From Candidatus Velthaea sp. (GTDB lineage: Bacteria; Vulcanimicrobiota; Vulcanimicrobiia; Vulcanimicrobiales; Vulcanimicrobiaceae): a DNA stretch of 64,000 nt. The translations under genes were made by a program, and so were the position numbers. The notes beneath the pieces are model-generated. The model had not been told where the DNA came from and made no database searches. It worked only from the letters and a program-made list of their open reading frames with translations. Below, piece after piece: positions 1 through 64,000 of the stretch. The stretch covers positions 39,328-103,327 of the forward strand of contig JBEKHC010000039.1 in NCBI GenBank assembly GCA_050012475.1. Reading direction: 5' to 3'. Within the stretch, counting starts at the first letter, position 1. Each line of letters begins with the position of its first letter.

Positions 1-2
1 GG

Positions 3-464
3 AGCCCGGCAAAATCGAAGCTGCTGGCCAACGGCGGCGTGCCCTTCCGCACCTACGACAAGCTCGACGCTGCCGGATATGTCATCGCGGACCTCATCGT
101 CGCGCGCACCGCCTACGTGCAGCAGTATCCCGAGGCGGTCAGCGGCGTCCTGCATGCGTACGGCCGCGCGCTTGCGTTGTGGAAAACCAAACCTTCGGAC
201 GCGGCCGAGATCGTCGGCAAACAGGCCGGTGTGAGCGCCGAGGTCGCGCGTCACGATCTCGACGAATACGATTTCGTGCCGCTTCGCGAGCAGCTGACGC
301 CGACATGGTTGGGCGACCCTGGACACCCGGGTCAGTTCGCCGCGGTGCTCAAACGCACGGCAGATTTCCTGGTCGAACTCAAGAGCATCCGCTCCGCGCC
401 CGACCTGACGGCGTTTCAGACCGCAGTCAACACCAGCCCGTTGGCGCAGGCCGCACGTGCTTGA
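3..464 (+). CDS. ABC transporter substrate-binding protein, TauA/SsuA-like (5'-truncated by window edge)
   Basis: Frame is open from the window start; the C-terminal half resembles sulfonate/taurine SBPs; lies directly upstream of a TauB-like ATPase. Confidence 0.8.
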   Translation, partial: SPAKSKLLANGGVPFRTYDKLDAAGYVIADLIVARTAYVQQYPEAVSGVLHAYGRALALWKTKPSDAAEIVGKQAGVSAEVARHDLDEYDFVPLREQLTPTWLGDPGHPGQFAAVLKRTADFLVELKSIRSAPDLTAFQTAVNTSPLAQAARA

Positions 465-470
465 GCGAAC

Positions 471-1259
471 GTGACGAGTTCGCCCTTCGTCGAATTCGAC
501 GATCTGTCGATCGAATTCGCATCGAGTGACGGACCCGTCTTAGCGCTCGACCACGCTTCGCTGCACTTCGAGGAAGGCGCGTTCGTCTGTATCGTCGGAC
601 CCTCGGGCTGCGGCAAGACGACCTTGCTCCAAACGCTCGCGGGATTTCTCAAGCCGACAAGCGGCACCGTTCGGCTCGACGGCCGGGTCATCGACGGACC
701 CGGCGCCGACCGCGGCGTCGTCTTCCAGCAGCCGGCGCTTTTTCCGTGGATGACCGTGGCAAAAAACGCCGGTTTCGGTCTCATGGTGCGCGGCACCGCC
801 GACAGCGAACAACAAGCCGCAGTCGAATCATACCTGCGGTTCGTGGGTTTATGGGATTTTCGCAACCGTTATCCGTACGAGCTCTCCGGCGGGATGCAGC
901 AACGGCTGGCGATCGTGCGCGCACTGGTCAACGATCCCAAGGTCCTGCTCATGGACGAGCCATTCGGCGCTCTCGACGCCTTGACGCGCGAGAAAATGCA
1001 GGAAGAGCTGCACACGGTCTGGCGGCGCACGAAGAAAACGATCGTGTTCATCACGCACGGTGTCGAGGAGGCGGTCTACCTCGGCACCGAGGTCGTCGTG
1101 ATGTCGCCGCGACCCGGCCGAATCCTCGAACGCCTGCCCCTGCCGTTCGCTCGCAACGGTGAAGACCGTGACATTCGCGCCGTCAAGTCGAGTCCGGAGT
1201 TCGTCGCGCTGCGCGAACACGTGTTGTCGCTGATCTGGAAAACAGCCGACGCATTCTAA
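471..1259 (+). CDS. Nitrate/sulfonate/taurine ABC transporter ATP-binding protein (TauB-like)
   Basis: Walker A GPSGCGKT, LSGGMQQR signature, LLMDEPFGALD, GPGADRGVVFQ. Confidence 0.92.
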   Translation: MTSSPFVEFDDLSIEFASSDGPVLALDHASLHFEEGAFVCIVGPSGCGKTTLLQTLAGFLKPTSGTVRLDGRVIDGPGADRGVVFQQPALFPWMTVAKNAGFGLMVRGTADSEQQAAVESYLRFVGLWDFRNRYPYELSGGMQQRLAIVRALVNDPKVLLMDEPFGALDALTREKMQEELHTVWRRTKKTIVFITHGVEEAVYLGTEVVVMSPRPGRILERLPLPFARNGEDRDIRAVKSSPEFVALREHVLSLIWKTADAF

Positions 1260-1260
1260 G

Positions 1261-2964
1261 CTACACCCCGATCGCCATGCTTTGCATCGACTGGGCCGGC
1301 GGAAATGCCATCGCAGCGACAAAGACCTTGGTAAACCCTGGATCGGTCGCGAGCTCGATCGACTCGACCGCACGGGTTACGGCGAGCAGCGCGCCGCGGG
1401 CATCCGCGTTGACCAGCAGCGCTTCGGCGCCCGTGCGCGCGGTGTTGCCGACAAACGTGACTCTGCCTTCAAGTTGGGGCGGAAACAGACCAATGTCGAT
1501 GAGGCTGCGCGTCGTGAGGTGGTAGCCGAACGAGCCCGCGACCAGCACCCGGTCCAGATCCGCAGGCACGAGTCCGTTATGTGCGAGCATCGTATCGATG
1601 CCGGCCCGGACGGCTGCTTTTGCCAGTTGCACTTGCCGGATATCGCCTTGGCTGAGATACACGTCGCCGGACAAATGAAAAACCGTTTTTCCGTCGCGCG
1701 GGCGCAAGCGATCGCGTAACGCCGGCGACAGCTGCGTCACCTTGCGCGTGAACCGCCCCGAGCTTTCGACGACGCCGGTAACGACCATCGCGGCGAGCGC
1801 TTCGATCAAGCCGCTGCCGCAAATCCCGACGGCATCCGCACCGTCGATGGTCGCCACCCGGATGTCGTCGCCGTCGACTGCAACGCGTTCCACGGCGCCG
1901 CGCGCGGCACGCATACCGCAGGCGATGTTCATGCCCTCAAAGGCCGGCCCCGCAGCGGTCGATGTCGCTTGCAGCCGGCCGTCGCGCGCCAATACCATCT
2001 CGCCGTTGGTGCCGATGTCGACGAATAGCGTCACGCCGCCGGCGTTCGGCAGATCGGTCGAGAGCACGCCGGCGGCGATATCCGCGCCCACGAATCCCGA
2101 AATAAGGGGTGGAAAATAGATCTCGGCGCACGCGGCGACACGCAAACCCAGGGACCCGGCGGCGCGCGACTCATCGCCCGCGAGCGCCGGCGTGTACGGA
2201 AAACGTCCGAGCGGTTCGGGGCTGACGTTGGCGGCAAGGTGCATCATGCACGTATTTCCGGCAACGACCACTTCGTAGATGCGCCGGCGCGGAATGCGGG
2301 CTTCCGCGGCGAGCAATCCGATCATGCGGTCGATCTCGGCCATCAGCTCGTCGTGCAACAGCGCCAAACCGTCCGCTTGCGATGCAATCTGCACGCGCGA
2401 CAATACGTCCTGGGCGTGGGCGACCTGTGGATTGAGCGCGGCAACGGAACCGACGCGCGCTCCAGTCCCCAGATCGAGTAAAGAGGCAACGAGCGTCGTC
2501 GTTCCGATGTCGACTGCGACCCCGTAGAGGCGGGTCGTCGTGTCGCCGTTTTCTTCGGCCAGCTGCCGTTCACCCGAACTCACAATGGTGCACCGGCGCT
2601 CGTCATCGTAGCTTTTTCGAATGGCCGGGCGCACCGGCAGATCCAGCCGAAGACCGTCTTCGAGGATTCGCAGGCCGCGCTCGCCCGAACCCGGCAAGGT
2701 AACGTCCAGATCCCCCTCGACGAGCGTACTGCACAAGAGCACGCCGCCTTCCGCGACTTGCTCGCTCGAAAGCCCGCGGGTCGAAACGATGCGCGCTCGC
2801 GTCTGCCCTACCGCGTCCAGACGCACGCGGCACTTGCCGCAGGTGCCGACGCCGTTGCACGGTGCTTCCAAGCGGACGCGAGCCAGTCGCGCGGCGTCGA
2901 GCAGCGAGCTGCCGACGGGAACCTCCGCGCTCGCACCGGTGGGGAGAAACGTGACGATCGGCAT
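1261..2964 (-). CDS. ASKHA-domain [2Fe-2S] corrinoid reductive activator (RACo/RamA-like)
   Basis: N-terminal CNGVGTCGKC...LLC ferredoxin motif; VDIGTTT, VDIGTNGE, AAGPAFEG, GICGSG, QLAKAA motifs. Confidence 0.9.
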   Translation of the reverse strand: MPIVTFLPTGASAEVPVGSSLLDAARLARVRLEAPCNGVGTCGKCRVRLDAVGQTRARIVSTRGLSSEQVAEGGVLLCSTLVEGDLDVTLPGSGERGLRILEDGLRLDLPVRPAIRKSYDDERRCTIVSSGERQLAEENGDTTTRLYGVAVDIGTTTLVASLLDLGTGARVGSVAALNPQVAHAQDVLSRVQIASQADGLALLHDELMAEIDRMIGLLAAEARIPRRRIYEVVVAGNTCMMHLAANVSPEPLGRFPYTPALAGDESRAAGSLGLRVAACAEIYFPPLISGFVGADIAAGVLSTDLPNAGGVTLFVDIGTNGEMVLARDGRLQATSTAAGPAFEGMNIACGMRAARGAVERVAVDGDDIRVATIDGADAVGICGSGLIEALAAMVVTGVVESSGRFTRKVTQLSPALRDRLRPRDGKTVFHLSGDVYLSQGDIRQVQLAKAAVRAGIDTMLAHNGLVPADLDRVLVAGSFGYHLTTRSLIDIGLFPPQLEGRVTFVGNTARTGAEALLVNADARGALLAVTRAVESIELATDPGFTKVFVAAMAFPPAQSMQSMAIGV

Positions 2965-2967
2965 TGG

Positions 2968-4002
2968 TCAGGCCCGGTGCCCGGTCTTCACCGCGCCGGT
3001 CAGGGCTCGAATATTGTCGAGACCCGTCGATGTGCTGAGTCCGCAGGCCGGGGCGATAATGTCGACACCATCATGCACGAGCCGCTCGGCGCTGCGCTGG
3101 ACCTTGTTCGCGTCAGCGAATTCCAGCAGCGCGGTACTGAGGTTTCCCATCGTCGTGATTTGCGGATAGTCTGCTTTGAGCCGCACCAGGCTGACTTTCG
3201 CGTCGACGCTGATCGCATCGGCGTGCAGATCGGCGAGGTAGTGGCGACTGCGGCTCATATCACCGCAAATATGAACGATGACGGGCTTGCCCGCCGCATG
3301 CACCGCATCGCACAGCAGGTTGAGGTAACGCACCGCAAACGAGCTGAAAATCGCCGGCCCCAAGATCTCGCCGGTCGCCGTAGGATCGCCGATCGCGATC
3401 ACGTCGGCGCCGTTGCGAGCAACTTCCTGCGCGTAAGCGACGAGCAGCCGGGTGATGTAATCGAGCACGCGATGCGCGTCGCGCGGTTTGGTGCGCAATT
3501 CCTTGAGAAAGCTGAGCGGGTCGACGACCGAAGCAGCCGTGCTGATCGGCCCGGAAAGCGTCGCAATCACCGGCACGTCGGGGTTGCGCGTTTTGAGCTG
3601 ATAAGCGGCTTGAATGACCGTCCCGATGCGCCCGCTGCGCACGAGTTGCTCAACGTCGTGAATCTCCACGTCGCTCGACGAAGCATAGGCCTCCGCCGCG
3701 ATTTTCGGCTCGCACGAAAGCGAGCCCGAGTCGATGCGGCTGCCGAGCACCTCCGGCTCGACGGTCATGCAGAACGGAACCCCGAGATTTTCGAATCCCG
3801 TCTTCGCGCGCACGCGTTCGGCAAGTTTGGTCATGCTCTCCGATGAGTAGTGCGCTTGCGGCAGTTTGGGCGAGTCATCCTCGTCCATCACGCCGACGAC
3901 CGCCGCGTTGAGCATGCCACCGGTGCAGATGACGGGAGGCCGGTCGACTTGCTCGTTGGCGAGCACGCGCACCAGGCGTTCGCGCGGAGCAAGCTCAAGC
4001 AC
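2968..4002 (-). CDS. MtaA/CmuA-family (URO-D fold) methylcobamide:thiol methyltransferase
   Basis: VDRPPVIC, VPFCMTVE, Zn motif IVHICG and C-terminal APACG. Confidence 0.88.
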   Translation of the reverse strand: MLELAPRERLVRVLANEQVDRPPVICTGGMLNAAVVGVMDEDDSPKLPQAHYSSESMTKLAERVRAKTGFENLGVPFCMTVEPEVLGSRIDSGSLSCEPKIAAEAYASSSDVEIHDVEQLVRSGRIGTVIQAAYQLKTRNPDVPVIATLSGPISTAASVVDPLSFLKELRTKPRDAHRVLDYITRLLVAYAQEVARNGADVIAIGDPTATGEILGPAIFSSFAVRYLNLLCDAVHAAGKPVIVHICGDMSRSRHYLADLHADAISVDAKVSLVRLKADYPQITTMGNLSTALLEFADANKVQRSAERLVHDGVDIIAPACGLSTSTGLDNIRALTGAVKTGHRA

Positions 4003-5059
4003 GAGCGGTTCTCTCCGGCGCGAAAACCGCCGGCAGACCGGTCACGGCAGCGGTCAGTGCGGCGATGTTGGCCAGGCTGGTGGCGCTTGCCAAACCGCAA
4101 GCCGGCGAGACAACGTCGACGCCGCCGCGCACAAGACGGGCACCGACGTTTGCAATTTGGCCAGGCTCTCCCTGATGCAACAGAAACGTGCTGACGTTGC
4201 CTACCACGGCCAACTGCGGAAAGGCTTGGGCGAAGTACTGCAGCGACACCGCGGCATCGGGAATGAAACCATCGCAGCGCAACGTGCGAAGCTGCGCATC
4301 GACGCGGTCGAGGTGACCGCACATGTGCACGAGCACGCGCGCCCCGGTCTGCGCAACCGCGTCGATGAGCCGCTGCAAATGCGGCAGAACGCTGCGCTCG
4401 AAGACCGCCGGACCGGCGAGTGCGGGAGTGACCGTATCTTCGTGAATGACGATGACGTCGGCACCGGCCGCGACCAGCTCGCGCGCAAAACCGATCTCGA
4501 AGTCCGTGACGTGCTCGACGAGCGAGCGCACATCATCGGGACTTTTGCGCAGCTCGCGAAAGAACGCATCCGGGCGCACGGCCGCAGCCGCGACGCTGAC
4601 GGGCCCGATTAGATTCCCGATGATCGGTAAATCTTCCGCGGTCTCGGTCAACCGGCGCACCGCCGCCACCGAGATCCCGATGCGCCCGCGCTGCAAACGC
4701 TCGTCCACGGGGACGCGCGGCACGTCCGCACACCGCTCGTAGGGTTCGCGCACGACCCGTGCTTCCGTGGCCTCGTCACCGAGATCGACGATCGCGCCGA
4801 ATGCTTCCGCCTCGACCGTCGTGCAGAGCGGAACCCCGACCGATTCGAACCCGGTGAGACGCGCAGCCGCCAGCGCCAGACCGGCCATCGCCGCCGCGTC
4901 CGAATGCGCGTCGGGCAACCGGTAGCCCGAACGAATCACGACTTCCGCCGGGACGCCGCTCATGCTGCCGCCGCTGCAAATGACCGGGGGACGATCGACG
5001 GGGAGGCGCGCGAGCGCCTGCAGCAAACGGGCGCGACGATCCAATGCGGCGCTCACCAT
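3995..5059 (-). CDS. MtaA/CmuA-family methyltransferase paralog 2
   Basis: VDRPPVIC, VPLCTTVEAE, LVHMCG, SPACG; start moved to ATG 5059, just after the upstream gene's stop. Confidence 0.85.
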   Translation of the reverse strand: MVSAALDRRARLLQALARLPVDRPPVICSGGSMSGVPAEVVIRSGYRLPDAHSDAAAMAGLALAAARLTGFESVGVPLCTTVEAEAFGAIVDLGDEATEARVVREPYERCADVPRVPVDERLQRGRIGISVAAVRRLTETAEDLPIIGNLIGPVSVAAAAVRPDAFFRELRKSPDDVRSLVEHVTDFEIGFARELVAAGADVIVIHEDTVTPALAGPAVFERSVLPHLQRLIDAVAQTGARVLVHMCGHLDRVDAQLRTLRCDGFIPDAAVSLQYFAQAFPQLAVVGNVSTFLLHQGEPGQIANVGARLVRGGVDVVSPACGLASATSLANIAALTAAVTGLPAVFAPERTARA

Positions 5060-5064
5060 TGCAA

Positions 5065-6147
5065 CTAATAGTGCCCGTAGAGCCGGGCGGCCTTGACCAT
5101 GGTCGCGGCGCTGAGCAGGTTGCCGTTGGGCGGAAACTCGCAGCCGCTCGAGAGGATGAACCCGCCCTCGGCAACGCGGAAGGTTTCGATTTGCTGACGG
5201 CATTCTTCGAGCAGATCCGCTTGGCTGAACTCGTGACCGGCCTTCGCGGGGTCGATGACGCCGATGGTCACGACCTTCTTCCCCCAGTTCTGCGCGTGCG
5301 CCGTGAGGTCGGCCGAGCCGTAGGCCGGATACGCGTGCGAGATCGCAATCGGTTCGATGTGCTCGATTACCGCGTCGAAATACACGCCGTTACCGCAATT
5401 GTGCACGATCACGGGTACGCCGGCGGCGCGAACTGCGTCAGCGATCGGATGCATGAACACGCCCTCGAAATCGACCCAGGTCTGTTTCTTGAGAATCGAC
5501 GCCGAGGAATACAGCGGATCGAGGACGATGGCGTGCGCTCCCGCCTCCACTTGGGCGACAGCGTACTCGACGAGCACGCCGGTAATCGTGTTCACCGCTT
5601 CGAGCACGCGATCGGGATGGCGGATCAAATCTTTAAACAATTCGGCATGACCGCGAATCTGCGACAACACGCCCAACGGGCCATACACGAAACCCATCAC
5701 CGCGACGTCCTTGCCGCGCGCTTCAGCGAGACCGCGCACGATCTCGATGACGCCGCTGGTGCGGCGCGATTTGCGCGGATCGAAAGCGCGCACTTTCCCG
5801 TACTCCTGCGCCGTTGCAATAAACGGATTGTCGAAGTTCGGGAGCGCCGTGCTCCAATCGGGGAAGAGCACTTCTTGGCCGAAGTCTTCGGCTTCGACCG
5901 ACAGGTCGACCAGGGTGAGCCAGCCGTCGAACCCGATCAGTTCTTGCGCCGCGAGCAGGCTGGCCGTCGCGGCCTTCGCATCCTGCGACCAGCGGCCGTA
6001 CGAGATGCCCAAGACGCGGCCCGAGGCGCCGCAGACGAGCGGCGCCGCCGGTACCCGGTCGGGCTTTTTGTATTGCAGCGCCAGTCCGACCCGTTCGAGC
6101 GACGTCAGTTGGTCGCGCTGGGCCGTGGCGGTTCCGTTGGTGCTCAT
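5065..6147 (-). CDS. URO-D-fold methyltransferase paralog 3
   Basis: KPDRVP, DLSVEAEDFG, IVHNCG, GGFILSSGCE. Confidence 0.85.
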   Translation of the reverse strand: MSTNGTATAQRDQLTSLERVGLALQYKKPDRVPAAPLVCGASGRVLGISYGRWSQDAKAATASLLAAQELIGFDGWLTLVDLSVEAEDFGQEVLFPDWSTALPNFDNPFIATAQEYGKVRAFDPRKSRRTSGVIEIVRGLAEARGKDVAVMGFVYGPLGVLSQIRGHAELFKDLIRHPDRVLEAVNTITGVLVEYAVAQVEAGAHAIVLDPLYSSASILKKQTWVDFEGVFMHPIADAVRAAGVPVIVHNCGNGVYFDAVIEHIEPIAISHAYPAYGSADLTAHAQNWGKKVVTIGVIDPAKAGHEFSQADLLEECRQQIETFRVAEGGFILSSGCEFPPNGNLLSAATMVKAARLYGHY

Positions 6148-6806
6148 GCCGCGTGCACGACTTCAGTCAGGCGTTTTGCCAGTTGCACGGCGAGCGTCGC
6201 CTTCGCCGCGTAGCCGTCGGCTCCGATGCGGTCGGCGAATTGCTGCGAGAGCGGAGCGCCGCCGACGATCACTTTGAAGCGCTCGCGGATGTCCTCGGCT
6301 CGGAGTATTCGGACGACTTGCGCCATCTGATCCATCGTCGTCGTCATGAGCGTCGAAAGTGCGATCACGTCGGCATTCACTTCCAACGCGCGATCGACGA
6401 ACGTTCGGGCCGGCACGTCGCGGCCCAGATCGAAGACCTCGAAACCGGCAACTTCGAGCATGATCCGCACCAAATTCTTGCCGATGTCGTGCGTGTCGCC
6501 GGCAACCACGCCGATGACGACCCGGCGACCGCGCACGGACGATTCCTGACGAATATGGGGCTGCAGGATCGCGAGGCCGGCATACATCGCATCGGCCGCA
6601 ATCAAGAGTTCGGGAACGAAGTACTCCTCTTCGTCAAAGAGTTTTCCCGCCGCATTCATGCCGGCAATCAACCCATGTTCGACCGCCGCCCAAGCGTCGA
6701 GGCCCTGCGTGACTACCTCCTGCGACAGCTCGGCCGTCAACGGCTCGTCAAGCTCGAGAACCGCGTTGGCTAGAGCGGCATGCAGCTCATCAGGATCTTC
6801 GGACAT
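6144..6806 (-). CDS. Corrinoid (B12-binding) protein, MtaC/MtbC-like
   Basis: B12 motif GDTHDIGKNLV, LSTLMTTT, VGGAP; N-terminal cap EYFVPELL. Confidence 0.92.
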   Translation of the reverse strand: MSEDPDELHAALANAVLELDEPLTAELSQEVVTQGLDAWAAVEHGLIAGMNAAGKLFDEEEYFVPELLIAADAMYAGLAILQPHIRQESSVRGRRVVIGVVAGDTHDIGKNLVRIMLEVAGFEVFDLGRDVPARTFVDRALEVNADVIALSTLMTTTMDQMAQVVRILRAEDIRERFKVIVGGAPLSQQFADRIGADGYAAKATLAVQLAKRLTEVVHAA

Positions 6807-6853
6807 AACATCTCCTTCTGTCGAAAGCGGCGCGTCCGGACGGCCGCGCAGAG

Positions 6854-7099
6854 TCAGTCATCATCGAGCTGCGCGACACCATTCACGAGCTCGATCCTTT
6901 CGTGGCTGCAGGCACCGGCGCACGCCCCGCATCCCGCACAGCGTCCGCTATCGATACTGATGCCTTCGTCGACGCGCGTAACCGCGTCGTTGAAACACAC
7001 TTCCGTGCAAGGCGCTTCACAAACGCGACAGACCCCGTCGGACGGTCCGCGATCCGAAGCTGGTTGACCCACACCCGATGACGCCACGAAGATCGACAT
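6854..7099 (-). CDS. 4Fe-4S dicluster ferredoxin
   Basis: CRVCEAPCTEVC and CAGCGACAGAC motifs; first gene of the corrinoid unit. Confidence 0.8.
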   Translation of the reverse strand: MSIFVASSGVGQPASDRGPSDGVCRVCEAPCTEVCFNDAVTRVDEGISIDSGRCAGCGACAGACSHERIELVNGVAQLDDD

Positions 7100-7269
7100 T
7101 CAACAAGCGGTCTTTCTGATCGAGAGAACCGGCGCTCAGATGGTCGAGCATCGCGTCGAGCGCTTTTAAGTCAGTACCGACATCGACGTTCAAGCCGGCG
7201 ATTCGACCGCGTAGGCCGTGCCCGCTGGTCCGGTACCTTCGAGCCACACCGCAATGTCGCGTTTGGAAG

Positions 7270-7446
7270 AAAAATGACGAAGCCCCTCACCGAACCGGCG
7301 AAGGGCTTCTTCGCAGAATAGCGCGGTGCGCTAACCCGCGGTGAAACTCACCGGCCCATTCGAAGGGGCCGGGTACACCACTGCGCTAACGCACGAGAGA
7401 GAAGCATTGCTTAATGATAGTAGCTGTTTGACGGTTCATGTGTCAA
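7270..7446 (-). promoter_or_regulatory. Putative attenuator L1: promoter, leader MLLSRALAQWCTRPLRMGR (7407-7348), terminator 7309-7279
   Basis: TTGACA-18-TACTAT, ATG 9 nt later; single TGT followed by hairpin CCGGCCCC..GGGCCGG whose 3' side (CCGGTGAG) can alternatively pair with the terminator arm TTCGCCGG. Confidence 0.62.
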
Positions 7447-7721
7447 GCAGATGAATGCAGTTCTCAAACACATGTGCTAAAGCAATTGCTATGCTTTATT
7501 GGAATTAAATCGTTTGCTCCGCATGTTGCCGGTTTGCTCGCTGCGCGCTTTCGACAGGGATGCCGCGCTGCAACGAGCATTCGACGCTAACTTAGGGTCA
7601 ACTATAATTTAACGTAGGGCCGACAAAATGCAAAATGCCGGCACCCATTATGCAATCGCTGCTTAACTACTTCACGACGGAAGCGAACTTCCGGACGCGA
7701 CGTACGAGCAGCTCCGCCTCT

Positions 7722-8381
7722 TCACTTCGCGCGATGATCGATTTGCTGCGTGACCCGATCGCCGCCGGCCTGAACCGCGCACACGAACGCGATCAGCACC
7801 AGGACGACGGCGATCATCACGGTCGTCTCAAAGCGCTGATACCCGTAGCGGATCGCGAGGTCGCCCAAACCGCCCGCGCCCACCGCACCCGCAACGGCCG
7901 ACTCGCCGATGAGCGAGATCAACGTCACCGTAAAGCCCGCCGACAGCCCGGGGAGCGCCTCGGGAACGAGCACTTCCCAGACGATCGTGGCGCGGTTCGC
8001 TCCCATCGCGCGCGCCGCTTCGATCAGGCCTCCGTCGACTTCGCGCAGCGAGACTTCGGCGATGCGGGCAAAGTATGGGATCGCCGCGATCGACAGCGGG
8101 ACGATCGCCGCCAACGTGCCGATCGACGTGCCCGCGATCAGCCGCGTAAACGGAATGAGCGCAACCATCAAGATGATGAACGGGACCGAACGAAACGAAT
8201 TGACGACCGCGCCAAGGATCCGGTTGACCGTCGGTTGTTCGACGATTCCGCCGCGATCGGTGCATACCAGAACGAGGCCGATCGGCAACCCGATAAGGAG
8301 TGCGATAAGGCCCGAAGCGCCGACCATCAGCAGCGTTTCGAGCAGGGCCTCAACCGTGAGGTTAACGATCTGAGTTGAGAT
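7722..8381 (-). CDS. metI: Methionine ABC transporter permease
   Basis: RSVPFIILMV, GAVGAGGLGDLAIRYGYQRF. The expected start at 8381 reads ATC behind GGAGGT; the next in-frame ATG is 8327. Confidence 0.88.
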   Translation of the reverse strand: MSTQIVNLTVEALLETLLMVGASGLIALLIGLPIGLVLVCTDRGGIVEQPTVNRILGAVVNSFRSVPFIILMVALIPFTRLIAGTSIGTLAAIVPLSIAAIPYFARIAEVSLREVDGGLIEAARAMGANRATIVWEVLVPEALPGLSAGFTVTLISLIGESAVAGAVGAGGLGDLAIRYGYQRFETTVMIAVVLVLIAFVCAVQAGGDRVTQQIDHRAK

Positions 8382-9456
8382 AGCCGAGCACCTCCACGGA
8401 AGAAACGCGGTCTTCGACGAACGCGCGGAAGCGCGAAGCCACGTCCGGCCCAGTATTTTTCACGCTCACGAACAGGGTTCCGATCGGCTCGCCCTGCACG
8501 TGCTCGACTCCGCCCTCGAGCAGCGTCGCCGCGCCAAAGACTTGCGAAAGGTTGGCAAGGAGCGGCGAGCGCGCCTGATCCCCTTGCACGTCGAGGCGCA
8601 CGACGAGAGCATCGCCCGTCACTTCGTGCAGCCGTGCAGCGATAAACTCCGGCAGCTCCGGCCGCAACGCGCCGAGCAGCCTGCGCGTGCCCGGCGCCTC
8701 GGGCGCGGCGAACACCGCAGACACGGGGCCCGTCTCGATGACCCGGCTATTTTCGAGCACGACGACCCGGTCGGCGATCGCACGGATCACGCTCATCTCA
8801 TGGGTAATCAGCACGATCGTGAGCCGCAAGCGGCGGTTGATCTCGCGCAGCAGTTCGAGAATCGAAAGCGTCGTCTCCGGATCGAGCGCCGACGTGCCTT
8901 CGTCGGAGAGCAACAGCAGCGGTTCGGCGGCGAGCGCACGCGCGATGCCCACGCGCTGTTTCTGGCCGCCGGAAAGCTGCGCCGGATAGGCGTCGCCGCG
9001 CCCGGAGAGATCGGCGAGGTCGAGCAGTTCGTTCACGCGCCGGCGACGCTGGGCAGCAGCGATTCCGGCGATCTTCAGCGGCAAGGCAATGTTCTGCGCC
9101 ACCGTCTTCGATGAGAGCAGATTGAAGTGCTGAAAAATCATTCCGATCCGGCGTCGCATCGGCTGCAGTTCGCTCTCCGAGAGGCGGGCGATATCCACGC
9201 CCTCGATCTCGACCATCCCGGTGTCGGGACGCTCGAGACCGTTGAGGCAGCGAATGAGCGTCGTCTTTCCCGCGCCGCTGCGGCCGATGATCCCGAGGAT
9301 CTCGCCCGGCTGCACCGCGAGCGAGATCGCATCGAGCGCAACGTATTCGCCGAATCGCTTACCGACGTTGCTCAGCCGCAGCAGCGCACGCGAATCGGTT
9401 TGGTCGTCGACGGGCTGATCCCGGATAGCGAACGGCGACGCAGAAACCTGGCTCAC
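8362..9456 (-). CDS. metN: Methionine ABC transporter ATP-binding protein with C-terminal NIL-like domain
   Basis: GRSGAGKT, IGMIFQHFNLL, LSGGQKQRVGIARAL, C-terminal VEVLGY. Confidence 0.92.
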   Translation of the reverse strand: MSQVSASPFAIRDQPVDDQTDSRALLRLSNVGKRFGEYVALDAISLAVQPGEILGIIGRSGAGKTTLIRCLNGLERPDTGMVEIEGVDIARLSESELQPMRRRIGMIFQHFNLLSSKTVAQNIALPLKIAGIAAAQRRRRVNELLDLADLSGRGDAYPAQLSGGQKQRVGIARALAAEPLLLLSDEGTSALDPETTLSILELLREINRRLRLTIVLITHEMSVIRAIADRVVVLENSRVIETGPVSAVFAAPEAPGTRRLLGALRPELPEFIAARLHEVTGDALVVRLDVQGDQARSPLLANLSQVFGAATLLEGGVEHVQGEPIGTLFVSVKNTGPDVASRFRAFVEDRVSSVEVLGYLNSDR

Positions 9457-10265
9457 CAGCCCGGAAGCGCCGTTCCGTGGTAGACCTTGACCAAGGCGCT
9501 CTTGATATCGTTGTTCTCGTACGACGCCACGAGCGTGCGCACCCAGGTTTCGTTCTCCTCACCCGTTTTCACCGCGATGAAGTTGCGGTACGGGTTGTCC
9601 TTGGCGGGCTCGGTCGCGATGCGGTCTTTCTGCGTGAGCTTCGACTTGGCGGCCCAGTCGGTGTTGACGACGGCGGCATCCACGTCGTCGATCGAGCGGC
9701 CCACGATGCCGGCGTCGAGTTCGCGCACGACGATGTTTTTCGGATTGCTGACGATATCGGTCTGCGTCGCCGTTATGCCGGAGCCTTCGCGCAGCTTGAT
9801 CAGGCCGACGTCCTCGAGCAGCACCAGCGCGCGGCCTTCATTGCTTGGATCGTTCGGCACGCCGATCTTTGCGCCGGCCGGCAGATCGGCGACGCTGCGA
9901 TGCTTGTGCGAATACAGTCCGATCGGCCAAATCGCCGTGTAACCGGCGATCGCGATATGATAGCCGCGCGTCTTGATCTGATTGTCGAGATACGGCTTGT
10001 GTTGGAATGCATTCGCATCCAGTTCGCCGTGTTCGAGTGCTTCATTGGGTTGCGTGTAGTCGTTGAACGTCACGACCTTCACGTTGAGACCGCGCTTCTT
10101 GGCCTCTTGCACGACGAGGGCCCAGAGGTCCTCATCCTCACCGCTTTCGATGCCGACGCGGACGGGATTCGGGGCGCTGTCCGCGTGCGCGAGGAGCGGC
10201 AGCGAACCGCCGAACAGAACGCTGGCTGCGAGGACGGCGACAGCCCAGCGGCGATAAATCTTCAC
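9453..10265 (-). CDS. metQ: MetQ/NlpA-family substrate-binding protein
   Basis: FNDYTQPN, DANAFQHKPYL, PNDPSNEGRAL; start set to GTG 10265 behind AAGGAG (the track's 10418 start runs through the attenuator). Confidence 0.9.
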   Translation of the reverse strand: MKIYRRWAVAVLAASVLFGGSLPLLAHADSAPNPVRVGIESGEDEDLWALVVQEAKKRGLNVKVVTFNDYTQPNEALEHGELDANAFQHKPYLDNQIKTRGYHIAIAGYTAIWPIGLYSHKHRSVADLPAGAKIGVPNDPSNEGRALVLLEDVGLIKLREGSGITATQTDIVSNPKNIVVRELDAGIVGRSIDDVDAAVVNTDWAAKSKLTQKDRIATEPAKDNPYRNFIAVKTGEENETWVRTLVASYENNDIKSALVKVYHGTALPGW

Positions 10266-10311
10266 GACGAGAAAACTCCTTGCATGAGTGCGGGGTGAAA
10301 TGACATGAAAT

Positions 10312-10477
10312 AAAAAAGCCCTCGACCGATCGGTAGAGGGCAAAATCTTGCGCTCCCGCGTCTTTAGACGCGCGCAAACCTCTTCCGACCTATTATGGGC
10401 GCCGACGAACACCGACACATCGCGCTGGCGGAAGAACTCATGGCGCTACGCTACCATCCCGTTGCGCGGCGTGTCAA
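10312..10477 (-). promoter_or_regulatory. Putative Cys attenuator L2: leader MSSSASAMCRCSSAPIIGRKRFARV (10441-10364), terminator 10341-10312
   Basis: TTGACA-18-TAGCGT (TG-extended), ATG 6 nt later; leader GGTCGGAAGAGG pairs 11/12 with terminator arm CCTCTACCGATC; T6 tract. Confidence 0.82.
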
Positions 10478-10782
10478 CCATCGCCCACGCCAACGTTGCC
10501 TTTCCGCTCCAACTCGCCGGACCGCCGCGCAGCGAGATCGCAGCGCGCGGTGGTCTTTGCAGGCGCCACGTCATTTCCGTGGGCGCAACATCGCGCTCGA
10601 ATCCCAACCGCGCGAAATCGTGCGTAGCGACCAGGCCGCGCAGGACGAGCCTCCCATCGTTCGCGCGCTCAAGCGTGTCGGATTGACCGCGTTTGCGCGC
10701 CCGCGCGGGGACGGCCGAACGCTGTTCGAGATAAACGTTCGCCGGATGGGCGATCCGGCAGGCGGGTCCTCGCACAGCCGCG

Positions 10783-10941
10783 TAAGTTGTCGCTCTGCAA
10801 TGTACCCATCCACTTTCTGTTGTGCTTGTCGGTGTTCGACTGCTCCATTGGGCACGCCGGTGAGGTATATGCGCGCTTAAGCGATCGTCGCAATTCAGCC
10901 CGTACAAGCCCTCTACCGACCGTAGCGGGCTTTTTCTTTTT
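10783..10941 (+). promoter_or_regulatory. Putative Cys attenuator L3: leader MYPSTFCCACRCSTAPLGTPVRYMRA (10800-10880), terminator 10906-10941
   Basis: Four TGT codons; AAGCCCTCTAC..GTAGCGGGCTTTTTCTTTTT hairpin; possible -10 TAAGTT but no clear -35. Confidence 0.8.
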
Positions 10942-10985
10942 GCTTTCGAGCCATCAACTGAGGACACAATGTCAGGGGTCACACG

Positions 10986-12278
10986 ATGAAATCTTATTTC
11001 GCGATCGCTCTTTGCGCGATCGTCGCCGGCCTGCCGTCTGCCGCGCTGGCAACTGACGGGTATTTCACTCTCGGGACGGGCCCGATCCAAGACGGGCTGG
11101 CTGGGGCGGGCGTCGCACTTCCGCAAGATAGCGCGGTTGCGGCCGTCAACCCCGCAGGCCTCGTTCGCGTCGGCAACACCTGGGAGTTCGGCGCCGCACT
11201 TTTCGCACCGTATCGGCAATATTCGGTGGACGGAACGCCGTCCGGTGCGACCGGGACGTTCGGGCTCGCGCGCGGCACCGTGAAAAGCTTGGACGATAAC
11301 TTTCTGCTTCCGCACGCATCGTTGAGCCGTCGAATCGACACGAAATCCGCCTGGGGCCTGGCCTTTTACGGCAACGGCGGCCTGAATACAACCTACCCGG
11401 GGGCAGGTCCCGGGACGGGTACCTTCTTCGCGGGCCCGACCGGCGTCAATCTCGTGCAGATCTTTCTCGCGCCCACCTATTCCCGCGCGATCGGCGACAA
11501 ACTCGCGGTCGGGGTCTCGCTGACCGGATCGTACCAGGCGTTTCGTGCGACGGGGTTGGCGAACTTCGGACCGTTCGTAAGCGACGGCCATCCTGGCAAT
11601 CTTGCCAATCGCGGCGCGGAAGGCTCATGGGGAGTCGGCGGCCGTGTTGGGGTGCTCTACGACGCGACGCCGGCCTTGACGCTCGGCGCGGCATATCAGA
11701 GCGTTACGTCACAGTCGTCGTTCGCGAAGTACGCGGACCTTTTCGCGCAGCAAGGTAGCTTCAACATTCCGGCGACGGCCACGGCCGGTCTCGCCTGGAA
11801 ATTCGCGCCGTCCGTGGTCGCGCTCGACGTCGAGCACATCTGGTACGGCCGCATCGCGGCGGTGGCGAATCCATTTTCCAATCTCAACATCGGCCTGGCC
11901 ACGGGCAACCCGTCGTACTTGCTCGGGGGCACGAACGGTCCGGGATTCGGCTGGCACGACACCACGTTCTACAAGGCCGGATACCAAATCGCGTTGTCGC
12001 AGCGCCTGACGTTGCGCGCCGGTGCCGCCTATGGACGGCAACCAATTCCGTCGTCCGACGTGTTGTTCAACATACTCGCACCGGCGGTTACCGAATGGCA
12101 CTTCGCGCTTGGAGGAACGGTGAAGACGACCAACCATGGCGAAGTGAGTGCGGCCGTCGTCGACGTGCCAACGGGCTCGGTGAGCGGACCAAACCCGCTC
12201 GAGGTGCCCGGACGCCAGCAGATCATGCTCGCGATGCATCAATTCGAGATCGAAGTCGGCTACGGCCGCAAATATTGA
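10986..12278 (+). CDS. FadL/TodX-family outer-membrane transport protein
   Basis: Signal peptide, GLAGAGVA..NPAGL N-terminal motif, GNGGLNT, beta-barrel pattern ending in Tyr. Confidence 0.82.
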   Translation: MKSYFAIALCAIVAGLPSAALATDGYFTLGTGPIQDGLAGAGVALPQDSAVAAVNPAGLVRVGNTWEFGAALFAPYRQYSVDGTPSGATGTFGLARGTVKSLDDNFLLPHASLSRRIDTKSAWGLAFYGNGGLNTTYPGAGPGTGTFFAGPTGVNLVQIFLAPTYSRAIGDKLAVGVSLTGSYQAFRATGLANFGPFVSDGHPGNLANRGAEGSWGVGGRVGVLYDATPALTLGAAYQSVTSQSSFAKYADLFAQQGSFNIPATATAGLAWKFAPSVVALDVEHIWYGRIAAVANPFSNLNIGLATGNPSYLLGGTNGPGFGWHDTTFYKAGYQIALSQRLTLRAGAAYGRQPIPSSDVLFNILAPAVTEWHFALGGTVKTTNHGEVSAAVVDVPTGSVSGPNPLEVPGRQQIMLAMHQFEIEVGYGRKY

Positions 12279-12285
12279 TGGAACG

Positions 12286-12747
12286 ATGATAATACACCCC
12301 GCACCTGCGCAATCCGATTGCATCACGCTCATCCCGCTATCGATCGTCCGGCTCAACCGGTTGACGATTTTGTGCAGCGTGATCCTCGCTTACGTGCTGC
12401 ACGCACCGCTCATTACGACCGCGTTGTTCGTCATCGTGACGCTCGCCGCCGGTTTCGGGCGCCGCGCCAGCCTCATCTATGCCGTCGGCCGGCTCGTTCT
12501 GCGACCGGCCAAGCCGGCAACCGACGGTGAAGACCCGCGCTTGATGCGCTTCAACAACACGCTCGCCGCGATCATCCTCGGTCTCGCGCAAGTCGCTTTC
12601 GTTCTGCACGCACCGCTCGTTGGTTGGATTTTCGCCGGCCTGGCCGCGCTCGCCGCGGCGGTCGCGCTTGCCGGCTTCTGCTTCGGCTGTTTCTTGTTCT
12701 ACCAGTTTAAACTCAACCGCGCCCGGCTCTTTGGTTCGACGAAGTGA
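12286..12747 (+). CDS. DUF4395-like membrane protein
   Basis: EDPRLMRFN and GFCFGCFLFY motifs, four hydrophobic segments. Confidence 0.75.
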   Translation: MIIHPAPAQSDCITLIPLSIVRLNRLTILCSVILAYVLHAPLITTALFVIVTLAAGFGRRASLIYAVGRLVLRPAKPATDGEDPRLMRFNNTLAAIILGLAQVAFVLHAPLVGWIFAGLAALAAAVALAGFCFGCFLFYQFKLNRARLFGSTK

Positions 12748-12875
12748 TCGAGTCTGGTCGCCGGTTCTCGGCAAAGTAATTCCCGAATCCTTAGCGCCCG
12801 CTCGCACGGCGCCGGCCGGATCATCGAGGCACTTGTGCGCAGGCGCCAATTCAGCGTTGCCCGTAGATTACGACC

Positions 12876-13892
12876 ATGAACGCGAATGCAAACACCGGCG
12901 CAACGCACGGCTTTGTCGGTACGATCGGGAACACGCCGTTGATCGAACTGCCGAAACTATCGGCCGCGCTCGGACGAACGATTCTCGGGAAGGCCGAATT
13001 CTTGAATCCCGGCGGGTCGGTAAAAGATCGCGCGGCGCGCGGCATTATCGAGGATTTCGAGCGCCGCGGTCTCCTCGTACCGGGCGGCACGGTCGTCGAA
13101 GGCACCGCCGGCAATACGGGCATTGGCCTGGCCCTGGTCGGCAACGCGCGCGGCTATCGCACGGTCATCGTCATGCCCGACGATCAGGCCGAAGAGAAGT
13201 ACGCACTGCTGCGAGCATATGGAGCGGATCTACACGTCGTCGAAGCCGCGCCGTTCACCAATGAAACGAAGAACTACTACCACGTTGCTCGGCGACTGGC
13301 CGAATCGATCCCGGGCGCCGTGTGGGCGAATCAATTCGAGAACACCGCGAACTACGACGCCCACGAACGGACGACCGGGCCGGAAATCTACGCGCAAGCT
13401 GGGGGCAACCTCACCGCCTTCGTCGCCGCCGCGGGAACCGGCGGGACCATCGCCGGCGTCGGCCGCGCCCTGCGCGAGCGAGATCCGCGCATCAAGATCG
13501 TACTCGCCGACCCATACGGCTCGGCGCTCTTCAACTACATCAAACACGGCAAGCTCGAAGCCGAAGGCGATTCGAATGCCGAAGGGATTGGAATCAAGCG
13601 GATCACCGCCAATTTCAGCGCCGCACCGATCGACGACGCTGTGCGCATCGACGATCGAACCATGGTCGAGATGGCGCACTGGCTCTTGCGGGAAGAAGGA
13701 CTGTTTCTCGGTGGGTCAGCGGGTCTCAATGTCGCCGCCGCCGCCCGTTTTGCCGCGACACTGCCGGCCGGCAGCCGCATCGCCACGATCCTGTGCGACG
13801 GAGGCGACCGTTACCGTTCGCGCCTGTACGATAGCGCATGGTTAGCTGAAAACGGCGTCACTCCAACCGCGCATGATCTCTCATTCCTCTGA
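12876..13892 (+). CDS. cysK: Cysteine synthase (O-acetylserine sulfhydrylase family)
   Basis: IGNTPL, KAEFLNPGGSVKDR (PLP Lys), GTAGNTG, GTGGT. Confidence 0.9.
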   Translation: MNANANTGATHGFVGTIGNTPLIELPKLSAALGRTILGKAEFLNPGGSVKDRAARGIIEDFERRGLLVPGGTVVEGTAGNTGIGLALVGNARGYRTVIVMPDDQAEEKYALLRAYGADLHVVEAAPFTNETKNYYHVARRLAESIPGAVWANQFENTANYDAHERTTGPEIYAQAGGNLTAFVAAAGTGGTIAGVGRALRERDPRIKIVLADPYGSALFNYIKHGKLEAEGDSNAEGIGIKRITANFSAAPIDDAVRIDDRTMVEMAHWLLREEGLFLGGSAGLNVAAAARFAATLPAGSRIATILCDGGDRYRSRLYDSAWLAENGVTPTAHDLSFL

Positions 13893-14020
13893 AAGTCCCG
13901 TTTCAAGCGTCCTGATGAAGATCATTGACCAGTCGTGTACGCTAGGCTCCCGTTGCGCGGCGCCTCAACGTTTGTGCATTTGCTGAAATCGCCGGGCACG
14001 AGCGTTCCAGGGCAGTGCGT

Positions 14021-14100
14021 TATCCGCTATATTGGACAAGCGGGAGGTTAAAGCGGAACCGAGCCCTTCTTCATCACCCAAAATTCCGTTGTAGTGGACA
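14021..14100. promoter_or_regulatory. Pair of imperfect palindromes TCC-N8-GGACA (14021-14038, 14083-14100), candidate operators
   Basis: TATCCGCTATATTGGACA and ATTCCGTTGTAGTGGACA, 62 bp apart, upstream of the Met-rich gene. Confidence 0.45.
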
Positions 14101-14234
14101 GGATGGTATCGATGTCCCATTTGTAGCATTGTCTGCCCCTTACAAGCGCGTTACGATTGAATCACCAGCACGGCCAAGGTTGATGGTCGAGCAAACGAGA
14201 CTATCGCTTTCCACAGCAAAAGGATGCTAAAACG

Positions 14235-14651
14235 ATGATGCCCGCGATGCAGATGCCGACGAACGGAATGATGAACCCCATGATGAGCATGCCGATGAAC
14301 CCAATGATGAGCATGCCGATGAACCCGATGATGAACCCCATGATGATGAACGGCATGATGGGCATGCCGATGAATCCGATGATGATGAACATGATGGGCA
14401 TGCCGATGAATCCCATGATGATGAACGGCATGATGGGCATGCCAATGCCAATGCCGATGATGATGTGTACAATGACCTGCGAGATGACGCCCGAAGGCAT
14501 GGTCTGTACCATGAAGCCGATGGACGGCATGTCGATGGATATGATGAAAGACTGTTGCGAACGCATGAACGCAGCAATGTCGATGGGAATGCCCGCGATG
14601 ATGATGTGTTCCAATATGCCCATGATGATGTGCATGCCCGCGAAGAAATAG
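14235..14651 (+). CDS. Extremely methionine-rich protein (62 Met + 7 Cys in 138 aa), putative sulfur-storage protein
   Basis: AAAAGGA RBS, repeats of MPMNPMM, Cys-containing C-terminal half, followed by a terminator. Confidence 0.8.
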   Translation: MMPAMQMPTNGMMNPMMSMPMNPMMSMPMNPMMNPMMMNGMMGMPMNPMMMNMMGMPMNPMMMNGMMGMPMPMPMMMCTMTCEMTPEGMVCTMKPMDGMSMDMMKDCCERMNAAMSMGMPAMMMCSNMPMMMCMPAKK

Positions 14652-14678
14652 CTGCCCGACGCACCTGGCGGCTTTTTT
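14651..14678 (+). terminator. Intrinsic terminator after the Met-rich gene
   Basis: GCTGCC-loop-GGCGGC followed by T6. Confidence 0.6.
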
Positions 14679-14775
14679 ATCCGAAAACAGGGGCGCTTCG
14701 ATCAGGCCGACGTTTCGATGACGCTGCGGAACGTCGGCCTCGAAGTGAATTGCATTCCCGCTTCAAACAAGCGCG

Positions 14776-14950
14776 ATGGGGGTGGGTCTCACCGATAACT
14801 ACGTTGCTGGATTCGTAACGCCGCCGTTGTTCCATCGTCGTCGATCACTTCGGCTTCGCTCTCGCCTGGCGTTTACTCGCACTCTTATTGACCGGCGCGG
14901 CGCTGATCGTGCTGTTCGGCGGCGACCATGTTCGACGAGGAATATCGTGA
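14776..14950 (+). pseudogene. Frameshifted C-terminal fragment of an MFS-like transporter
   Basis: MGVGLTDNYVAGFVTPPLF, then a frameshift to VVDHFGFALAWRLLALLLTGAALIVLFG, resembling the last two MFS helices. Confidence 0.45.
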
Positions 14951-15037
14951 AGGCCCAAGGCCCTCACTTTTGCGCAGCGCCCGACCGAGTTCATTTGCCA
15001 GCACAATGCCATGGCTCAGCCGTGCACAAAAGGTTTT

Positions 15038-15613
15038 CTATCCGATCGGGTCGACGTATGTCATTACCAAAAACATGAGCGCTTCGATTTGGCCGACATT
15101 TCGATAATGATGGGGAACGTCGGCATCGAAGAGAATCGCATCGCCGACTTCGAGAACGTGGAGTTGCGCCTCGACCGCAATTTCCACAGTTCCCTTGCTG
15201 ACCACTAAGTTCTCGACGGTTCCCGTCGCATGGGCTTCGGCTTTTTCCAGACCCTTCGAACTCAGGCGCAATTCGTAGAATTCGACTCTGCGTTGACTAT
15301 CGAAAGGGAACAACGCTCGCGACGTAAACTCCCGCGAACTCGATATCAGGACTTTCGAGTCGGCTGCTTTTAATACCGTGGGACCGTGGCTGTGCGGTCC
15401 GCCGGTGAGGGCAGATAGCGGAATCTCCAGCGCTCTTGCGACTTTCCAAAGCAGGTTGATCGTCGGAGCACTGCGTCCCAGTTCAATTTGGCCGAGCATC
15501 GCCCGGCTGACGCCGGAGATTTGCGCGAGACGCTCGAGCGAGTATCCGCGGCGGGATCGCAGCAGCCGCAAATTATGGCCGACGACTGCCGAAAGATCCT
15601 CTTCATCGGCCAA
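15038..15613 (-). CDS. XRE-family HTH + cupin transcriptional regulator (SutR-like architecture)
   Basis: SLERLAQISGVSRAMLGQIELGRSAPTINLLWKVA HTH; GDAILFDADVPHHYRN cupin. Confidence 0.9.
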   Translation of the reverse strand: MADEEDLSAVVGHNLRLLRSRRGYSLERLAQISGVSRAMLGQIELGRSAPTINLLWKVARALEIPLSALTGGPHSHGPTVLKAADSKVLISSSREFTSRALFPFDSQRRVEFYELRLSSKGLEKAEAHATGTVENLVVSKGTVEIAVEAQLHVLEVGDAILFDADVPHHYRNVGQIEALMFLVMTYVDPIG

Positions 15614-15625
15614 CGTGACGACTAA

Positions 15626-15793
15626 CTAAAAGGGCCGATTGAACGCGAACGCGTACGGCAGCGGCATCCAGACATAGCACCACATGACCGGCATGACGGC
15701 TGTGCGCGGCTGAGCTGCGGCAAGCTTCGCTTCTTCCCGGCGGCGCCGATATGCTTCGAGGTCGTGAACCACTGCCAGGGTGGCGGATGCCAT
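15626..15793 (-). CDS. Small hypothetical protein (55 aa)
   Basis: GGAGAG RBS before ATG 15793; lies between attenuator L4 and the regulator. Confidence 0.5.
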   Translation of the reverse strand: MASATLAVVHDLEAYRRRREEAKLAAAQPRTAVMPVMWCYVWMPLPYAFAFNRPF

Positions 15794-15839
15794 TTCATTC
15801 TCTCCGAGGGTGCAACGTGAAGTGCGGCGGCGGATCCGC

Positions 15840-16006
15840 AAAAAAGAACCTCTCGCCGACGGACGAGAGGTTCTTGGAACTCGCTGCTTGACGCTACGAG
15901 AGCACGCCTAGTCCAAACGGCTCGCTATGAGCTTCCCAGGGCGACAGCGTCGACACAACATGCTTTCCATCCAGCGTAATCTATCATGTGCCCCAACCAA
16001 CGTCAA
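15840..16006 (-). promoter_or_regulatory. Putative Cys attenuator L4: leader MESMLCRRCRPGKLIASRLD (15970-15908), terminator 15875-15840
   Basis: TTGACG-17-TAGATT, ATG 7 nt later; stem AAGAACCTCTCG/CGAGAGGTTCTT running into a T tract. Confidence 0.8.
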
Positions 16007-16288
16007 TCGCTTTGGACGTAAAGCCTTACCCGAGACGCGGCTCCCCATGTCCAGTCAGATGATAGCTCCATCTCGATAGCCAGCCGGGCGGCAAGATGAG
16101 CGCGCGCCCGGAAACCCAACGGCGCCGAGACCCCGTCGGCGTTGCGGGACGGAGCGCTCAAGCCGGTAAGACTCTCGGTAGCAACCTTCCCGGGGCCGCC
16201 GTTCACGGTTCACGCTGCCGGCGGCCGGCGGCCGGTGCGGCCAGCCCCGGGTTCCGGCATCTTACTGCCGGCAGCTTGCCCGTCAACC

Positions 16289-16450
16289 TTGACGTCCGGA
16301 ACCGGCGATGGTACTATGCCCTGCATGAACGTTGCGAGCGCATCGTCGTGTTGCCGTTGTCTCGGTCCCTCACCCGGCGTAGCGGCATGACTTGATCGCA
16401 GCAGCGTGCGACTCTTGAGCGCCCTCGCCAAAACGGTTGAGGGCTTTTTT
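16289..16450 (+). promoter_or_regulatory. Putative Cys attenuator L5: leader MNVASASSCCRCLGPSPGVAA (16325-16390), terminator 16421-16450
   Basis: TTGACG-17-TACTAT, ATG 7 nt later; GCCCTC..GAGGGC-T6. Confidence 0.85.
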
Positions 16451-16479
16451 AATTCCGAACGCGTCTCATTTCCCGGGCA

Positions 16480-17280
16480 GTGGACGGCGCCGAAATCGTT
16501 TCTCGCTCGTCTTCACCCATGATCGAACTCGACGGGGTCGGCAAGACATACGCAAGTGGTGAGTCGACGGCCGTCGCGTTAGCGGACGTGCATCTTCGCA
16601 TCCGTGCTGGCGAGATTTTTGGTGTCATCGGTCGCAGCGGCGCTGGCAAATCAACGCTCGTGCGGTGTATGAACCTCCTGGTGCGGCCCACTCTCGGCAC
16701 GGTTCGCATCGACGGCGTGGAATTGACCGCCCTGCGCGAGCGCGAACTGCGCCGCGAACGCCGCGAGATCGGCATGGTCTTCCAGCACTTCAGCTTGCTG
16801 GCGTCGCGAACCGTGTATGCCAACGTCGCCTTTCCGCTCGAACTCGCCGGAACGCCGCGCCGCGAGATCGACAGCGCGGTGACGTCGCTGCTGTCATTCG
16901 TCGGTCTGTCAGAACTGCGCGACCGCTATCCGGCGCAAATCAGCGGCGGACAGGCGCAGCGCGTGGGGATCGCCCGCGCGCTGGCCACCCGGCCGAAGGT
17001 GCTGCTCTGCGATGAAGCGACATCCGCTCTCGATCCGCAAACCACCGAGTCGATTCTGGCGCTGCTTCGCCAAACGAACCGTGCGTTCGGCGTCACGATC
17101 GTCATCATCACGCATGAGATGCGCGTCGTTCGAGCGATCTGCGATCGCGTCGCTGTTATCGAGGCGGGCCGGATCGTCGAAATTGCGACACCGGAGGAGA
17201 TCGCACAGGCGCCTCGTTCCGCGACCGCGCGCGCGTTCTTTTCCGGCGACGTTGCCGAAATAACGGTGGCCGGATCGTGA
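16480..17280 (+). CDS. metN: Methionine ABC transporter ATP-binding protein, short form (no NIL domain)
   Basis: GRSGAGKS, IGMVFQHF, LLCDEATSALDP; true start may be ~40 nt downstream. Confidence 0.88.
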   Translation: MDGAEIVSRSSSPMIELDGVGKTYASGESTAVALADVHLRIRAGEIFGVIGRSGAGKSTLVRCMNLLVRPTLGTVRIDGVELTALRERELRRERREIGMVFQHFSLLASRTVYANVAFPLELAGTPRREIDSAVTSLLSFVGLSELRDRYPAQISGGQAQRVGIARALATRPKVLLCDEATSALDPQTTESILALLRQTNRAFGVTIVIITHEMRVVRAICDRVAVIEAGRIVEIATPEEIAQAPRSATARAFFSGDVAEITVAGS

Positions 17281-17936
17281 CGATCCCCGATAATCTCATC
17301 GCACTCATCGCCGGTGCGCTCGGCGAGACACTGCAAATGGTAAGTATCTCCGCGTTGGTCGCGGCGCTCGCCGGCGTCCCGCTGGGCGTGTTGCTCACGG
17401 TCACCGATCGCGGCGGGGTACGGGAGAATTTGCCGCTCAACCGGACGGTCGGTGCGATCGTGAACGCGACCCGCTCGACTCCGTTCATCATCTTGATGGT
17501 CGCGATCATCCCGTTTACCCGCTTTATCGTGCACACGTCGATCGGAACGAACGCTGCGATCGTGCCGCTTTCGGTCGCGGCGATTCCGTTCTTTGGCCGG
17601 CTCGTGCAAGCAAGTCTGCGTGAAGTTCCCGAGCAAGTCGTCGAAGCGGCCAGTGCGATGGGTGCCTCGCCGATGCAGATCGCCGTCTTCGTGTTGCTCC
17701 CCGAAGCCCTGCCCTCGATCGTAGCAGCCTTTACCGTTACGTTCGTCAGCCTGATCGGCTACTCGGCGATGGCCGGCGCCGTGGGCGGCGGCGGCCTCGG
17801 CGATTTAGGCATCCGCTACGGCTACGAGCGGTTTGAGCCGGCCGTCATGCTCGCTACCGTTGCCGTTCTCATCATCCTCGTCCAACTCGTTCAGATGCTT
17901 GGCGACCGCATTGCGCGGCGCCTTTCCCACCGTTAA
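17277..17936 (+). CDS. metI: Methionine ABC transporter permease
   Basis: RSTPFIILMVAIIPFTR, SAMAGAVGGGGLGDLGIRYGY. Confidence 0.92.
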   Translation: MTIPDNLIALIAGALGETLQMVSISALVAALAGVPLGVLLTVTDRGGVRENLPLNRTVGAIVNATRSTPFIILMVAIIPFTRFIVHTSIGTNAAIVPLSVAAIPFFGRLVQASLREVPEQVVEAASAMGASPMQIAVFVLLPEALPSIVAAFTVTFVSLIGYSAMAGAVGGGGLGDLGIRYGYERFEPAVMLATVAVLIILVQLVQMLGDRIARRLSHR

Positions 17937-17945
17937 GGAGTCAAC

Positions 17946-18779
17946 GTGTTCGTGTCCCGCCGCCGCCGTCGAGCCGGTTCGCACCTGGCAGCGCTGCTCG
18001 CAATCTTCATGAGCCTGGCTACGAGTTCGGCTGTCCTCGCCGATCAAACCATCAAAGTCGGCGTGACTCCGGGGCCGCACGAAGAGATTCTCGATGAAGT
18101 CTCCCGTCTGGGCGCAAAACAAGGGCTGTCGATTCAGGTCATTCCGATCAGCGATTATGCGGTCCCGAATGCCGCGCTCGATGCCGGCGATCTCGACGCG
18201 AACAGCTTCCAGAATCCGCCGTTTCTGGCAAAGCAAATCGCTGACCGTCACTTCAACATCGTTGCCGTGGGCAAGACGATTTTCTTACCGATGGGAATTT
18301 ATTCGAAGAAGATTCGTACACTCGGCGCACTGACAGACGGCGCAGTCGTGGCAATCCCCAACGATCCGACCAACGGCGCGCGCGCCCTGCTCTTATTGCA
18401 AAGCGCAAAACTCATCCGGCTCAAAGACGGGGGCAACCGGCTTTCGTCTCCGCAGGACATTGTCGACAATCCCAAACACCTGACGATTCGCGAGCTCAAC
18501 GCGGCCCAAACACCGCGCTCCCTCGACGATCTCGACGCCGCCGCCATCAATGGCAACTATGCCGCAACGGCCGGACTGGCGCCGAGCCGGGACGCGCTTT
18601 TTTCCGAAGGCGGCGGCGTCGGCGAAGCACTCCAATCGGTGTACAGCAACATCATCGCCGTGCGCACCGTCGACCAAGGGAAGCCGTGGGTGGCGCAACT
18701 GGTCGCCGTCTACCATTCGAGCGCGATCCGGGGCTTCATCATCCGCCATTTCGGCGGCACGATCTATCCGGCATTTTGA
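17946..18779 (+). CDS. metQ: MetQ/NlpA-family substrate-binding protein
   Basis: IKVGVTPGPH, DANSFQ, PNDPTNGARAL; AAGGAG RBS. Confidence 0.9.
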   Translation: MFVSRRRRRAGSHLAALLAIFMSLATSSAVLADQTIKVGVTPGPHEEILDEVSRLGAKQGLSIQVIPISDYAVPNAALDAGDLDANSFQNPPFLAKQIADRHFNIVAVGKTIFLPMGIYSKKIRTLGALTDGAVVAIPNDPTNGARALLLLQSAKLIRLKDGGNRLSSPQDIVDNPKHLTIRELNAAQTPRSLDDLDAAAINGNYAATAGLAPSRDALFSEGGGVGEALQSVYSNIIAVRTVDQGKPWVAQLVAVYHSSAIRGFIIRHFGGTIYPAF

Positions 18780-18830
18780 TCCGGATCAGCCCGTTTTCAA
18801 TCGAAGCTCGAACGATCGTTCCTTTCGAGC

Positions 18831-19148
18831 TTACGCTGTTTCGGCAAGGCGTTGGCGAGCTTGCGCGGCGGAAACGTCGGGGTCGTCTTGCGTGCTGACG
18901 GGCGTTTGCTCACGATCGAGCCGAACGTCGGGAGAACCGTACGGAGTTGAGCGAACGGTCACGACGGCGTGATCAGCGCTTAACCAACGCAGGAGCAGCC
19001 CCCGGCCGTCAACCGTTCCAACCATCTCGAGGAGTGTCGTTCCGTCTTGGAACGCATCGAAACGGAGGGTTGATTGTCCTGCGTCCGGCTTGAGCGCGAT
19101 CCAGAATCTTCGAGTCCAGCTTCTATATTCCATCATGATCTTTCCCAT
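18831..19148 (-). CDS. Hypothetical protein
   Basis: Open frame only; no recognised motif. Confidence 0.35.
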   Translation of the reverse strand: MGKIMMEYRSWTRRFWIALKPDAGQSTLRFDAFQDGTTLLEMVGTVDGRGLLLRWLSADHAVVTVRSTPYGSPDVRLDREQTPVSTQDDPDVSAAQARQRLAETA

Positions 19149-19268
19149 GAGCGCGCCGCCTCTGCTGCCTGCGCTGCCAACGCGCTTTCAAGCAACGCCG
19201 ACGGAACACCAATGTATGCGGCACTGACTGCTGCGGGCCATCAGCTACCTGGTGCATCATGGAACCGC

Positions 19269-19757
19269 CTATTCGTTCGTGACCGGCACGGGATGGGCTG
19301 ATTTCTTCCGCTGTTTGAGGCCGTTGAACGTCACTTCCGCTGACGCATCTTCAACGTGTTCGACGGTTGAAACGCCTTCGAGCGACGGTTCCACGCGCGC
19401 ATCTTTGACTTGGTCGACCGTCGAAACAGTCGCCTTGAGAGAATCGCGACAAGTCTCGATAACCGCATCCTGCAGTTTACCGACCTGAACAGCAAACTTT
19501 TCAGAGAAATCAGCCGTGATTTGAACGCGCGAGCAGAACTCGCCGGCGGTCAGGTTCGCGAGCTCACTAGCGCGCTCGATGTTTTCGCCTATGGCCGATG
19601 TCACTCCCGGCGACGAGTAGGGCCGCGAGGCGATCTCCCAGACCGACGTCCAATAGCCCAGCCTGCTCCGCGCGGCGGAGTCGAGCGTGTCGACGATCAG
19701 GGTGTAGACCCGATTGGAAAGGGCGACGTATTTCGCCGTGCTGCCTTGAGTATTCAA
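19269..19757 (-). CDS. Hypothetical helical protein
   Basis: AGGAA RBS, TTG start, amphipathic helical composition; divergent from the Crp gene. Confidence 0.55.
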   Translation of the reverse strand: MNTQGSTAKYVALSNRVYTLIVDTLDSAARSRLGYWTSVWEIASRPYSSPGVTSAIGENIERASELANLTAGEFCSRVQITADFSEKFAVQVGKLQDAVIETCRDSLKATVSTVDQVKDARVEPSLEGVSTVEHVEDASAEVTFNGLKQRKKSAHPVPVTNE

Positions 19758-20107
19758 TTCAATTCAGTTCCTGTTTGACAATAATTGTGAACAGAGATTT
19801 GCTCGTCAACCGCGGGAGCGCTTTGCAGCGACAAATGCCGTTTTGGGCAGCGATCGGCAACGGCACATCTCCGACCGGGCTATCCTATAGCTGTCGAGGC
19901 GGCGAAATCGGTTCGTTGTCGGACGAAACCGGCCTGACTTTTATCGAACCAATAATCCGCTTCGCGGGCTCCGACAAAAGGTGAAGAGCATCAGGCCGAG
20001 AAGGACTTCCTGCTGAAATGTCAGCCGTTGCTCGCTGACCTTCGCGGATAGGCTCCCTCATAGACCGGGCTGTCCGCGACTACAATCTCTCATTTTTCCG
20101 GTTTTCT

Positions 20108-20914
20108 ATGCGCCGGTGGTCAGGTACTCAGGCTATGCTGGCATCAGCAGCGGTCAATGCGGGCCTTTCAGGAAACCTTTTTCTCGACCATTTGGCGCCT
20201 GAATCTGCCAAAGTTTTGCTCCCCAGACTTATGCGCGTCAACGCCGCGAGCGGGAAGACGATCTCCGATCCGGGCATGCCGCTCAAGCACGTCATGTTTC
20301 CCATCAACAGCATCATCTCGGCGGTAACCCGCATGCAGGATGGGACAGACGTCGAAGTGACGATCATCGGCCGCGAAGGACTGTACGGCTTTCAGCTTGC
20401 TCTCGGCCATGATACGAGCGCAACGGCAGCAATGGTGCAAATCCCCGGCTCAATGTTGCGGATCACGGGCGACGACTTCCGTACTTGTTTGCGGGCCGAC
20501 CCGCAGTTGAGTCAACGCGTCCTAAACTACGCAATGGTGAACCTCGAGACCATCGCACAATTTTCCGGTTGTAATCGGCTGCATCCCATCAACGAACGCC
20601 TAGCGCGCTGGCTGCTCATGGCTCACGATCGCGTTGTCGGTGACGAGCTGATGCTCACGCACGATTTCCTTGCAACGATGCTGGGAGTTCGTCGGCCGGC
20701 CGTGAGTCTCGCTGCGGCTGCTTTGGATCAAGCGGGCGTGATCCAGTACCGTTATGGGCGGATTTCGATCATCAATCGCGGCGGGCTCGAGCTCGCTGCC
20801 TGTGAATGCTATCTGGTTGCCAACAACGCAATCGAGTGTCTCCTCGGCTACACCATTCGCAAAGGCACACAGAACGGTGAAGCGGAGAAGCCCAACCTTC
20901 ACGCCGTCATTTGA
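20108..20914 (+). CDS. Crp/Fnr-family transcriptional regulator
   Basis: IIGREG, ERLARWLL, LTHDFLATMLGVRRPAVS HTH, ACECY. Confidence 0.9.
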   Translation: MRRWSGTQAMLASAAVNAGLSGNLFLDHLAPESAKVLLPRLMRVNAASGKTISDPGMPLKHVMFPINSIISAVTRMQDGTDVEVTIIGREGLYGFQLALGHDTSATAAMVQIPGSMLRITGDDFRTCLRADPQLSQRVLNYAMVNLETIAQFSGCNRLHPINERLARWLLMAHDRVVGDELMLTHDFLATMLGVRRPAVSLAAAALDQAGVIQYRYGRISIINRGGLELAACECYLVANNAIECLLGYTIRKGTQNGEAEKPNLHAVI

Positions 20915-21011
20915 AATGCTGCCGGCGATCTGCGCGGGATCGCGCCGCGGTCCAAGACGGTCCTGCCCGTTGACGGACGTTCACTTGCCGCGGCGCTGCA
21001 GGCCGATTAGC

Positions 21012-21704
21012 TCAGGCGGGCACCTCGAAGCTGCCGGGACTGCGCTGCGAACCGCTCCAGTCGGGCGTGCGTTCGCGTTTCGCCTCCGAGAGCGCACGCC
21101 GCACGCCGGCCGCGTCGAAATCTTTGGTGTAAACGGGGCTGCCCGGTTGTTGACGCCAGGATTCGTCGAGTCCACCAGCGTCGACCGGGTCGAAGCCAAG
21201 CTGATCGACCAGTTCGAGCACGACCTTTTTCGCAGCGACGTCGTCGCCGGCGACCGGCAACGCGACGCGGTCGGGGGCGCCGGCGGGCTTGCCGTTTTCA
21301 AGCAGATGCTGCGCGTAGATATTATTGAATGCCTTGATCACTGGATGTCCCAGCTGCCGCTCGACCCACCGGCTCTCGGGCAAACCGGACTCGATTGGTT
21401 CGATTCGTCCATCACGCTGGCGCGGATAGTAGTTGCCCGTGTCGACGACGACGCTCGCAGCCGCCCCCGCGAATAGGCCCGCGGGCAATTTGGGGATGTC
21501 CTTCTCGGGGATGGTAACGACAACGAGGTCCTTGCCGCGCGCCGCCTCAGCCACCGATACCGCCGTGGCGCCGGTTTCGGCCGCCAGGGCGGCGAGGCTT
21601 TCGGGACCGCGCGAGTTGGCCACCACAACGGTGTGTCCGAGCGCCCGCAGCCGGCGGGTGAGTGTCCCGCCGATGTTGCCGGCGCCGATGATTCCGATGT
21701 TCAT
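21012..21704 (-). CDS. NADP oxidoreductase (F420-dependent NADP reductase family)
   Basis: IGIIGAGNIGG Rossmann motif, ANSRGP, DTGNYYP, KAFNNI. Confidence 0.88.
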   Translation of the reverse strand: MNIGIIGAGNIGGTLTRRLRALGHTVVVANSRGPESLAALAAETGATAVSVAEAARGKDLVVVTIPEKDIPKLPAGLFAGAAASVVVDTGNYYPRQRDGRIEPIESGLPESRWVERQLGHPVIKAFNNIYAQHLLENGKPAGAPDRVALPVAGDDVAAKKVVLELVDQLGFDPVDAGGLDESWRQQPGSPVYTKDFDAAGVRRALSEAKRERTPDWSGSQRSPGSFEVPA

Positions 21705-22672
21705 GCGTGCTCCTTTTGGTTGTATGCGTCAACTCGTGGCTACCCGTGACGAGACCCGGCTCCGCACCGGCGATAACGCAGCTCGGCTGCCGGCCGCAAC
21801 TCGACCGTGAGTTGATCGTAGCAGCCGAGTGTGCCAGCTGGCCCCCGCTGAAACCCGCAGGGACGTGCAATATGCAAGAAAAGTTCAGTCGTCTCGAATG
21901 CGCACGCAACGATGCCGGTCCCGCCGACGGTCGATCTGACCGTAGTGCAAGTCGTGCTACTGTATCAATGCGCTTATCGGTTCGACCGCGCCGGCGGCGC
22001 CGACGCTTCCGAAGCGCGTGAAGCCGATCGGTCGGGCTCGAGTGGTAAAGCGAGGGTGCCGGTCGTTGTCCGCGAGTAACAAGGTTTATCCGTCGGTCTC
22101 CTCGGATCGCTCCGGAACTCGTGCGCTGTGTCAATTGAGCTCACGAGTTGGGGGCGACACGCGCCGCGCCGGTGGTTGGTTGCATCACCCCGGCGCGGCC
22201 CACGATTGCTCAGCGCGAGCGCCGCGAACTTTCGGACATTGGCTCCGGATCTTCAAGTGCCCGCTCTAGCGCCGGTACGGTTCCCGCGTCGCCGATCTCG
22301 CCGAGAGCGAAAGCGGCTTCCTTCCGGAGAATGCAATTACGTGGTACACGTGGGCGCATCTGCTCACAGTAAATGACACGTTACTCGAATCATGTGATCA
22401 GCGCTCGACGTCGAAGGCGTCTGATCACAATTGGTGACACCAGCCTTCATCGCGCGGAGATTACAAGCGACCGAGGGCCAGGGGGTCGCCAGCCGCTTTC
22501 GATTTTCATCGCGAACGCGACCCGCGGTTTTCGGTGGAGGAGTCGATCGCTGCGCTAATGGGAGTGGAGCGCGCGAGAAACGCGTTCGTCGCCGCCTAAG
22601 CTGACAGCTCGCCGACCGATGCGCGTGCCGCCTGTCAGGCCGGCCGTAACGGTCAAAAAAAGCCGCACCGAA

Positions 22673-22688
22673 TGTGATCCGAATCACA
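22673..22688. promoter_or_regulatory. CRP-type box TGTGA-N6-TCACA
   Basis: TGTGATCCGAATCACA matches the consensus exactly; upstream of the GGDEF-EAL gene. Confidence 0.6.
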
Positions 22689-22707
22689 ATCACCGACAGC
22701 GCGGTGG

Positions 22708-24780
22708 TTGGGCCGGACTGCAACCCGATACCCAAGATATGACGGATGTGCCCCGGACTCAGCCCATCCATTCTTTTGCCTAAGGAGCCGCTTCTACATG
22801 GGCGCCGGCACGGCTCGCACGCTCGTCCGTCGTGATCTTCGGCTCGCAACGCAACTGATCGCGTATGCGGCGGCCGGCTGCATCGTGCTCACCGTCGCCT
22901 TATGCGCGGTCATTGGCACCAGCGTCCGCAACTCCACGCTTGCACAACTTGAAGCGCGGACGACCGCGATCGGAAGTGTCCTCCACGCATCCATCGCGCA
23001 AATCGGGCCCGCGAGCGTCGACCGGGGAATTCTGCGTTTCGGAAGCTGGGTCGCAAATAATCGCAACGCCCTCCTCGATGACGTTCACTCGCACTTCGGC
23101 GTAAATGCCTCGATCTATGCGGTCGTGAACGGGCGGCCCATTCGGGTCGCCACCTCGAACAAAAAGGGGGATGGAACACGGGCGATTGGCGTCGAGTTGA
23201 CTGGAGCGGCGCGCGCGGCGCTTGACCGAGGTGTCGGCTATGACGGCCTCACGACGACGCCCGAAGGCAGCCGGCACATCAGCCACTTCGAGCTCGTTCG
23301 CGACGCGCGCGGCCGCACGATCGGTCTCGTCGGCGTCGGCTCCTCACTCGACGGTATCGGTGCTGCAGAGTGGGCCGCAGTGCTCCCATGTCTTATCGCC
23401 CTCGCGGCCGCGAGTGCGCTGACGATGATATGCATCGTCCTCATCGTCCACCCGATCGGCTTGCACTCCGCCCTGCACGATCAGCTGACCGGACTCCCCA
23501 ATCGTTTGAACTTCGTCCAACGCGTAGAGCGTGCACTCGCCCGCACTCATCAGCCCGGCGCCAGACCGGCAGCAATCCTCTTGCTGGATTGCGACCGCTT
23601 CAATGTCGTCAACGATGCCTTCGGCCACGCCGCGGGCGACGCGCTCATCGTTATGCTCGCCCGACGGCTGGAGCGCGGAATGCGCGGCCAGACGTTGGCC
23701 AGGCTAGGCGGCGACGAGTTCGCGATCCTGCTCGAGGGGGTCGACGACGAGCACGAAGCCGTCGCGTTCGCCGATCGCATTCTTACGAGCCTGTCCGAGA
23801 TGTTCTCGCTCCAGGGCACGGAGCTGAATCTCAGCGCGAGCATCGGCATCACGCTGAGCTCGATCGGCTATGAGACTCCTGACGATATGCTTCGCGACGC
23901 CGACATCGCGATGTTCCGCGCCAAGTCGCGCGGCCGCCATCGCCACGAAGTCTTCCATACCGGACTGCGGGATCAGATCACCCACGTGCTCCAACTCGAA
24001 ATGGCGCTTCGGCACGCCATCGACCGTGACGAGCTGACGTTGTGCTTTCAGCCCATCGTGGCGCTCGAGGCCCAACGCATCACCGGGTTTGAAGCTCTTC
24101 TGCGCTGGCATAGCTCCGAGTTCGGCGCCGTTTCGCCGGCCGAGTTCGTGCCGGTTGCGGAAGACAGCGGCCTGATTTTGAAGATCGGCGACTGGGTCAT
24201 GCGCGAAGCTTGCAGGCAAATGCGGCGGTGGCAAACCGCCGTTCCGGAATACGACCGGCTGACGGTCTCCGTCAACGCTTCGATGGTACAACTTCGCGAG
24301 GTCGACTTTATTGAGCGCGTCGACAGCGCGCTGCAGGAAAGCGGACTCGACCCCGGCTCGCTGCACGTTGAGATCACCGAGACGCTCCTTATGGACGATC
24401 TCCCGACATTCAAGGCGGTTCTCGAACAGCTCCACGAGCGCGGAGTCAAGATCCACGTCGATGACTTCGGAACCGGATACTCGTCGCTGGCGTATCTCGG
24501 CCAACTCTCGGTCGACGCCCTCAAGATTGATAAGTCGTTCGTCAGCGGATCGGGCTACGGGCTGACGAATCCCGAGATCATCGAGACGATCGTCACCCTG
24601 GCGCGGCAGCTCGGCGTGACCGTCATCGCCGAAGGCATCGAGACGCCCGAGCAAGAGCGAGAACTTCGCGCGCTCGGATGCGCCGACGGGCAAGGCTTTC
24701 TGTTCTCGCGAGCCCTTGAGGTGGATCAGATGGGACCCTACTTGGCGGAGTGGGACGCGAACAACGCAGCCCCGCTGTGA
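22708..24780 (+). CDS. Membrane Cache-sensor diguanylate cyclase/phosphodiesterase (GGDEF-EAL)
   Basis: Two TM segments around a Cache-like domain; HDQLTGLPNR, RLGGDEF, FEALLRW, DDFGTGYSSL; start may be ATG 22798. Confidence 0.9.
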   Translation: MGRTATRYPRYDGCAPDSAHPFFCLRSRFYMGAGTARTLVRRDLRLATQLIAYAAAGCIVLTVALCAVIGTSVRNSTLAQLEARTTAIGSVLHASIAQIGPASVDRGILRFGSWVANNRNALLDDVHSHFGVNASIYAVVNGRPIRVATSNKKGDGTRAIGVELTGAARAALDRGVGYDGLTTTPEGSRHISHFELVRDARGRTIGLVGVGSSLDGIGAAEWAAVLPCLIALAAASALTMICIVLIVHPIGLHSALHDQLTGLPNRLNFVQRVERALARTHQPGARPAAILLLDCDRFNVVNDAFGHAAGDALIVMLARRLERGMRGQTLARLGGDEFAILLEGVDDEHEAVAFADRILTSLSEMFSLQGTELNLSASIGITLSSIGYETPDDMLRDADIAMFRAKSRGRHRHEVFHTGLRDQITHVLQLEMALRHAIDRDELTLCFQPIVALEAQRITGFEALLRWHSSEFGAVSPAEFVPVAEDSGLILKIGDWVMREACRQMRRWQTAVPEYDRLTVSVNASMVQLREVDFIERVDSALQESGLDPGSLHVEITETLLMDDLPTFKAVLEQLHERGVKIHVDDFGTGYSSLAYLGQLSVDALKIDKSFVSGSGYGLTNPEIIETIVTLARQLGVTVIAEGIETPEQERELRALGCADGQGFLFSRALEVDQMGPYLAEWDANNAAPL

Positions 24781-24939
24781 GATCGCGCAGACGATGCAAC
24801 CCACCAAAGGAAGTCGCGAAAACGGCTGGATGAAGATGCGGACGCCGGCGTCGGTCGTTTCGCTCTTAGGCGGCAACGCCAGCAGGAAGCGTATCTTGGC
24901 GGGGCGCACGACGAATGACACACCGGCTACACATCCGTC

Positions 24940-26112
24940 TTAGAAGGTGTTCGTGTCGATCTTGAAATCCGCTAGGACGTCGATCGTTCCGTTATGCTGC
25001 GCGTTGGGCTTGACGTACGGCGAGCCCGATGCGACGGCCCATTGGTCGCGCGCACGCAGCGACAGCGAAAACACCCGATTGAAGCGTTTCGTTAGGAGAT
25101 AGGTTTGCGACGTCGTCCAGCGATACGGGAAAGGTGCATTCTCGTAGAAATTCAACGCCCCCCAACGATCTTGCCCAACGAGCGATACGCCGTGTTTCTT
25201 GTCGATGGGAATCGTGAGTTGGACGTACTGATCGGTTTCCCAGACCCGATTCTGCGCGGGATTCTCGTCGATGAACCCGGTCGTGTTTCCTTTGGGGCAG
25301 GTCGCAGCCACGCCGTCGAGGGCCTTGAGTAAGCATCCGACGTGGTGATCGATGGCTTGCGTGTCGGCATTGATGTTGAGGGTGATGAAACTGTTGAGCA
25401 GCCACGGAATGCCGCCGGTGACATACGTCACCCCCGCATAGCCGATATGCGCTTCGCGGGAAGCGATCGTGGGCAGCAACGGATTATTGCTGGTTTGCGA
25501 TCCGCCCGCGATGCGGTGACGGAAATACAGGCCTTCCTCGAACTGCACGTGCGAGAATTGCTCGTCGATCCGGGTGACGAGAACCACGTCACGCGAGTAG
25601 ACGTTGTAGACGTACGCGTGCTCCGCGTTCGTCACTCGCGCGTCGGGAACGTTGAGCGTTCCTTCCACGACCCGGTCGAACGAAGCCGACAGGTTCGGGG
25701 TGATGGGGAGTTTGAACGTGCCGCCGACGTCGATCGGATCGTATCCAACCCCGGCGTTCTTGAGCGGATTGACCACCGGCTGACCGGTCTTGGTGATCGG
25801 TCCCACGGTATAAAATTGCGGATCGGTGAAGACCGGGATGATATCGATGATCGGCAAGTGGCCGAACTTGCGGGCGACGTTTTGGGGAGCGCTTCTCGGC
25901 GGCGCCGCCGCCGGGCCGGGCTGTTGGGGTTCCGGAGTGGGCGCAGCGGTTGAAGCAGCATCGGGGGCAGGGCTCGCCGCAGGCGAGGCTTGCGCAACGG
26001 GCTGCGCCGTCGCATTCGCAGATGCAGCAGAAACGCCGAGCAGCACGGCGAGAATCGCAATTAGGGCGAACGGAAAGCGCGTAGTCCGCGGCGCGTCAGA
26101 AAACCGGGTCAC
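24940..26112 (-). CDS. Secreted hypothetical protein, possibly an outer-membrane beta-barrel
   Basis: Signal peptide, Pro/Ala linker, beta-strand-rich body, terminal Phe. Confidence 0.65.
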   Translation of the reverse strand: MTRFSDAPRTTRFPFALIAILAVLLGVSAASANATAQPVAQASPAASPAPDAASTAAPTPEPQQPGPAAAPPRSAPQNVARKFGHLPIIDIIPVFTDPQFYTVGPITKTGQPVVNPLKNAGVGYDPIDVGGTFKLPITPNLSASFDRVVEGTLNVPDARVTNAEHAYVYNVYSRDVVLVTRIDEQFSHVQFEEGLYFRHRIAGGSQTSNNPLLPTIASREAHIGYAGVTYVTGGIPWLLNSFITLNINADTQAIDHHVGCLLKALDGVAATCPKGNTTGFIDENPAQNRVWETDQYVQLTIPIDKKHGVSLVGQDRWGALNFYENAPFPYRWTTSQTYLLTKRFNRVFSLSLRARDQWAVASGSPYVKPNAQHNGTIDVLADFKIDTNTF

Positions 26113-26501
26113 AGGGCTCCTATCAAGTGAGAATGATGCTTCAAGTTTAAGCGAGACAACAGAGCAGACCGAAAAGACTTAAGTCGGACCGTAAACGAAG
26201 CGACGGGCATCGTTGGTGACGGACTGTTTGCACGCAGCGACCGGTTGTTCTGCAGATCAAGTCGAACGCAAAGTCGCGGTAAGCAGTTAAACAGTCGATG
26301 ACGCGAAGCGACGAGAGCTACGATCCTTCACAGAATAGAGGTCCAGATTTCGCACGCGGCTCATCCGCGCCTCCGTTCCAAACGGAAGCACCAGACGACA
26401 ACCGCGAGCAGCACCTTACGTCATCGAAAACGACTCTGCGTGCTTCGAACCTGCGATCTTTCAATCAACGCCTGCAAAGTGTCGATCGCTTGAAGAACAT
26501 G

Positions 26502-26573
26502 AGGCCACGGCGAGAATCGAACCCGCTCATTGCGGTTTTGCGGACCGCCGCCTTCCCACTTGGCTACGTGGCC
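26502..26573 (-). tRNA. tRNA-Cys (GCA), atypical C at position 33
   Basis: Acceptor GGCCACG/CGTGGCC, U73 discriminator, D arm GCC..GGC, anticodon stem GCGGT/ACCGC with loop CCGCAAA, T loop TTCGATT; CCA not encoded. Confidence 0.88.
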
Positions 26574-26688
26574 GCGCGGACGGTCGTCGTCCGTCGTGTC
26601 GGCTTGGTTGCGTTCGAACTCGAGCATATCGATTTGCCAGGCCATCAGCCGTATTTTCGAGGTCATATCCATCGTTCTGCCGTTGCCC

Positions 26689-27552
26689 TCAAATCGGCCG
26701 GTCGCCGAGAATAGTCGCACGCCGCATGCGCCGATGTGCCGGATAGTAATCGGCGATGGCGTAGTGCTGCGTCCAGCGGTTGTCCCAGAACGCGACTGCG
26801 TTCGGCGTCCACTTCCAGCGAACTTGGAATTCCGGCTGAGCGACGTGCGCGGTGAAGAAGTTGAGCAATGCCGTGCTCTCGCGGGCACTGACACCCAGGA
26901 TGTGCGAGGTGAAGTTCGCATTCACGAAGAGGGCCTTGCGCCCGTTGGCCGGATTCGTGCGCACGAGCGGGTGGACGACGGGCGGATTGTCGGCATACAC
27001 CTTGTCGACGCGATCGGCGATGCCGTACTCGGCAAAACGCTCGGGCCGAAAGGCGCGCGAAAAATCGTGTACGGCTTGCAGTTCGGCCGCCACTTTCTTG
27101 AGCGGCTCGGACAACGCTTCGTAGGCCAAGTATGTGTTGGCCCACAGGGTGTCGCCGCCGATCTCCGGGATGATGTCGGCATACAAGACCGACGCTTTCG
27201 GCGGCGTTTGGATGTACGTCACGTCGCTGTGCCAAACGTCGTTGTGTCCTCTGCGATCGGCATCGTATTCGAGGAGCATGATCTCGGGCAATCCGGCCTG
27301 CCCCGGATACAGCGGATGAACGTACAGTTCACCGAAGCGGCCGGCGAAATCGCGTTGCTGCTCGGGCGTCCAGTTTTGGTGCTCGAAAAATAGTACCAGA
27401 TGCTCGTCGAGCGCCGCTCGAATCGCAGCGATCGTCGCGGCGTCGAGGTCTTGCGCGAGGTCGACGTGTTCGACGACCGCACCAAGCGCGGGAGTCAGGC
27501 GGCGCAGCGAAAACGCCGCAGTGTCGGCGCGCGGACTTTCCACTGTAGTCAT
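26689..27552 (-). CDS. tauD: Taurine/sulfonate 2-oxoglutarate dioxygenase
   Basis: WHSDVTY, GGDTLW, VHPLVRTNP, WDNRWTQHYA, MRRAT. Confidence 0.93.
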   Translation of the reverse strand: MTTVESPRADTAAFSLRRLTPALGAVVEHVDLAQDLDAATIAAIRAALDEHLVLFFEHQNWTPEQQRDFAGRFGELYVHPLYPGQAGLPEIMLLEYDADRRGHNDVWHSDVTYIQTPPKASVLYADIIPEIGGDTLWANTYLAYEALSEPLKKVAAELQAVHDFSRAFRPERFAEYGIADRVDKVYADNPPVVHPLVRTNPANGRKALFVNANFTSHILGVSARESTALLNFFTAHVAQPEFQVRWKWTPNAVAFWDNRWTQHYAIADYYPAHRRMRRATILGDRPI

Positions 27553-27553
27553 G

Positions 27554-28543
27554 TTATTTACGTACCTCTCGAGTTGCGGTAAGTGAGCTGCCCGGCGTCC
27601 AGACCGCCTGGCCGATCACGATCGGATGGGGAATGAGCCCGAGCTCGCTGAACGTATCCGCGATGGCTTGCTGCTGCCGGACGACTTGCGGAGTGACAAA
27701 GGCGATCTCGTAGTTGCCGCGAGCGGCGACGACTTTCTCCACGTCGACGGGGACGCCCGACGCATCCGCCAGCACGGCGGCAAGCTCGGCTTGATGGTGT
27801 TCCGCCCAATGCCAGGCAGCGGTGGTTTCATCGACGATCGCGGTCACGACCGCAGGGTAGCGCGTTGCGAAACTCCGCGTTGCCAAGAAGAACGCGTTCG
27901 ACGGCGCGACGCCCTGGGCGGTGGTCAGGACATGAACGCCCGGGAAACGCTCGCCCAGGGCATAAAACGGATCCCAGATGGACCACGCATCGACACTGCC
28001 CGAGCGCAGCGCGGCACCGGCATCAGCCGGTTGCAAATACACCGGGGTGACGTCGGACCAGCCGACATTGGCCTTTTTGAGGACTTGCACGAGCACATTG
28101 TGAGCGCTCGAGCCTTTCACGAGCGCGACCTTCTTGCCGCGCAAATCCGCCAGAGAATGAATATTTGCATCGTTGCGCACGAGGATCGCGTTGCTTGCGC
28201 CGGGCTGCGGGATCGATGCCACATACACGAAGTCGACGCCGGACGCCTGCGCGACGATCGGCGGCGTATCGCCGGTGTAGCCGAAATCGATCGCACCGGC
28301 ATTGAGTGCCTCGATCAGCGGCGGCCCGGACTGAAACTGCACCCACCTGACCGTAATATTCTCGCCGGCAAGCCGCTTCTCGAGCGAGCCCCGCTGCTTG
28401 AGGATCAGCAGAGCGCCGATCTTTTGATATCCGATGCGCAATTCACGCGGTGCCTCTGCCGCCCGCGCCGGTGTCGGACCAAAGCCCAGCGATAGCGCTA
28501 GTGCGAACAGCGACGCCACGATCAAACAAGTTCTTCGCTTCAT
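27554..28543 (-). CDS. ssuA: Aliphatic sulfonate ABC substrate-binding protein
   Basis: LRIGYQK, FQSGPPLIEALNAGAIDFG, DAWSIWDPF. Confidence 0.92.
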   Translation of the reverse strand: MKRRTCLIVASLFALALSLGFGPTPARAAEAPRELRIGYQKIGALLILKQRGSLEKRLAGENITVRWVQFQSGPPLIEALNAGAIDFGYTGDTPPIVAQASGVDFVYVASIPQPGASNAILVRNDANIHSLADLRGKKVALVKGSSAHNVLVQVLKKANVGWSDVTPVYLQPADAGAALRSGSVDAWSIWDPFYALGERFPGVHVLTTAQGVAPSNAFFLATRSFATRYPAVVTAIVDETTAAWHWAEHHQAELAAVLADASGVPVDVEKVVAARGNYEIAFVTPQVVRQQQAIADTFSELGLIPHPIVIGQAVWTPGSSLTATREVRK

Positions 28544-29292
28544 GATATCTCCAATGACACGGGTATTTTTTCACCGCTGGTCCGCTGCGCCAAACCAGTT
28601 TGAACGCCGAGAAGCGCCAACAACTCGCGGCGTTGCAGACCGAAGGCTGGGTCGCTGGGGTCGCGCGGTCGTCGAGCAGCGATGCGAATCTGCGCCGCGA
28701 TGCGACCGCCGTCGAGAACGACGGCTCGATCCGCCAAGAGGAGCGCTTCGTCGACGTCGTGCGTGACGAGCAGAATCGAAGGCTCGTGCAATCGCCATAA
28801 GTCAACGACGAGATGGTGCATGCGCAAACGCGTCAGCGCGTCGACTGAGGCAAACGGCTCATCGAGCAGAAGCACCTTGGGTTCGCGGACGAGCGCTCGC
28901 GCGAGGCCGGCCCGCTGCGCCTCGCCGCCGGAAAGCGTGAGCGGCCACGCCCCCGCGCGCCGCTCGAGCTGGACTTCGCAGAGCGCCGCATAGGCGCGTT
29001 GCCGGACATCCGGGCCCTGCAAACCGAGAGCGACGTTCTCCCAAACGACTTTCCACGGCAGCAGACGCGGTTCTTGAAAAACGACCGCTCGCGGTTGCGG
29101 TACGTGCAGCGTGCCCCGGCTCGGCTCTTCGAGACCGGCAAGCACACGCAGCAAGGTCGTTTTGCCCGAACCGCTGCGTCCCAAGAGCGCGACGAACTCG
29201 CCGGGCGCGATGTCGAGGTCGAGATCGCGCAGAATATCCGTCGCGCCGAAGCTCAGTGAGAGGTCGCGAACCCAGGCGCCGGTGTGGCTCAC
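28540..29292 (-). CDS. ssuB: Aliphatic sulfonate ABC ATP-binding protein
   Basis: GRSGSGKT, FQEPRLLPW, LSGGEAQR, LLLDEPF. Confidence 0.9.
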   Translation of the reverse strand: MSHTGAWVRDLSLSFGATDILRDLDLDIAPGEFVALLGRSGSGKTTLLRVLAGLEEPSRGTLHVPQPRAVVFQEPRLLPWKVVWENVALGLQGPDVRQRAYAALCEVQLERRAGAWPLTLSGGEAQRAGLARALVREPKVLLLDEPFASVDALTRLRMHHLVVDLWRLHEPSILLVTHDVDEALLLADRAVVLDGGRIAAQIRIAARRPRDPSDPAFGLQRRELLALLGVQTGLAQRTSGEKIPVSLEIS

Positions 29293-30119
29293 CGGCCGGG
29301 CCGCAGCAGCGACGGCCGCCAGGCGAGTGCGTGCCGCTCGACGCCACGCACGATGGCATCGGTGGCCAGGCCAAGGATCGCGTAGATGAGCAAGCCGACG
29401 ATGATGATGTCGGTCCGCAAAAAATCACGCGCGTCCATGATCAGGTAACCGATGCCGCGATCGGCATTGATCTGCTCGCCCACAACCAAGCTCAGCCACG
29501 CCGCGCCGAGCGAATAGCGCAGGCCGACGAGCGCCGGAGCCAGCGAACCCGGCAGAATAACATGCCGGATCGTTTCCCAGCGCCCGAGCCCGAAAATCTT
29601 CGCTGCCTCAATAAGCTTCGGATCGACGGAGCGAATGCCGCCGAGCAGCGTCATATAAACGGGAAAAGCGGACGCGAACGCCACCAGCGCGATCTTGGGC
29701 GACTCGCCGATGCCGAACCAGAGAATCAACAGCGGCGTTAGGCCGAGATACGGCAACGTTCGAAGCATCTGCATAACCGGATCGACCACATCGTCACCGA
29801 TCCGCGAAAGCCCGACGGTCAGCGCGAAGAGGACGCCGATCGCTACGCCGATGAACAGGCCGACCGAAACGCGCGTCAGGGAGACGGTGAGATGGCGCAG
29901 GAGGTCACCGGAGACCGTCAGCGTCCAGAACGCGCCGAGGACCGCCGACGGCGGCGCCAACTTGTTCGCAGGAATCCAGCCCATCATGGAACCGAGCTGC
30001 CAAATCAGCACAAACGCGATCGGCGAACCGAAACGTCGGAGTGTCTGGGCATCGACGCTGCGCATCACATCGAGGCGGAGCGGCCGGGAGAGAAAAGCGG
30101 CGTTTCGTATGACTGACAT
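29289..30119 (-). CDS. ssuC: Aliphatic sulfonate ABC permease
   Basis: PLLILWFGIGE, WLSLVVGEQINA, ARDFLRTD; start set at ATG 30119 (could be slightly downstream). Confidence 0.9.
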   Translation of the reverse strand: MSVIRNAAFLSRPLRLDVMRSVDAQTLRRFGSPIAFVLIWQLGSMMGWIPANKLAPPSAVLGAFWTLTVSGDLLRHLTVSLTRVSVGLFIGVAIGVLFALTVGLSRIGDDVVDPVMQMLRTLPYLGLTPLLILWFGIGESPKIALVAFASAFPVYMTLLGGIRSVDPKLIEAAKIFGLGRWETIRHVILPGSLAPALVGLRYSLGAAWLSLVVGEQINADRGIGYLIMDARDFLRTDIIIVGLLIYAILGLATDAIVRGVERHALAWRPSLLRPGR

Positions 30120-30249
30120 TGTCGATCCAAAAGTGGCGAACCCGAGCGCGCGAACGTTCGGCCTGCGCTGCCCGAAATCGGTAAAAGACGAAGCTGAGGC
30201 AGCCGTCTGGCGGCCACGCCCGTTTAAGGCTTTGAAAGCTGCTGAACGT

Positions 30250-30281
30250 GAGGCCACCGCGAGAATCGAACCCACGTGGCC
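30250..30281 (-). pseudogene. Internally deleted tRNA-Cys remnant (5' acceptor strand joined to T loop and 3' acceptor strand)
   Basis: Minus strand GGCCACGT-GGGTTCGATTCTCGCGGTGGCCTC matches both ends of the tRNA at 26502-26573 with one mismatch. Confidence 0.75.
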
Positions 30282-30341
30282 ACGCTCACGGACAACATCC
30301 CAAGCGTTGTCAGGACGGCGCTTGGACGTCGTACCTTAAAT

Positions 30342-30502
30342 AAAAAGCCCCTCACCGAAAACGGCGAGAGGCTTTCTCATACAGCGCCGGGCGCTAAATG
30401 GAATGCGAACACTCACCGGTCAGACGAGCGGAGCAGCGACAACAACGCGACTGCAGCATATCCATTGCACCGCATGATACGGCAGCAGAGTTGCCCAGTC
30501 AA
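30342..30502 (-). promoter_or_regulatory. Putative Cys attenuator L6: leader MDMLQSRCCRCSARLTGECSHSI (30465-30394), terminator 30375-30342
   Basis: TTGACT-17-TATCAT, ATG 8 nt later; leader CGGTGAG pairs with terminator arm CTCGCCG. Confidence 0.85.
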
Positions 30503-30555
30503 GTCTCGGCCGCATTTTCTTCGGCGAGGCGAACCGGCACGCAATGCAACCAAGG

Positions 30556-31578
30556 TCATCGCGGCTGAAACTGTGCTATGTCATTTACGCCATCGTAAAA
30601 GCGAGCCGCGACATCGCGGTGCGACCGCAGCCGGCCTTTGAGAGCGTTGTAGCCGTACTCGGCGAAAATCGGATCGGCGGGATCAACGCGCGCGTCGCCG
30701 GCGAGCGGAGGCAGGACGTGATCCGGCAGATCCAACGGCTCCACGACATAGTCGAAGCGGGGATTGTAGAAAAACGGAACGCTATAATAATCCCGGCCGG
30801 CAGACGGGCTTTCGACCCGGTGCAGCGTCGCGCGCAAGCGGTGATTCGTCGCGAGTTCGAGCGCTTCGCCAAGATTGATCACGAACGCGCCGCGCTTGGG
30901 AATGACCTCGACCCACGCTTGGCCGTCGTGGAATTGCAGGCCCGAGCCGCCGGCATCATCCTGAAGCACGAGCGTCAAAAATCCAGAGTCCTTGTGACTT
31001 CCCACGCCTTGCCGGTCGCCGGCTTCGCGTCCGGGATAATGCACGAGTTTCACCAGCAGGTGCGGATCGGGGTTGAACGCACCGTCGAAAAAGGTGCGCG
31101 GCAGTTCCAGTGCTTCGGCCAAAGCCCGACCTAGATCCGCCGCCACCGCGCGCAGCCGCTCGAGCCAGGCCAGGATGGCCGGCCGAAGTTCGGGCAGCGC
31201 CGAGGGCCACTGATTGGGACCCTGAAGACCCCAGTACGGCGATCCGCCGGGCTCACGGCGCACCGGCCGCTCTGCTCCGATGTCGACCTCTTCGCGCCAA
31301 TCGGGCTGGCCCTGCGTGTATTCGTTTCCGAGCGCCGTGTAACCGCGAAAATGCGGGGAATTGACCATTTCGATCGCGCGGCGTTCGGCTTGGGGCAACG
31401 CGAAAAAACGGCGCGCCAACCCTAAGATGCGGTCGGCGTCCTCGGCGTCCACGCCGTGGCCCGTCAGATAGAATGCGCCGATGCCGCCGACCGTCGCGCG
31501 CAAGCGTTCCAGAGCCGCGTCTCGATCGTGTGCGCCGGGCGATAGTTCACGGAGGTCGATCGTCGGGAGAGTCGTCAT
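30556..31578 (-). CDS. Isopenicillin-N-synthase-like 2OG-Fe(II) dioxygenase
   Basis: LPTIDL, FYLTGHGV, GPNQWP, HKDSG (HxD), LHRV; AAGGA RBS. Confidence 0.88.
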   Translation of the reverse strand: MTTLPTIDLRELSPGAHDRDAALERLRATVGGIGAFYLTGHGVDAEDADRILGLARRFFALPQAERRAIEMVNSPHFRGYTALGNEYTQGQPDWREEVDIGAERPVRREPGGSPYWGLQGPNQWPSALPELRPAILAWLERLRAVAADLGRALAEALELPRTFFDGAFNPDPHLLVKLVHYPGREAGDRQGVGSHKDSGFLTLVLQDDAGGSGLQFHDGQAWVEVIPKRGAFVINLGEALELATNHRLRATLHRVESPSAGRDYYSVPFFYNPRFDYVVEPLDLPDHVLPPLAGDARVDPADPIFAEYGYNALKGRLRSHRDVAARFYDGVNDIAQFQPR

Positions 31579-31704
31579 AAGCGATATGTCGTGTCCTTAT
31601 TTCGTAGCAGTTGCGGCTCTGCGCGCGAAGCCTTTCCCGCATTGAGGAGCCAACGCTAAAACGATCGGCGCACCATGGCTCACGCCGACAGGTCCATCTT
31701 CTTG

Positions 31705-31872
31705 AAACAAAAAGGCCCCAGCCAGAAATGGCGAGGGCCTTGATGGAACAGATGTTACTGCGATCAAATCACGCCGCTACGCCATGTCGAAAAGACTGCA
31801 ACAAGGACAGACTGCCGATTTGCTCGCAACGCTCACGCTCTGAACGATAGCATCGAGCGAAACGGGCGTCAA
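31705..31872 (-). promoter_or_regulatory. Putative Cys attenuator L7: leader MSVASKSAVCPCCSLFDMA (GTG 31836-31777), terminator 31741-31705
   Basis: TTGACG-17-TATCGT, GTG 7 nt later; ATGGCG in the leader is complementary to CGCCAT in the terminator arm. Confidence 0.82.
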
Positions 31873-31884
31873 CCCTTGCCATCA

Positions 31885-31913
31885 TTGACACGTTCTTGGT
31901 CCCGTGATAGATT
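31885..31913 (+). promoter_or_regulatory. sigma70-like promoter for the SBP gene at 32018
   Basis: TTGACA-17-TAGATT with TG extension, back-to-back with the L7 promoter. Confidence 0.55.
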
Positions 31914-32017
31914 CTCGCCTTAATCTTTGGAGCGCGGAAGCGCGGAGTATCTCTTGCGGAGAACCGGTGGTATCCGGCTGCGGCCCGGATGTTTCATGAC
32001 GCACGTAGCGGTGGATC

Positions 32018-33031
32018 GTGCAGCGGCTCGTCCGTAGCGAGTTCATTCTCGGCGCTGCCGCGCTGGCGCTCGCGCGCGTCCCCGCTGAGGCTTCGGAGCC
32101 GGCGCCCAAACGGCGCGCCGACGTCCGAATCGGGTGGAGCGGCACGAGTTGCGAAGCTGCGACGTATGTCGGCTATGCGCGCGGCTTTTTCGCGCGCGAA
32201 GGACTCAATGTCGAGCTTATCCGCCTTCGCGATCCGCTCGCAGCAACCGAGGCGATTCGGTCCGGCGCCATCGACGCCGTCAGTTCGCTCCTGTATACGT
32301 GGCTGCGGCCGATCGAACGAGGCCTCGACGCGCGGTTGACCGCGGGTCTGCATGGCGGCTGCGTGCGCCTTGTCGCGGCGGCGCGCTCTCCGATTCGTGA
32401 CCTCGGTGACGTCAAGGGGGCCACGATCGCGACCGACGATATTGGCGGCCCTGCCATGAGCTTTTTCTCCTCGCTGCTGCGCCGGCGCGAGATCGACCCC
32501 GCGCGCGACGTTCATTGGCAGTCATTCCGCCCGACCGATTTCGCTGCTGCCCTCGAACGCGGCGCGGCGCAGGTCGTAGCCGCCCGCGATCCCGCCGGCT
32601 TCGATCTCTTACGCAGCGGCAGCGGTCTGGCCATTACCGACCAGCTAGCGGCTGGAGTTTTCTACTGCGATCGCGGCATCAGCCACAGCCACAATTGCTA
32701 CATCGTGATGCGCGGCGCGCTAGTCCGCGAACGGCCGCGCGTCGCAGCCGCGTTGACCTGGGCTTGGCGCGACGCTACTCGCTGGGTTGGCGAGCACGTC
32801 GCCGAGGCTGCTCGCATCGCGGTCGACAAAAAGTTCGTGTCCGGCGACGCGGCCTCGACGGCGGCGATCCTCTCGACGTACGGGTGGCATCCGTCCGCCG
32901 ATCTCGCGCTCGAAGAGATTGAATTAACCGCGCGTGATTTCAAGCGCGCCGGTCTCCTGGACCGCAGCACGGATCCCGAAGAGCTCGCCGAACGCGTCTA
33001 CGCGGATATTCTCAAGACGGTCGACGGCTAG
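32018..33031 (+). CDS. ABC substrate-binding protein (NMT1/SsuA-like) with conserved Cys motifs
   Basis: SCEA, LHGGC, HNCY; paralog of the next gene. Confidence 0.85.
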   Translation: MQRLVRSEFILGAAALALARVPAEASEPAPKRRADVRIGWSGTSCEAATYVGYARGFFAREGLNVELIRLRDPLAATEAIRSGAIDAVSSLLYTWLRPIERGLDARLTAGLHGGCVRLVAAARSPIRDLGDVKGATIATDDIGGPAMSFFSSLLRRREIDPARDVHWQSFRPTDFAAALERGAAQVVAARDPAGFDLLRSGSGLAITDQLAAGVFYCDRGISHSHNCYIVMRGALVRERPRVAAALTWAWRDATRWVGEHVAEAARIAVDKKFVSGDAASTAAILSTYGWHPSADLALEEIELTARDFKRAGLLDRSTDPEELAERVYADILKTVDG

Positions 33032-33146
33032 TGCATCGACCCACTCTTTCATCCTCGGCCGGAGAGTCGGCGCTGGCCGCGCGCGACGAATCAGCGATAC
33101 ATCGCGACGATATTTTCGGCGCGTCCCAAGTGCTTCGACGCTGCGT

Positions 33147-33312
33147 TTGACAGATTCAGAGGGTGCATGCTAAAGTGCTGCTATCGTGAACTGCATGTCC
33201 TGTCCATGTCCGCGCTACTTTTGGCCGATCTTCGGTAGGGCTTGATCTTGCGCTGAACCGGCGAATTCCGCCGATGTCCCGAGCAAAACCGCCGTACTGG
33301 CGGTTTTTTTTT
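33147..33312 (+). promoter_or_regulatory. Putative Cys attenuator L8: leader MNCMSCPCPRYFWPIFGRA (GTG 33186-33245), terminator 33285-33312
   Basis: TTGACA-18-TAAAGT, GTG 9 nt later (alternative ATG 33195); AAAACCGCC..GGCGG-T9. Confidence 0.75.
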
Positions 33313-33336
33313 GTATTTTTTATGAGGTCCGCCATC

Positions 33337-34383
33337 ATGTCGTTCGAAAGCATTTCAAGAAAAGCGCTGCTAAAGGGAACGGGTTTGGGCGTCAGCGCAC
33401 TTGCCCTCGCCGGGATCGTCCACCCCGCGCCGGCGCTCGCGCTCAACGTCATCGGGCTCGCCCGTCCGAAGGTGCGCCTGGGCTGGTTCGGCGCGAGTTG
33501 CGAGGCGCCGCTCTACGCCGCCTATGAGACCGGCATCTTCGAGCGAGCCGGCATCGACGTCGAGCTCGTCAAGCTGAGCAAAGATTACACGTCGGTCGAC
33601 GGAATCGGCGCGGGCAAGTTGGACGGTGCACCCGGAATTCTTCATGCTTGGCTCAAGCCGATCGAACAGGGCGTCGACGCCAAGATCGCAGCGGGGTTGC
33701 ACGGCGGGTGCTTGCGGCTCGTCGCGGCGACGAACTCCGGGATCAAGACCCTTGCGGACTTGAAAGGCAAATCGATCGCCACCGACCAGTTAGGCGGGTC
33801 GGCTATGAGCTTCTTCAGCGTCCTGATCAGCAAGCAGGGGCTCGACCCGACGAAGGACGTCAGCTGGCGCGCATATCCGCCGGTTCAGTTGGAAACGGCG
33901 CTCGATAAAGGCGAGGCGCAAGTGGTTGCCGCCTCCGATCCGTTCGCGTACGCGCTCATCCCCAAGCACAAAGCAGTCGAGATCGGCTCGAACATGTCAG
34001 GCTTGTTCGCCGATCGGTCCGGGTTATCGCACAACCACTTCTGCTGCGTGGTGGCGTTGCGCGGTGGTCTCGTCCGTGACGATCCAAAAACGGCGGCGAC
34101 CGTAACCCGTGCCTGGCTCGACGGCAGCCGTTGGGTCGGCCGGCACATCCAACAAACCGCGCAGATCGAGATCGACAAGAAGTACGTCGCTTCCGACGTG
34201 CCGACCATCGCGAATCTGCTGGGGTCCTACGAGTGGCACCCGTCAGCCGATTTAGTCTACGAAGACATCCAACTCGGCGCGCATGATTTCCTGAAGGCCG
34301 GAATTTTGGACAAACGCACCGATCCCGACGCACTCGCGAAAAAAGCCTACGTCGACATTTTCCGCGAGGTCGCAAAACTCTGA
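33337..34383 (+). CDS. ABC substrate-binding protein (NMT1/SsuA-like), Tat-like signal
   Basis: GAGGT RBS, SRKALLKG signal, SCEAP, LHGGC, HFCC. Confidence 0.88.
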   Translation: MSFESISRKALLKGTGLGVSALALAGIVHPAPALALNVIGLARPKVRLGWFGASCEAPLYAAYETGIFERAGIDVELVKLSKDYTSVDGIGAGKLDGAPGILHAWLKPIEQGVDAKIAAGLHGGCLRLVAATNSGIKTLADLKGKSIATDQLGGSAMSFFSVLISKQGLDPTKDVSWRAYPPVQLETALDKGEAQVVAASDPFAYALIPKHKAVEIGSNMSGLFADRSGLSHNHFCCVVALRGGLVRDDPKTAATVTRAWLDGSRWVGRHIQQTAQIEIDKKYVASDVPTIANLLGSYEWHPSADLVYEDIQLGAHDFLKAGILDKRTDPDALAKKAYVDIFREVAKL

Positions 34384-34385
34384 AT

Positions 34386-35726
34386 ATGGCCGACCAACCC
34401 GCATATAACTTCGATACCGTCGCCATTCACGGCGGCCACGACGGCGATCCGGCGACGCACGCACGGGCCATTCCGATCTATCAGACGACGTCGTTCCTCT
34501 TCGACAACACGGACCACGCCGTCCGGCTGTGCTCGCTGGAGGAAATCGGCAACGTCTATACACGAATAGGCAATCCGACGAGCACCGCACTCGAGCTTCG
34601 AATCGCGGAACTCGAGGGCGGCGTAGGCGCGCTGGCGGTTGCCAGCGGACAGGCCGCGGTCGTGTACTCGGTGCTCAACGTCGCAACGCTGGGTCACCAC
34701 ATCGTTGCCTCCGCCTCACTTTACGGCGGAACCTACAACGCATTCGTCCACACGCTTCCAAGGTTCGGTATCGAGGTCACGCTCGTCGACGGGTCCGACC
34801 CGCTCAACTTCCGTCGCGCGATCAAAGCGAATACCAAGGCCATCTTTGCCGAAACGATCGGCAATCCGAAAATCGACGTGCTCGATATCGAGGCGACGGC
34901 GGCGATTGCGCAGGGCGCCAAGATTCCCTTGATCGTCGACAATACGCTGCCGACGCCGTATCTGCTGCGTCCCATCGATTTCGGCGCGAACGTCGTCGTG
35001 CATTCGGCTACGAAGTTCATCGGCGGTCATGGCACCTCGATCGGCGGCCTCATCGTCGACGGCGGAAACTTCGACTGGACGGGCTCCGGAAAATTCCCAA
35101 ATCTGACCGAGCCCGATCCGTCGTACCATGGGACGCGGTTCGTCGAACGCTTCGGCAACGAAGCCTACATCGTCAAAGCGCGCGTCTTCCTCTTGCGCGA
35201 TCTCGGCGCGGCCCCGGCGCCCCTGAACTCGTTTCTATTTCTGCAGGGACTCGAAACGTTGGGGCTGCGCATGGAGCGGCACTCCCAAAATGCACAACGC
35301 GTGGCTCAGTTCCTCGAAGGACATGCGGCGGTGAAGTGGGTGGCCTATCCCGGATTAGCGGACGATCCGGCTCATGGCCGGGCAAAGAAATACTTGCCCA
35401 AAGGGGCCGGCGCGATCCTCACGTTCGGGATCCACGGCGGGGCCGATGCGGCGCGCGCTTTCATCGACCGGCTGCAGCTGTTCTCACTGCTGGCGAATGT
35501 CGGCGACGCGAAGTCGCTCGTCATCCATCCGGCGACGACGACTCATCAGCAGCTCACGCCCCAGCAGCAGTTCGAGGCCGGCGTCACGCCGGATACCGTC
35601 CGTCTGTCGGTCGGCATCGAAAACATCGACGATATCATCGCGGATCTCGCTCAAGCGCTGAAGGGTACCGAACGCATCGTCTCGCCGGAAGTGGAAAATC
35701 AGTATCGGCTGCTTCCCATTGGCTGA
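34386..35726 (+). CDS. metY: O-acetylhomoserine sulfhydrylase / aminocarboxypropyltransferase
   Basis: PIYQTTSF, YTRIGNPT, VHSATKFIGGHG, LANVGDAKSLVIHPA. Confidence 0.93.
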   Translation: MADQPAYNFDTVAIHGGHDGDPATHARAIPIYQTTSFLFDNTDHAVRLCSLEEIGNVYTRIGNPTSTALELRIAELEGGVGALAVASGQAAVVYSVLNVATLGHHIVASASLYGGTYNAFVHTLPRFGIEVTLVDGSDPLNFRRAIKANTKAIFAETIGNPKIDVLDIEATAAIAQGAKIPLIVDNTLPTPYLLRPIDFGANVVVHSATKFIGGHGTSIGGLIVDGGNFDWTGSGKFPNLTEPDPSYHGTRFVERFGNEAYIVKARVFLLRDLGAAPAPLNSFLFLQGLETLGLRMERHSQNAQRVAQFLEGHAAVKWVAYPGLADDPAHGRAKKYLPKGAGAILTFGIHGGADAARAFIDRLQLFSLLANVGDAKSLVIHPATTTHQQLTPQQQFEAGVTPDTVRLSVGIENIDDIIADLAQALKGTERIVSPEVENQYRLLPIG

Positions 35727-35767
35727 GCGCGGCGCGGTCAGCGCCATAAAGCAAGTGGCGTCCTGAT

Positions 35768-36844
35768 ATGTCGTCTGTCGGTGAACTCGACGCAATGGCC
35801 CGGTCGGGAAACATTCCGGCACCGATGCCGGCGTCAGCAATAAACCAGGGAGCCATCGAGCTGCCGGCGCTCGACGAAGAGCCCGTGCGTGTCCGGACCA
35901 GCGCGGGACCGGTGGCGGCGGGCTACGCTTCGTGCCTGCTGTGGATCGCCGCCGCTGCGGTGACGTGGCGTTTGCCCGACGCCCGACCGTTGTATACGAC
36001 CGCGCACCTCGCAACGTTGACGGCCGCCGTTGCCGCGGCGATCGGCGCTTGGCTGGTCGCCGCACATTTGCGGCCGGCCGCTGCACGCCGCCTCTACGCG
36101 GTGGCTCCATGGTTGGTCGTGCTCGGAAGCGCGGCGCTGGTGTGGCAGCTCGTCACCGCCAAGTTCGCGCTGCTGCCGATGCCGTTCTTTCCACCGCCGC
36201 AAACGATCCTCGACGCCTACGAAAATGACGGACCGCTCTTGCTGCTCAGCGCCGCATACTCGCTGCGGCTGCTCGCGCTCGGGTTCACGCTTGGCCTCAT
36301 CGTTGGCTTCTTTACCGGCGTTGCGATGGGCTGGTGGCCGCGCGCAAACTACTGGCTGCACCCCATCGTCCGGACGATCGGCCCGATTCCAGCGACGGCG
36401 TGGCTGCCGCTCGCGTTCGTCGTTTTACCGACGAGCTTCACCGCGAGCATTTTCATCTTGGCGCTCGCGACCTGGTTCCCGGTGACGTTTCTCACCTGGT
36501 CCGGAGTGCGCGCCGTCAACCGCAGCTACTACGACGTGGCGCGAACGCTGGGCGCGTCGCAGTGGTTTCTGATTTGGAAAGTCGCGGTCCCCGCCGCCTT
36601 GCCGTCAATCTTCGTCGGCATCTTCATGGGCCTGGGCACGTCATTCGTAACCTTGCTCGCCGCCGAAATGCTCGGCGTGAAGGCGGGCCTGGGCTGGTAC
36701 GTCACCTGGGCCCAAGGCTGGGCGGCGTATCCCAAAGTGTATGCCGCTTTAGCCATTATGGCGCTGCTTTTTTCCGGCTTGATCAGCGTGTTGTTCAAGG
36801 TCCGTAACCGGGCGCTGGCGTGGGAACGCGGGTCGATTCGATGA
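35768..36844 (+). CDS. ABC transporter permease (SsuC/TauC-like, extended N-terminus)
   Basis: GPIPATAWLP, VARTLGAS loop, AEMLGVKAGLGWY. Confidence 0.88.
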   Translation: MSSVGELDAMARSGNIPAPMPASAINQGAIELPALDEEPVRVRTSAGPVAAGYASCLLWIAAAAVTWRLPDARPLYTTAHLATLTAAVAAAIGAWLVAAHLRPAAARRLYAVAPWLVVLGSAALVWQLVTAKFALLPMPFFPPPQTILDAYENDGPLLLLSAAYSLRLLALGFTLGLIVGFFTGVAMGWWPRANYWLHPIVRTIGPIPATAWLPLAFVVLPTSFTASIFILALATWFPVTFLTWSGVRAVNRSYYDVARTLGASQWFLIWKVAVPAALPSIFVGIFMGLGTSFVTLLAAEMLGVKAGLGWYVTWAQGWAAYPKVYAALAIMALLFSGLISVLFKVRNRALAWERGSIR

Positions 36845-37635
36845 CCGCGGAACCCAACGGCCGGCGCGGGGACGCGATCGGGGTGCACATCGCCGGTGTA
36901 TCGCACGAGTACGTCCTCGAAACGGGCACATTGCCAGTACTCGAGGACATCGATTTGACGGTGCCCCCCGGCTCGTTCACCGCGCTGCTGGGTCCAAGCG
37001 GAAGCGGAAAATCGACGATTCTGCGGATCGTCGCCGGCTTGGAATCGCCATCGCGCGGCCGCGTACTCGCCGGCGGCGTCACGATCGAAGGCCCGGATCC
37101 GTCGCGCGCAGTCGTCTTTCAAGAGGCCACGCTCTTTCCGTGGCGCAACGTTTGGCGTAACGTCGCGCTCGGGCCCGAAGCGCGCGGAAGCGTGCGCAGT
37201 GGCCGGGCCGCCCAGCACGATCCACGCATCGTGCGCGCGCTCGAACGGGTCGGACTTACTGCGTTTGCGACGGCACTGCCGCACCAGCTCTCCGGGGGCA
37301 TGGCGCAACGAGTGGCGCTCGCGCGAGCACTGATCGGCGATCCCGCGGTCCTTCTCTTGGACGAACCGCTGGGCAAGCTGGACGCGTTGACTCGCGGTGT
37401 CCTGCAGCGCGAACTCGCCGACCTCTGGCAGAGCAGCGGCTTCACCGCGTTGCTGGTGACGCACGACGTCGACGAAGCACTGATCCTCGCCGACCGCATT
37501 CTCGTTTTGAGTGAGCGCCCGGGGCGCATCGTCGCCGATCTCGCGGTCGATATCGAACGTCCCCGGCATCGCACCAATCCGAACTTCATTGCGCTGCGTT
37601 CGAAGGTGCTCGGTTGGCTTGGATTTCCGGATTGA
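36841..37635 (+). CDS. ABC transporter ATP-binding protein (SsuB/TauB-like)
   Basis: ATGA overlap with the permease; GPSGSGKS, LSGGMAQR, LLDEPLGKLD. Confidence 0.9.
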   Translation: MTAEPNGRRGDAIGVHIAGVSHEYVLETGTLPVLEDIDLTVPPGSFTALLGPSGSGKSTILRIVAGLESPSRGRVLAGGVTIEGPDPSRAVVFQEATLFPWRNVWRNVALGPEARGSVRSGRAAQHDPRIVRALERVGLTAFATALPHQLSGGMAQRVALARALIGDPAVLLLDEPLGKLDALTRGVLQRELADLWQSSGFTALLVTHDVDEALILADRILVLSERPGRIVADLAVDIERPRHRTNPNFIALRSKVLGWLGFPD

Positions 37636-37640
37636 TTGCG

Positions 37641-38291
37641 ATGCTTCGGATCCCGCGAAGCCTAGCGGATCGACTTCGTCGATCCGTCGCGTGTTCGCGC
37701 ATACCTTTGCCGTTCGTGTTGGCGCTTCTGATGACGTCGTCTTCGCCCGTGCTCGCCGCTTCGCAAGCACCGAAAGCCGGGCCGCACGTCGGCCTTGCGA
37801 ATTTCACCTTGACCGATCAGTTCGGCCGGCCGTTTGCGCTCGCCCGGCACATCGGGCATCCGCTCGTGCTGTTCTTCGGTTATTCGCACTGTGGCGACGT
37901 CTGCCCGCTCACGTTGGTGAAACTCGAGCATGCAAAAACTGCCCTCGGTGCTTCCGCGCGACCCCTCCAGGTCATTTTCGTAACGGTGGATCCGCAACGC
38001 GATACGCCCGCCGTTTTGCGGCGCTTCGTCGGCACCTTTGATCCGTCGTTCATCGCCTTGACCGGCTCGAAGGATCAGCTCGCCGGCGTCTATGCGGCGT
38101 ATCACGTGAGGTATCGCGCACTTGCCCCGGCCAAACCTTCGCTCGATTACGAAGTCGAGCACACCTCGCTTTTGTATTTCATCGGCCGCGATGGACGCCT
38201 GCGCGGGTTCGGTGACTGGACGGATTCGCAGACGATCGTAACGGAAAGCGTGCGCGACCTTCTGAACGCCCAGCCCCGGCCCAAGGTGTAA
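37641..38291 (+). CDS. SCO1/SenC-family protein
   Basis: FTLTDQFG, FFGYSHCGDVCP (CxxxC), TVDPQRDTP, YEVEHT. Confidence 0.88.
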   Translation: MLRIPRSLADRLRRSVACSRIPLPFVLALLMTSSSPVLAASQAPKAGPHVGLANFTLTDQFGRPFALARHIGHPLVLFFGYSHCGDVCPLTLVKLEHAKTALGASARPLQVIFVTVDPQRDTPAVLRRFVGTFDPSFIALTGSKDQLAGVYAAYHVRYRALAPAKPSLDYEVEHTSLLYFIGRDGRLRGFGDWTDSQTIVTESVRDLLNAQPRPKV

Positions 38292-38414
38292 AAAGATGGA
38301 TTCCACGACGCGCATTCCTCCTACCGATCGTTCGCCGGAAGCGGCTGACGATTCTGTTTCGGGTCGACGAGGCCGCAATCCACGAGCCTGGTCGACTTCG
38401 CGCTTCCTGCGCTC

Positions 38415-38467
38415 ACGAGCAATCTACGTTTTACGAGCAATCTACGTTTAACGAGGAATGTATGTCT
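38415..38467 (+). repeat. 18-bp tandem repeat (two near-perfect copies, one degenerate copy carrying the RBS and start)
   Basis: ACGAGCAATCTACGTTTT / ACGAGCAATCTACGTTTA / ACGAGGAATGTATGTCT. Confidence 0.7.
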
Positions 38468-39862
38468 GTCGAAGCAAGTGTTCCAAGCGCGGCGGCACCG
38501 CGCGATTCAAGCGGTTGGATCCGCGAATTGTTCGCCAAAGAAGATTGGTGGGCCGTCTGGATCGGTCTCGCAATCGTTCTCGTTGCCGTGCTGCTCTTCG
38601 AGAGCGGGAGCAGCATCAAGTGGCTCGCCATCGCACCCAAGAAATGGAGCACGCTGCCGGACATTGCCGGCCAACTCGGCTCACACGCCGTGCAATATAT
38701 CGCGCTTTTCGTTACTTGGGCGATCTTGCTCGGCATCGGTGCGCGTACCGTCGGTCTCCGGCTCGCGCACTTTCTGCCCTCGTTTGCCCTAGTGTTTGTC
38801 CTTACGGTTCCAATCTTCGCGCTGGGGCTCTGGGATCAGGCGGCGCGCTATAGTCTCGAGCCGCCGGTCGTAGCGCTCCTCGTCGGGCTGGTGATCTCGA
38901 ACTTCGTTCGCCTTCCCGCCTGGATGGACGCCGGTTTCCGGGTCGAATACTACATCAAAATCGGGATCGTGCTGCTCGGCGCAACGCTGCCGCTCACCCT
39001 CATCCTGTGGGCTGGACCGGTTGCCATCGTTCAAGCAGCGATCGTCTCGCTGATCACGTTTGGCGTCATCTACTTCGTTGCGACCGGCTTAGGTCTCGAT
39101 CGCCGGCTCGCGGCAACCCTCGGCGCAGGCGGTGCGATTTGCGGCGTGTCAGGCTCGATCGCCGTGGCCGGCGCGGTCGGCGCGAAAAAGGAGCACGCCC
39201 CGATCGCGATCACGCTCGTCGTACTCTGGGCGATCGTGATGGTCTTCGTGCTGCCGTTCGCATCTCACGCCTTCGGCCTTTCGACCGGGGTTGCCGGTGC
39301 ATGGATCGGCTCATCGGAGTTCGCTGATGCGACGGGCCTCGCCGCAGCGCAATTCTACGGCGGTTATGCAGGGCACGATCCGCGCATAACCGGCGCTGCC
39401 GACAACGCGGTCACCACATTTACGCTCATGAAGGTGATCGGACGAGACATTTGGATCGGAGTTTGGGCCTTCGTGTTGTCGATCGTCGCGACCACGCGAT
39501 GGGACAAGACCGGTGTTGACGTTCGGCCTGACCCCGGCGAGATCTGGTGGCGCTTTCCCAAGTTCGTGCTGGGCTTCCTGGCGGCATCGATCATTATCAC
39601 CGTGCTCACCGGGCACCTCAGTTTCTCGGCGTTCAGCAAAAACTTCACCAGCGACCTAGTCGGGCCGATCAAGGACTTGCGCACTTGGGCCTTCACCTTC
39701 TGCTTTCTGAGCATCGGGTTGACGACGCGGCTGCGCGACCTTGCAACGGCCGGTGCGCGACCGTTTTGGGCTTTTACCAGCGGCGTCGTGGTCAATGTGA
39801 TTCTCGGTCTGCTGCTGTCTGCGGTCGTGTTCGGCGGCTATTGGAGCCGGCTCGGGCAATGA
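38462..39862 (+). CDS. YeiH-family (putative sulfate exporter) membrane transporter
   Basis: EDWWAVWIG, YIKIGIVLLGA, AICGVSGSIA, RFPKFVLGF. Confidence 0.85.
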   Translation: MSVEASVPSAAAPRDSSGWIRELFAKEDWWAVWIGLAIVLVAVLLFESGSSIKWLAIAPKKWSTLPDIAGQLGSHAVQYIALFVTWAILLGIGARTVGLRLAHFLPSFALVFVLTVPIFALGLWDQAARYSLEPPVVALLVGLVISNFVRLPAWMDAGFRVEYYIKIGIVLLGATLPLTLILWAGPVAIVQAAIVSLITFGVIYFVATGLGLDRRLAATLGAGGAICGVSGSIAVAGAVGAKKEHAPIAITLVVLWAIVMVFVLPFASHAFGLSTGVAGAWIGSSEFADATGLAAAQFYGGYAGHDPRITGAADNAVTTFTLMKVIGRDIWIGVWAFVLSIVATTRWDKTGVDVRPDPGEIWWRFPKFVLGFLAASIIITVLTGHLSFSAFSKNFTSDLVGPIKDLRTWAFTFCFLSIGLTTRLRDLATAGARPFWAFTSGVVVNVILGLLLSAVVFGGYWSRLGQ

Positions 39863-40071
39863 GCGAAACGGACGGGCGGCACTGCGCGAGTTGCCGATAT
39901 TTCGATAACGCGCCGGCGACGCTCGAACAGCTGATCCCGGGACTGCGTTCGCTGAGTTCCGGTTTTGCCGCCGTTCGTGACCGGGACGGGCTTTGCCGTT
40001 TCCACGATCGCTATCTCCCCGCAAGCGCCGGCTGTTCCGACTTTGCGGCCGCGCGAACGAAACGGCGGTGA
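39859..40071 (+). CDS. Small 4-Cys protein (HiPIP-like Cys spacing), 70 aa
   Basis: ATGA overlap with the YeiH stop; CASCRYF...DGLCRFH...AGCSDF. Confidence 0.65.
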   Translation: MSETDGRHCASCRYFDNAPATLEQLIPGLRSLSSGFAAVRDRDGLCRFHDRYLPASAGCSDFAAARTKRR

Positions 40072-40118
40072 GCGCACCGGCGACGCGTCCATCGCGCAAG
40101 ACCGTGCTTCCGGTGCGG

Positions 40119-40300
40119 TTGACAGGCCTTGCAATCGAATGCTAGTCTCGTACCAAGTATGGTTTGTCACGCGCACGCTCAAACGCCGTCCTGTTGTCGC
40201 TGTCCGCTTTTGCATCGGGAGAGATTGTTGCGCGTCTAACCGCCATTACTCGCAGGCGTAGCGTGAAGCCCTCTGCCGATTCGGCAGAGGGCTTTCTCGT
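40119..40300 (+). promoter_or_regulatory. Putative Cys attenuator L9: leader MVCHAHAQTPSCCRCPLLHRERLLRV (40159-40239), terminator 40265-40295
   Basis: TTGACA-18-TAGTCT, ATG 10 nt later; ATCGGGAGAG pairs 9/10 with CTCTGCCGAT; long GC stem with a short T tract. Confidence 0.82.
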
Positions 40301-40432
40301 GTGCTCCTCGAGTGTGAACCGCAGCCGTATGAGTCGTGAGCGATGAGGCGTTGCCGACCTGTTTCGTTCGACGTCAGCCACCAATGTCGCAGGAACGTGG
40401 CCGTAGCTGCGGCCGATCGAAAGGAACACCTC

Positions 40433-41752
40433 TTGGCGCTCAAGGCTTATTGGAACGAAGAGATCGAAACGCTTCCCCGCCGCGAGCTCGAAGCGCTGCA
40501 GCGGGATCGGCTCGCGTCGCACTTGCAATTGGCATATGCGAAGTCGCCCTACTACCGCGGTGCCTTCGATGCGGCCGGAGTGAAACCCGATGCTTTGGTA
40601 ACGCTCGCCGATCTGCGTAAGTTTCCGTTCACCAACAAACAAATAGAGCGCGAGCGCCAAGTCGCTGCGCCGCTGCTGGGCGACATGACCGCCGTCACGG
40701 AGGAGGAAGTCGTCTTCGTTTCGGCCTCGAGCGGATCCACCGGCGTCCCGACCGTCAGCCCATTCACGGCGGAAGATTTCGACACGTGGCAAGACATCGA
40801 GGCGCGCCTGTTCTGGATGACCGGCATCAGGCCGTCGGACCGCTACGTTCATGCCCTGAACTTCACGCTGTTCGTCGGCGGTCCGGACGTCATCGGTGCG
40901 CAGCGCTTGGGCGCCTTGTGCATCTGGGCGGGCACGATTCCATCGGACCGTTTGCTCTACATCATGAAAGCGTTTCGACCCACCGTCACTTGGACGACTC
41001 CATCGTATGCCTGGCATCTCGGAGAGACGGCCAAAGCGGAGGGAATCGATCCGGCGCGCGACCTCGCGATCCGCCGCATCATCGTGGCTGGCGAGCCAGG
41101 CGGCTCCATCCCCGGCACGCGCAAGGCCATCGAAGATCTGTGGGGCGCCGAGCTGTTCGATTTCTATGGGATTTCCGATATCTACGGTGCATGCGCGGGC
41201 CAATGCGCGCGGCACGAGGGACTGCACTTGGTTGAAGACCAGATCCTCTTAGAAGTGCTGGATCCAGCGACCGGAGAGCCGGTCGCGGACGGCAGCCAAG
41301 GGGAGATGGTCCTCACCACGCTGCAAAAGCGCGCCCGTCCGATGATTCGCTTCCGCACCGGCGACATCATCACCGCGGACCGTTCGCCCTGCGCCTGCGG
41401 CAGGACCCACGCGCGCATCTCCGTGATCGGCCGCCTCGACGATATGTTCATCGTTTCGGGAGTGAACGTCTTCCCCAGCGACGTGGAGCACGTGATCCGC
41501 CAGATTCCCGCGCTCACCGGTGAATACCGGATTCGGCTCTACGAAGAGGAGCATCTCACGCGCTTCGACTTGGAGATCGAAGTTGAAGACGGCGCCGGCC
41601 GTACCGAGCCGCTGGTCGAAGCCGTTTCAAACGCAATAAAGGCGCGCCTCGGATTACGGCCCAAACGAGTGACCGTTGTCGCGAATGGCTCGCTTCCGCG
41701 AAGTACGCACAAAGCAAAACGTGTCGTCGATGAACGCACTAGCGTTGGATAA
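40433..41752 (+). CDS. Phenylacetate-CoA ligase (PaaK)-family adenylate-forming enzyme
   Basis: SSGSTGVP, YGISD, RFRTGD, GRLDDMFIVSGVNVFP, KAKRVVD; start set at TTG 40433 behind AAGGA. Confidence 0.88.
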   Translation: MALKAYWNEEIETLPRRELEALQRDRLASHLQLAYAKSPYYRGAFDAAGVKPDALVTLADLRKFPFTNKQIERERQVAAPLLGDMTAVTEEEVVFVSASSGSTGVPTVSPFTAEDFDTWQDIEARLFWMTGIRPSDRYVHALNFTLFVGGPDVIGAQRLGALCIWAGTIPSDRLLYIMKAFRPTVTWTTPSYAWHLGETAKAEGIDPARDLAIRRIIVAGEPGGSIPGTRKAIEDLWGAELFDFYGISDIYGACAGQCARHEGLHLVEDQILLEVLDPATGEPVADGSQGEMVLTTLQKRARPMIRFRTGDIITADRSPCACGRTHARISVIGRLDDMFIVSGVNVFPSDVEHVIRQIPALTGEYRIRLYEEEHLTRFDLEIEVEDGAGRTEPLVEAVSNAIKARLGLRPKRVTVVANGSLPRSTHKAKRVVDERTSVG

Positions 41753-42023
41753 AAGCGCACAACCGGCGCGATCTCCAATGGACCGGCTCGGAGTACGCGC
41801 ATTTCGCGCTCGCTTGAGGAACAGCCGCCGACAACACGGGCGGTCCGGGCCGACGGCGCCGGTAGCGACATGTTCCGCAACACCGTCACGCATGTCACTT
41901 TCGTCGCAAGGCAAAGGTGTGTCAACGCGCCAAGAAAATCTGTCACAAGGCTGCTTTGTAAGCGCGCTTGCGCATTCGCGTGTTTTTTTTCCGAGATGTC
42001 CGGAGAAGGTTGAGATTTAAACG

Positions 42024-42953
42024 ATGGCCGACCCTGCGACCCCTGCAAGAGCCCTAGGCGACGACGCCGCCAGGCAACTCGCAAATGCCACCAAGACCGT
42101 TCCGCAATACGACATCATCACGCCGCGGTGGCTCGTGCGCTGTCTGCAGTGGGTGCCGGTCGAGGCGGGCGTTTTCCGGCTGAACCGGGTCAAGGACGCG
42201 AGCAGCGTCGCCGTCGACTGCGCCGATCGCGACGAGCGCGATCTGCCCGAAACGTACGTCAATTACGAAGAAAACCCGCGCGAGTATTTGCTGTGCGCGG
42301 TGACGACCGTCGTCGACGTTCACACACGCGTCTCCGACCTCTACAGCGTTCCCCACAACCAGATCGCGCAGCAGCTCCGCCTGGCCATCGAGACCATCAA
42401 GGAACGCCAAGAGAGCGAACTCATCAATAACGCCGAGTACGGGCTGTTGAGCAGCGCGACGCCGGCGCAAAAGCTCTCGACGCTTGGCGGCGCCCCCACC
42501 CCCGACGACCTCGACTCCCTTATCGCGAAAGTCTGGAAAGAGCCGGGCTTCTTCCTCGCTCATCCCTCCGCGATTGCGGCGTTCGGCCGCGAATGCACGC
42601 GCCGCGGCGTCCCGCCCGCCACCATCAACCTGTTCGGCTCGCCGTTCATCACCTGGCGCGGCATCCCGCTCATCCCGTCGGATAAAGTGAAGGTCGTCGA
42701 CGGCAAGACCAACATCTTGCTGATGCGTACCGGCGATGCGCGTCAGGGCGTCGTCGGCCTCTACCAGCCGAATCTCCCCGGCGAACAGAGCATGGGTCTT
42801 GCGGTGCGCTTCATGGGCATCGATCGCAAGGGCATCGCGTCGTATCTAATCTCGCTGTATTGCGCGCTCGCGGTACTAACGGACGACGCCCTCGGTGTTC
42901 TCGAGAACGTCGACGTGACGAAGTTCCCTGTGTACACGCATACCTATGCCTGA
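42024..42953 (+). CDS. Family 2A encapsulin shell protein (SrpI / major membrane protein I-like)
   Basis: ARQLANATKT, ITPRWL, YEENPREY, VHTRVSDLYS, ERQESELINN, PTPDDLD, ECTRRGVPP. Confidence 0.92.
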   Translation: MADPATPARALGDDAARQLANATKTVPQYDIITPRWLVRCLQWVPVEAGVFRLNRVKDASSVAVDCADRDERDLPETYVNYEENPREYLLCAVTTVVDVHTRVSDLYSVPHNQIAQQLRLAIETIKERQESELINNAEYGLLSSATPAQKLSTLGGAPTPDDLDSLIAKVWKEPGFFLAHPSAIAAFGRECTRRGVPPATINLFGSPFITWRGIPLIPSDKVKVVDGKTNILLMRTGDARQGVVGLYQPNLPGEQSMGLAVRFMGIDRKGIASYLISLYCALAVLTDDALGVLENVDVTKFPVYTHTYA

Positions 42954-45132
42954 TCTGCCGGATCCGCAATCGCTGGGCGCGCCCGGCGAAGACCTCATCG
43001 GTCGCATGGCCAACGCGATGTTTCGGGCCGCGACGCAAAGCGTCGCGTGGCCCGGCGGCCTTCCGAGCGGAACCGGCACGCCGCTGGGCGGCTTCGGCGC
43101 GGCCCTGCCGTCGACACCGCTGCCGGACGCGTTTGCGCCGACGATCACCGCTCCGAGCGCCGTCCCGGCCGGCACGATTCCGCCAGGCACGATTCCGCCG
43201 GATATTGCAACGGCTGCGCCGCCGCCGCTCGCGGCGCCGAGCGTTTCCGGCTTCGATGCCGCTCCAAGCGGAACGCCCGGCATAGCGCTGGGCGGTTTCG
43301 GCGCACCGCTGCCTTCGACGCCGCTTCCCGACGCTGCCGCGCCGGGCGCGGTTCCCGGCGATTCTGCCTTCAATCCGGTCGGCATCTCGAATCCCGTCGA
43401 ATCGAAGCCCGCGCCGGAGTCCGCAGCGCTACCGCCCCACGGTGGGGTCACGCCCGACGGTTTCTCCGGCGCTCCGGCAACCGCGCCGCGCGGCGGCTTC
43501 GGTGCTCCGCTGCCTGGCCACGCCGCGCCTGAACGCGGAACGCCCGAGTTCAACGTGCCCGCGTTATCCGACGCGAGCCTTTTCGTTCCCGACCAAGCCA
43601 TCCCAACCGACACGCTTTCGCGGCGTGGCCAGCCCGGCACGCTGCCCGAGTCGTCGTTGCCCACGTCGTCGTTGCCCGCGTCGTCGTTGCCCGGCGCGAA
43701 AATGCCCGGCCCGTCATCGCCTAGCGTGCCGCCGCTCGGACTCGCGATTCCCGGTGAAGACGATCTTCGCGCATTGCTCGCGGCCGCGGCCATCCCGTTC
43801 GTGCAACCGACGTTGCAGGACGCCGCATCGCCGCACTACTATTTCCTGAAGCCGCCGGCGGAGCTCGCCGCCGCACCGGCCGCGGACGGCTTCGACGTGG
43901 ATCTCGTCCGGCACGATTTCCCGATCTTGTCCGAACGCGTCCATGGCCGGCCGCTGATCTGGTTCGACAATGCGGCCACCACGCAAAAGCCGCAAGCGGT
44001 AATCGACCGCCTGAGCTATTTCTACGAACACGAGAACTCCAACATCCATCGTGCCGCGCACGACTTGGCCGCACGTGCGACCGACGCGTACGAAAAGGCT
44101 CGCGAGACCGTGCGCCGCTTCATCAATGCTGGTTCCGCCGACGAGATCGTTTTCGTGCGCGGCACCACCGAAGCGATCAATCTGATCGCCAACACGTGGG
44201 GCCGGCGTTTCATCGGCAAGGGCGACGAGATCGTCGTCACCTGGCTCGAGCATCACGCCAACATCGTGCCGTGGCTGCTGGTGTGCGAGCAGACCGGGGC
44301 GATCCTCAAAGTCGCTCCGGTCGACGACCGCGGTCAAGTCAAACTCGATGAGTACGGGAAGCTCCTGGGGCCGCGCACCAAATTAGTGTCGTTTACCTCG
44401 GTCTCGAACGCGCTGGGGACGATCACGCCGGCCAAAGTCATGACCGATATGGCCCACGCCGCCGGCGCACGCGTGCTGCTCGACGGGGCCCAATCGGTCT
44501 CGCATATGCGCTCGGACGTTGCGGCACTCGACGTCGACTGGTTCGTGTTCTCGGGACACAAGGTCTTCGGGCCGACCGGGATCGGCGCGGTGTACGGCAA
44601 GCCCGACGTGCTCGCGGAATCACCGCCGTGGCAAGGCGGCGGCAACATGATCGAGGATGTGACGTTCGAACGGGCCCTCTACAAGGCACCGCCGAGCCGG
44701 TTCGAGGCCGGGACGGGGAACATCGCCGATGCCGTCGGTCTGGGCGCTGCGCTGGAATACGTCGAACGCGTCGGCATCGAGGCGATCGGCCGCCACGAAC
44801 ACGATCTGCTCGCGTTCGCAACGCGGTTGCTGCTCGACATACCGGGGCTGCGGATCATCGGCACGGCGGCCGAAAAGGCCGGCGTGATCTCCTTCGTCCT
44901 CGACGGGATCGACCCGGTCGAAGTGGGAACCGCGCTCAACGAAGACGGCATCGCCGTCCGGGCTGGTCACCACTGCGCGCAACCCATTCTGCGCCGCTTC
45001 GGCTTGGAAAGCACCGTGCGCGCGTCACTCGCGCTCTATAATACGCTGGCCGAAGTCGACGCATTGGCCGCGTCGGTGCGCCGGATTCAATCGAAGCGAG
45101 CACCGCATCGCGGGGCGCGCTCGGCGGTTTGA
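42946..45132 (+). CDS. Encapsulin-cargo cysteine desulfurase (SufS-like) with ~310-aa Pro/Gly-rich N-terminal extension
   Basis: DNAATTQKP, FSGHK (PLP Lys), RAGHHCAQP; overlaps the shell gene's end. Confidence 0.92.
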   Translation: MPDLPDPQSLGAPGEDLIGRMANAMFRAATQSVAWPGGLPSGTGTPLGGFGAALPSTPLPDAFAPTITAPSAVPAGTIPPGTIPPDIATAAPPPLAAPSVSGFDAAPSGTPGIALGGFGAPLPSTPLPDAAAPGAVPGDSAFNPVGISNPVESKPAPESAALPPHGGVTPDGFSGAPATAPRGGFGAPLPGHAAPERGTPEFNVPALSDASLFVPDQAIPTDTLSRRGQPGTLPESSLPTSSLPASSLPGAKMPGPSSPSVPPLGLAIPGEDDLRALLAAAAIPFVQPTLQDAASPHYYFLKPPAELAAAPAADGFDVDLVRHDFPILSERVHGRPLIWFDNAATTQKPQAVIDRLSYFYEHENSNIHRAAHDLAARATDAYEKARETVRRFINAGSADEIVFVRGTTEAINLIANTWGRRFIGKGDEIVVTWLEHHANIVPWLLVCEQTGAILKVAPVDDRGQVKLDEYGKLLGPRTKLVSFTSVSNALGTITPAKVMTDMAHAAGARVLLDGAQSVSHMRSDVAALDVDWFVFSGHKVFGPTGIGAVYGKPDVLAESPPWQGGGNMIEDVTFERALYKAPPSRFEAGTGNIADAVGLGAALEYVERVGIEAIGRHEHDLLAFATRLLLDIPGLRIIGTAAEKAGVISFVLDGIDPVEVGTALNEDGIAVRAGHHCAQPILRRFGLESTVRASLALYNTLAEVDALAASVRRIQSKRAPHRGARSAV

Positions 45133-45172
45133 CAGGAACGGCCGGCTCGACGGTTTGACGGGGAACGGCCGG
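45125..45172 (+). repeat. 22-bp direct repeat at the desulfurase stop codon
   Basis: CGGTTTGAC(A/G)GGAACGGCCGGC twice, period 26. Confidence 0.65.
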
Positions 45173-45239
45173 CGCGGTGCGTCGCCTCGCGAACGCGCCG
45201 CGGGACCGACGGCCGGCAAAGGGTTACTGGTTCCGAGCT

Positions 45240-45271
45240 CCGAGGGTCGCGCCGCGCGACCCTCGGGTTTT
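45240..45271 (+). terminator. Hairpin between the convergent desulfurase and cysE genes
   Basis: CCGAGGGTCGCG/CGCGACCCTCGG stem followed by GTTTT. Confidence 0.55.
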
Positions 45272-45359
45272 CGGCTTCGCCTAATCCGAGCGGGTATCGA
45301 GCGAAGTCACGGCGCACCCGTTTTGCGCCCTTTGGCCGACGGGCCGTCAGCGAAAGGCG

Positions 45360-46256
45360 TCAGATCGCGAATTCGGAGTATTCGTAGGACAGACTCTTGA
45401 GAATTTTATCGAGCGCCTGAACTTGAGAGCTCTTTTCCGATGCCTTGATGATTTTTGCCGGAATTCCGGCGACAGTCGCTTTCGGGGGAACGGATTGAAG
45501 CACGAGCGCTCCCGCGGCGATGCGGGCGTACGATCCGATTTCGATGTTGCCCAGGATCTTGGCCCCCGCGCCGATCATGGCGCCGCGCCGAATTTTTGGA
45601 TGGCGATCGCGTGCTTCTTTTCCGGTCCCGCCTAAGGTGACGTCTTGGAGGAGCGAAACGTCGTCTTCGATCACAGCGGTTTCACCGACGACCAGTCCCG
45701 TCGCATGATCGAGAAAGATACCCTTGCCGAACCTCACCGCCGGATGGATGTCCGTTTGGAACACATCCGACGAGCGGCTTTGCAAATAGAGCGCGAAGTC
45801 GCGCTCGCCGCGGTGCCATAACCAATGGGCCAGACGATGGGTCTGAACAGCGTGAAATCCTTTGAAATAGAGGAACGGCTCGATCAGCCGCTCGCACGCG
45901 GGATCGCGTTCGAGCACGGCCGCGATATCGGCGCGAATGGCCTTCGCGATCGAATGATCGGCGTCGAAGGCGCGGTGGAACGTCTGCACCAAGGCGTCAA
46001 TTGCCAGCGTGCTATTCGCCAGCCGGGCGGCAACCCGATGAATGATCGCCGCCTCGAATGAGGGCTGGGCAAGAATCGAATCAACGAACAACGGGGCGAG
46101 CATCGGGGCCTGCCGGTTGGCGTCCTCGGCTTCTTTCCGAAGGCGCGTCCAAAGGTCATCGCGCGGGGCTTGCCGTTCCGCAGGCTCCGCCTGATGTTCC
46201 CCAGTTTCCCCGCGCTGGGTTGAGATGACTTGGCTATTGACGGAGTGGAGCGCCAC
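45360..46256 (-). CDS. cysE: Serine O-acetyltransferase
   Basis: ERDPAC, YFKGFHA, DIHPA, LDHATG, VTLGGTGKE..RHPKI; start set at GTG 46256 behind GGGGA. Confidence 0.93.
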   Translation of the reverse strand: MALHSVNSQVISTQRGETGEHQAEPAERQAPRDDLWTRLRKEAEDANRQAPMLAPLFVDSILAQPSFEAAIIHRVAARLANSTLAIDALVQTFHRAFDADHSIAKAIRADIAAVLERDPACERLIEPFLYFKGFHAVQTHRLAHWLWHRGERDFALYLQSRSSDVFQTDIHPAVRFGKGIFLDHATGLVVGETAVIEDDVSLLQDVTLGGTGKEARDRHPKIRRGAMIGAGAKILGNIEIGSYARIAAGALVLQSVPPKATVAGIPAKIIKASEKSSQVQALDKILKSLSYEYSEFAI

Positions 46257-46310
46257 GCGTGTTTCCCCAATGAATTCGAGACAGCAAATTCGAGACAGCA
46301 AATAAGAGAG

Positions 46311-46494
46311 CAAAGAAATGAAGAACCCCTCGGCACAGCGAGGGGCTCTTTAGGTAACGCGGACCCGGCGGGTCAAACGCTAGTCGATGAGCAATCGCCG
46401 TTCAAGGGCTGCACGAACCTCAGACAACAACAACCAACGAGAGACCGGCGTAAGCGCATGCGCGAACGATATCATTCTCGCCCGGTCCTGTCAA
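46311..46494 (-). promoter_or_regulatory. Putative Cys attenuator L10: leader MRLRRSLVGCCCLRFVQPLNGDCSSTSV (46459-46373), terminator 46350-46311
   Basis: TTGACA-17-TATCGT, ATG 6 nt later; TGT-TGT-TGT; ACGGCGA pairs with terminator arm TCGCTGT. Confidence 0.86.
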
Positions 46495-46633
46495 ATTGTT
46501 GACATTCCGCTCACCGGGGCCGCACGCTCCATCCACGGGCGCGGCGGCGTCGGACCAGCGTTCGCAACCACCGTGTACAGAACCGCGTGCGACCTTCGAT
46601 AGACGCGAAAACGGCCAGTCGCCATGCCAGCTT

Positions 46634-46777
46634 CAGCGTGTCGAGCAGCGTGCGGCCCGGAAAGCGCCAGCGCACCAGCAGATACGCGATCGCAGTACCG
46701 AAGGTGATCGCCTGCTGCACGTCCGGCTGCTGCAATGCGGCGAAAAACTCACTGGGCGTCGAGCGCACGATCGCGTA
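46634..46777 (-). pseudogene. Fragment of a CysT/ModB-type anion ABC permease
   Basis: FGTAIAYLLVRWRFPGRTLLDTL resembles the conserved CysT/ModB segment; the rest of the gene is absent. Confidence 0.55.
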
Positions 46778-46836
46778 GTCGCTCTCTGCCTGGCGCCTTC
46801 CGTTCGATTCAAGACCGGCGCGCCGGTGAAACGGCA

Positions 46837-47487
46837 TTAGGGCGGCAATACCATCACTTCGCCGTTGGTACCGCGCGCCGCGACCGGGTCCGCATTCAGA
46901 TCGGCTAAAATCTGCTTTGCCGCCGACTGGAATCGGCGGCCATCGTCATACGCCCGTGCGATGAGCATCGCACCTTCCAGCGCGCCGACGAGGTTGCGTG
47001 CCCGCTGTTTGGCCGTCCCGCCAAACCGGAATTCACCGTTCCGGCGCCCGTCGTCGAGCACGGCGGCCAGCCAAACTTCGTTGGCGTCGAAGAATCTCCG
47101 CAATTCTTCCTGCATCGCTTCCGGCAGCGTTGCATACTCGGCCGCCAGCATTCCGCACAGACACATCCGGTTGTTGCGCATGACCGAGTCATAGAGAGCG
47201 ACATAGCGCGCAAGCTTGTCGCGCCCTCTCGGCGTTCGTCGTTCGATCGCGTCGAGTGCCTTGCCAAAGGTGAGATGGTAGCGCTCGATCAGCGCTCGGC
47301 CCAGTTCCGCCTTCGACGGAAAATGGTAGTGCAGACTGGCTTTCGTGACCCCCAACACTTCGGCGATATCGGCATAGCTGAAGCCGTTAAAGCCCCGCGT
47401 CTGCGCAAGCTGCTCCGCGATGTCGAGGATCTGCTGCGCGATCGGAACCGCGGGCGCCTTGCCGGAAATGACCTTTTTGAGTGACAC
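46837..47487 (-). CDS. TetR-family transcriptional regulator
   Basis: RGFNGFSYADIA..VTKASLHYHFPSKAEL HTH; MCLCG. Confidence 0.9.
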   Translation of the reverse strand: MSLKKVISGKAPAVPIAQQILDIAEQLAQTRGFNGFSYADIAEVLGVTKASLHYHFPSKAELGRALIERYHLTFGKALDAIERRTPRGRDKLARYVALYDSVMRNNRMCLCGMLAAEYATLPEAMQEELRRFFDANEVWLAAVLDDGRRNGEFRFGGTAKQRARNLVGALEGAMLIARAYDDGRRFQSAAKQILADLNADPVAARGTNGEVMVLPP

Positions 47488-47494
47488 GACGCGG

Positions 47495-47538
47495 TTGACT
47501 TTTACCTACTGGTAGATATACTCCTACTAGTAAGTCAA
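47495..47538. promoter_or_regulatory. Divergent promoter region with paired CTACT(G/A)GTA palindromes, probable TetR operators
   Basis: TTGACT on both strands flanking CTACTGGTAG and CTACTAGTAA. Confidence 0.55.
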
Positions 47539-47682
47539 AAAAACAGCTGAACGGCGCCTCTGCGTGACGGCCGTGGCACGATTCTACGAGGTCGGCCGAG
47601 GCGCCGAAGCGGCGCTCGAGCATTCCCCACCACCGCACACGTTGTCGTGCCGGCAGTTCGCCGCGCGCAAAAGGAGCTTGGG

Positions 47683-48054
47683 ATGCAAACGGTTGAGCAG
47701 AAAACCGAACACAAGACGTTTTCGGCGCCTGATGAGGTGCGTGAATTCCCCAACGGCAAAGCGGAGATCGTTGCCGTCGGCGGTGCAGAAGTCGGCCGCT
47801 TGATTTTCCAGCCTGGCTGGCGCTGGTCGACCGACGTTCAACCACTGGCGCAGACCGCCAGCTGCGAGGCGCCGCACTTCCAGTACCACGTCGCAGGCAA
47901 ACTCGGAATTCGGATGGACGACGGCACCGAGTTCGTCGCAACTTCCGGAGACATCACGTCGCTCCCGCGGGGCCACGATGCGTGGGTGATCGGGGACGAG
48001 CCGGTGGTGGTCGTCGACTGGTTCGGCGCGACCAACTACGCAAAACCGTCGTAA
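47683..48054 (+). CDS. Cupin-domain protein
   Basis: AAGGAG RBS; QPGWRWS, CEAPH, PRGHDAWV. Confidence 0.82.
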   Translation: MQTVEQKTEHKTFSAPDEVREFPNGKAEIVAVGGAEVGRLIFQPGWRWSTDVQPLAQTASCEAPHFQYHVAGKLGIRMDDGTEFVATSGDITSLPRGHDAWVIGDEPVVVVDWFGATNYAKPS

Positions 48055-48083
48055 ACACGCAATGCAGAAAGGAACAGGTCGCT

Positions 48084-48275
48084 ATGCAAACGTCAATCAG
48101 AAAAGTGATCGACTGTCGGGAATTTCCGAGCGAGAGCAATTGCTCGCTCACCATCTCGGGGACGGAAGATGAAGTGCTCAAGGCTGCCGCGGAGCACGCC
48201 GTATCAAGCCACGGACATGCTGCCGGCCCCGATCTGGTAAACGCGCTGCGCTCCGCGCTTCACAACGAGACGTAA
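48084..48275 (+). CDS. DUF1059-like small protein
   Basis: DCREFPSESNC..EHAVSSHG pattern. Confidence 0.7.
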   Translation: MQTSIRKVIDCREFPSESNCSLTISGTEDEVLKAAAEHAVSSHGHAAGPDLVNALRSALHNET

Positions 48276-48632
48276 TCCGCGGGGCGCCGTCCACATTCAC
48301 GGACCGGCTTCACCGATGCAGACCGGATCTCGGGACCGAGATTTGATTGGCGCGCCGTTCTCACGCATGTCACGGTAACGCGCGATGGTGGCAGCGCGAT
48401 TCGTGGAATGCGTTTGAACTACGTGTCGCCGGCCGCATCATCTCGAGCGGATCAAGATCAGCACCAGGGCCACTCGGCCCTGAGACGCGCACACAGCAAA
48501 CGATGAGGCGGCGCTGCGGGGCGCATTGTCAGGGCGTGAAGCCGGGCCGCGAAGCAGGACGCGCCGGTTTCCGGGATGCGGGCGGTGGCCTGACCGAGGC
48601 TTCCGCCGCATCGGGCCGGAAACTCGCGCCTG

Positions 48633-50345
48633 ATGAGTCAGCCCAGTCTCGATGCGCTGCGCCATACGGCCGCGCACGTTCTCGCCTATGCCGTCCAGGA
48701 TCTGTTTCCGGACGCGAAACCGACGATCGGCCCGGCGATCGAAAACGGCTTCTACTACGATTTCGACCGCGCGACCCCGTTCACGGCCGACGATCTCGTC
48801 GCACTCGAAGCGCGCATGCGCGAGATCCTCAAGGCCAACTACGAAATGACCGGCCGGCGGGTGTCGCGCGAAGAAGCGCTCGAACGGTATGCAGGCAACG
48901 AATACAAGACGGAGCTCGCTCGCGACATCCCCGTCGACGATCCAATCACCCTCTATACGATCGGTGACTTCACCGACCTGTGCCGGGGCGGGCACGCCGA
49001 ACGGACGGGCGAGATCGGCGCGATCAAGCTCACCAGCGTCGCGGGTGCCTATTGGCGCGGCGACGAGCATAATCCGATGCTGCAGCGCATCTACGGCACA
49101 GCGTTTCCGACCCAAAAAGAACTCGACGACTACCTCGTCTTTCTCGAAGAGGCGGCCAAGCGCGATCATCGCAAACTGGGGCCGGAATTGGGCTTGTACC
49201 GAATCGAGGAAGATGCCGGTGGCGGCTTGGTCTTCTGGCACCCGAAAGGCGCGATCGTGCGCAGCGTGGTCGAAGATTTCATTCGGGCCGGACTCAAAGA
49301 GCGCGGCTATCAACCCGTCGTGACGCCGCACGTCGTCCACGAAAAGCTCTACGAAATCTCAGGCCATCTGGAAAACTTTTCGCACGGGATGTTCGGGCCG
49401 ATCGAAGTCGAGGGCCAGCGCTTTCGGCTCAAGCCGATGAATTGTCCCGGTCACATCCTGATCTATCGCTCCGAAGGCCGCTCGTATCGCGATTTGCCGC
49501 TCCGCTTTTCGGAGTTCGGCACCGTCTATCGTTTCGAGCGCAGCGGGACCCTGCACGGCCTCACGCGCGTGCGCGGCTTCACCCAAGACGACGCCCATCT
49601 TTTCTGCACGCCCGACCAGCTGCAAGGCGAATTCGAGCAAACTCTCGATGAGGCACTGCGTTTGATGCAGGCCTTCAACTTCACCGAGTTCGAGTATTTT
49701 CTCTCGACCCGCGAGCACCGCACGGCGACCGATCCGCAAGCCGAGGAGGCCATCCGCCGGGCGTTGGAATCGCGTTCCATTCCGTATCAGATCGATGAAG
49801 GCGGCGGCGCTTTCTACGGTCCCAAACTCGACATCAACTTGCACGATGCGATCGGCCGCAAGTGGCAGCTGGGCACGGTGCAAGTCGATTTCGTCCTGCC
49901 CGAACGGTTCGAACTCAAATATCGCGGTGCCGATGGCGCCGACCATCGTCCGGTGATGATCCATCGCGCGCTGGCCGGTTCGATGGAACGCTTCATGGGC
50001 GTGCTTATCGAGCATTTCGGCGGCAATTTCCCCGCCTGGCTCGCGCCGATCCAAGCCGTGGTCGTGCCGATTTCCGAACATCAACTCGACTACGCCTATA
50101 CGATCCGCGATCGGCTGCGCGAGCAAGGTTTCCGCGTCGAAGGCGATGCGTCAAACGAGAAGCTTGGGTACAAAATCCGTAATTGGAAGACCCAGAAAAT
50201 ACCGTACATTCTCGTGGTCGGCAAAAACGAAGCCGCCGACGGAACCGTAAGCGTAAACCAGCGCGGCGTCGAAGCCAAACGGCCGCCGATCATGATTGCG
50301 GCGTTTGCCGACGAATTGGCGGCGATAGTCGCGGAGAAACGCTGA
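48633..50345 (+). CDS. thrS: Threonine--tRNA ligase (short form without TGS domain)
   Basis: RHTAAH, DLCRGGH, RDHRKLG, KPMNCP, RVRGFTQDDAH, AFYGPK. Confidence 0.95.
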   Translation: MSQPSLDALRHTAAHVLAYAVQDLFPDAKPTIGPAIENGFYYDFDRATPFTADDLVALEARMREILKANYEMTGRRVSREEALERYAGNEYKTELARDIPVDDPITLYTIGDFTDLCRGGHAERTGEIGAIKLTSVAGAYWRGDEHNPMLQRIYGTAFPTQKELDDYLVFLEEAAKRDHRKLGPELGLYRIEEDAGGGLVFWHPKGAIVRSVVEDFIRAGLKERGYQPVVTPHVVHEKLYEISGHLENFSHGMFGPIEVEGQRFRLKPMNCPGHILIYRSEGRSYRDLPLRFSEFGTVYRFERSGTLHGLTRVRGFTQDDAHLFCTPDQLQGEFEQTLDEALRLMQAFNFTEFEYFLSTREHRTATDPQAEEAIRRALESRSIPYQIDEGGGAFYGPKLDINLHDAIGRKWQLGTVQVDFVLPERFELKYRGADGADHRPVMIHRALAGSMERFMGVLIEHFGGNFPAWLAPIQAVVVPISEHQLDYAYTIRDRLREQGFRVEGDASNEKLGYKIRNWKTQKIPYILVVGKNEAADGTVSVNQRGVEAKRPPIMIAAFADELAAIVAEKR

Positions 50346-50368
50346 CCGTTCCGATGTTGTTCGGCCGC

Positions 50369-52576
50369 TTAGCCGAGTCCCGAAACCCCCTCGAAGAGCG
50401 ATGCCACATTCGGCCCGGCGGCGGCAAGCCGGGCCCGGCGCAGGCTCAGGACGGCACGCGCGTGGCTGCCGCCGCTCGGGCGGCGCGAAACGTGAAAATC
50501 GTCGGTAAGCGTGGAGATCAAGAACAACCCGCGGCCGTACTCACTGTACGGATCGTCGGGCAGAATCGGAGCGTGCCGAAAACCCGGTCCGCGATCCATG
50601 ACGTGCAGCACCGGGGCCGACGCGCTCCAATCGACCGTCACCTCGACGCGCCCAGGCGCGTGGCGCACGGCGTTGCCGACCAATTCGCCGAACACCAGCT
50701 CCGCCGCGTACACGTCCTCGAGCGCTCCGCCGCGCGCCAAGATCGTCTCACCGATCTCATGGCGGGCCGCACGGGCCGCCGTTTCTTCGTGGGCATCGAA
50801 CGTCCATTGCTGGATCGCCGGCACCGCCGCGTGCGCATCGGGAAACGATTCGATGCCGACGATGAGAATCGCGACGTCGTCTTTGGCCCGGGCACCATCG
50901 AAGAACGCCTCTTTGAGGGCCCGCGCGGGATGTTCGGCGGCGAAGATCATTTCGTCGTCGAGCAGCGTGCGCAGTTGCTGTTCGCCGTCGAGCGGCCGAT
51001 GAAAGACTTCGGTCAAGCCGTCGGTGTAAAGGACCAGCCGCGTCGCCGCCGACGCGTCGATGATGCGGCCGACGGCGTCCTCGCGGCCGAGCCGCAACCC
51101 CAACGGCAGCCCGCCGTCGGTCAGCGCTTCGACCCGCCCGTCCCGAAACTGCATGAGCGGCGGCGGATGACCGGCGGAGGCATACGCGAACGTCTTGACG
51201 ATCGGATCGAGCACGCCGACGAACGCGGTCACGAATTGACCCGGCGCTTCGAGCCGCAGCGCGCGATCGGCGGCATCGAGAATGAGCGCTGGGTCGGCAT
51301 GGACCTGCGCGATACCGCGAATGATTTGGCGCATGTTGCCCATCGTTACCGCGGCGTGCAGTCCTTTGCCGGCAACGTCGCCAATCGAGATCACGATCCG
51401 GCCGTCGAACAACCGGACGGCGTCGTACCAATCGCCGCCGATCTGCGCTTCGTCGCTGGCGGGAACGTAGACCGCGTCGAATCTCACGCCGGGCACCGCG
51501 GGCAGTTCGGCCGGCAGCGACGCTTCTTGAAACGACTGCGCTACGCGGTGCTCGCGTTCGAATTCATTGGCGTTCTGCACCGCGAGACCGGCGCGGCGTC
51601 CGAGTTCCTCGAGCAGCGGCAAGTCGTCTTCGACGTAGTGCCGTCCTGAATCGCCGTAGATGACGGCCAAGGCGCCGAGCGTCGCCCCTTGCGCGATGAG
51701 CGGCACGGAAACGAACGACCGGATTCCCAACTGCTGGTACATGCGCACTTCGTATTCGTCGTCGACGGTGGCCTCGAGCATGCTCAACTCCAGGCTCTCG
51801 ACGAAGTGACTGCGCCCCGTGCGGATGGCGTACGCTTGTCCTGCCTCCGCTTTGGGGTCGAAGTGAATGCGACCCACGAAGCGCTGCGCGATTTCATTTT
51901 TCTTGCGGTCGTGGTGCGCGATCGCGACGGTTTCGATCTGGTCGTCGGGCGTACGGATGTCGACTTGGCACCAATCGGCGAACTGCGGAATGGTGAGTCG
52001 CGCGATGTTCTGCAACGTCGTCGGCAAATCGAGCGATTCGGCCAACAGCCGGCTGGCTTCCGACATGAATTCGCGCTCGATGGCCCGGCTGCGTGTCTCG
52101 CGTTCGCGCAGCACGGAATCGGTCGTCTCGACCATCAAACAGAACACGCCGCCGATTCCCGCGCCGTCTTCGATGGGGCTGAGGGACACCGTAAAGTACG
52201 CTTCTGTCCGCGCGCCGCCGGGGGGCGTTGGAACCTGCCAGTTTGCGACGACGGCCGGTGTGCCCGACGCCCTGACGCCGGCGAGCTGATGCTCCAAGAG
52301 TGCCCACAGCGCGGGCCACGATCGCGCAGCCGGTTGGCCCAGCGCATCGCTATGGTGCGTACCGAACATCGCCGCGGCCGGCGCGTTGTAGAGCGCAACG
52401 AAATGCGGGCCCCAATAAACGATCGCCGGGACGTGCGCGCCCAAACAAATTCCCAGCGCCGTCTGCAGCGCTGGCGGCCAGCACTCGCGCGGGCCAAGCG
52501 CGGTTCGATCCCAGTCGATCCGCGCGATTAACGATTCTACCGAGTTCGAGGACACCACAACCTCACCCGCGTTCAC
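50369..52576 (-). CDS. PAS/GAF-SpoIIE (PP2C) phosphatase with HATPase_c domain
   Basis: IGGDWYD, GDVAGKG, YTDGL, DDVA, ELVGNAVRH, GRGLFL. Confidence 0.9.
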   Translation of the reverse strand: MNAGEVVVSSNSVESLIARIDWDRTALGPRECWPPALQTALGICLGAHVPAIVYWGPHFVALYNAPAAAMFGTHHSDALGQPAARSWPALWALLEHQLAGVRASGTPAVVANWQVPTPPGGARTEAYFTVSLSPIEDGAGIGGVFCLMVETTDSVLRERETRSRAIEREFMSEASRLLAESLDLPTTLQNIARLTIPQFADWCQVDIRTPDDQIETVAIAHHDRKKNEIAQRFVGRIHFDPKAEAGQAYAIRTGRSHFVESLELSMLEATVDDEYEVRMYQQLGIRSFVSVPLIAQGATLGALAVIYGDSGRHYVEDDLPLLEELGRRAGLAVQNANEFEREHRVAQSFQEASLPAELPAVPGVRFDAVYVPASDEAQIGGDWYDAVRLFDGRIVISIGDVAGKGLHAAVTMGNMRQIIRGIAQVHADPALILDAADRALRLEAPGQFVTAFVGVLDPIVKTFAYASAGHPPPLMQFRDGRVEALTDGGLPLGLRLGREDAVGRIIDASAATRLVLYTDGLTEVFHRPLDGEQQLRTLLDDEMIFAAEHPARALKEAFFDGARAKDDVAILIVGIESFPDAHAAVPAIQQWTFDAHEETAARAARHEIGETILARGGALEDVYAAELVFGELVGNAVRHAPGRVEVTVDWSASAPVLHVMDRGPGFRHAPILPDDPYSEYGRGLFLISTLTDDFHVSRRPSGGSHARAVLSLRRARLAAAGPNVASLFEGVSGLG

Positions 52577-52691
52577 GCGCGCGATTCACAGATCATCCAT
52601 TTGCCGCTGCGCGCCGGTAAAGGAAAACGGAATGTTAACGCGGGCTGCTCGAGCGAAGCTCGAACGCGCAGGATCGACGAAGCGGATGTTC

Positions 52692-53858
52692 TTAAGCAAC
52701 TTGGCGGGTGGCCTCCCGCGGCGGCCACACCGTTTGAGCCAGGACGCAGGCACCGATCTGAACGGCCAGGATCAGCGCCACGGTCGCCGGCCAACCGCCA
52801 TGCAGCCAAAACAATCCCGGAATCACCGCGCCCGCGCCGCCCCCGAGGTAGTACACGGTCAAGTAGAGTGCCGCGGCAGTCGAGCGCTGCCCGGTGGCGA
52901 CGACACCGACGTAGCCTTGCGATGCGGCAGCGGAACAGAACACGCCCGTCGCCAGCAGCACGAGGCCGGCCACGATGACTTCGATGTTTGGGACGAGCGT
53001 GAGGGCGATGCCGAAGGCGCTGGTGCCGATCGACAGCAGCAAGGTGGCGCGATGGCCGAAGCGATCGACGAGCCGCCCGGACAGCGGGCTCGCGACCACG
53101 CCCAACAAGTAGACGCAGAAGACATTGCCCAGCGCCGCCGTGCCCATTAGAAAGGGGGGACCGGCTAAATAAAATGTCACGTACGTAAAGGTCGCGACTT
53201 GGGTGAAGAGCACGCTTCCGCCGACGATGTCCGTTGCGACCAAGACCGGATCGCGAACGAACGCGGCGATCGCATGCACGGCGGAGCCCAACGACGCGCT
53301 GCGCACGAAATTCCGCGACCGGGGGAGCGCGATCCACACCATCACCGCTCCGCATACGTTGAGCACGCCGAGCACGAGGAAGGCGACGTGCCAACCGGTC
53401 CGATCGGCGACGAGCGCGGTGAAATACCGCCCGAAAAACCCTCCGAACACGTTGCCGCCCATGTACGCCCCGACCGCCCGGCCGCCGACCGCAGCGGGAA
53501 ACTCTTCGGCGATGTAGGCGAGGGTCACGGCAAAAATCGCCGGCATGAACAGCCCCTGCGCAAAGCGCCACGCGACGAGCATCGGCAAGGTCGTGGCGGT
53601 CGCCGTTCCCATCGTCACCAGCCCCAGCAGGGCGATTGCGCTGACGATGACCCGCTTGCGCCCCACCCGGTCGGCGAGCGATCCGACAAACGGCGCCGAC
53701 AGCGCGCAAGCAACGGTGATCGCGGTAATCGTCAGCCCGACGGCGGCTTCGGAGGTATGAAAGGTTGTGCGCAGCTCGGGCAGCAACGGCTGGGTCGCGT
53801 ACATATCGATGAATGCGCTGGCGCCGGCCGTCGCCAGCGCAAGATATCGCCAATCCAC
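52692..53858 (-). CDS. MFS transporter (YnfM-like)
   Basis: MYATQPLLP, LADRVGRKR, YIAEEF; start set at GTG 53858 to avoid overlap with tsaD. Confidence 0.87.
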   Translation of the reverse strand: MDWRYLALATAGASAFIDMYATQPLLPELRTTFHTSEAAVGLTITAITVACALSAPFVGSLADRVGRKRVIVSAIALLGLVTMGTATATTLPMLVAWRFAQGLFMPAIFAVTLAYIAEEFPAAVGGRAVGAYMGGNVFGGFFGRYFTALVADRTGWHVAFLVLGVLNVCGAVMVWIALPRSRNFVRSASLGSAVHAIAAFVRDPVLVATDIVGGSVLFTQVATFTYVTFYLAGPPFLMGTAALGNVFCVYLLGVVASPLSGRLVDRFGHRATLLLSIGTSAFGIALTLVPNIEVIVAGLVLLATGVFCSAAASQGYVGVVATGQRSTAAALYLTVYYLGGGAGAVIPGLFWLHGGWPATVALILAVQIGACVLAQTVWPPREATRQVA

Positions 53859-53958
53859 TTGCGGTGGCTTCCGCCTGCAGCGTTCCGGTGCCCGCAGAAC
53901 GTCCGTCCGCGGACCCGGCACGCAACCACCCGCGCTCGCGGGCGGTCGAATCGCGCGC

Positions 53959-54954
53959 ATGCTTTTGCTGGGAATCGAAACGTCGTGCGACGACACCGCG
54001 ACGGCCGTCGTGCGCGACGGGCGCAGCGTGCTCTCGAACGTCTCGACGAATCAAGACGAGTTCCACGCGAAATACGGCGGGATCGTGCCGGAGATCGCGA
54101 GCCGCCGCCATGTCGCCTTGCTCTCGGCGGCCGTGGACGATGCGCTCGGCCGGGCCGGATTGGGGCTGCCCGATGTCGACGGCATCGCCGTCACCGCTGG
54201 TCCAGGTCTCATCGGCAGCCTGGTCGTCGGCGTGGCGGCAGCCAAAGCGCTCGCGTTCGCGGCCGGCAAACCGCTCTACGCCGTCAACCACCTGCACGGC
54301 CACATCTTCGCCGCGTTTCTCGACACGGCAAACGAGCCCGAATATCCGCTGCTCGCCTTGCTGGTTTCGGGCGGTCATTCGCAACTGGTCGACGTGGAGT
54401 CGCCCACCCACCTGCGCGTCATCGGCAAAACGCGCGACGACGCGGCCGGCGAGGCGTTCGATAAGACCGCGCGCTTGTTCGGCCTTCCCTTTCCGGGCGG
54501 GCCCGCGCTCGAACGCCTGGCCGCCGGCGGCGATCCGCGCGCGGTAGCGTTTCCGCGGCATCGCGCAGACCCCGGCAAACTCGACATGTCGTTTTCCGGC
54601 ATCAAAACCTCGGTGCGCCATTTCTTGGAAAACGATCGCGGCGCGACGCCCGCAGCGGACGTCGCGGCGTCCTTCCAGGCAGCGGTCGTGGACGTGCTCG
54701 TCGACCGGGTCGAACGCGCGCTCACGCTGCGCCCGTATCGCGCCATCGTGCTCAGCGGCGGCGTCGCCGCGAACGGCGCGCTGCAGTCCGCCTTCCGCGC
54801 GGCGGGGGCCAAGCACGGCACGCCCGCGCTCGTGCCGCAGCGTCAGTATTGCACTGACAACGCGGCGATGATTGCAGCCGCTGCCGACCGGCGCGGTGCC
54901 GCGGCGCGCGCTGATACTCTGACGCTCACCGCCGATCCCAACCTAATTTTTTAA
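53959..54954 (+). CDS. tsaD: tRNA N6-threonylcarbamoyladenosine transferase subunit
   Basis: LGIETSCDDT, GGIVPEIASRRH, VNHLHGH, DDAAGEAFDK, CTDNAAMIA. Confidence 0.95.
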   Translation: MLLLGIETSCDDTATAVVRDGRSVLSNVSTNQDEFHAKYGGIVPEIASRRHVALLSAAVDDALGRAGLGLPDVDGIAVTAGPGLIGSLVVGVAAAKALAFAAGKPLYAVNHLHGHIFAAFLDTANEPEYPLLALLVSGGHSQLVDVESPTHLRVIGKTRDDAAGEAFDKTARLFGLPFPGGPALERLAAGGDPRAVAFPRHRADPGKLDMSFSGIKTSVRHFLENDRGATPAADVAASFQAAVVDVLVDRVERALTLRPYRAIVLSGGVAANGALQSAFRAAGAKHGTPALVPQRQYCTDNAAMIAAAADRRGAAARADTLTLTADPNLIF

Positions 54955-55144
54955 AGCGCCGGCGTGGGAGCGACGTCGAGGGCGCGTCGAAACGTTTCGC
55001 CTACGTACGAATCGGTACCAAACCGAACGGAGCGTCTCCGGTGAGCACATCGCACACGCGGGCCGGCCTCGGATTCGATATGCGTTTTGTGATTGCGCTG
55101 TACCGGCCGCCGTTCGACGACGCATCGCTGCCGCAGCGCTCGTC

Positions 55145-55798
55145 GTGAACGCGGTCGTCGTTTGCGTCAGCCTGGGGTCGACCGCCGCATTCCTCGGACT
55201 GGCCGTTCTTGGCTGGGGCGGTTTCGGCGGCTTTTTTTCGCACCCGGCGCTCGCCGCGCTCGTCGGCGTGACGTTCGCGTTGGCCGTCGCAGCGGTTTTC
55301 ACCAGCGGCAATTTGAGTTCGGGCGAGCGCGAAGATACGGCGAACCGCTGGATCTTCATCCCCGCAACCGTTATCGGCGTGTTGAGCGGATTCGTCCCAG
55401 CGTACACCGACCGGATCGGCTGGTGGACTCTCGACGGCGATTCGCTGCGCTGGCTGGGCGTCGTACTGTTTGCCGCCGGCGGCGTGTTGCGCGTGTGGCC
55501 GGTATTCGCGCTCGGCCGCCGCTTCAGCGGTCTGGTCGCCATTCAGCCGGGTCACACATTGGTGACGACCGGAATTTACGGCGTTATCCGCAATCCGAGC
55601 TATCTCGGAATGCTCGTCATGCTGCTGGGCTGGGCGCTCGCGTTTCGCTCGGCGCTGGGCGTGCTGCTCGCGCTGCTCATGATTCCGCCGCTGGTCGCGC
55701 GCATGACGGCTGAGGAGCGGCTGCTGCGTTCGCAGTTCGGCAGCGAATACGATGCCTACTGCGCGCGCACGAAACGGTTGATCCCGGGAATGTACTGA
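55145..55798 (+). CDS. Isoprenylcysteine carboxyl methyltransferase-family membrane protein
   Basis: LVTTGIYGVIRNPSYLG, EERLL..FG..Y..Y. Confidence 0.85.
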   Translation: MNAVVVCVSLGSTAAFLGLAVLGWGGFGGFFSHPALAALVGVTFALAVAAVFTSGNLSSGEREDTANRWIFIPATVIGVLSGFVPAYTDRIGWWTLDGDSLRWLGVVLFAAGGVLRVWPVFALGRRFSGLVAIQPGHTLVTTGIYGVIRNPSYLGMLVMLLGWALAFRSALGVLLALLMIPPLVARMTAEERLLRSQFGSEYDAYCARTKRLIPGMY

Positions 55799-55880
55799 AT
55801 CCCACCGCGGTGCTTTCGGCAATCGCCGAGCGAGCTGCACGCTCGCCCGGCGGCTATCGCTGCGCTGCGTTCGACGTCTC

Positions 55881-58800
55881 TTAGCGCGTCACAGCGACCG
55901 GCATCTGCGGCGGCCGCAGGGCCAAGGGCGGAAGAAACTCCGTCTCGTCCAAGCCGTGCGAACGTTTGAGGTGCTTGGGCGAGATCCACAGGTAGGCGAT
56001 CGGCACGATCACGAGCGTCAGCAGCAGCGACGAACTCAAGCCGCCGATCACGACGACGCCCAGTGATTGGCGCACAGCCGTACCCGGATCGAGCGCCAGC
56101 GCCAACGGCGTCATGCCGGCGATCATCGCGATGGTGGTCATCACGATCGGCCGGAAACGCGTCTCGGCTGCCGAGACGATCGCTGCGAGCTTCGATTTGC
56201 CCGCGTCGCGCTCCCGATTGGCAAAGTCGACGAGCAGGATGCCGTTTTTGACGACCAGGCCGATGAGCAGCACCATGCCGATGAGCGAGAAGAGATTGAG
56301 CGTCTCGCGCGTGATCGCAAGCGCTCCCAGCGCGCCGATCACTGCGAGCGGAACCGCGAACAGGATGATCGCCGGAGAGCGATAGCTGTTGAAGAGCGCG
56401 ACCATCAGCAGGTAGACGAGCGCGAACGCCAATCCCAGCGCCGCACCCATGCCGACGACGGTTTGGGCCAGATTCTCCGACGTGCTGCCCGACGCCACTG
56501 CGACCTTGATGTCGGACGGCAGATGCAGTGCGGCGACGCGGGCTTTGAAGGCACTCTCGACCGTCGACTGTGCGTATCCCGCGGCGACGTTTGCGCCGAC
56601 GGTGATCACGGTTTGACGGTTTTCGCGCGAGATCAGCGGCGCGACCGGCGCGTAGGTGAGCGTTGCGATGTCGCCGATGTGGACGATGCTGCCGTTGTCG
56701 GCCCGCACCGCGATCGACGCGATCGCGGCCACGTCGGTGCGGTCGGTTTGCGGATAGATCACGTCGACGTCGTAGATGCCGGTGTTGGTCGCATACGTGG
56801 TCGCGACATCGCCGCCGAACGCGGCGCGCACGGCCGACGCGGCGGTGCCGATGCTGACGTCCAGCGCACGCGCTGCGTCGCGGTTGAATTCCACGGAGAC
56901 TTGCGGCACGAGCGTGGCCGCACCGTCGGTGACGTTGGTCGCGCCCGGCGTCGCGGCCAGCGCTGCCCCGACGTGCGCGGCGGCCGCCGTGGGATCGCTG
57001 TTGTCGGTGGTCGACACCACGTAGTTGATCGGCTGGGCAATCCCGCCCCCAGGACTCGTTGAAGGAATGACCACGACGTTGGCTTGCGGAACGAGTGCGG
57101 GGATGTCGCGGCGATATTGCGCGACATAGTCGTTCGTCGATTCCTTGCGGTTGTCGGTAAGCTGCACGGTGATTTGGCCGAGCATCGCTTCGTTCACGAA
57201 CGCCCGCTGCGACTGCGCGCCGCCGGCGATCGCGTTCTCGCTGGCGAGGTCCGGCGTGTGCGTCATGACGTACTGTTCGACCGTGGCGATGCGGGCGCGC
57301 GTCGTGTCGACGGCGGTGCCGGCCGGAAAGGTGAACTGAACGGTGAGCTGCCCGCGGTCGGTCGGCGGCATGAACTCAAAGCCGATCGCTCCCAACGGGA
57401 CGAGCGCGATCGACGCGGCGAGCAGCGCGACCGCCGTTCCCGCGACGAGCTTCTGCCGGCGCAGCGACCACGCCAGGACCGCGTGCACGTAGAAGGAGCG
57501 CACCCGCTCGAACCCGCGCTCGAAGGCGCGGATGAACCACGGCGCCTGCCAAAGCGTGCGCAGCGACCAGTGCGCCGCCAGTGCCGGCGTGATGGTGAAC
57601 GAGGTGAACAGCGAGGTGAGGGTCGCGACCGCCACCGTCAGGCCGAACTCGTTGAGGATGCGCCCGAGTTGACCGGGCAGGAACGCGATCGGAACGAACA
57701 CGACCACGTCGACGAGCGTGACGACGACCGCCGCCAAACCGATCTCGTTCCGTCCATTGAGCGCCGCCGCTAACGGCCGTTCGCCGCGCGCGCGGTGGCG
57801 CTCGATATTCTCGAGCACGACGATCGAGTCGTCGACGAGGATGCCGATCACCAGCGTCATCGCCATGAGCGAGATCGTATCGAGCGTGAACCCGACGAGT
57901 TTCATCACGCCCAGCGTGATGCCCAGCGACGTCGGGATCGCCAACATGACCACCACCGCGTTGCGCCACGAACCCAGGAAGAACACCATCACGATGCCCG
58001 TCAGCAGCACGCCTTCGAGCAGCGTGTGAATGACGCCGTTGATATCCTGCTGCGTCTGCGCGGCCGAGTCCGTGGTGACCGAGAAGGTGACGTCGGCGTA
58101 TTCTTTGGTCATCTTCGGCAGCGCTGCGAGGACCGCATCGGCGACGGAGACTTCGCTTGCGCCGGCCGACTTGATGACGCTCAGCGTTATGCCGCTGTTG
58201 CCGTCGAATGTGGAGTACGAGCGCTGCGGCTCCTCGCCCGTGCTCACGCTGGCCACGTCGCCGATGTGCAGCAATTGCTGCGCGACGCTCCAGGGCGAGA
58301 GCGACGCCGTCGACGTGCTGGTCGAACTCGACGTCGTGCCGGCCGCATTCGTCGACGGCAATAACAAGTTGGCGACCGTCGCCGGATCTTGGATGTCGCC
58401 CCGGACGTCGATGCTCGTTTCTTTCGAACCCGAAGTGGCATAGCCGCCCGGCGCGCGATTGTTGTTCGACGCAATCGACGCAACGATGTCGCCCAGCGTG
58501 GCGCCGTGCGCGGCGAGCGCTTGCGGGTCGGCCTGAACGATCATCGCCGGCGTCGCGGCGCCGCGCGCCTGCACCGACGAAACGCCCGCGATCTGCTCGA
58601 GTTCGGGCACGATGCGATTGGTGACCGTCATCGCCAGTGCATTAGGCGCCAGCGATTTCGAGGACACGACCATGCCGACCACCGTCGTTTGACTGGGATC
58701 GAAGGTCGACACGGTCGGCGTTTTCAGATCGCTGGGCAACTGCGACTGCGCGGCCTGCACGCGATCTTGGATCGCAACGAGATCGGCGTTCTTGTCGGAG

Positions 58801-59093
58801 TTGAGGTCGAAGGTCGCCGAGATCGTCGCCTGGCCTTCTTGCACGGATGAGGTGAGATACTGCAAGCTCGGCGCGCCGGCGATCTGGTCCTCGAGCGGCT
58901 TGACGATCGAATCGCGCATTTGGGTCGGCGACGCGCCCGAATAGCTGACGTTGACCGACACGACGGGGAAATCGACGTTGGGCATTTGCTGGCGCACCAG
59001 CGATTGCCAGGCGTACCCGCCGATGAGCGCGACGAGCAGCAGCGTGACGAACGCCAGCGTCGGCCGGGCGATGAAGAGTTTGGTCGGCGACAT
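55881..59093 (-). CDS. RND efflux permease (AcrB family)
   Basis: IGILVDDSIVVLENI, GLVVKNGILLVD, RFRPIVMT; start set at ATG 59093. Confidence 0.93.
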   Translation of the reverse strand: MSPTKLFIARPTLAFVTLLLVALIGGYAWQSLVRQQMPNVDFPVVSVNVSYSGASPTQMRDSIVKPLEDQIAGAPSLQYLTSSVQEGQATISATFDLNSDKNADLVAIQDRVQAAQSQLPSDLKTPTVSTFDPSQTTVVGMVVSSKSLAPNALAMTVTNRIVPELEQIAGVSSVQARGAATPAMIVQADPQALAAHGATLGDIVASIASNNNRAPGGYATSGSKETSIDVRGDIQDPATVANLLLPSTNAAGTTSSSTSTSTASLSPWSVAQQLLHIGDVASVSTGEEPQRSYSTFDGNSGITLSVIKSAGASEVSVADAVLAALPKMTKEYADVTFSVTTDSAAQTQQDINGVIHTLLEGVLLTGIVMVFFLGSWRNAVVVMLAIPTSLGITLGVMKLVGFTLDTISLMAMTLVIGILVDDSIVVLENIERHRARGERPLAAALNGRNEIGLAAVVVTLVDVVVFVPIAFLPGQLGRILNEFGLTVAVATLTSLFTSFTITPALAAHWSLRTLWQAPWFIRAFERGFERVRSFYVHAVLAWSLRRQKLVAGTAVALLAASIALVPLGAIGFEFMPPTDRGQLTVQFTFPAGTAVDTTRARIATVEQYVMTHTPDLASENAIAGGAQSQRAFVNEAMLGQITVQLTDNRKESTNDYVAQYRRDIPALVPQANVVVIPSTSPGGGIAQPINYVVSTTDNSDPTAAAAHVGAALAATPGATNVTDGAATLVPQVSVEFNRDAARALDVSIGTAASAVRAAFGGDVATTYATNTGIYDVDVIYPQTDRTDVAAIASIAVRADNGSIVHIGDIATLTYAPVAPLISRENRQTVITVGANVAAGYAQSTVESAFKARVAALHLPSDIKVAVASGSTSENLAQTVVGMGAALGLAFALVYLLMVALFNSYRSPAIILFAVPLAVIGALGALAITRETLNLFSLIGMVLLIGLVVKNGILLVDFANRERDAGKSKLAAIVSAAETRFRPIVMTTIAMIAGMTPLALALDPGTAVRQSLGVVVIGGLSSSLLLTLVIVPIAYLWISPKHLKRSHGLDETEFLPPLALRPPQMPVAVTR

Positions 59094-59094
59094 G

Positions 59095-60375
59095 TTAAGG
59101 TACTGCGACTTTCTGGCCGTCCGCGAGCGAACTGCCGTCGGCAACGATGTGCGTGCCGGACGCGATGCCCGAGACGATCGCGTTCTGGGCCGTTTCCGCC
59201 AAAACGCGCACCGGCACGGTGTGATAGGCTCCATCGGTCACGACGCCGACCGCCGTTTCGGTTCCGCCGGCAAATGCCGCGCGCGGAATCTCGGTGCCGG
59301 TGACGGGCGTGAGCGCGACGTTCGCGTCGACCGCCATGCCGGCTAACAACGTTCCGTCGGTATTGTCGAGCGCGACTTTGATGGTGAAGTTGGTCGAGCC
59401 AGGCGCGGCCTGACCCAAGATCGCGACGATCTTCCCTTGCTTTGCGATCGTGCCGCCGTGCTGCGTGACCGTCACGGCATTGCCGACCCGCGCCCCGGCA
59501 AGCTGTTCGGACGACGCGTTGAGCTGCGCGTCCACCGTGGACAGAGCTTGGATGGTGAACAAGGTGCGCGAACCCGGATATTCGCCCGGATTGAGGTTGC
59601 GATTGGTCACGACGCCGTCGACGGGCGCGACCAGCGTTGCGCGCGCGATCTGCGCAGCCACCTGCTGAGCGGTCGCGTGGGCTTGCGCCGCGACCTGACG
59701 CAGCGACGCGAGACTCGCGCCCTGTAAACCCGAATCCTGCGACCCGTTCGTGCCGGCGGTCAAGCGGGCGGCGCCGAGCGCCACCTGGGCGGCGCTCAGC
59801 GCCGAGCGGTCCGCGGCAACCGTCTGCGCCTGAGCGTCGACGGTCTGCTGCGCGACGTAGCCGCTGACGAGCAGCTGCGCGTCGCGCGTGAGATTGGTTT
59901 GATCGAGCTGCAGCTTCTGCTGCGCCTGCGCGAGGGTCGCGGCAGCCGTCGCGACGTCGCTCTGCCCGGCGCCGATCGTCTGCGCCCCGGCATAGACTTG
60001 CTTGGCGGCGTTGGCGTCCGCCGCCAGCGCCGCGTGCAGATCGGCCTCATACTGCGCCTGCAGATCGGAAACGTCGAAGACGGCGAGCACGTCACCCTTG
60101 CGCACCTGCTGGCCCTCGACGACGTTGACCGCGGTCGCGGGCTCGCTCAGCGAACTGGTGATGAGCACGTTTTCGGCCGGGGCGATGAATCCGCCCAACG
60201 CTCGCATCGGGACGATCGTGCCGGATCCGGCGACGGCGCTGCTGACCGCGGAGAGCGGCGGCGGCGTTGTGGCCGCTGGGGTTCCGCGGCCGGCGCAGCC
60301 GGTGAGAACGACGCCCAGCGCGAGCGCCAAGCCCAGTGCGGCGCGCGACCGGGAAGGGAGAGTGTGCGTTGCCAT
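59095..60375 (-). CDS. RND efflux membrane-fusion (adaptor) lipoprotein
   Basis: Lipobox LTGC, VVEGQQVRKGDVL, LVAPVDGVV. Confidence 0.9.
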   Translation of the reverse strand: MATHTLPSRSRAALGLALALGVVLTGCAGRGTPAATTPPPLSAVSSAVAGSGTIVPMRALGGFIAPAENVLITSSLSEPATAVNVVEGQQVRKGDVLAVFDVSDLQAQYEADLHAALAADANAAKQVYAGAQTIGAGQSDVATAAATLAQAQQKLQLDQTNLTRDAQLLVSGYVAQQTVDAQAQTVAADRSALSAAQVALGAARLTAGTNGSQDSGLQGASLASLRQVAAQAHATAQQVAAQIARATLVAPVDGVVTNRNLNPGEYPGSRTLFTIQALSTVDAQLNASSEQLAGARVGNAVTVTQHGGTIAKQGKIVAILGQAAPGSTNFTIKVALDNTDGTLLAGMAVDANVALTPVTGTEIPRAAFAGGTETAVGVVTDGAYHTVPVRVLAETAQNAIVSGIASGTHIVADGSSLADGQKVAVP

Positions 60376-60450
60376 GGCGCTATCGTCGCGCGGACGGCTC
60401 CAAGCGCACTTGGAACGATTCGCAGCAAATCCGGAGGAAGTTCGCCTTCA

Positions 60451-61146
60451 ATGAAAACGATGGCACAGGAATCGGGGACCAAGGTCGCCGTGATCGATGA
60501 CGAGGAGGGTCTGCGCGACTTGCTGCAGGTCGGCCTGGGCATGGACGGGTTTCAAGTGCGCAGTGCCGCCGACGGCGTCGCGGGGCTCGAGCTGATTCGA
60601 ACGTGGCAACCGGACTGCATTTTACTCGACGTGATGCTGCCCAAGATCGACGGCTTTACGCTCGTGGCGATGATCCGGCGTATCACCGAGGCGCCGATCC
60701 TCATGCTGACCGCGCGCAGCGAGGTGCGCGACCGGATCGAGGGCTTGCGCTCGGGCGCCGACGATTACATCCCCAAACCGTTCGATCTCGAGGAGCTGGC
60801 GTTGCGCGTGCGCGCCGCCGTGCGCCGGCCTACGATGCGCGAAGTCGAGCACATCGCGTTCGAAGACCTCACGATCGATCTGCAGGCGCACACCGTCGCG
60901 CGCGGCGGCCGCTACCTCAAACTTTCCGCGCGTGAGTTCGATCTGCTCGTCACGCTCGCGCGCCGGCCCAAACGCGTGTTCACGCGCGACGAACTGCTCG
61001 ACATGGTGTGGGGCAGCGAGCGCGATACGTCGCCGCAAACCGTCGAAACCTACATCTCCTATCTGCGCCAGAAAGTCGACGCCGGATTCCCCGCTGCGCT
61101 CATCCACACCGTGCGCGGCGTCGGCTACACCTTGCGCGGCTCGTGA
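60451..61146 (+). CDS. OmpR-family response regulator
   Basis: VIDDE, LLDVMLP, GADDYIPKPF, IHTVRGVGY. Confidence 0.92.
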   Translation: MKTMAQESGTKVAVIDDEEGLRDLLQVGLGMDGFQVRSAADGVAGLELIRTWQPDCILLDVMLPKIDGFTLVAMIRRITEAPILMLTARSEVRDRIEGLRSGADDYIPKPFDLEELALRVRAAVRRPTMREVEHIAFEDLTIDLQAHTVARGGRYLKLSAREFDLLVTLARRPKRVFTRDELLDMVWGSERDTSPQTVETYISYLRQKVDAGFPAALIHTVRGVGYTLRGS

Positions 61147-62462
61147 TCGGCACGCTGCGCGCCCGGCTCGTCGTCGCTACGGCGAGTCTGGGCATCGCCA
61201 TCATGCTCGTGTTCATCGTCGCGCTCACGCTCATCGGCGGACCGCTGATCTCGCGCCCGATCGTCGACTCCGTCGCCGCTGCCGCCGGCGATGCGCGACA
61301 GCTGGTCGCCGCGGCGCCGGCCAGCGAAAACTTCGACGATCTCATCCGGCGCGTCGTCGACCGCGAGATGCTGCGCGGCGTCAGCGTGGCAATCATTCCG
61401 CCTCCCGAAGCGCAGCACGTGCGGCCCGGCGACACCGGCCCGCTGAGTTTAGCGCGCTTGATCGGCTTGCGCGGCGAAACCGTTCCGGTGCGCGGAAGCA
61501 TCCTGCTTCTTTTCCCCGAGCCGGACGCGGTCGATGCGGCAATCCGCGCCTATCTCCTGCTCGTCGGCGGCGCGGTTGTGGTGTCGCTCGTGCTGTCGCT
61601 GGCGGCCGCGCGCTGGAGCGCGGCCCAGGCGGTGTCGCCGCTGCTCGCCGTAACGGGCGAACTCGAGCGTTTTGCCGGCGGCGACTTTCGCGAACGCGAA
61701 CTGCAGACGCGTGACCGCGGCGAGATCGGCGCGCTCACGACGGCCTTCAACGCTGCGGCCCGTCAAGTCGCGCAATCGTTCGCCGAGCGCGCCCGGGTCG
61801 AAGAGGAGATGCGCCGTTTCGTCGCCGACGCCAGCCACGAGTTGCGCACGCCGCTCACCGTGGTCACCGGTTTCGTCGACGTGCTGCGCCGCGGCGGCTA
61901 CGCCGATGAAAACCTGCGCGACAATGCCTTCCGCCGCATCGCGACCGAGACCAAACGCATGCGGCAGCTCGTCGAACGGCTCATCGTGCTGGCCCGCATC
62001 GAGCGGTTGCCGTCGGTCGCGCCCGAGATCGTCGATCTCGCTGAGATCGCGCGCGAGGCCATTGCTGCGCGTTGCGCCGGCGGAACCGCCGTACCGCTGG
62101 CCGTGACCGGCGAAACAGCGTACGTTCGCGCCGATCCGGCCGACTTGCACGAGGCGATCGGCAACCTGATCGAAAACGCGCTCAAGTACGGCGTACAGCC
62201 GCAGGTCGGCATCGCGCGCGAAAACGGCACAGCCGTCGTGCGCGTGCAGGACGCGGGTCCGGGCATCGCCGCCGAGGACGCCGATAAAATTTTCGAGCGT
62301 TTCTACCGCAGCGCCGGGTCGCGCGAAACGCCCGGATCGGGCCTCGGCCTCACGATCGCGGCCGGCGCGGCGAAACGTGCGGGCGGAACGCTCGTCTTGG
62401 AGGACCCATCCGCCGGTCACACCACGTTCGCGCTGCGCTTGCCGCTCGTCGTCGTCCGGTAA
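61143..62462 (+). CDS. HAMP sensor histidine kinase
   Basis: GTGA overlap; DASHELRTPL, NLIENALKY, DAGPGI, GSGLGL. Confidence 0.92.
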   Translation: MIGTLRARLVVATASLGIAIMLVFIVALTLIGGPLISRPIVDSVAAAAGDARQLVAAAPASENFDDLIRRVVDREMLRGVSVAIIPPPEAQHVRPGDTGPLSLARLIGLRGETVPVRGSILLLFPEPDAVDAAIRAYLLLVGGAVVVSLVLSLAAARWSAAQAVSPLLAVTGELERFAGGDFRERELQTRDRGEIGALTTAFNAAARQVAQSFAERARVEEEMRRFVADASHELRTPLTVVTGFVDVLRRGGYADENLRDNAFRRIATETKRMRQLVERLIVLARIERLPSVAPEIVDLAEIAREAIAARCAGGTAVPLAVTGETAYVRADPADLHEAIGNLIENALKYGVQPQVGIARENGTAVVRVQDAGPGIAAEDADKIFERFYRSAGSRETPGSGLGLTIAAGAAKRAGGTLVLEDPSAGHTTFALRLPLVVVR

Positions 62463-62525
62463 GCTCGCGTCCAATCGTCCGGTTCGCCCGAGGAGAACGC
62501 TGCCGGTCCGGCACAGCGTTGGAGC

Positions 62526-63422
62526 ATGAAGCAAAAAATCGTCGGCGTGGCAGGCTTGGGTTCGATGGGCAGCGGGATGGTGCGGAGCTTGATCCGTGCG
62601 GGGTACACGGTCCAAGGCGTGGACGCGCACCCGACGCGCCTGGCCGATCTCGCCGAACGAGGCCTCGTCGCGACGAACACGCCGGCCGAAGCGGCGCGCG
62701 GCGCCGACGCCTTCCTCATCAGCGTCGTCGACGCCGCACAGACGCAGGCCGTGTTGTTCGGCCCCAACGGCGCGATCGAAACCCTCGCCCAGGACGCGGT
62801 GGTGGTCGCCACGACCACCGTGGCTCCGGCCTTTATCGAAACGCTCGAAGCGCAGTTGGGCGAGCGTGGCGTTTTGCTGCTGGATGCGCCGGTGTCGGGC
62901 GGCGCGGAAAAGGCCGCGACCGGTCAGCTTTCGATCATGGCGTCCGGCACGCCGGAAGCGTTCGACGGCGCGGCGGGCATCCTCGACGCGATCGGCAGCC
63001 ACGTGCATCGCGTGGGCCATCGCGCGGGATTCGGTTCACGCATGAAGAGCATCAATCAGCTGCTCGCCGGCGTGAACCTCGCCACGGCGTGCGAAGCGAT
63101 CGCGTATGCGATCCGGCTGGGCGTCGATCCGACCGAAGCGTTCAACGTGATTACCCACAGCGCCGGCAGCTCGTGGATTTTCGAGGACCGCATCCCGCAC
63201 GTGCTCGACAATGACTACGCGCCGCGCAGTGCGACGAACATTTTCCTCAAAGATCTGGGCATCGTGCTGAATCAGGGACTAGCCGAAAAGTTTCCGCTGC
63301 CGATGGCGGCAGCGGCGCATCAGCTGTTCGTGGCGGCGGCGGCGATGGGCTTCGGCGGCGATGACGATGCGTCGATCGCACGCGTGTACGCGGCGCTCGG
63401 GAATATCGAACTGCCGCAATGA
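62526..63422 (+). CDS. ltnD: NAD-dependent beta-hydroxyacid dehydrogenase, L-threonate dehydrogenase-like
   Basis: GLGSMGSG, DAPVSGG, KSINQLLAGV, SAGSSWIFEDR. Confidence 0.75.
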   Translation: MKQKIVGVAGLGSMGSGMVRSLIRAGYTVQGVDAHPTRLADLAERGLVATNTPAEAARGADAFLISVVDAAQTQAVLFGPNGAIETLAQDAVVVATTTVAPAFIETLEAQLGERGVLLLDAPVSGGAEKAATGQLSIMASGTPEAFDGAAGILDAIGSHVHRVGHRAGFGSRMKSINQLLAGVNLATACEAIAYAIRLGVDPTEAFNVITHSAGSSWIFEDRIPHVLDNDYAPRSATNIFLKDLGIVLNQGLAEKFPLPMAAAAHQLFVAAAAMGFGGDDDASIARVYAALGNIELPQ

Positions 63423-63438
63423 GCGCGGCGGGCCCGCA

Positions 63439-64000
63439 CTAGGAATTCTGTTCGAAGCACCAGCGCCGGATCGCCGTTGCGACGGCGGCGTGTTCGATCG
63501 GGCGCAGCCGTGCGATGACGTCGGCCGGATCGCCCGGGCCGTCCAGACGCAGGGGCGTTCGCACTACGATCGCTCCGCGATCCGTTTCGCGGGTGACGCG
63601 ATGCACGCTCGCGCCGAACCAGCGCACGCGCGCGGCCAGCGCGTCGCGCAACGCATGTGCGCCGCGAAACGCCGGGATCACGCTGCCGTCGGGCATCACG
63701 ACGTCATCCGCCGCCGGATCGAACGGCAGAAAGGCCGGGTGCACGTTGAGGATTTCGGCGAAGCGTTCGATGAACGCCGGCGGCAGCAAGTGCATCCAAC
63801 CCAACAAGAGCACGAGCTCGGGCTCGGTAGCGGCGACCGCACGCATGACCCGCTCGTCGTACGCCGCCCGCGATTCCGCGCCGCGCTGCCAGACCACCGT
63901 TTGCACCGCGACGCCGGCGCGTTGCGCGCGTTGGATCGCTTGCGCGCCGGCCGAATTCGCGATCAGGCCGCCGAGTGCGAGCGGCAACCGGCCCGTCGCG
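63439..64000 (-). CDS. purN: Phosphoribosylglycinamide formyltransferase (5'-truncated by window edge)
   Basis: LLGWMHLL, LNVHPAFLP, GASVHRV..TDRG. Confidence 0.8.
   Translation of the reverse strand, partial: ATGRLPLALGGLIANSAGAQAIQRAQRAGVAVQTVVWQRGAESRAAYDERVMRAVAATEPELVLLLGWMHLLPPAFIERFAEILNVHPAFLPFDPAADDVVMPDGSVIPAFRGAHALRDALAARVRWFGASVHRVTRETDRGAIVVRTPLRLDGPGDPADVIARLRPIEHAAVATAIRRWCFEQNS

What the first reader, a model, noticed from the sequence alone, without database searches (positions are those of the whole stretch)
1261..7446. Corrinoid methyltransferase module with three thiol-activating paralogs inside a sulfur regulon
One unit encodes a ferredoxin, a B12 protein, three URO-D-fold methyltransferases that all keep the HxC...C Zn motif, and a RACo-type activator. 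Such modules are best known from methanogens and acetogens, yet this region also encodes O2-dependent dioxygenases. No MttB/MtmB/MtaB-type substrate methyltransferase or methyl-THF methyltransferase is visible in the window. Inference: thiol-to-thiol methyl transfer that recovers sulfur or methyl groups from methylated sulfur compounds, analogous to MtsA/MtpA, used here for assimilation.
Basis: partly seen in the sequence, partly recalled or inferred. Interest (0 to 1): 0.78.

Follow-up and report, generated by a model that had tools for sequence, protein, structure and literature searches.

The report
Cysteine-switched B12 methyl-sulfur scavenging operon
A peat and soil bacterium carries, likely by gene transfer from purple bacteria, a previously described but barely tested six-gene vitamin-B12 methyl-transfer cluster behind a predicted cysteine-starvation switch, so it likely strips methyl groups from methyl-sulfur compounds to win sulfur when oxygen is absent.

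Summary
The unit is a type 1 'mlp gene cluster' of the non-selenium clade (Kountz & Balskus preprint, PMC10418091). Its proteins are 58-80% identical to those of Rhodoblastus strains listed there. The family is described, but its function in this clade is untested.

Three things are added here. (1) The host is a phototrophic, nitrogen-fixing Eremiobacterota genome (94% complete) in which neither selenium genes nor a Mar-like reductase was found. The preprint calls Mar 'invariably present' in this clade; it was not found in 9 of 17 carrier genomes. (2) The module is a 5.5-kb block nearest to Rhodopila, between host-type flanks. (3) The operon sits behind a near-leaderless Cys-containing leader peptide with a predicted antiterminator/terminator, like about 20 sulfur operons of this genome. 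A second, independently gained cluster in the family also has a Cys leader.

Best reading: a thiol-to-thiol methyl relay that frees sulfur for cysteine under anoxia. Substrates are inferred (methanethiol/DMS favoured; methionine or S-methylcysteine possible). The leader has only one Cys. The scan found this cluster type, and Cys attenuators, before on other DNA, separately.

The parts
7417..7446 (-). sigma70-type promoter, TTGACA (7446-7441), 18 nt, TACTAT (7422-7417)
   Evidence: 10 of 12 consensus matches; both boxes invariant in relatives L079 and L080
7348..7407 (-). near-leaderless 19-codon leader ORF MLLSRALAQWCTRPLRMGR, starting 9 nt after the -10 box; single Cys codon at 7377-7375; predicted attenuator sensor
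   Evidence: frame, stop and QWCTRPL kept in L079 and L080
7343..7356 (-). predicted antiterminator arm over the leader stop codon; pairs with the terminator 5' arm when the ribosome is modelled at or near Cys11
   Evidence: constrained folding in 3 of 3 copies
7269..7309 (-). intrinsic terminator: 14-bp hairpin 7309-7279 plus U-rich tail
   Evidence: whole-leader fold z = -4.7; all pairs kept in L079 and L080 through one-sided changes
6854..7099 (-). 81-aa 4Fe-4S dicluster ferredoxin, likely electron donor to the activator
   Evidence: Fer4 families; a like ORF precedes the corrinoid gene in most relatives shown; dN/dS 0.27 against L079
6144..6806 (-). stand-alone corrinoid (methyl carrier) protein, 220 aa
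   Evidence: PF02607+PF02310; 71-77% identical to Rhodoblastus and Rhodopila copies
5065..6147 (-). divergent Mlp2-like Zn methyltransferase (P0003, 360 aa); H249/C251/C336; no fourth carboxylate ligand
   Evidence: PF01208; long-branch clade inside the Mlp2 group, SH-aLRT 94; model pLDDT 92.9, top fold match MtaA 4ay8
3995..5059 (-). second Mlp3-like Zn methyltransferase (P0001, 354 aa); H245/C247/D268/C321; H-E-D in place of G-D-P at the substrate strand
   Evidence: PRK06252 over cut-off; about 33% identical to MtaA 4ay7, my count; 39% to P0002; trees; motifs
2968..4002 (-). Mlp3 of the non-selenium clade (P0002, 344 aa); H244/C246/D267/C320
   Evidence: PRK06252 over cut-off; 74% to Rhodoblastus and 58% to Heliophilum Mlp3; one clade with them, SH-aLRT 98 and 90/85
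1261..2964 (-). Fer2 + RACo/ASKHA ATP-dependent corrinoid reductive activator (P0005, 567 aa); last gene, the usual downstream cobW gene is missing
   Evidence: PF00111, PF17651, PF14574; cobW follows RACo in 11 of loci L004-L016 but was not found in this assembly

Best explanation
The operon is a non-selenium type 1 mlp gene cluster, and it likely works as a closed thiol-to-thiol methyl relay that is predicted to switch on when cysteine runs short and would free sulfur from methanethiol or dimethyl sulfide without oxygen. Shown: gene content, Zn ligands, family placement, lack of N/O-methyl and THF partners in the assembly, and the promoter-leader-terminator anatomy. Inferred from family knowledge: ferredoxin and RACo use ATP to reduce the corrinoid protein to Co(I); a Zn(His-Cys-Cys) enzyme moves the methyl group from a methyl-sulfur donor to Co(I); another moves it from methyl-Co(III) to an acceptor thiol. 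Inferred assignment, weakest step: the Mlp2-like enzyme handles methanethiol/sulfide, because C. ljungdahlii Mlp2 methylates selenide and, slowly, sulfide; one Mlp3-like enzyme takes a second donor such as DMS; the other methylates homocysteine. Net: sulfide goes to CysK/MetY for cysteine and homocysteine, and the methyl group goes to methionine, so no sulfur is spent on the methyl sink. Predicted control: a ribosome paused at the leader's Cys codon lets the antiterminator form, and a ribosome at the stop lets the terminator form. It would be the anoxic counterpart of the O2-dependent SfnG/SfnB/TauD routes in the same island. The broad claim (an S-methyl relay serving sulfur supply) I put at about 0.75; the confidence given is for the volatile-donor version.
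For: His-Cys-Cys in all three enzymes, which the preprint ties to S/Se substrates. No MttB, MtaB, MtmB or stand-alone THF methylase. No SelA, SelD or tRNA-Sec. Genome scan: 24 of 52 promoter-sORF-terminator units pass a stricter filter; 23 of the 24 carry Cys (72 of 551 codons against 9 of 217 in 9 promoter-sORFs without a strict terminator; Fisher p = 1.3e-4). They precede sir, cysH, sulP, cysE, metY, metQ, metN, sfnG, ssu/tau and cystine transport. The Cys-free one is Leu-rich and precedes leuA. Same design ahead of the sulfite-reductase operon in 14 of 18 family loci. The leader is conserved and switchable in 3 of 3 copies. The family's other non-selenium cluster (G126) is not a sister (AU p = 7e-12), yet it also sits behind a Cys-Cys-Cys leader. 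FNR-like box (consensus recalled), 9-10 of 10 matches, upstream in 6 of 9 Rhizobiales-type loci. BchE over cut-off in 14 of the 17 carriers. dN/dS 0.07-0.27. Precedent: the Methanococcus Sdm cluster is induced by selenium starvation and linked to dimethylselenide use.
Against: No expression or biochemical data. The leader has one Cys codon; mycobacterial sensors were called from two or more. A random 18-codon frame has at least one Cys about half the time. The folding model gives antitermination for a stall anywhere from codon 3 to 14, so it cannot single out Cys11 from Trp10 or Gln9. The strict filter was set after seeing the first list. 17 of 23 Cys leaders behaved as switches in the model, 6 did not. 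Nothing here identifies the donor or acceptor. The P0003 clade is only about 24% identical to canonical Mlp2 and lacks the fourth ligand, so ClMlp2 chemistry may not carry over. Methyl exchange between thiols should be near equilibrium (general knowledge) and needs downstream pull. The cobW chaperone gene is missing, and CbiC was not found although CobS was, so the cell likely depends on outside B12 precursors. No FNR-like box in this genome's own promoter or in the Rhodopila copies.
Confidence: 0.45

Rival explanations
1. Same relay and same cysteine control, but the donors are amino acids: methionine is demethylated to homocysteine (then CBS/CGL to cysteine), or S-methylcysteine directly to cysteine, with the methyl group passed to another thiol.
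For: A metNIQ operon is adjacent (7722-10418), also in L079. CBS-like plus cystathionine-lyase-like genes flank the cluster in L008, L010 and L017. A CBS-like gene 20 kb upstream has a similar W-C leader, and a CBS-CGL pair lies on contig C81. The P0003 clade has its own conserved pocket motif (L-D-P-L-Y-S).
Against: Demethylating methionine needs a methyl sink that is not itself a sulfur loss, and no THF methylase was found. The fold search ranks MtaA/UroD far above MetE-type homocysteine-binding barrels (TM 0.77-0.80 against about 0.55).
Confidence: 0.25
2. Methionine salvage as proposed in the preprint: the methylthio group of MTA-derived intermediates is dismantled and the methyl group returned to homocysteine; the purpose is methionine, not cysteine.
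For: Proposed for this clade in PMC10418091. MetE was not found, so another homocysteine methylase could be useful.
Against: The leader has no internal Met in the two relatives and only a late one (codon 17) here, outside the modelled sensing window, whereas a metY leader of this genome is Met-rich. Full-length MetH and MmuM exist. No Mar-like partner. MTA-pathway genes were not searched.
Confidence: 0.12
3. The enzymes act on O- or N-methyl (or halomethane) substrates with partners encoded elsewhere; the sulfur setting is incidental.
For: The URO-D superfamily includes O- and halogen-demethylases. The assembly is 93.8% complete.
Against: His-Cys-Cys rather than carboxylate-substituted sites. 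No MttB here; no MtaB or MtmB in any of 18 genomes searched. Own Cys-type leader.
Confidence: 0.05
4. Methyl-selenide recycling or detoxification, as for most type 1 clusters.
For: The only biochemistry on the family is selenide methylation by ClMlp2, about 4-fold faster than sulfide.
Against: No SelA, SelD or tRNA-Sec. SelA in 1 of the 17 carriers of this subtype. Mlp3 groups with listed non-selenium members.
Confidence: 0.04
5. A decaying remnant, or an assembly or binning chimera with an alphaproteobacterial contig.
For: 5.3% contamination; 76% nucleotide identity to Rhodopila; cobW lost; not found in 3 of 3 same-genus genomes.
Against: dN/dS 0.07-0.27 and intact frames. An independent contig, L079, matches 204-7628 continuously at 87.6% with the same flanks. 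A 5,035-nt contig of run X1, which may be the source sample, spans 2897-7931. Flanks and ThrRS match same-genus genomes. The leader is of the host's type and absent from Rhodopila.
Confidence: 0.03

Closest known systems
Type 1 mlp gene clusters, non-selenium clade (Kountz & Balskus, bioRxiv 2023, PMC10418091)
   Same: Two or more MtaA-like proteins, corrinoid protein and Ram/RACo in one unit; His-Cys-Cys; no THF methylase; sulfur-gene context; same gene order and 58-80% identity to Rhodoblastus strains on the paper's list.
   Different: Host phylum not on the list; host encodes aerobic respiration and oxygenases; no Mar-like gene found; composition is divergent Mlp2 plus two Mlp3-like proteins, with no short Mlp1 (shared with Rhodoblastus); predicted Cys-leader attenuator; cobW missing.
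Methanosarcina MtaA/MtbA/MtsA methylcobamide:CoM methyltransferases (PDB 4ay7/4ay8)
   Same: URO-D barrel and Zn ligands; about 30-33% identity for two of the proteins (my counts); top fold match for the third.
   Different: Below the MtaA and MtbA equivalog cut-offs; not a methanogen; acceptor predicted to be another thiol; assimilatory, not catabolic.
Methanococcus SdmABC dimethylselenide demethylation system (seen only through PMC10418091 and PMC11097638 passages)
   Same: Same family; induced by starvation for the element it is thought to release from a methylated volatile.
   Different: Selenium and an archaeon there; sulfur predicted here, in a bacterium without selenium genes.
Methylthio-alkane reductase MarHDK (PDB 9FMG, 9D9U)
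   Same: Anaerobic sulfur acquisition from volatile methyl-sulfur compounds; often beside mlp clusters, as in G126.
   Different: Reductive C-S cleavage releasing methane or ethylene; not found in this genome (best 26-27%, to NifD/NifE).
Mycobacterial polycysteine leaderless sORF attenuators, the 'Cys ribulon' (Canestrari et al., bioRxiv 10.1101/834739)
   Same: Leaderless Cys-containing mini-ORFs ahead of many sulfur operons.
   Different: The dissected mycobacterial case is translational (SD occlusion); here an intrinsic terminator/antiterminator is predicted, and this operon's leader has a single Cys.

Membership tests
type 1 mlp gene cluster (MGC) | [quoted passage not shown] | tested here: met
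   P0002 about 30% and P0001 about 33% to MtaA 4ay7 (my counts)
type 1 mlp gene cluster (MGC) | same direction, no divergent gene between, gaps under 2 kb | tested here: met
   all minus strand, overlaps or gaps of 47 nt or less
type 1 mlp gene cluster (MGC) | no THF methylase within 20 kb | tested here: met
   the three PF00809 matches lie on other contigs and are two DHPS and MetH
type 1 mlp gene cluster (MGC) | encodes an Mlp3 | tested here: met
   P0002 in one clade with the Heliophilum and Rhodoblastus proteins next to RACo; C. ljungdahlii sequences were not in hand, so labels rest on listed organisms and on synteny of G010 with the C. ljungdahlii order
type 1 mlp gene cluster (MGC) | encodes an Mlp2 | tested here: inconclusive
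   P0003 falls with the Mlp2 group at SH-aLRT 94 on a branch of 1.96 (quick tree) and is about 24% identical to canonical Mlp2; the listed Rhodoblastus clusters have the same protein
type 1 mlp gene cluster (MGC) | His-Cys-Cys Zn site | tested here: met
   3 of 3 window proteins; 18 of 19, 15 of 16 and 22 of 22 in their clades
type 1 mlp gene cluster (MGC) | sequence-similarity-network cluster membership as in the paper | not testable with these tools
   no EFI-EST; the supplement trees were cut when read
non-selenium MGC clade | Mlp3 in the non-selenium clade; selenium traits may be absent | tested here: met
non-selenium MGC clade | MarHDK-like genes in or near the cluster or elsewhere in the genome (stated as invariable; an association, not one of the paper's four criteria) | tested here: not met
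   all 8 PF00148 matches are NifDKEN, BchNB, BchYZ; two Mar-like D queries find nothing in G000 and in 8 of 16 relatives; G000 is 93.8% complete
non-selenium MGC clade | host is an obligate anaerobe (stated in the paper's text; an association) | tested here: not met
   4 COX1 matches, TauD, SfnG; genomic inference only
MtaA/MtbA equivalogs | NCBIfam NF040654 / NF041608 cut-off; CoM as acceptor | tested here: not met
   best 222 of 400 and 199 of 600 bits; CoM use not tested
leader-peptide transcription attenuator (Cys) | short ORF at the transcript start, competing antiterminator and terminator, conserved in relatives | tested here: met
   (computational)
leader-peptide transcription attenuator (Cys) | a run of two or more sensor codons | tested here: not met
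   one Cys in 3 of 3 copies; 21 of the 24 strict units have two or more
leader-peptide transcription attenuator (Cys) | read-through depends on cysteine and on leader translation | not testable with these tools
   needs reporters or RNA data

The most novel reading that the evidence does not exclude
This three-enzyme subtype is a second, Mar-independent bacterial route for winning sulfur from DMS and methanethiol without oxygen: a B12 methyl shuttle that sends the sulfur to cysteine and keeps the methyl group as methionine instead of releasing methane. It has spread among peat phototrophs and was twice placed under the cysteine-sensing ribosome switches of Eremiobacterota.
Probability: 0.35. 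Interest if true: 0.8.

Novelty: new variant of a known kind. Interest (0 to 1): 0.52.

Why it matters
A 2026 paper states that DMS methyltransferases are known only in archaea and that Mar is the only known enzyme for anaerobic sulfur acquisition from DMS and related compounds in bacteria (PMC13753814, passage). A cluster under predicted cysteine control in genomes where Mar was not found is a concrete candidate for a second route. It would affect methanethiol/DMS budgets in peat without making methane. The leader offers regulatory evidence on what the non-selenium clusters are for (cysteine supply rather than methionine salvage), and a cultured Mar-less carrier (R. acidophilus DSM 142) makes the question testable. 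The family itself is already described, which limits surprise.

Tried and rejected
Rfam found no riboswitch in the leader or in 16 related loci. No RNA holder listed. The SelD-like match is ThiL. The two extra nitrogenase-like pairs are BchNB and BchYZ, not Mar. I first took P0001 for Mlp1; the short Mlp1 proteins form a separate clade. Whether P0001 is a duplicate of the non-selenium Mlp3 is unresolved: sister at SH-aLRT 92, unresolved three-way position. The careful 103-row tree did not finish, so one search is the quick tree; it left out rows under 240 aa and L022/L023 (103 of 105 rows kept), and long rows were cut to 400 aa. The fold search gave no hint of substrate. No Cys leader was found before the cluster in 11 non-Eremiobacterota or unassigned loci scanned. 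The contigs laid did not show a listed piece bridging the 1259/1261 junction; L079 does. Complex prediction was not run (enzyme with carrier protein). MTA-salvage, MegL, MddA and MtoX genes were not searched. Literature searches. They found no paper on this cluster in Eremiobacterota, on its cysteine control, or on biochemistry of the non-selenium clade; the library lacks most subscription papers.
Full report
OBSERVATION. The six genes are real and form one minus-strand unit: ferredoxin 6854-7099, corrinoid protein 6144-6806, URO-D-fold proteins 5065-6147 (P0003), 3995-5059 (P0001) and 2968-4002 (P0002), and Fer2-RACo 1261-2964. All three URO-D proteins keep His-x-Cys...Cys in register with MtaA 4ay7. 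P0001 and P0002 are 39% identical; P0003 matches them only locally at 27-30%. The assembly (5.36 Mb, 93.8% complete, 5.3% contamination) has one RACo, one stand-alone corrinoid protein and a full MetH. MttB, MtaB, MtmB, MetE and a stand-alone THF methylase were not found.

HOST AND SETTING. Named homologs of the ThrRS on the same contig are Ca. Velthaea (81-85%), Ca. Baltobacteraceae, Ca. Eremiobacteraeota and kin, with two rows labelled otherwise; I read the host as Eremiobacterota. It encodes pufLM, BchNB, BchYZ, two BchE, NifDKEN and four COX1 matches. A passage of PMC9758169 says that Ca. Velthaea has both bchE and acsF, while the one cultured relative is a strict aerobe. Twenty runs from 14 studies hold part of the stretch; the four I laid are one soil and three peat metagenomes. 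The contig is a sulfur-scavenging island: SfnG twice, SfnB, MsuE, Xsc-like (in two ORFs), tau/ssu transporters, two metNIQ, CysK, TauD, MetY, CysE, and a family 2A encapsulin with its desulfurase.

IT IS A DESCRIBED FAMILY. Kountz and Balskus (PMC10418091; I read parts 1-4 and 6 of 6 of the text, supplements 1 and 3 whole, and part 1 of 3 of supplement 2 plus a term search) define type 1 mlp gene clusters by four criteria, all met here. Their table lists Rhodoblastus acidophilus DSM 137, R. sphagnicola DSM 16996, Rhodovastum and Heliophilum as non-selenium members and has no Eremiobacterota entry. My loci L010 and L011 come from those two Rhodoblastus strains and have the same gene order at 58-79% identity; I did not see the paper's locus tags for them. 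In a 103-row quick tree P0002 groups with the Heliophilum and Rhodoblastus Mlp3, P0001 forms a separate Mlp3-like clade, and P0003 is a long branch within the Mlp2 group. A careful 33-row tree keeps the P0002 grouping and leaves P0001's position open. The preprint's only assay is selenide, and weakly sulfide, methylation by C. ljungdahlii Mlp2; the non-selenium clade is untested there.

WHERE IT DEPARTS FROM THE PAPER. SelA, SelD and tRNA-Sec were not found. The paper says Mar-like genes are invariably present in this clade. Here all eight nitrogenase-fold matches are Nif or Bch. Two Mar-like D queries from G126 (466 and 219 bits to R. rubrum MarD, 9FMG) found nothing in G000 and in 8 of 16 related carriers, among them isolate genomes R. 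acidophilus DSM 142 and MO; 8 of 16 had a match. Most of these genomes are drafts or MAGs and several are close kin, so this is 'not found', not proven absence.

ORIGIN. Window 1297-6794 aligns as one block at 76% to two Rhodopila MAGs, while the flanks and ThrRS match same-genus genomes, none of which (0 of 3) has the module. All three enzymes are sister to Rhodopila. An Mlp3 match was found in 2 of 400 other genomes of the phylum, a RACo match in 2 of 347 of the family, and a P0003 match in 3 of 61 Rhodopila-genus genomes. G126's cluster is not a sister (AU p = 7e-12), and G010's is a selenium-type cluster in a genome with SelA. Transfer into this lineage is the simplest reading; the donor direction was not tested with a rooted model. 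An independent contig (L079) has the module between the same flanks, and dN/dS is 0.07-0.27.

REGULATION, THE NEW EVIDENCE. Between the promoter (7446-7417) and the ferredoxin lie a 19-codon ORF starting 9 nt after the -10 box and a 14-bp terminator. Both are conserved in L079 and L080. With the ribosome modelled at Cys11, a long antiterminator sequesters the terminator's 5' arm in 3 of 3 copies; at the stop codon it collapses. A genome scan gave 52 such units, 24 after a stricter filter chosen afterwards. Of these 23 carry Cys (13% of codons against 4%, p = 1.3e-4). By my annotation about 20 precede sulfur operons; one precedes a PaaK-like ligase, one a phosphonate-binding-type protein, and one lies at a contig end. 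The Cys-free unit precedes leuA. The design precedes the sulfite-reductase operon in 14 of 18 family loci, so it is native to the host family, and G126's cluster and its MarDK both have Cys-Cys-Cys leaders. Against: this leader has one Cys, and the model cannot tell it from neighbouring codons. The closest published case is the mycobacterial Cys ribulon (10.1101/834739; abstract and Discussion read). Rhizobiales-type copies instead carry an FNR-like box (consensus recalled): 9-10 of 10 matches in 6 of 9 such loci and 12 of all 31 loci examined, none in Rhodopila or here. Cys/Met enzymes were confirmed beside the cluster in L004, L008, L010, L014, L017 and L019; I scanned selected ORFs only, and saw none in L005, L009, L012 or L013.

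MECHANISM. With only Zn-thiol-type methyltransferases and one carrier, both donor and acceptor are likely sulfur atoms. Control by cysteine shortage implies that the useful product is free sulfur. The version that wastes no sulfur is methanethiol (and DMS) as donor and homocysteine as acceptor, giving sulfide for CysK/MetY and methionine. It parallels the starvation-induced Methanococcus Sdm system for selenium (passages of PMC11097638; the primary paper was not read). Donor and acceptor identities and the role of each paralog are inference. Amino-acid donors (0.25) and MTA salvage (0.12) remain open.

VERDICT. What is new is the Mar-less, selenium-less, oxygen-using host, the cross-phylum transfer, and the predicted cysteine attenuator, seen on two independently gained clusters. 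Other papers were seen as passages (PMC13753814, PMC13474568, 10.64898/2026.08.20.746119) or search listings only. The cut supplement trees of the preprint could bear on the Mlp2 assignment. Interest 0.52; new variant of a known kind.

Noticed in passing
G000 genome-wide; in the window leader starts at 7407(-), 10441(-), 15970(-), 16325(+), 30465(-), 31836(-), 33186(+), 40159(+), 46459(-): A genome-wide set of leaderless Cys-containing leader ORFs with terminators ahead of sulfur operons: 23 of 24 strict units, 17 switch-like in the model; also family-wide before the sulfite-reductase operon.
   Followed up: yes
G000:C21:44920(+); L186:3192(+): The same design with a Leu-rich leader before leuA and, in G332, a Thr-run leader: the family seems to use leaderless attenuators for several amino acids.
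   Followed up: partly
L034 (G126:C2:516200-527900): Another Eremiobacterota cluster joins a nitrogenase-like D/K pair, two URO-D proteins, RACo, corrinoid protein and DUF4395 in one operon, facing a MarDK pair; both have Cys-Cys-Cys leaders.
   Followed up: partly
L026 (G000:C43): A complete Mo-nitrogenase cluster (nifHDKEN and accessory genes) in a phototrophic Eremiobacterota genome; its origin was not examined.
   Followed up: no
   Followed up: no
window 42024-45132: Family 2A encapsulin shell with its cargo cysteine desulfurase, a known sulfur-starvation system; no Cys leader seen directly before it.
   Followed up: no
L001:12581-14352: An Xsc-like sulfoacetaldehyde acetyltransferase is split into two ORFs (model positions 1-166 and 205-588): a frameshift or an assembly error.
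   Followed up: no
L008, L011, L086, L088, L091 upstream of the ferredoxin: After the FNR-like box lies a conserved palindrome-like motif around the -10 region; Rrf2-like genes lie near the cluster in L006 and L008 (by eye). A possible sulfur-regulator site.
   Followed up: no
L081, L082, L121 upstream of the ferredoxin: A different conserved leader of about 150 nt with no Rfam match precedes the cluster in three unassigned metagenome contigs.
   Followed up: partly
L015:11968-21050; L022: Broken copies: the cluster is cut by a transposase-like ORF in L015, and L022 is a second, frameshifted copy in the genome of L007.
   Followed up: no
L062 (G596:C1:497007-498014): An Mlp3 with one in-frame TAG reported.
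   Followed up: no
window 26502-26573 (-); L002:4009-4072: A tRNA with anticodon read as GCA (Cys) inside the sulfur island, and a fluoride riboswitch further upstream.
   Followed up: no
G000:C6:27454-28941 and C60:29337-30821: Two full BchE copies; a real duplication or part of the 5.3% contamination.
   Followed up: no

Follow-up and report, generated by a model that had tools for sequence, protein, structure and literature searches.

Cysteine-codon-rich leaders with intrinsic terminators before sulfur operons: candidate ribosome-mediated attenuators in Candidatus Velthaea sp.

How might a bacterium adjust many separate sulfur operons to its supply of cysteine? The question is raised by a 64,000-nt stretch of the genome of Candidatus Velthaea sp. 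(the window), in which a first-pass annotation had described ten intergenic elements of one layout, each with a short, mostly Cys-rich open reading frame (sORF) and an intrinsic terminator. The host is a soil bacterium, and parts of the stretch are present as contigs in two metatranscriptome runs.

The ten leaders and the genes behind them

We re-examined the window and found all ten elements (L1 to L10) within a few bases of the positions given earlier, with the common layout that had been claimed. They are always directed into the adjacent operon, on the minus strand for L1, L2, L4, L6, L7 and L10 and on the plus strand for L3, L5, L8 and L9; the genes behind each leader share its strand. 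The promoter pattern with a close start codon, described before for nine elements, was recovered in nine of ten: TTGAC(A/G/T), a spacer of 17 or 18 nt and TAnnnT, followed after 6-10 nt by ATG or GTG. The exception is L3, which has no recognisable -35 box. From L1 to L10 the sORFs encode 19, 25, 26, 20, 21, 23, 19, 19, 26 and 28 aa with 1, 2, 4, 2, 3, 4, 3, 3, 4 and 4 Cys; our recount is identical to the earlier figures of 30 Cys in 226 aa. The terminator predicted for each element is likewise present in all ten, as one G+C-rich hairpin of -12.6 to -24.7 kcal/mol and a T-rich tail. The hairpin begins 91-110 nt from the start codon and 18-39 nt from the stop codon, and the distance from terminator to first gene ranges from ~20 to >200 nt.

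L1 (7279..7446; -35 box 7446-7441, -10 box 7422-7417, sORF 7407-7348, MLLSRALAQWCTRPLRMGR, terminator 7309-7279) is an atypical member. It scores 71.2 bits with the covariance model R1, in whose training set it was, and the residue that it senses is uncertain because it has a single Cys codon. Its operon (1261..7099) starts with an 81-aa, 2x[4Fe-4S]-type ferredoxin-like protein (7099-6854), continues with a corrinoid protein (6806-6144) and three MtaA/CmuA-family methyltransferases, and ends with a corrinoid reductive activase (2964-1261). Two leaders stand before methionine ABC transporters: L2 (10318..10477; -35 box 10477-10472, -10 box 10453-10448, sORF 10441-10364, MSSSASAMCRCSSAPIIGRKRFARV, terminator 10341-10318) before a metQ-metN-metI-type system (7722..10298), and L5 (16289..16444; -35 box 16289-16294, -10 box 16312-16317, sORF 16325-16390, MNVASASSCCRCLGPSPGVAA, terminator 16421-16444) before a second one of metN-metI-metQ type (16480..18779). 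L3 (10800..10932; sORF 10800-10880, MYPSTFCCACRCSTAPLGTPVRYMRA, terminator 10906-10932; 62.1 bits) heads an operon (10986..13892) for a FadL/TodX-type outer-membrane channel, a DUF4395 protein and cysteine synthase A (CysK). Behind L4 (15845..16006; -35 box 16006-16001, -10 box 15983-15978, sORF 15970-15908, MESMLCRRCRPGKLIASRLD, terminator 15874-15845) lies a transcription regulator with HTH_3 and Cupin_2 domains (15038..15613). Since this leader itself heads a regulator, a second, protein-based control tier besides the leaders is possible.

L6 (30344..30502; -35 box 30502-30497, -10 box 30479-30474, sORF 30465-30394, MDMLQSRCCRCSARLTGECSHSI, terminator 30375-30344) precedes an ssuC-ssuB-ssuA-type sulfonate transporter together with taurine dioxygenase, TauD (26689..30275). 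A tRNA-Cys(GCA) gene (26501..26573, minus strand) follows 115 nt past the tauD stop codon on the same strand, and no promoter-like or terminator-like site was found in this gap. Extra tRNA-Cys genes lie within Cys-attenuated operons in eight genomes; their presence inside such operons is a new observation. L7 (31712..31872; -35 box 31872-31867, -10 box 31849-31844, sORF 31836-31777, MSVASKSAVCPCCSLFDMA, terminator 31741-31712) is followed by a 2OG-Fe(II) oxygenase with DIOX_N and 2OG-FeII_Oxy domains (30556..31578). The operon of L8 (33147..33307; -35 box 33147-33152, -10 box 33171-33176, sORF 33186-33245, MNCMSCPCPRYFWPIFGRA, terminator 33285-33307) codes for an SsuA-like binding protein, O-acetylhomoserine sulfhydrylase, an ABC permease, an ABC ATPase and an SCO1/SenC protein (33313..38291). 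That of L9 (40119..40292; -35 box 40119-40124, -10 box 40143-40148, sORF 40159-40239, MVCHAHAQTPSCCRCPLLHRERLLRV, terminator 40268-40292) codes for a PaaK-like adenylating ligase, a family 2A encapsulin shell protein and its cysteine desulfurase cargo (40343..45132). Finally, L10 (46321..46494; -35 box 46494-46489, -10 box 46471-46466, sORF 46459-46373, MRLRRSLVGCCCLRFVQPLNGDCSSTSV, terminator 46350-46321) precedes the serine O-acetyltransferase CysE (45360..46313), whose closest matches among species-representative genomes are alphaproteobacterial, with at most 71% identity.

The family across the genome and its relatives

The scan with a covariance model that had been proposed earlier returned further copies both in this genome and in related ones. 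The count of ten holds for the window, where R1 finds exactly these elements, but not for the genome, which has 25 full-length copies (21 training sequences and four new ones, E<=0.0015). Twenty-one of the 25 carry at least two Cys, two carry one (L1 and C39:32271) and two are Leu/Ile/Val-rich; 17 lie on the 103-kb contig. Genome-wide, Cys leaders precede sulfite reductase, cysH-cysC-cysA-sbp-cysTW, SulP, CysE, CysK, CBS, two Cys_Met_Meta_PP (metY-type) enzymes, two Met transporters and at least four sulfonate-type ABC systems, as well as TauD, a luciferase-like monooxygenase, encapsulin with cysteine desulfurase, and a regulator. No leader of this kind precedes the cysS gene of this genome, which is paired with cysE.

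Strong promoters and terminators might bracket short frames by accident. A promoter pattern with a start codon 4-12 nt later and an ORF of 8-45 aa occurs 37 times in the 5.36-Mb genome, 23 times with at least two Cys, compared with 7-14 cases, 1-3 of them with at least two Cys, in each of three Markov-random genomes of equal size. Chance may well account for four other frames with at least two Cys that lack a well-placed terminator, a number matching the one to three expected. For the family as a whole its probability is negligible, as it is already contradicted by these counts, by conservation in relatives and by covariation of the terminator. Moreover, Cys makes up 64 of 434 codons (14.7%) in the 18 clean elements and ~1.0% in long ORFs, and 44 of the 64 Cys codons are TGT, compared with 16% in long ORFs.

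Within the same family, 20 of 24 genomes have R1 matches (18 of 22 without the unpublished G011 and G022), as do four of five genomes of a second family and, in a phylum-wide sample, 48 of 71 same-family genomes. We classed 35 leaders with at least two Cys from relatives by the Pfam match of the first downstream ORF. Fifteen stand before enzymes or transporters of sulfur, Cys or Met (PALP 1, Cys_Met_Meta_PP 4, PAPS_reduct 2, NIR_SIR 5, NMT1 2, ABC+TOBE 1), five before homoserine dehydrogenase and three before other families; two are really Ile/Leu/Val-type or Tyr-type leaders, and in ten cases this ORF has no Pfam match. As a positive control served 33 non-Cys leaders of identical architecture. 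The 14 rich in Trp, Phe or Tyr precede DAHP synthase (7), prephenate dehydratase with DAHP synthase (5) or chorismate mutase (1), with one lacking a match, and the 14 rich in Ile, Leu or Val precede acetolactate-synthase-type TPP enzymes (11) or class IV aminotransferase (2), again with one lacking a match. All three Leu-rich leaders stand before ketol-acid reductoisomerase, and the remaining two of the 33 before an HMGL-like synthase and homoserine dehydrogenase. In the present genome, Leu and Ile/Leu/Val leaders are found before ilvC-leuA-like-leuC, ilvB and leuA. This match of enriched residue and pathway is our main argument that the elements may work by ribosome-mediated attenuation.

Conservation of the Cys codons in orthologous leaders had been named as a test. 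In the cysH, sulfite reductase and metY groups (5-6 genomes each) these codons are kept in all three, while the other residues drift. This bears on the idea that the Cys-rich peptides are themselves the product, as metal- or redox-active micropeptides, with the terminator ending a small gene and the neighbours using promoters of their own. Cys-rich micropeptides exist. A second function in trans of the RNA or peptide is also conceivable, as described for the Sinorhizobium trp leader in the parts of the reports used here (PMC6614838, PMC7298713). We nevertheless consider a peptide product very improbable: peptide sequences are not conserved beyond the Cys codons, frames in this layout can also be rich in Leu, Val, Trp or Tyr ahead of matching pathways, and without exception the elements face the adjacent operon.

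The leaders could also be RNA switches that respond to a metabolite, protein or tRNA, with the reading frame incidental. SAM riboswitches and T-boxes control sulfur genes elsewhere in bacteria, and this genome, in which searches for SAM-I and SAM-IV riboswitches found none, leaves room for another RNA device. However, no Rfam family matched in the window and there is no excess of structure before the terminator. In the 18 clean elements TGY occurs 64 times in frame, compared with 27 and 12 times in the two alternative frames, the start codon keeps a fixed distance from the -10 box, and only a decoded frame explains why the enriched residue shifts with the pathway. Such a switch is thus highly unlikely.

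Terminator, antiterminator and proposed mechanism

The terminator covaries strongly and support for the antiterminator is only modest. Of the cells in its helix, 93.9% are paired, versus 48-66% in slid controls, and both sides have changed in 12 of 12 pairs, in an alignment fitted to the model, which favours pairing. No column-wise covariation of the antiterminator could be read from the alignment. The earlier claim that several leaders have a segment complementary to the 5' arm of the terminator gains modest support near the stop codon and none for the leader as a whole. The segment spanning -27 to +15 nt about the stop codon has a mean pairing energy with the 5' arm of -14.6 kcal/mol, whereas its own dinucleotide shuffles average -12.2 kcal/mol (mean z -0.94, n=93; 42 leaders below -1, three above +1), a signal that is overstated by its t-value since the 93 leaders are kin and paralogues. 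In 81 of the 93 this segment pairs better than the 5' portion of the sORF does, and in the metY group pairing reaches -15 to -22 kcal/mol. Neither complementarity of the whole leader to the 5' arm (mean z -0.47, n=18) nor structure in the pre-terminator region (mean z -0.13, n=18) exceeds shuffles; a trp-like 1:2 hairpin is therefore not supported, and the antiterminator signal stays modest. Folding with the Cys codons masked, suggested beforehand, gave a divided answer. With a ribosome masked at the first Cys codon, 5 of 18 leaders have an antiterminator as their minimum-energy fold and the other 13 keep the terminator; the model hence needs kinetic, co-transcriptional folding.

Overall, we hold it likely, judging from comparative sequence evidence, that the elements act as leaderless leader-peptide transcription attenuators, each of which reads the supply of Cys-tRNA(Cys). 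From the layout we infer leaderless initiation, stalling, antiterminator pairing and the direction of regulation as follows. A strong promoter with an extended -10 box would start the RNA at, or a few bases from, the ATG or GTG, so that a 70S ribosome can load without a Shine-Dalgarno site. Around codons 5-17 the ribosome would then reach 2-6 clustered Cys codons, for the most part the rare TGT. With ample Cys-tRNA it would reach the stop codon and cover a G-rich segment in the final sORF codons; the hairpin 18-39 nt downstream would form and transcription would end after ~130 nt. With scarce Cys-tRNA it would stall on the Cys cluster and leave the G-rich segment free to pair with the C-rich 5' arm of the terminator once this is made, and RNA polymerase would enter the operon. 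Such leaders head about 21-23 operons, and their joint response would make these a sulfur regulon run by the ribosome (a "ribulon"). If this is true, the ribosome itself turns on the sulfur genes when cysteine is short. The first-pass proposal of a stalling-relieved terminator serving one sulfur regulon thus gains from Cys conservation, the link to sulfur genes, the parallel amino-acid classes and terminator covariation, and loses from the modest antiterminator signal and the doubtful status of L1.

Alternatively, the sORF may sense cysteine with an output that is mainly translational or through polarity, as in mycobacteria: depending on where the ribosome stands, the region around the first gene's start would become accessible or blocked, and hairpin and T-run would serve only as an incomplete stop or a stabiliser. 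The modest antiterminator signal would fit, and so would Ms5788A, the sole experimentally dissected Cys system, which works by hiding a Shine-Dalgarno site rather than by a terminator (10.1101/834739). We regard this as rather improbable, since every element has a canonical hairpin and T-run 18-39 nt past the stop codon, strongly covarying, the distance from terminator to first gene varies widely, and the segment complementary to the 5' arm lies at the stop codon.

Comparison with known leader systems

A literature check of novelty had been called for. Our search found mycobacterial Cys ORFs, which act translationally, and single cysS leaders, but no terminator-based sulfur regulon of this size. 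The following comparisons draw on parts of the cited reports. The polycysteine leaderless sORFs of mycobacteria form a "Cys ribulon" of 6-7 loci (Canestrari et al. 2020; 10.1101/834739), compared with about 21-23 here. Both families combine leaderless short ORFs, clustered Cys codons and several cysteine or sulfur operons with the ribosome as cysteine sensor, in a regulon without a dedicated DNA-binding factor, which for the present elements is a proposal. However, in mycobacteria the C-terminal Cys tract pairs with the Shine-Dalgarno region for translational control, and no terminator is described, whereas in the present elements, from different bacteria, the Cys cluster lies 5-15 codons ahead of the stop codon, with an intrinsic terminator that covaries further downstream. 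Candidate Cys leaders of Actinobacteria, short ORFs with Cys runs upstream of cys operons, were reported without terminator hairpins (Seliverstov et al. 2005, PMC1262725), while here one is found in every copy.

In Deinococcus deserti, as proposed for the present elements, translation of leader peptides begins at a 5'-AUG/GUG that coincides with the transcription start; one of the fourteen predicted there is a 10-aa peptide with two Cys before cysS (de Groot et al. 2014, PMC4007540). This single Cys leader precedes cysS, whereas ours precede sulfur assimilation genes and not cysS. The uORFC-8-2 of Rhodobacterales, also before cysS, has conserved tandem Cys codons, a terminator stem and a U-run and was proposed as a Cys-tRNA sensor (Brewer et al. 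2021, PMC8632094). It shares with our elements the Cys uORF followed by a terminator stem and U-run, but occurs only before cysS and once per genome, has its Cys codons inside the conserved stem, and its representatives are alphaproteobacterial.

With the trp, his, leu and ilv attenuators of enterobacteria (10.1101/834739, PMC4007540), our elements have in common a short ORF rich in the regulated residue, an intrinsic terminator, genes in the pathway of the sensed residue and, by our model, an alternative pairing with the terminator 5' arm. Unlike these Shine-Dalgarno-led systems, the present leaders are probably leaderless and show no supported 1:2 hairpin; they would sense cysteine, and their multi-copy family spans uptake, scavenging, regulator and tRNA genes.

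Anatomy of the leaders and use of cysteine codons

The reading as stalling attenuation, in which a ribosome stalled on Cys codons under scarcity of Cys-tRNA would allow an antiterminator to form and the sulfur operon to be read through, is well supported in its core as far as the sequence goes. All ten elements that the first-pass annotation had placed in the window (L1 to L10, each a promoter with a short Cys-type sORF and an intrinsic terminator) were found at their positions. The window, with a G+C content of 63%, forms the final 64 kb of a 103-kb contig in a host genome of 5.36 Mb (204 contigs, 93.8% complete, 5.3% contaminated). On the functional strand, nine of the ten elements have the promoter ascribed to them, namely TTGAC(A/G/T), a spacer of 17 or 18 nt and TAnnnT, with an ATG or GTG 6-10 nt past this -10 box, a distance into which a Shine-Dalgarno site would not fit. 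The TAnnnT of these nine promoters mostly has TG in front, and in L3 the -35 box is not recognisable. The frames of the ten elements span 19-28 residues and together hold 30 Cys in 226 residues, the same totals as counted before. Each element also bears the terminator attributed to it, one hairpin rich in G+C with a folding energy of -12.6 to -24.7 kcal/mol and a T-rich tail behind it, which starts 91-110 nt past the start codon and 18-39 nt past the stop codon.

Two members differ in detail from this scheme. In L6 (30465-30394), an alternative frame from a GTG 3 nt past the -10 box also has a Cys pair (MQWICC...); this GTG probably lies too near the -10 box for transcription. L1 (window 7279-7446) and the copy at C39:32271-32476, on contig C39 of the host genome, have one Cys each and share the context 'QWC'.

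Over the whole genome, the promoter pattern with a start codon within 4-12 nt and an ORF of 8-45 aa occurs 37 times, and in 23 of these cases the ORF contains at least two Cys. Three random genomes matching the dinucleotide make-up gave 7-14 such cases each, with at least two Cys in 1-3 of them. In 18 clean elements Cys codons account for 64 of 434 codons, compared with about 1% in long ORFs, an enrichment that is partly built in because the set was chosen for at least two Cys. This selection does not build in the bias of frame and codon: TGY occurs 64 times in frame and 27 and 12 times in the other frames of these elements, and TGT makes up 44 of the 64 Cys codons, whereas it provides only 16% of the Cys codons of long ORFs.

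Genes behind the leaders in the host genome and its relatives

The alignment, covariance model and genome scan proposed in the first-pass annotation were carried out with 21 aligned copies (alignment A1), from which the model R1 was built with the terminator helix as its sole structure. In the host genome R1 matched the 21 training copies and four new ones (E<=0.0015). The new copy at C39:19744 has two Cys and precedes a cystathionine beta-synthase-like gene, while the one at C39:32271 has a single Cys. The remaining two are a Leu-rich leader at C18:54196-54376 (reverse strand), followed by ilvC, a leuA-like gene and leuC, and a Leu/Val/Ile-rich leader at C45:10987-11167 (forward strand) before the acetolactate synthase gene ilvB. 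The promoter scan added a third Leu-rich leader, at C21:44883 (forward strand) before leuA. The host genome thus holds 21 leaders with at least two Cys and two with one (L1 and C39:32271), and 17 of these 23 are located on the window's own contig.

Within the window, L2 and L5 each precede a methionine ABC transporter, L3 a FadL-like channel, a DUF4395 protein and CysK, L4 an HTH/cupin regulator, L6 SsuCBA with TauD, L7 a 2OG-Fe(II) oxygenase, and L10 CysE. L8 is followed by an SsuA-like protein, an O-acetylhomoserine sulfhydrylase, ABC parts and SCO1/SenC. The ferredoxin/corrinoid methyltransferase operon behind L1 encodes a small ferredoxin-like ORF, a corrinoid protein, three MtaA/CmuA methyltransferases and a corrinoid activase. 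Outside the window, Cys-type leaders precede sulfite reductase, cysH-cysC-cysA-sbp-cysTW, SulP, a second Cys_Met_Meta_PP enzyme, an amino-acid ABC system, further NMT1-type ABC systems, a luciferase-like monooxygenase and a Liv-type ABC system.

Several genes of this region deserve mention in their own right. The operon behind L9 (window 40343-45132, forward strand) starts with a PaaK-like ligase and continues with a family 2A encapsulin and a cysteine desulfurase cargo; the compartment stands under a Cys leader and would therefore be tied to cysteine limitation in this organism. For the CysE after L10 (window 45360-46313, reverse strand), the nearest proteins in a scan of named genomes were alphaproteobacterial CysE with at most 71% identity, so that a possibly acquired gene would carry the local type of leader. 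The DUF4395 protein of the L3 operon (window 12286-12747, forward strand) has 153 aa. Ms5788, described in the preprint on mycobacterial sORFs, is a small hydrophobic protein of 159 aa, whose family that text does not name (bioRxiv 10.1101/834739).

In the sulfur island, the CysK operon is followed, before the L4 regulator, by an extremely Met-rich ORF of 138 aa (window 14235-14651, forward strand), with repeats such as 'MPMNPMMMNGMMG' and, within the C-terminal half, eight Cys. The ORF is without a Pfam match and could encode a sulfur/methionine store or a Met-rich metal binder. Parts of the window are contained in 20 of the 21 listed sequencing runs, most of which are soil or peat DNA metagenomes. 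From two metatranscriptomes came only some short contigs (12082-12451, 12632-12894, 14019-14441 and 15551-15804), which carry no information on starts, ends or read-through; around the Met-rich ORF, metatranscriptome contigs cover 14161-14441.

Among sampled genomes, R1 matched 20 of 24 from the same family, four of five from a second family of the order and one of 11 from a third family of the class. The first of these tallies takes in two unpublished genomes, G011 and G022, and becomes 18 of 22 without both; neither of them supports any further claim. A phylum-wide sample, with strict filters and 18 candidates scored per genome, gave matches in 48 of 71 genomes of family f1, 5/16 of f20, 1/9 of f3 and the single genomes of f2 and f5; f6 (0/19) and 15 other families (0/33) had none. 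Relatives have 1-14 matches per genome, against 24-25 in the host genome. A leaderless sORF was readable in 72 of the 79 matches fetched from relatives.

In 15 of the 35 relatives' leaders with at least two Cys, the first downstream ORF encodes a sulfur, Cys or Met enzyme or transporter. Homoserine dehydrogenase follows in five, most of which have mixed Met/Cys leaders ('MFCMCC'). In three the first ORF belongs to another family, once as a fatty-acid-desaturase-like gene and twice as an SSF transporter, and two leaders are truly of Ile/Leu/Val or Tyr type with a stray Cys pair. The first ORF had no Pfam match at 1e-8 in the remaining ten; some of these ORFs are short and probably spurious, and one of the ten leaders has a tRNA next.

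Matching the enriched residue of a leader peptide to the pathway of the genes behind it is the textbook logic of attenuation. We found the same cassette with other residues, both in relatives and in the host genome, and in these cases too the enriched residue fits the downstream pathway. The 14 aromatic leaders are Trp-rich or mixed ('GFWWWL', 'AYWYWFF') or Tyr/Phe-rich ('YYAYYF'), and their first ORFs are DAHP synthase (seven), prephenate dehydratase with DAHP synthase (five) and chorismate mutase (one), with no match in one. Ile/Leu/Val-rich leaders, also 14, precede acetolactate-synthase-type TPP enzymes in 11 cases and class IV aminotransferases in two, again with one lacking a match, and all three Leu-rich leaders of this control set precede ketol-acid reductoisomerase. 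The simplest explanation of this fit would be that the reading frame is decoded, and among our controls we give the match across classes the most weight. Moreover, the orthologous leaders of cysH, of sulfite reductase and of metY (5-6 genomes each) retain their Cys codons while other residues drift, which is the conservation that the first-pass annotation had expected of a true Cys leader.

Terminator and candidate antiterminator

Across 122 aligned matches, pairing holds in 93.9% of the cells of the terminator helix, against 48-66% when the partner is slid by 1-3 columns, and each of the 12 pairs varies on both sides; the alignment is model-fitted, which biases it toward pairing. With this pattern of changes we regard the terminator as real.

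The leaders had also been said to contain a segment complementary to the 5' arm of the terminator. Taken over the whole leader, this part of the claim found no support: the best duplex with the 5' arm was not better than in shuffles (mean z -0.47, n=18), and in the pairing matrix of a second alignment (A2), where base composition dominates, column covariation between leader and 5' arm gave no readable diagonal. Support, though modest, came from the stop codon: the segment that pairs best with the 5' arm recurrently falls in the final sORF codons. A stretch that begins 27 nt ahead of the stop codon and ends 15 nt past it pairs with the arm at -14.6 kcal/mol, against -12.2 kcal/mol for shuffles (mean z -0.94; 93 leaders of all classes). 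Of these leaders 42 have a z below -1 and three a z above +1, and in 81 of the 93 this stretch pairs better than the 5' part of the sORF; the leaders are kin, so that the result is to be read as a consistent tendency rather than a probability. The duplex of the metY leaders extends over 12-13 bp (-15 to -22 kcal/mol). A G-rich partner in the last sORF codons would be hidden once the ribosome has reached the stop codon and free when the ribosome is stalled on the Cys cluster. We infer that an antiterminator of this kind is likely.

A 1:2 hairpin as in trp leaders was considered as well and dropped, because the region before the terminator has a folding energy not below that of shuffles (mean z -0.13, n=18). 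The masked folding suggested in the first-pass annotation gave little support to an antiterminator. With a ribosome placed at the first Cys codon, an antiterminator was the minimum-energy fold in only five of 18 elements and the terminator remained so in the other 13, and thermodynamics alone therefore gives no switch. The switch would by necessity be kinetic.

tRNA-Cys genes and comparison with known systems

The sole tRNA gene of the window, tRNA-Cys(GCA) at 26501-26573 (reverse strand), stands last in the ssu-tauD operon behind L6, at its 3' end. It starts 115 nt past the tauD stop codon, and neither a promoter-like nor a terminator-like site was found in this gap. The host genome has three tRNA-Cys genes. 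The copy on contig C49 encodes its CCA end and adjoins another tRNA, and we take it to be the housekeeping copy. The third, tRNA-Cys(GCA) at C61:5000-5070, precedes sulP and starts 18 nt past the terminator that belongs to a Cys leader (MSHRAFACRCCHCLALTRSRSS). Cys-attenuated operons hold two of the host's three tRNA-Cys(GCA) genes, those of C61 and the window. Among 20 tRNA-Cys loci of the family, with one unpublished genome left out, a Cys-type leader directly upstream on the same strand was present in eight genomes from at least six genera. A match to this tRNA was found in 17 of 100 family genomes, a tally that includes the unpublished G011.

A tRNA-Cys gene controlled by an attenuator that senses the charging of this very tRNA would form a feedback loop. 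If so, the sensor would regulate the molecule that it reads, and the loop could determine the gain of the sulfur response as a whole or, alternatively, give translation the first call on scarce cysteine. The link raises the question whether the level of a tRNA is tuned by the charging state of the same tRNA.

A wider proposal, which we offer tentatively and consider rather doubtful, is that amino-acid control in this family is run by ribosomes and not by DNA-binding proteins, through one reusable leaderless cassette of promoter, sORF and terminator whose Cys version has spread to some 20 operons and also controls the extra tRNA-Cys genes.

If the reading as attenuation holds, the regulon would be, to our knowledge, the largest amino-acid 'ribulon' described. 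A single signal, the speed of the ribosome on Cys codons, would then govern almost all of the cell's sulfur economy: uptake of sulfate and sulfonate, reduction, synthesis of Cys and Met, import of methionine, the sulfur compartment of the encapsulin, a regulator and the tRNA-Cys genes. The mycobacterial concept would then take in transcription termination and reach a lineage with hardly any cultured members. The reading would also provide an annotation rule, by which a Cys leader marks a sulfur-starvation gene, applicable to genes of unknown role such as DUF4395, the FadL-like channel, the PaaK-like ligase before the encapsulin, the corrinoid methyltransferases and the fatty-acid-desaturase-like gene.

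An Rfam scan of the 64-kb window at gathering scores matched only a tRNA, and no SAM-I or SAM-IV riboswitch was found in the host genome (93.8% complete). Full-text searches, judged on titles and abstracts, listed no terminator-based, multi-operon Cys attenuator regulon, nothing on leader peptides in Eremiobacterota and no tRNA gene behind a Cys leader. The predictions of Seliverstov et al. (2005) for Actinobacteria include Cys leader peptides 'without obvious terminators' (PMC1262725), the combination of a Cys uORF and a terminator is described only for the cysS gene of Rhodobacterales (PMC8632094), and Deinococcus deserti has a leaderless two-Cys peptide before cysS, one of 14 predicted leader peptides (PMC4007540). 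Mycobacteria have 6-7 leaderless polycysteine sORFs that act as cysteine sensors; in the case dissected the Shine-Dalgarno site is hidden and there is no terminator, and its authors call cysteine uORF attenuation previously undescribed (bioRxiv 10.1101/834739).

Unlike uORFC-8-2, the cysS leader of Rhodobacterales, the leaders described here do not lie before cysS: the host gene, on contig C3 behind a second cysE, is neither matched by R1 nor preceded by a visible leader, and the adjoining cysE has no leader either. The mycobacterial Cys ribulon relies on a Cys tract that pairs with the Shine-Dalgarno site and has no terminator, whereas here every copy has a terminator, and a distance of 5-15 codons separates the Cys cluster from the stop codon, far from the next gene. 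As to a joint response of several loci to cysteine, which marks the mycobacterial system, this genome has 21 copies with at least two Cys before sulfur genes, and these may respond together. With the class of attenuators in general, the leaders share the enrichment in Cys codons, the intrinsic terminator and the genes of the matching pathway.

Follow-up and report, generated by a model that had tools for sequence, protein, structure and literature searches.

The window, a stretch of 64,000 nucleotides from a contig of the soil bacterium Candidatus Velthaea sp., contains a short gene on the forward strand whose product is dominated by methionine. Translation reproduces the Met, Cys and His counts given in the original prediction: of the 138 residues, 62 are Met (44.9%), 20 are Pro, 12 are Asn, 9 are Gly and 7 are Cys, and there is no His. 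This corresponds to 69 sulfur atoms per 138 residues, and 11 of the residues (8%) are charged. When all Met-started six-frame open reading frames (ORFs) of at least 80 aa in the whole genome (15,290 ORFs) were ranked by methionine fraction, this frame came first at 0.449, the runner-up reached 0.157 and the median was 0.018. The two-part layout described previously is also seen, since the N-terminal half is covered by tandem repeats (periods 12-75 nt) and every one of the 7 Cys falls in the C-terminal half. The gene has a Shine-Dalgarno-like motif of its own, in line with the claimed ribosome-binding site. The claimed terminator is partly borne out: a hairpin with a T6 tract follows the stop codon, but it is absent from the list of a simple terminator scan that allowed loops of 3-8. 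Residues 1-92 carry neither Lys nor Arg and contain no uninterrupted hydrophobic core, so a classical signal peptide is lacking on a reading of the sequence, in agreement with the earlier claim. The features of the locus are collected in Table 1.

Table 1. Positions in the window of the Met-rich protein gene, its candidate control elements and its partner genes.
Feature	Position	Strand	Remarks
Operator-like inverted repeat 1, ATCCGCTATATTGGACA	14022..14038	+	Conserved in loci L085 and L086
Operator-like inverted repeat 2, TTCCGTTGTAGTGGACA	14084..14100	+	Palindrome screen, pattern search
Shine-Dalgarno-like AAGGA	14220..14224	+	10 nt 5' of the ATG; sequence reading
Met-rich protein gene	14235..14651	+	138 aa + stop; frame backed by homologues
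N-terminus MMPAMQMP	14235..14258	+	Conserved; family consensus M(M)NAMQMP
Low-complexity M/P/N/G repeat half	14253..14460	+	Tandem Repeats Finder, alignment, open frames of 80 loci
C-terminal Cys/Met domain	14448..14648	+	Residues 72-138; alignment, profile search, AlphaFold2, column statistics
Terminator-like hairpin + T6	14650..14678	+	-14.6 kcal/mol, z -2.4
368-nt spacer	14666..15033		Absent from relatives; 12-nt direct repeat on its flanks
XRE-HTH + cupin regulator gene	15038..15613	-	191 aa; convergent with Met-rich gene; Pfam, orthologous group, 1y9q
Conserved small ORF	15626..15793	-	55 aa + stop; directly upstream of regulator

The Met-rich protein belongs to a family with about 200 genomic relatives in the Alpha-, Beta- and Gammaproteobacteria and the Myxococcota. 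Because the frame, the composition and a domain of about 65 aa are conserved in these relatives, the Met-rich feature goes beyond chance, and 14235-14651 (+) is a real gene. The relatives share a common plan in which a Met/Pro/Asn/Gly repeat half of varying length is joined to the Cys/Met domain. The length of the repeat half differs greatly between relatives while its composition is kept, as seen both in the alignment and in the open frames of 80 loci. The methionine content is 23-48% in all of the first 56 matches, and the alignments indicate that extreme methionine content is itself a conserved trait of the family. The Cys/Met domain is predicted to fold as hairpin-helix-hairpin (AlphaFold2 pLDDT 65.5), and the full-length protein reaches a mean pLDDT of 0.36 in its ESM Atlas model. 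Each domain contains four to five well-conserved Cys, an arrangement also compatible with a metal or redox site. At the Met-consensus columns of the domain, 1011 substitutions were counted, of which 459 are to Leu, Ile, Val, Phe or Ala, 382 to Thr, Ser, Gly, Gln, Asn or Pro and 7 to His. Such mostly aliphatic or small replacements are expected for filler or core positions and not for fixed metal ligands.

The Met-rich protein matches no Pfam family at E up to 0.01, no NCBIfam model and no PADLOC entry. A PDB sequence-profile search returned no hits at E up to 1, a Foldseek search of the PDB with the domain model gave nothing usable (best E 0.78), and the matches listed by the ESM Atlas were all clusters of hypothetical proteins. 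No domain fusions were found in the family, and a literature search that excluded subscription journals found no description of it. Rfam gave no riboswitch and no other element at threshold; sub-threshold matches to C/D-box snoRNA models fall on the ATGATGA repeats and were rejected as spurious. A leader-peptide attenuator was also rejected, because the product is 138 aa long with a conserved, predicted-folded domain, and because the gene that follows is convergent, so that none lies downstream to be controlled.

An equally open frame on the complementary strand (14201-14635, -) was overlooked by the original prediction and needed to be excluded as a rival. It would encode an Ile-rich hydrophobic protein, is open over 144 aa and lies 3' of the regulator gene in the same direction, with which it would make an ordinary operon. 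It shares its third codon positions with the forward frame (GC3 0.82), and for this reason GC3 and dN/dS-type arguments cannot tell the two apart; the frames were compared by codon identity, stop codons and Shine-Dalgarno motifs. Among AT-N codons, the forward frames of 80 loci together contain 4759 ATG and 25 ATH, which would force the antisense codon ratios to absurd values (Gly GGC 919 to GGT 5; Phe TTC 595 to TTT 7). The antisense frame is broken by internal stops in 27 of the 80 loci, and a Shine-Dalgarno-like (GGAG-type) motif precedes the conserved forward start in 64. An antisense product is therefore so improbable that we set it aside.

The Met-rich gene is accompanied by a regulator with an N-terminal HTH_3 domain (E 2.5e-12) and a C-terminal Cupin_2 domain (E 2.3e-10). 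A check suggested with the original prediction, linkage to XRE-cupin genes, gave a positive answer: 70 of 81 loci have the regulator next to the Met-rich gene, in most cases tail-to-tail with a median gap of 71 nt, and the pair is divergent in 6 loci. Three genomes of a 151-genome family sample carry the Met-rich gene, and the genomes with regulator orthologues (E < 1e-90) are those same three. Orthologues of the regulator are 45-64% identical across phyla. The earlier account of the gene missed the third conserved small gene of the unit, whose product has the N-terminal motif V-[IV]-D-[LF]-x-x-[YF]-R-x-x-[RK] and matched no family in Pfam, NCBIfam and PADLOC scans. The Met-rich protein, the XRE-cupin regulator and the ORF of about 55 aa form one conserved, patchily distributed three-gene module. 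The 368-nt spacer of the window contains an 84-nt stretch that resembles the regulator gene's 3' end (81% identity), and RNA-library contigs that join across the spacer exist. The Met-rich ORF is covered by contigs of four metatranscriptome libraries from three studies, some without a single difference, although contigs of this kind do not prove transcription, strand or level. Their coverage has gaps at 13900-14143 and within the regulator gene.

The only close solved relative of the regulator is 1y9q (E 8.7e-25 over residues 10-175, about 40% identical). Most of the cupin residues that are invariant in the regulator group are identical in this structure (H128, G131, E134, F162, D165, H168, Y170, E111, and E114). 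D-methionine has been reported in the cupin pocket of the 1Y9Q crystal (PMC7901475). Since 1y9q serves as a generic template for all XRE-cupins, this ligand is a lead and not a test. The same paper describes XRE-cupin factors as local, specialized repressors (PMC7901475). The present regulator resembles PuuR, PauR, PsdR, ErfA, and 1Y9Q in its HTH_3 and Cupin_2 domains and its adjacency to the presumed target, where palindromic, putative binding sites are present. It differs from these repressors in forming a distinct orthologous group (38.8 bits against the PuuR NCBIfam model, cut-off 211), in the upstream ORF of about 55 aa and in a presumed target that is a structural Met-rich protein and not an enzyme or transporter.

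The region upstream of the Met-rich gene contains two operator-like inverted repeats. Palindrome screening with exact 5-mers yielded little, and a 4-mer screen with a control revealed them. When at most one mismatch is allowed, the 5.36-Mb genome has no further match to the pattern, which was derived from the two sites. The core TCC-N8-GGA is found upstream of 42 of 80 Met-rich genes, with 0.07 expected per 300 nt, and the extended form TCC-N8-GGAGGAA is found upstream of 25 of the 80, with two occurrences elsewhere in 2.4 Mb. A similar repeat precedes the small-ORF/regulator operon in myxobacterial loci. These repeats are operator-like, and we regard them as putative sites for the adjacent XRE-cupin regulator.

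The window is a sulfur island by its annotated genes, which agrees with the setting proposed earlier. Homologues of its Cys/Met or sulfur genes lie within 7 kb of the Met-rich gene in 22 of 80 other loci (9 taxon labels), against a background of 3-4.5% of random positions that comes from one genome only (G000), and the loci are not phylogenetically independent; the remaining 58 have no sulfur gene within that distance. The methionine importer genes metI/metQ are directly upstream in three loci (L065, L046, and L056). The module adjoins a CysK-like gene, SrpI and CysE in L027 and L070, two loci from Magnetospirillum, and a cysteine desulfurase (CyD) was detected in L070. The Pseudomonas neighbors of the gene look unrelated. 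A role as encapsulin co-cargo, offered earlier as an alternative, is not supported, since only 2 of 80 other loci carry an encapsulin within 7 kb; the SrpI encapsulin locus of the window (42024-45132) is 27 kb away. No mobilizing protease was found linked to the Met-rich gene, though a store needs one.

The best reading of these observations, to which we assign a probability of about 0.42, is that the Met-rich protein would be a methionine-induced cytoplasmic reservoir or sink for methionine and sulfur. The methionine/sulfur store of the original prediction stands as the best-supported function and gains indirect support from the XRE-cupin link, the methionine in 1y9q, the Cys/Met and importer genes nearby and the lack of copper genes among the neighbor proteins scanned; storage itself we infer, as we do the ligand, the direction of control, the accumulation and the mobilization in the following scheme. 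Its observed starting points are the gene with its frame and family, the three-gene module, the operator-like sites and the occurrence of the gene in RNA libraries. The protein, one part of a mobile three-gene unit, would be cytoplasmic and made of a disordered (M/P/N/G)n half, free to vary in length, and a small folded Cys/Met domain. The regulator would occupy the TCC-N8-GGA repeats of the Met-rich promoter and keep the gene off. Free methionine or a close derivative would fill the cupin pocket, and the regulator would then leave the DNA. The cell would in this way turn surplus methionine and cysteine into a protein polymer that is osmotically inert. Once sulfur or methionine was exhausted, breakdown of this largely unfolded chain by proteases would return the amino acids.

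An alternative reading, which we judge unlikely, is that of a thiophilic-metal protein in which Met thioethers (MxM, MxxM) and conserved Cys would jointly bind a soft metal such as Cu(I) or Ag(I) in the cytoplasm, to buffer or store it, and the cupin regulator would sense the metal. MxM/MxxM-type motifs have a role in copper binding, and the repeats here are of this type and accompany the four to five conserved Cys of each domain. A His/Glu/His metal site is common in cupin domains, and the regulators share H128, E134 and H168 without exception. Against this, the protein lacks a signal peptide, and the known Met-motif copper proteins to our knowledge act outside the cytoplasm. CopC/PcoC, CusF, PcoE/SilE, and the Ctr1 N-termini, with which it shares clustered thioethers, are extracytoplasmic, usually contain His and are encoded in cop/cus/pco/sil loci under metal sensors; none of these traits was seen in the present case. 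His is missing from the protein and rare among the substitutions at its Met columns, and no metal-binding family was matched in Pfam or NCBIfam. The original prediction had named a location of homologues in copper-resistance loci as evidence against a store, and no genes for copper, silver, mercury or methionine sulfoxide reductase (Msr) and no metal-type regulators were found among 97 neighbor proteins of 14 loci. The recurrent neighbors are methionine importers and Cys/Met enzymes.

A cytoplasmic oxidant sink, in which exposed Met is sacrificed to HOCl or peroxides and recycled by MsrA/B, is distinctly unlikely. A disordered Met-rich protein is chemically suitable for this function, and there is a precedent in the periplasmic MrpX of Azospira suillum, which is likewise small, Met-dominated, probably disordered and served by a dedicated local regulator (PMC4436054). 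MrpX has 20% Met and 44% charged residues, is exported to the periplasm with a signal peptide and is encoded in an operon with yedYZ driven by SigF/NrsF (PMC4436054), in contrast to the 45% Met, 8% charged residues and lack of a signal peptide here. The Met-rich protein further differs from MrpX in its conserved Cys domain, its XRE-cupin partner and the lack of Msr linkage, and no sequence relation between the two was found. Besides the missing msr genes, neither yedYZ (msrPQ) nor SigF/NrsF was present among the genes of the window or the 97 neighbor proteins. XRE-cupin regulators are associated with the sensing of small metabolites (PMC7901475).

It is also possible, though we give it little chance, that the Met-rich protein is a regulatory part, and that the protein or its Met-hungry translation keeps the regulator and the small protein informed of methionine or Met-tRNA supply or of redox state, for example as an anti-repressor or through convergent transcription. 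The tight three-gene unit with its short tail-to-tail gap, the conserved N-terminus of the Met-rich protein and the conserved small partner ORF would agree with such a role, and a sensing site could be built from the conserved Cys. However, the freely varying length of the repeat half would be unusual for a specific interaction surface, and the six divergent loci indicate that convergent interference is not essential.

Returning to the reading as a methionine and sulfur reservoir, a likeness in purpose is found in the delta-zeins, whose methionine content is roughly a quarter, compared with 45% in the Met-rich protein. Delta-zeins are eukaryotic, pass through the secretory pathway and are deposited in protein bodies, and the Met-rich protein has no homology to them (no Pfam match). 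The likeness is that these Met-rich plant seed storage proteins are ribosomal products proposed to bank sulfur amino acids (PMC3420316, PMC4227475). A bacterial sulfur-banking device to compare is the Family 2A (SrpI) desulfurase encapsulin, which stores elemental sulfur in its shell and for which the desulfurase is reported to be the only cargo (PMC10836720). SrpI is present in the same window and beside the module in the two Magnetospirillum loci, whereas 78 of 80 other loci have no encapsulin within 7 kb.

A literature search outside subscription journals found no bacterial protein whose purpose is the banking of amino acids, and the sulfur stores known to us are inorganic (sulfur globules, desulfurase encapsulin). 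A switchable methionine store or sink protein would be of a kind not yet described in bacteria. In a more far-reaching form, which we put forward tentatively, the family may represent the first amino-acid store in bacteria that is dedicated to this purpose and made on ribosomes. The three genes would be a "methionine bank" able to spread horizontally, in which a methionine-sensing XRE-cupin repressor, with a partner of about 55 aa, turns on a protein of 30-48% Met at methionine surplus. The protein would later be degraded to supply sulfur-starved cells, and its disordered Met-rich half may drive the formation of reversible, redox-sensitive deposits. If the storage reading is true, a natural, regulated family of soluble proteins with 30-48% Met would be a new element of the sulfur economy in sulfur-poor soils and peat. 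The regulator and its operator would offer a direct handle on how cells sense methionine surplus, and the genes would be ready-made for raising methionine in feed and food proteins, which is a long-standing aim. Even if the protein serves to buffer metals or oxidants, the module is a widespread system that lacks any annotation and includes two new protein families.

Of the 138 residues in the product of the Met-rich ORF, 62 are Met (44.9%), 20 Pro, 12 Asn, 9 Gly and 7 Cys, and His is absent; the Met, Cys and His counts are those originally read from the sequence. Among the 15,290 six-frame ORFs of 80 aa or more that begin with Met in the whole assembly of the 5.36-Mb genome carrying the window (G000), its Met fraction of 0.449 is the highest; the runner-up reaches 0.157, against a median of 0.018. 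The G+C content of the ORF is 0.51 vs 0.63 for the window because 62 of its codons are ATG, and its GC3 of 0.86 is normal for coding sequence in this genome. The first Lys/Arg is residue 93 and Pro, Asn or Gly break each hydrophobic run; we therefore read, by eye, no classical signal peptide, in agreement with the original prediction. The ribosome binding site and the repetitive N-terminal half that it described were also recovered. The proposed terminator is backed by a hairpin of -14.6 kcal/mol (z -2.4) followed by a T6 tail 3' of the stop codon, but a simple terminator scan does not list it. Sub-threshold Rfam matches to C/D-box snoRNAs (archaeal and fungal models) at 14243-14420 (+) are spurious and stem solely from the resemblance of the ATGATGA repeats to the C box. 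The two ORFs of the genome that come next in Met content, on contigs C24 (from 36935, +; 115 aa, 15.7% Met) and C126 (from 7781, -; 110 aa, 14.5%), have signal-peptide-like N-termini and are unrelated to the Met-rich family; they may encode periplasmic Met-rich proteins of the MrpX or copper type.

Features of the Met-rich gene and its surroundings (window positions, except for L085 and L086, the loci of two relatives from the same bacterial family that carry the module)
Feature	Position	Strand	Basis
Met-rich ORF, 138 codons, ATG to TAG	14235-14651	+	read from sequence
Tandem-repeat arrays, periods 12-75 nt, N-terminal half	14253-14460	+	Tandem Repeats Finder
Shine-Dalgarno-like AAGGA	10 nt 5' of ATG	+	read from sequence
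Operator-like repeat copies	14022-14038; 14084-14100	+	TCC-N8-GGA type
Antisense rival ORF, 144 aa, Ile-rich	14201-14635	-	equally open frame
XRE-HTH/cupin regulator gene	15038-15613	-	
Small ORF, 55 aa (MASATLAVVHDLEAYRRRR...MWCYVWMPLPY...), directly 5' of regulator	15626-15793	-	motif and locus comparison
Truncated RuBisCO-large-like ORF beyond regulator	L085 2837-3397; L086 2795-3355	-	28.5, 23.7 bits, below 30.1 Pfam cut-off

The reverse strand of the Met-rich ORF is also open, and the Ile-rich frame found there lies 3' of the regulator on the regulator's own strand. It shares third codon positions with the plus frame (GC3 0.82), so that GC3 and synonymous/non-synonymous tests are uninformative and the choice of frame was left to three other tests. 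Across 80 related loci (11,294 codons) the plus frame has 4759 ATG codons vs 25 ATA, ATC or ATT, and a coding minus frame would need absurd choices (Gly GGC 919 : GGT 5, Phe TTC 595 : TTT 7). Stops interrupt the central 80% of the antisense frame in 27 of the 80 loci. A GGAG-type Shine-Dalgarno motif precedes the conserved plus start M(M)NAMQMP in 64. On these tests the plus frame is the gene, and we consider it most improbable that the Ile-rich ORF is the true product.

The protein belongs to a sizeable family. Of 270 candidates that a word-indexed search drew from 5.8 billion proteins, 56 match at E <=0.01, all with 23-48% Met. A scan of one genome per species gave 457 pattern matches, 200 of which encode a Met-rich relative; the best 80 of these form our locus set, which includes Rhizobium and other Hyphomicrobiales, Magnetospirillum, Inquilinus, Pseudomonas, Xanthomonadales, a Burkholderiales MAG and many Myxococcota. 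The protein has no match in Pfam, NCBIfam, PADLOC or PDB sequences, and the ESM Atlas returns only 'hypothetical protein' clusters. Its N-terminal half is of low complexity (M/P/N/G/S/Q) and highly variable in length, with Sorangium versions many-fold longer than those of the shortest homologues; in the Atlas, the full-length protein is modelled at a mean pLDDT of 0.36. The C-terminal half is a domain of about 65 aa with the consensus MMC-K-M-T-C-E-M-T-x-D-G-M-V-C-x-M-x-P-M-D...C-C...G-M-P-M-M-M-x-C-G-G-M-P-M-M. A profile of this domain matched 71 clusters of 43-169 aa at E <=0.001 (33 at <=1e-10) among 1.84 billion cluster representatives, with no fusion to other domains among the 71; Pseudomonas and Xanthomonadales carry two copies per protein. 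The non-Met positions most strongly conserved across 105 domains (95 proteins) are P50 (0.96), G48 and P25 (0.90) and five Cys (0.70-0.88). An AlphaFold2 model from 40 sequences gives a hairpin-helix-hairpin at modest confidence (pLDDT 65.5, pTM 0.40), to be treated as a low-confidence structure, and Foldseek found no fold for it in the PDB. What the family conserves is bulk methionine on a small fold. The 1011 substitutions in Met-consensus columns comprise 459 A/V/L/I/F, 382 small polar residues and 7 His, and low-Met relatives, P0099 and P0029 among them, retain the domain with Met replaced by Leu, Val or Ala. Met is thus the general hydrophobic building block of a fold, and the family is richer in Met than this fold requires.

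When all ORFs within 7 kb of the Met-rich gene were clustered (80 loci plus the window, starts taken from the longest ORF), one neighbour dominated. It is an XRE-HTH and cupin regulator (Pfam HTH_3 and Cupin_2 in the window and in 12 of 14 sampled loci) and occurs at 70 of the 81 loci. These 70 span 25 taxon labels, assigned by hand on the basis of record titles, and are phylogenetically clustered (21 Pseudomonas, 14 Rhizobium). It mostly lies tail-to-tail with the Met-rich gene (median gap 71 nt, IQR 57-115), with exceptions upstream and divergent in six loci and more than 2.7 kb distant in four. Of the 11 loci without it, five end within 660 nt on the relevant side; in the other six, including two Sorangium and two Polyangium, the flanks are present and no homologue was found. 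The regulators form one orthologous group, with 45-64% identity to the window protein over two phyla. The linkage to XRE-cupin genes that had originally been suggested for testing is present; a conserved small ORF, overlooked originally, is probably the third part of the module. A regular expression for a relaxed motif close to its N-terminus, V-[IV]-D-[LF]-x-x-[YF]-R-x-x-[RK], finds this ORF in 55 of the 70 loci in Proteobacteria and Myxococcota, a count that depends on the expression. Its C-terminal part is lineage-specific: in Alphaproteobacteria and Myxococcota it is hydrophobic and rich in Trp, Val and Pro, and in Pseudomonas it is amphipathic. Pfam has no family for the ORF; a profile search gave 108 database proteins at E <=0.01 among 767 candidates, and every match named by its source is a 'hypothetical protein'. 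In the window, the convergent genes are separated by a 368-nt spacer (14666-15033) that is missing in relatives; in L085 and L086 the two stops are only 28 nt apart. The spacer is flanked by a 12-nt direct repeat (TTTTTTATCCGA / TTTTCTATCCGA, 361 nt apart), and over positions 16-99 it shares 81% identity with window 15067-15151, a segment within the 3' end of the regulator gene. The spacer resembles a decayed leftover of a local duplication.

An unbiased screen for 4-mer inverted repeats, controlled against the remainder of each locus, yielded TCCA-N6-TGGA, TCCG-N6-CGGA and forms akin to them. Of 80 Met-rich genes, 42 have TCC-N8-GGA in the 300 nt 5' of the gene (median position -127) vs 0.07 expected per 300 nt, and the extended TCC-N8-GGAGGAA precedes 25 of 80 and occurs only twice elsewhere in 2.4 Mb (both strands); these counts overstate independence because many loci are closely related. 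The motif recurs in Rhizobium, Inquilinus, other Alphaproteobacteria, Archangium, Cystobacter, Hyalangium and Sorangium. The two window copies are the sole matches in the genome at <=1 mismatch, which shows only the absence of further sites, the pattern having been derived from both. Repeats of the same type precede the small ORF in 19 of 55 loci, with none in the window; in myxobacterial loci two of them lie 43 and 68 nt 5' of it, which suggests autoregulation.

The only close solved relative of the regulator is the V. cholerae XRE-cupin protein 1y9q (E 8.7e-25, residues 10-175 aligned). Cupin residues invariant over 31 aligned regulators and identical in 1y9q are E111, E114, H128, G131, E134, F162, D165, H168 and Y170. 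E. coli SutR (YdcN), an Xre-family factor with a cupin domain, is reportedly titled a regulator of sulfur utilisation. According to a paper on Pseudomonas XRE-cupin factors, 1Y9Q holds D-methionine in its cupin pocket, and such factors are local, highly specialised repressors thought to quit DNA upon sensing a small molecule (PMC7901475). The bound methionine is a lead to the regulator's signal and no test of it, since 1y9q serves as the generic template for XRE-cupins as a whole.

The window forms a sulfur island, in line with the sulfur region named originally. It contains two metNIQ sets, DUF4395, a FadL-like porin, TauD with a sulfonate-type ABC system, homocysteine synthase, cysE, a cysteine synthase A gene directly upstream (NF007989, 451 bits) and the SrpI encapsulin with its cysteine desulfurase cargo (NF041166, 829 bits). 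The sole tRNA gene of the window, tRNA-Cys(GCA) at 26501-26573 (-), lies inside the island and adjoins the TauD/sulfonate ABC genes. A corrinoid methyltransferase set at 1261-6806 (-), directly adjoining a metNIQ importer, combines two URO-D/MtaA-like methyltransferases with a B12-binding protein and an activase of the RACo type that has a 2Fe-2S domain; the set may serve to demethylate methionine or a methylated sulfur compound. At least one homologue of the window's sulfur genes lies within 7 kb in 22 of the 80 other loci (9 labels; BLAST, ATPase matches ignored), vs 3-4.5% of random positions in G000, a rough control from a single genome. In L065 and two P. gingeri loci, metI and metQ lie immediately upstream in the same orientation; Rhizobium L064 and L066 have CysK-like and MetY-like genes beside the module, and CBS, cystathionine lyase and cysteine synthase are near it in Magnetospirillum (L006). 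Pseudomonas neighbours appear unrelated to sulfur. The RuBisCO-large-like ORF of L085 and L086 may be a RuBisCO-like protein of methionine salvage, a weak lead. In Magnetospirillum fulvum and M. molischianum (L027, L070; ~700-8200) a CysK-like gene, SrpI and CysE abut the regulator end of the module, with the regulator divergent from the Met-rich gene and the cysteine desulfurase gene detected in L070 only.

The unit is patchily distributed. Among 151 sampled genomes of the window's family, the Met-rich gene occurs in three, G000 and two of another genus, and regulator orthologues (E 1e-95 to 1e-121) are present in precisely these genomes. The window's own genus has three other genomes in the sample (88-94% complete), and the Met-rich gene was found in none of them. 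Four further family genomes, one flagged unpublished (G051), have only regulator paralogues (32-38% identity), and a 401-genome sample labelled 'phylum' (296 from the window's family) adds no carriers. Two Rhizobium loci are plasmid-borne. From this patchiness and the plasmid loci, the three-gene unit behaves as a mobile accessory module. The stretch also turns up in metagenome assemblies of peat and soil; 14 DNA runs contain 0.28-0.95 of its sampled words, the top run possibly being the source sample. Contigs from four metatranscriptome libraries (at most four samples, three studies) cover the Met-rich ORF. One of 173 nt equals 14161-14333 with zero differences, one of 295 nt matches 14405-14665 with two, and the remainder are relatives at 90-95% identity. 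Contigs in three libraries join 14665 to 15034, or 14678 to 15039, so these relatives have the tight tail-to-tail form of L085 and L086. Such contigs, which cannot prove transcription, strand or level, lend weak support to expression in situ.

In the literature searched, whose coverage excluded subscription journals, we found neither the Met-rich family nor the small ORF nor the module described. The nearest bacterial precedent is MrpX, the methionine-rich periplasmic peptide of Azospira suillum, and the Met-rich protein fails every defining feature of MrpX tested (PMC4436054). Copper Met-motif proteins and metallothioneins have only chemistry in common with it, and plant Met-rich seed proteins only their proposed purpose. 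The regulator belongs to the XRE-cupin kind, but in an undescribed orthologous group. Copper-resistance loci had been named as the setting that would speak against a sulfur store; among 97 neighbour proteins from 14 loci there are no copper, silver, mercury or Msr genes. This argues against soft-metal binding, which we regard as unlikely, and against a cytoplasmic oxidant sink of the MrpX kind, which is less likely again. Slightly behind these stands the reading that the protein, or else its Met-hungry translation, acts in regulation. Co-packaging in the encapsulin is not supported, with SrpI near only 2 of the 80 other loci and the desulfurase reported as sole encapsulin cargo in Acinetobacter (PMC10836720).

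We tentatively favour, at a probability of about 0.42, a methionine-controlled reservoir or sink, because the conserved bulk methionine is tied to a local regulator of the metabolite type, with a nearest structural relative that holds methionine, and because methionine-import and Cys/Met enzyme genes recur as neighbours. What the observations establish is the anatomy of the unit; its ligand, sign of control, accumulation and breakdown are inferred. In such a reservoir, the regulator would repress through the TCC-N8-GGA sites until surplus Met, or a Met derivative, relieved the repression. Met and Cys would then be banked as Met-rich protein, at 69 sulfur atoms per chain, and would be freed later by its proteolysis.
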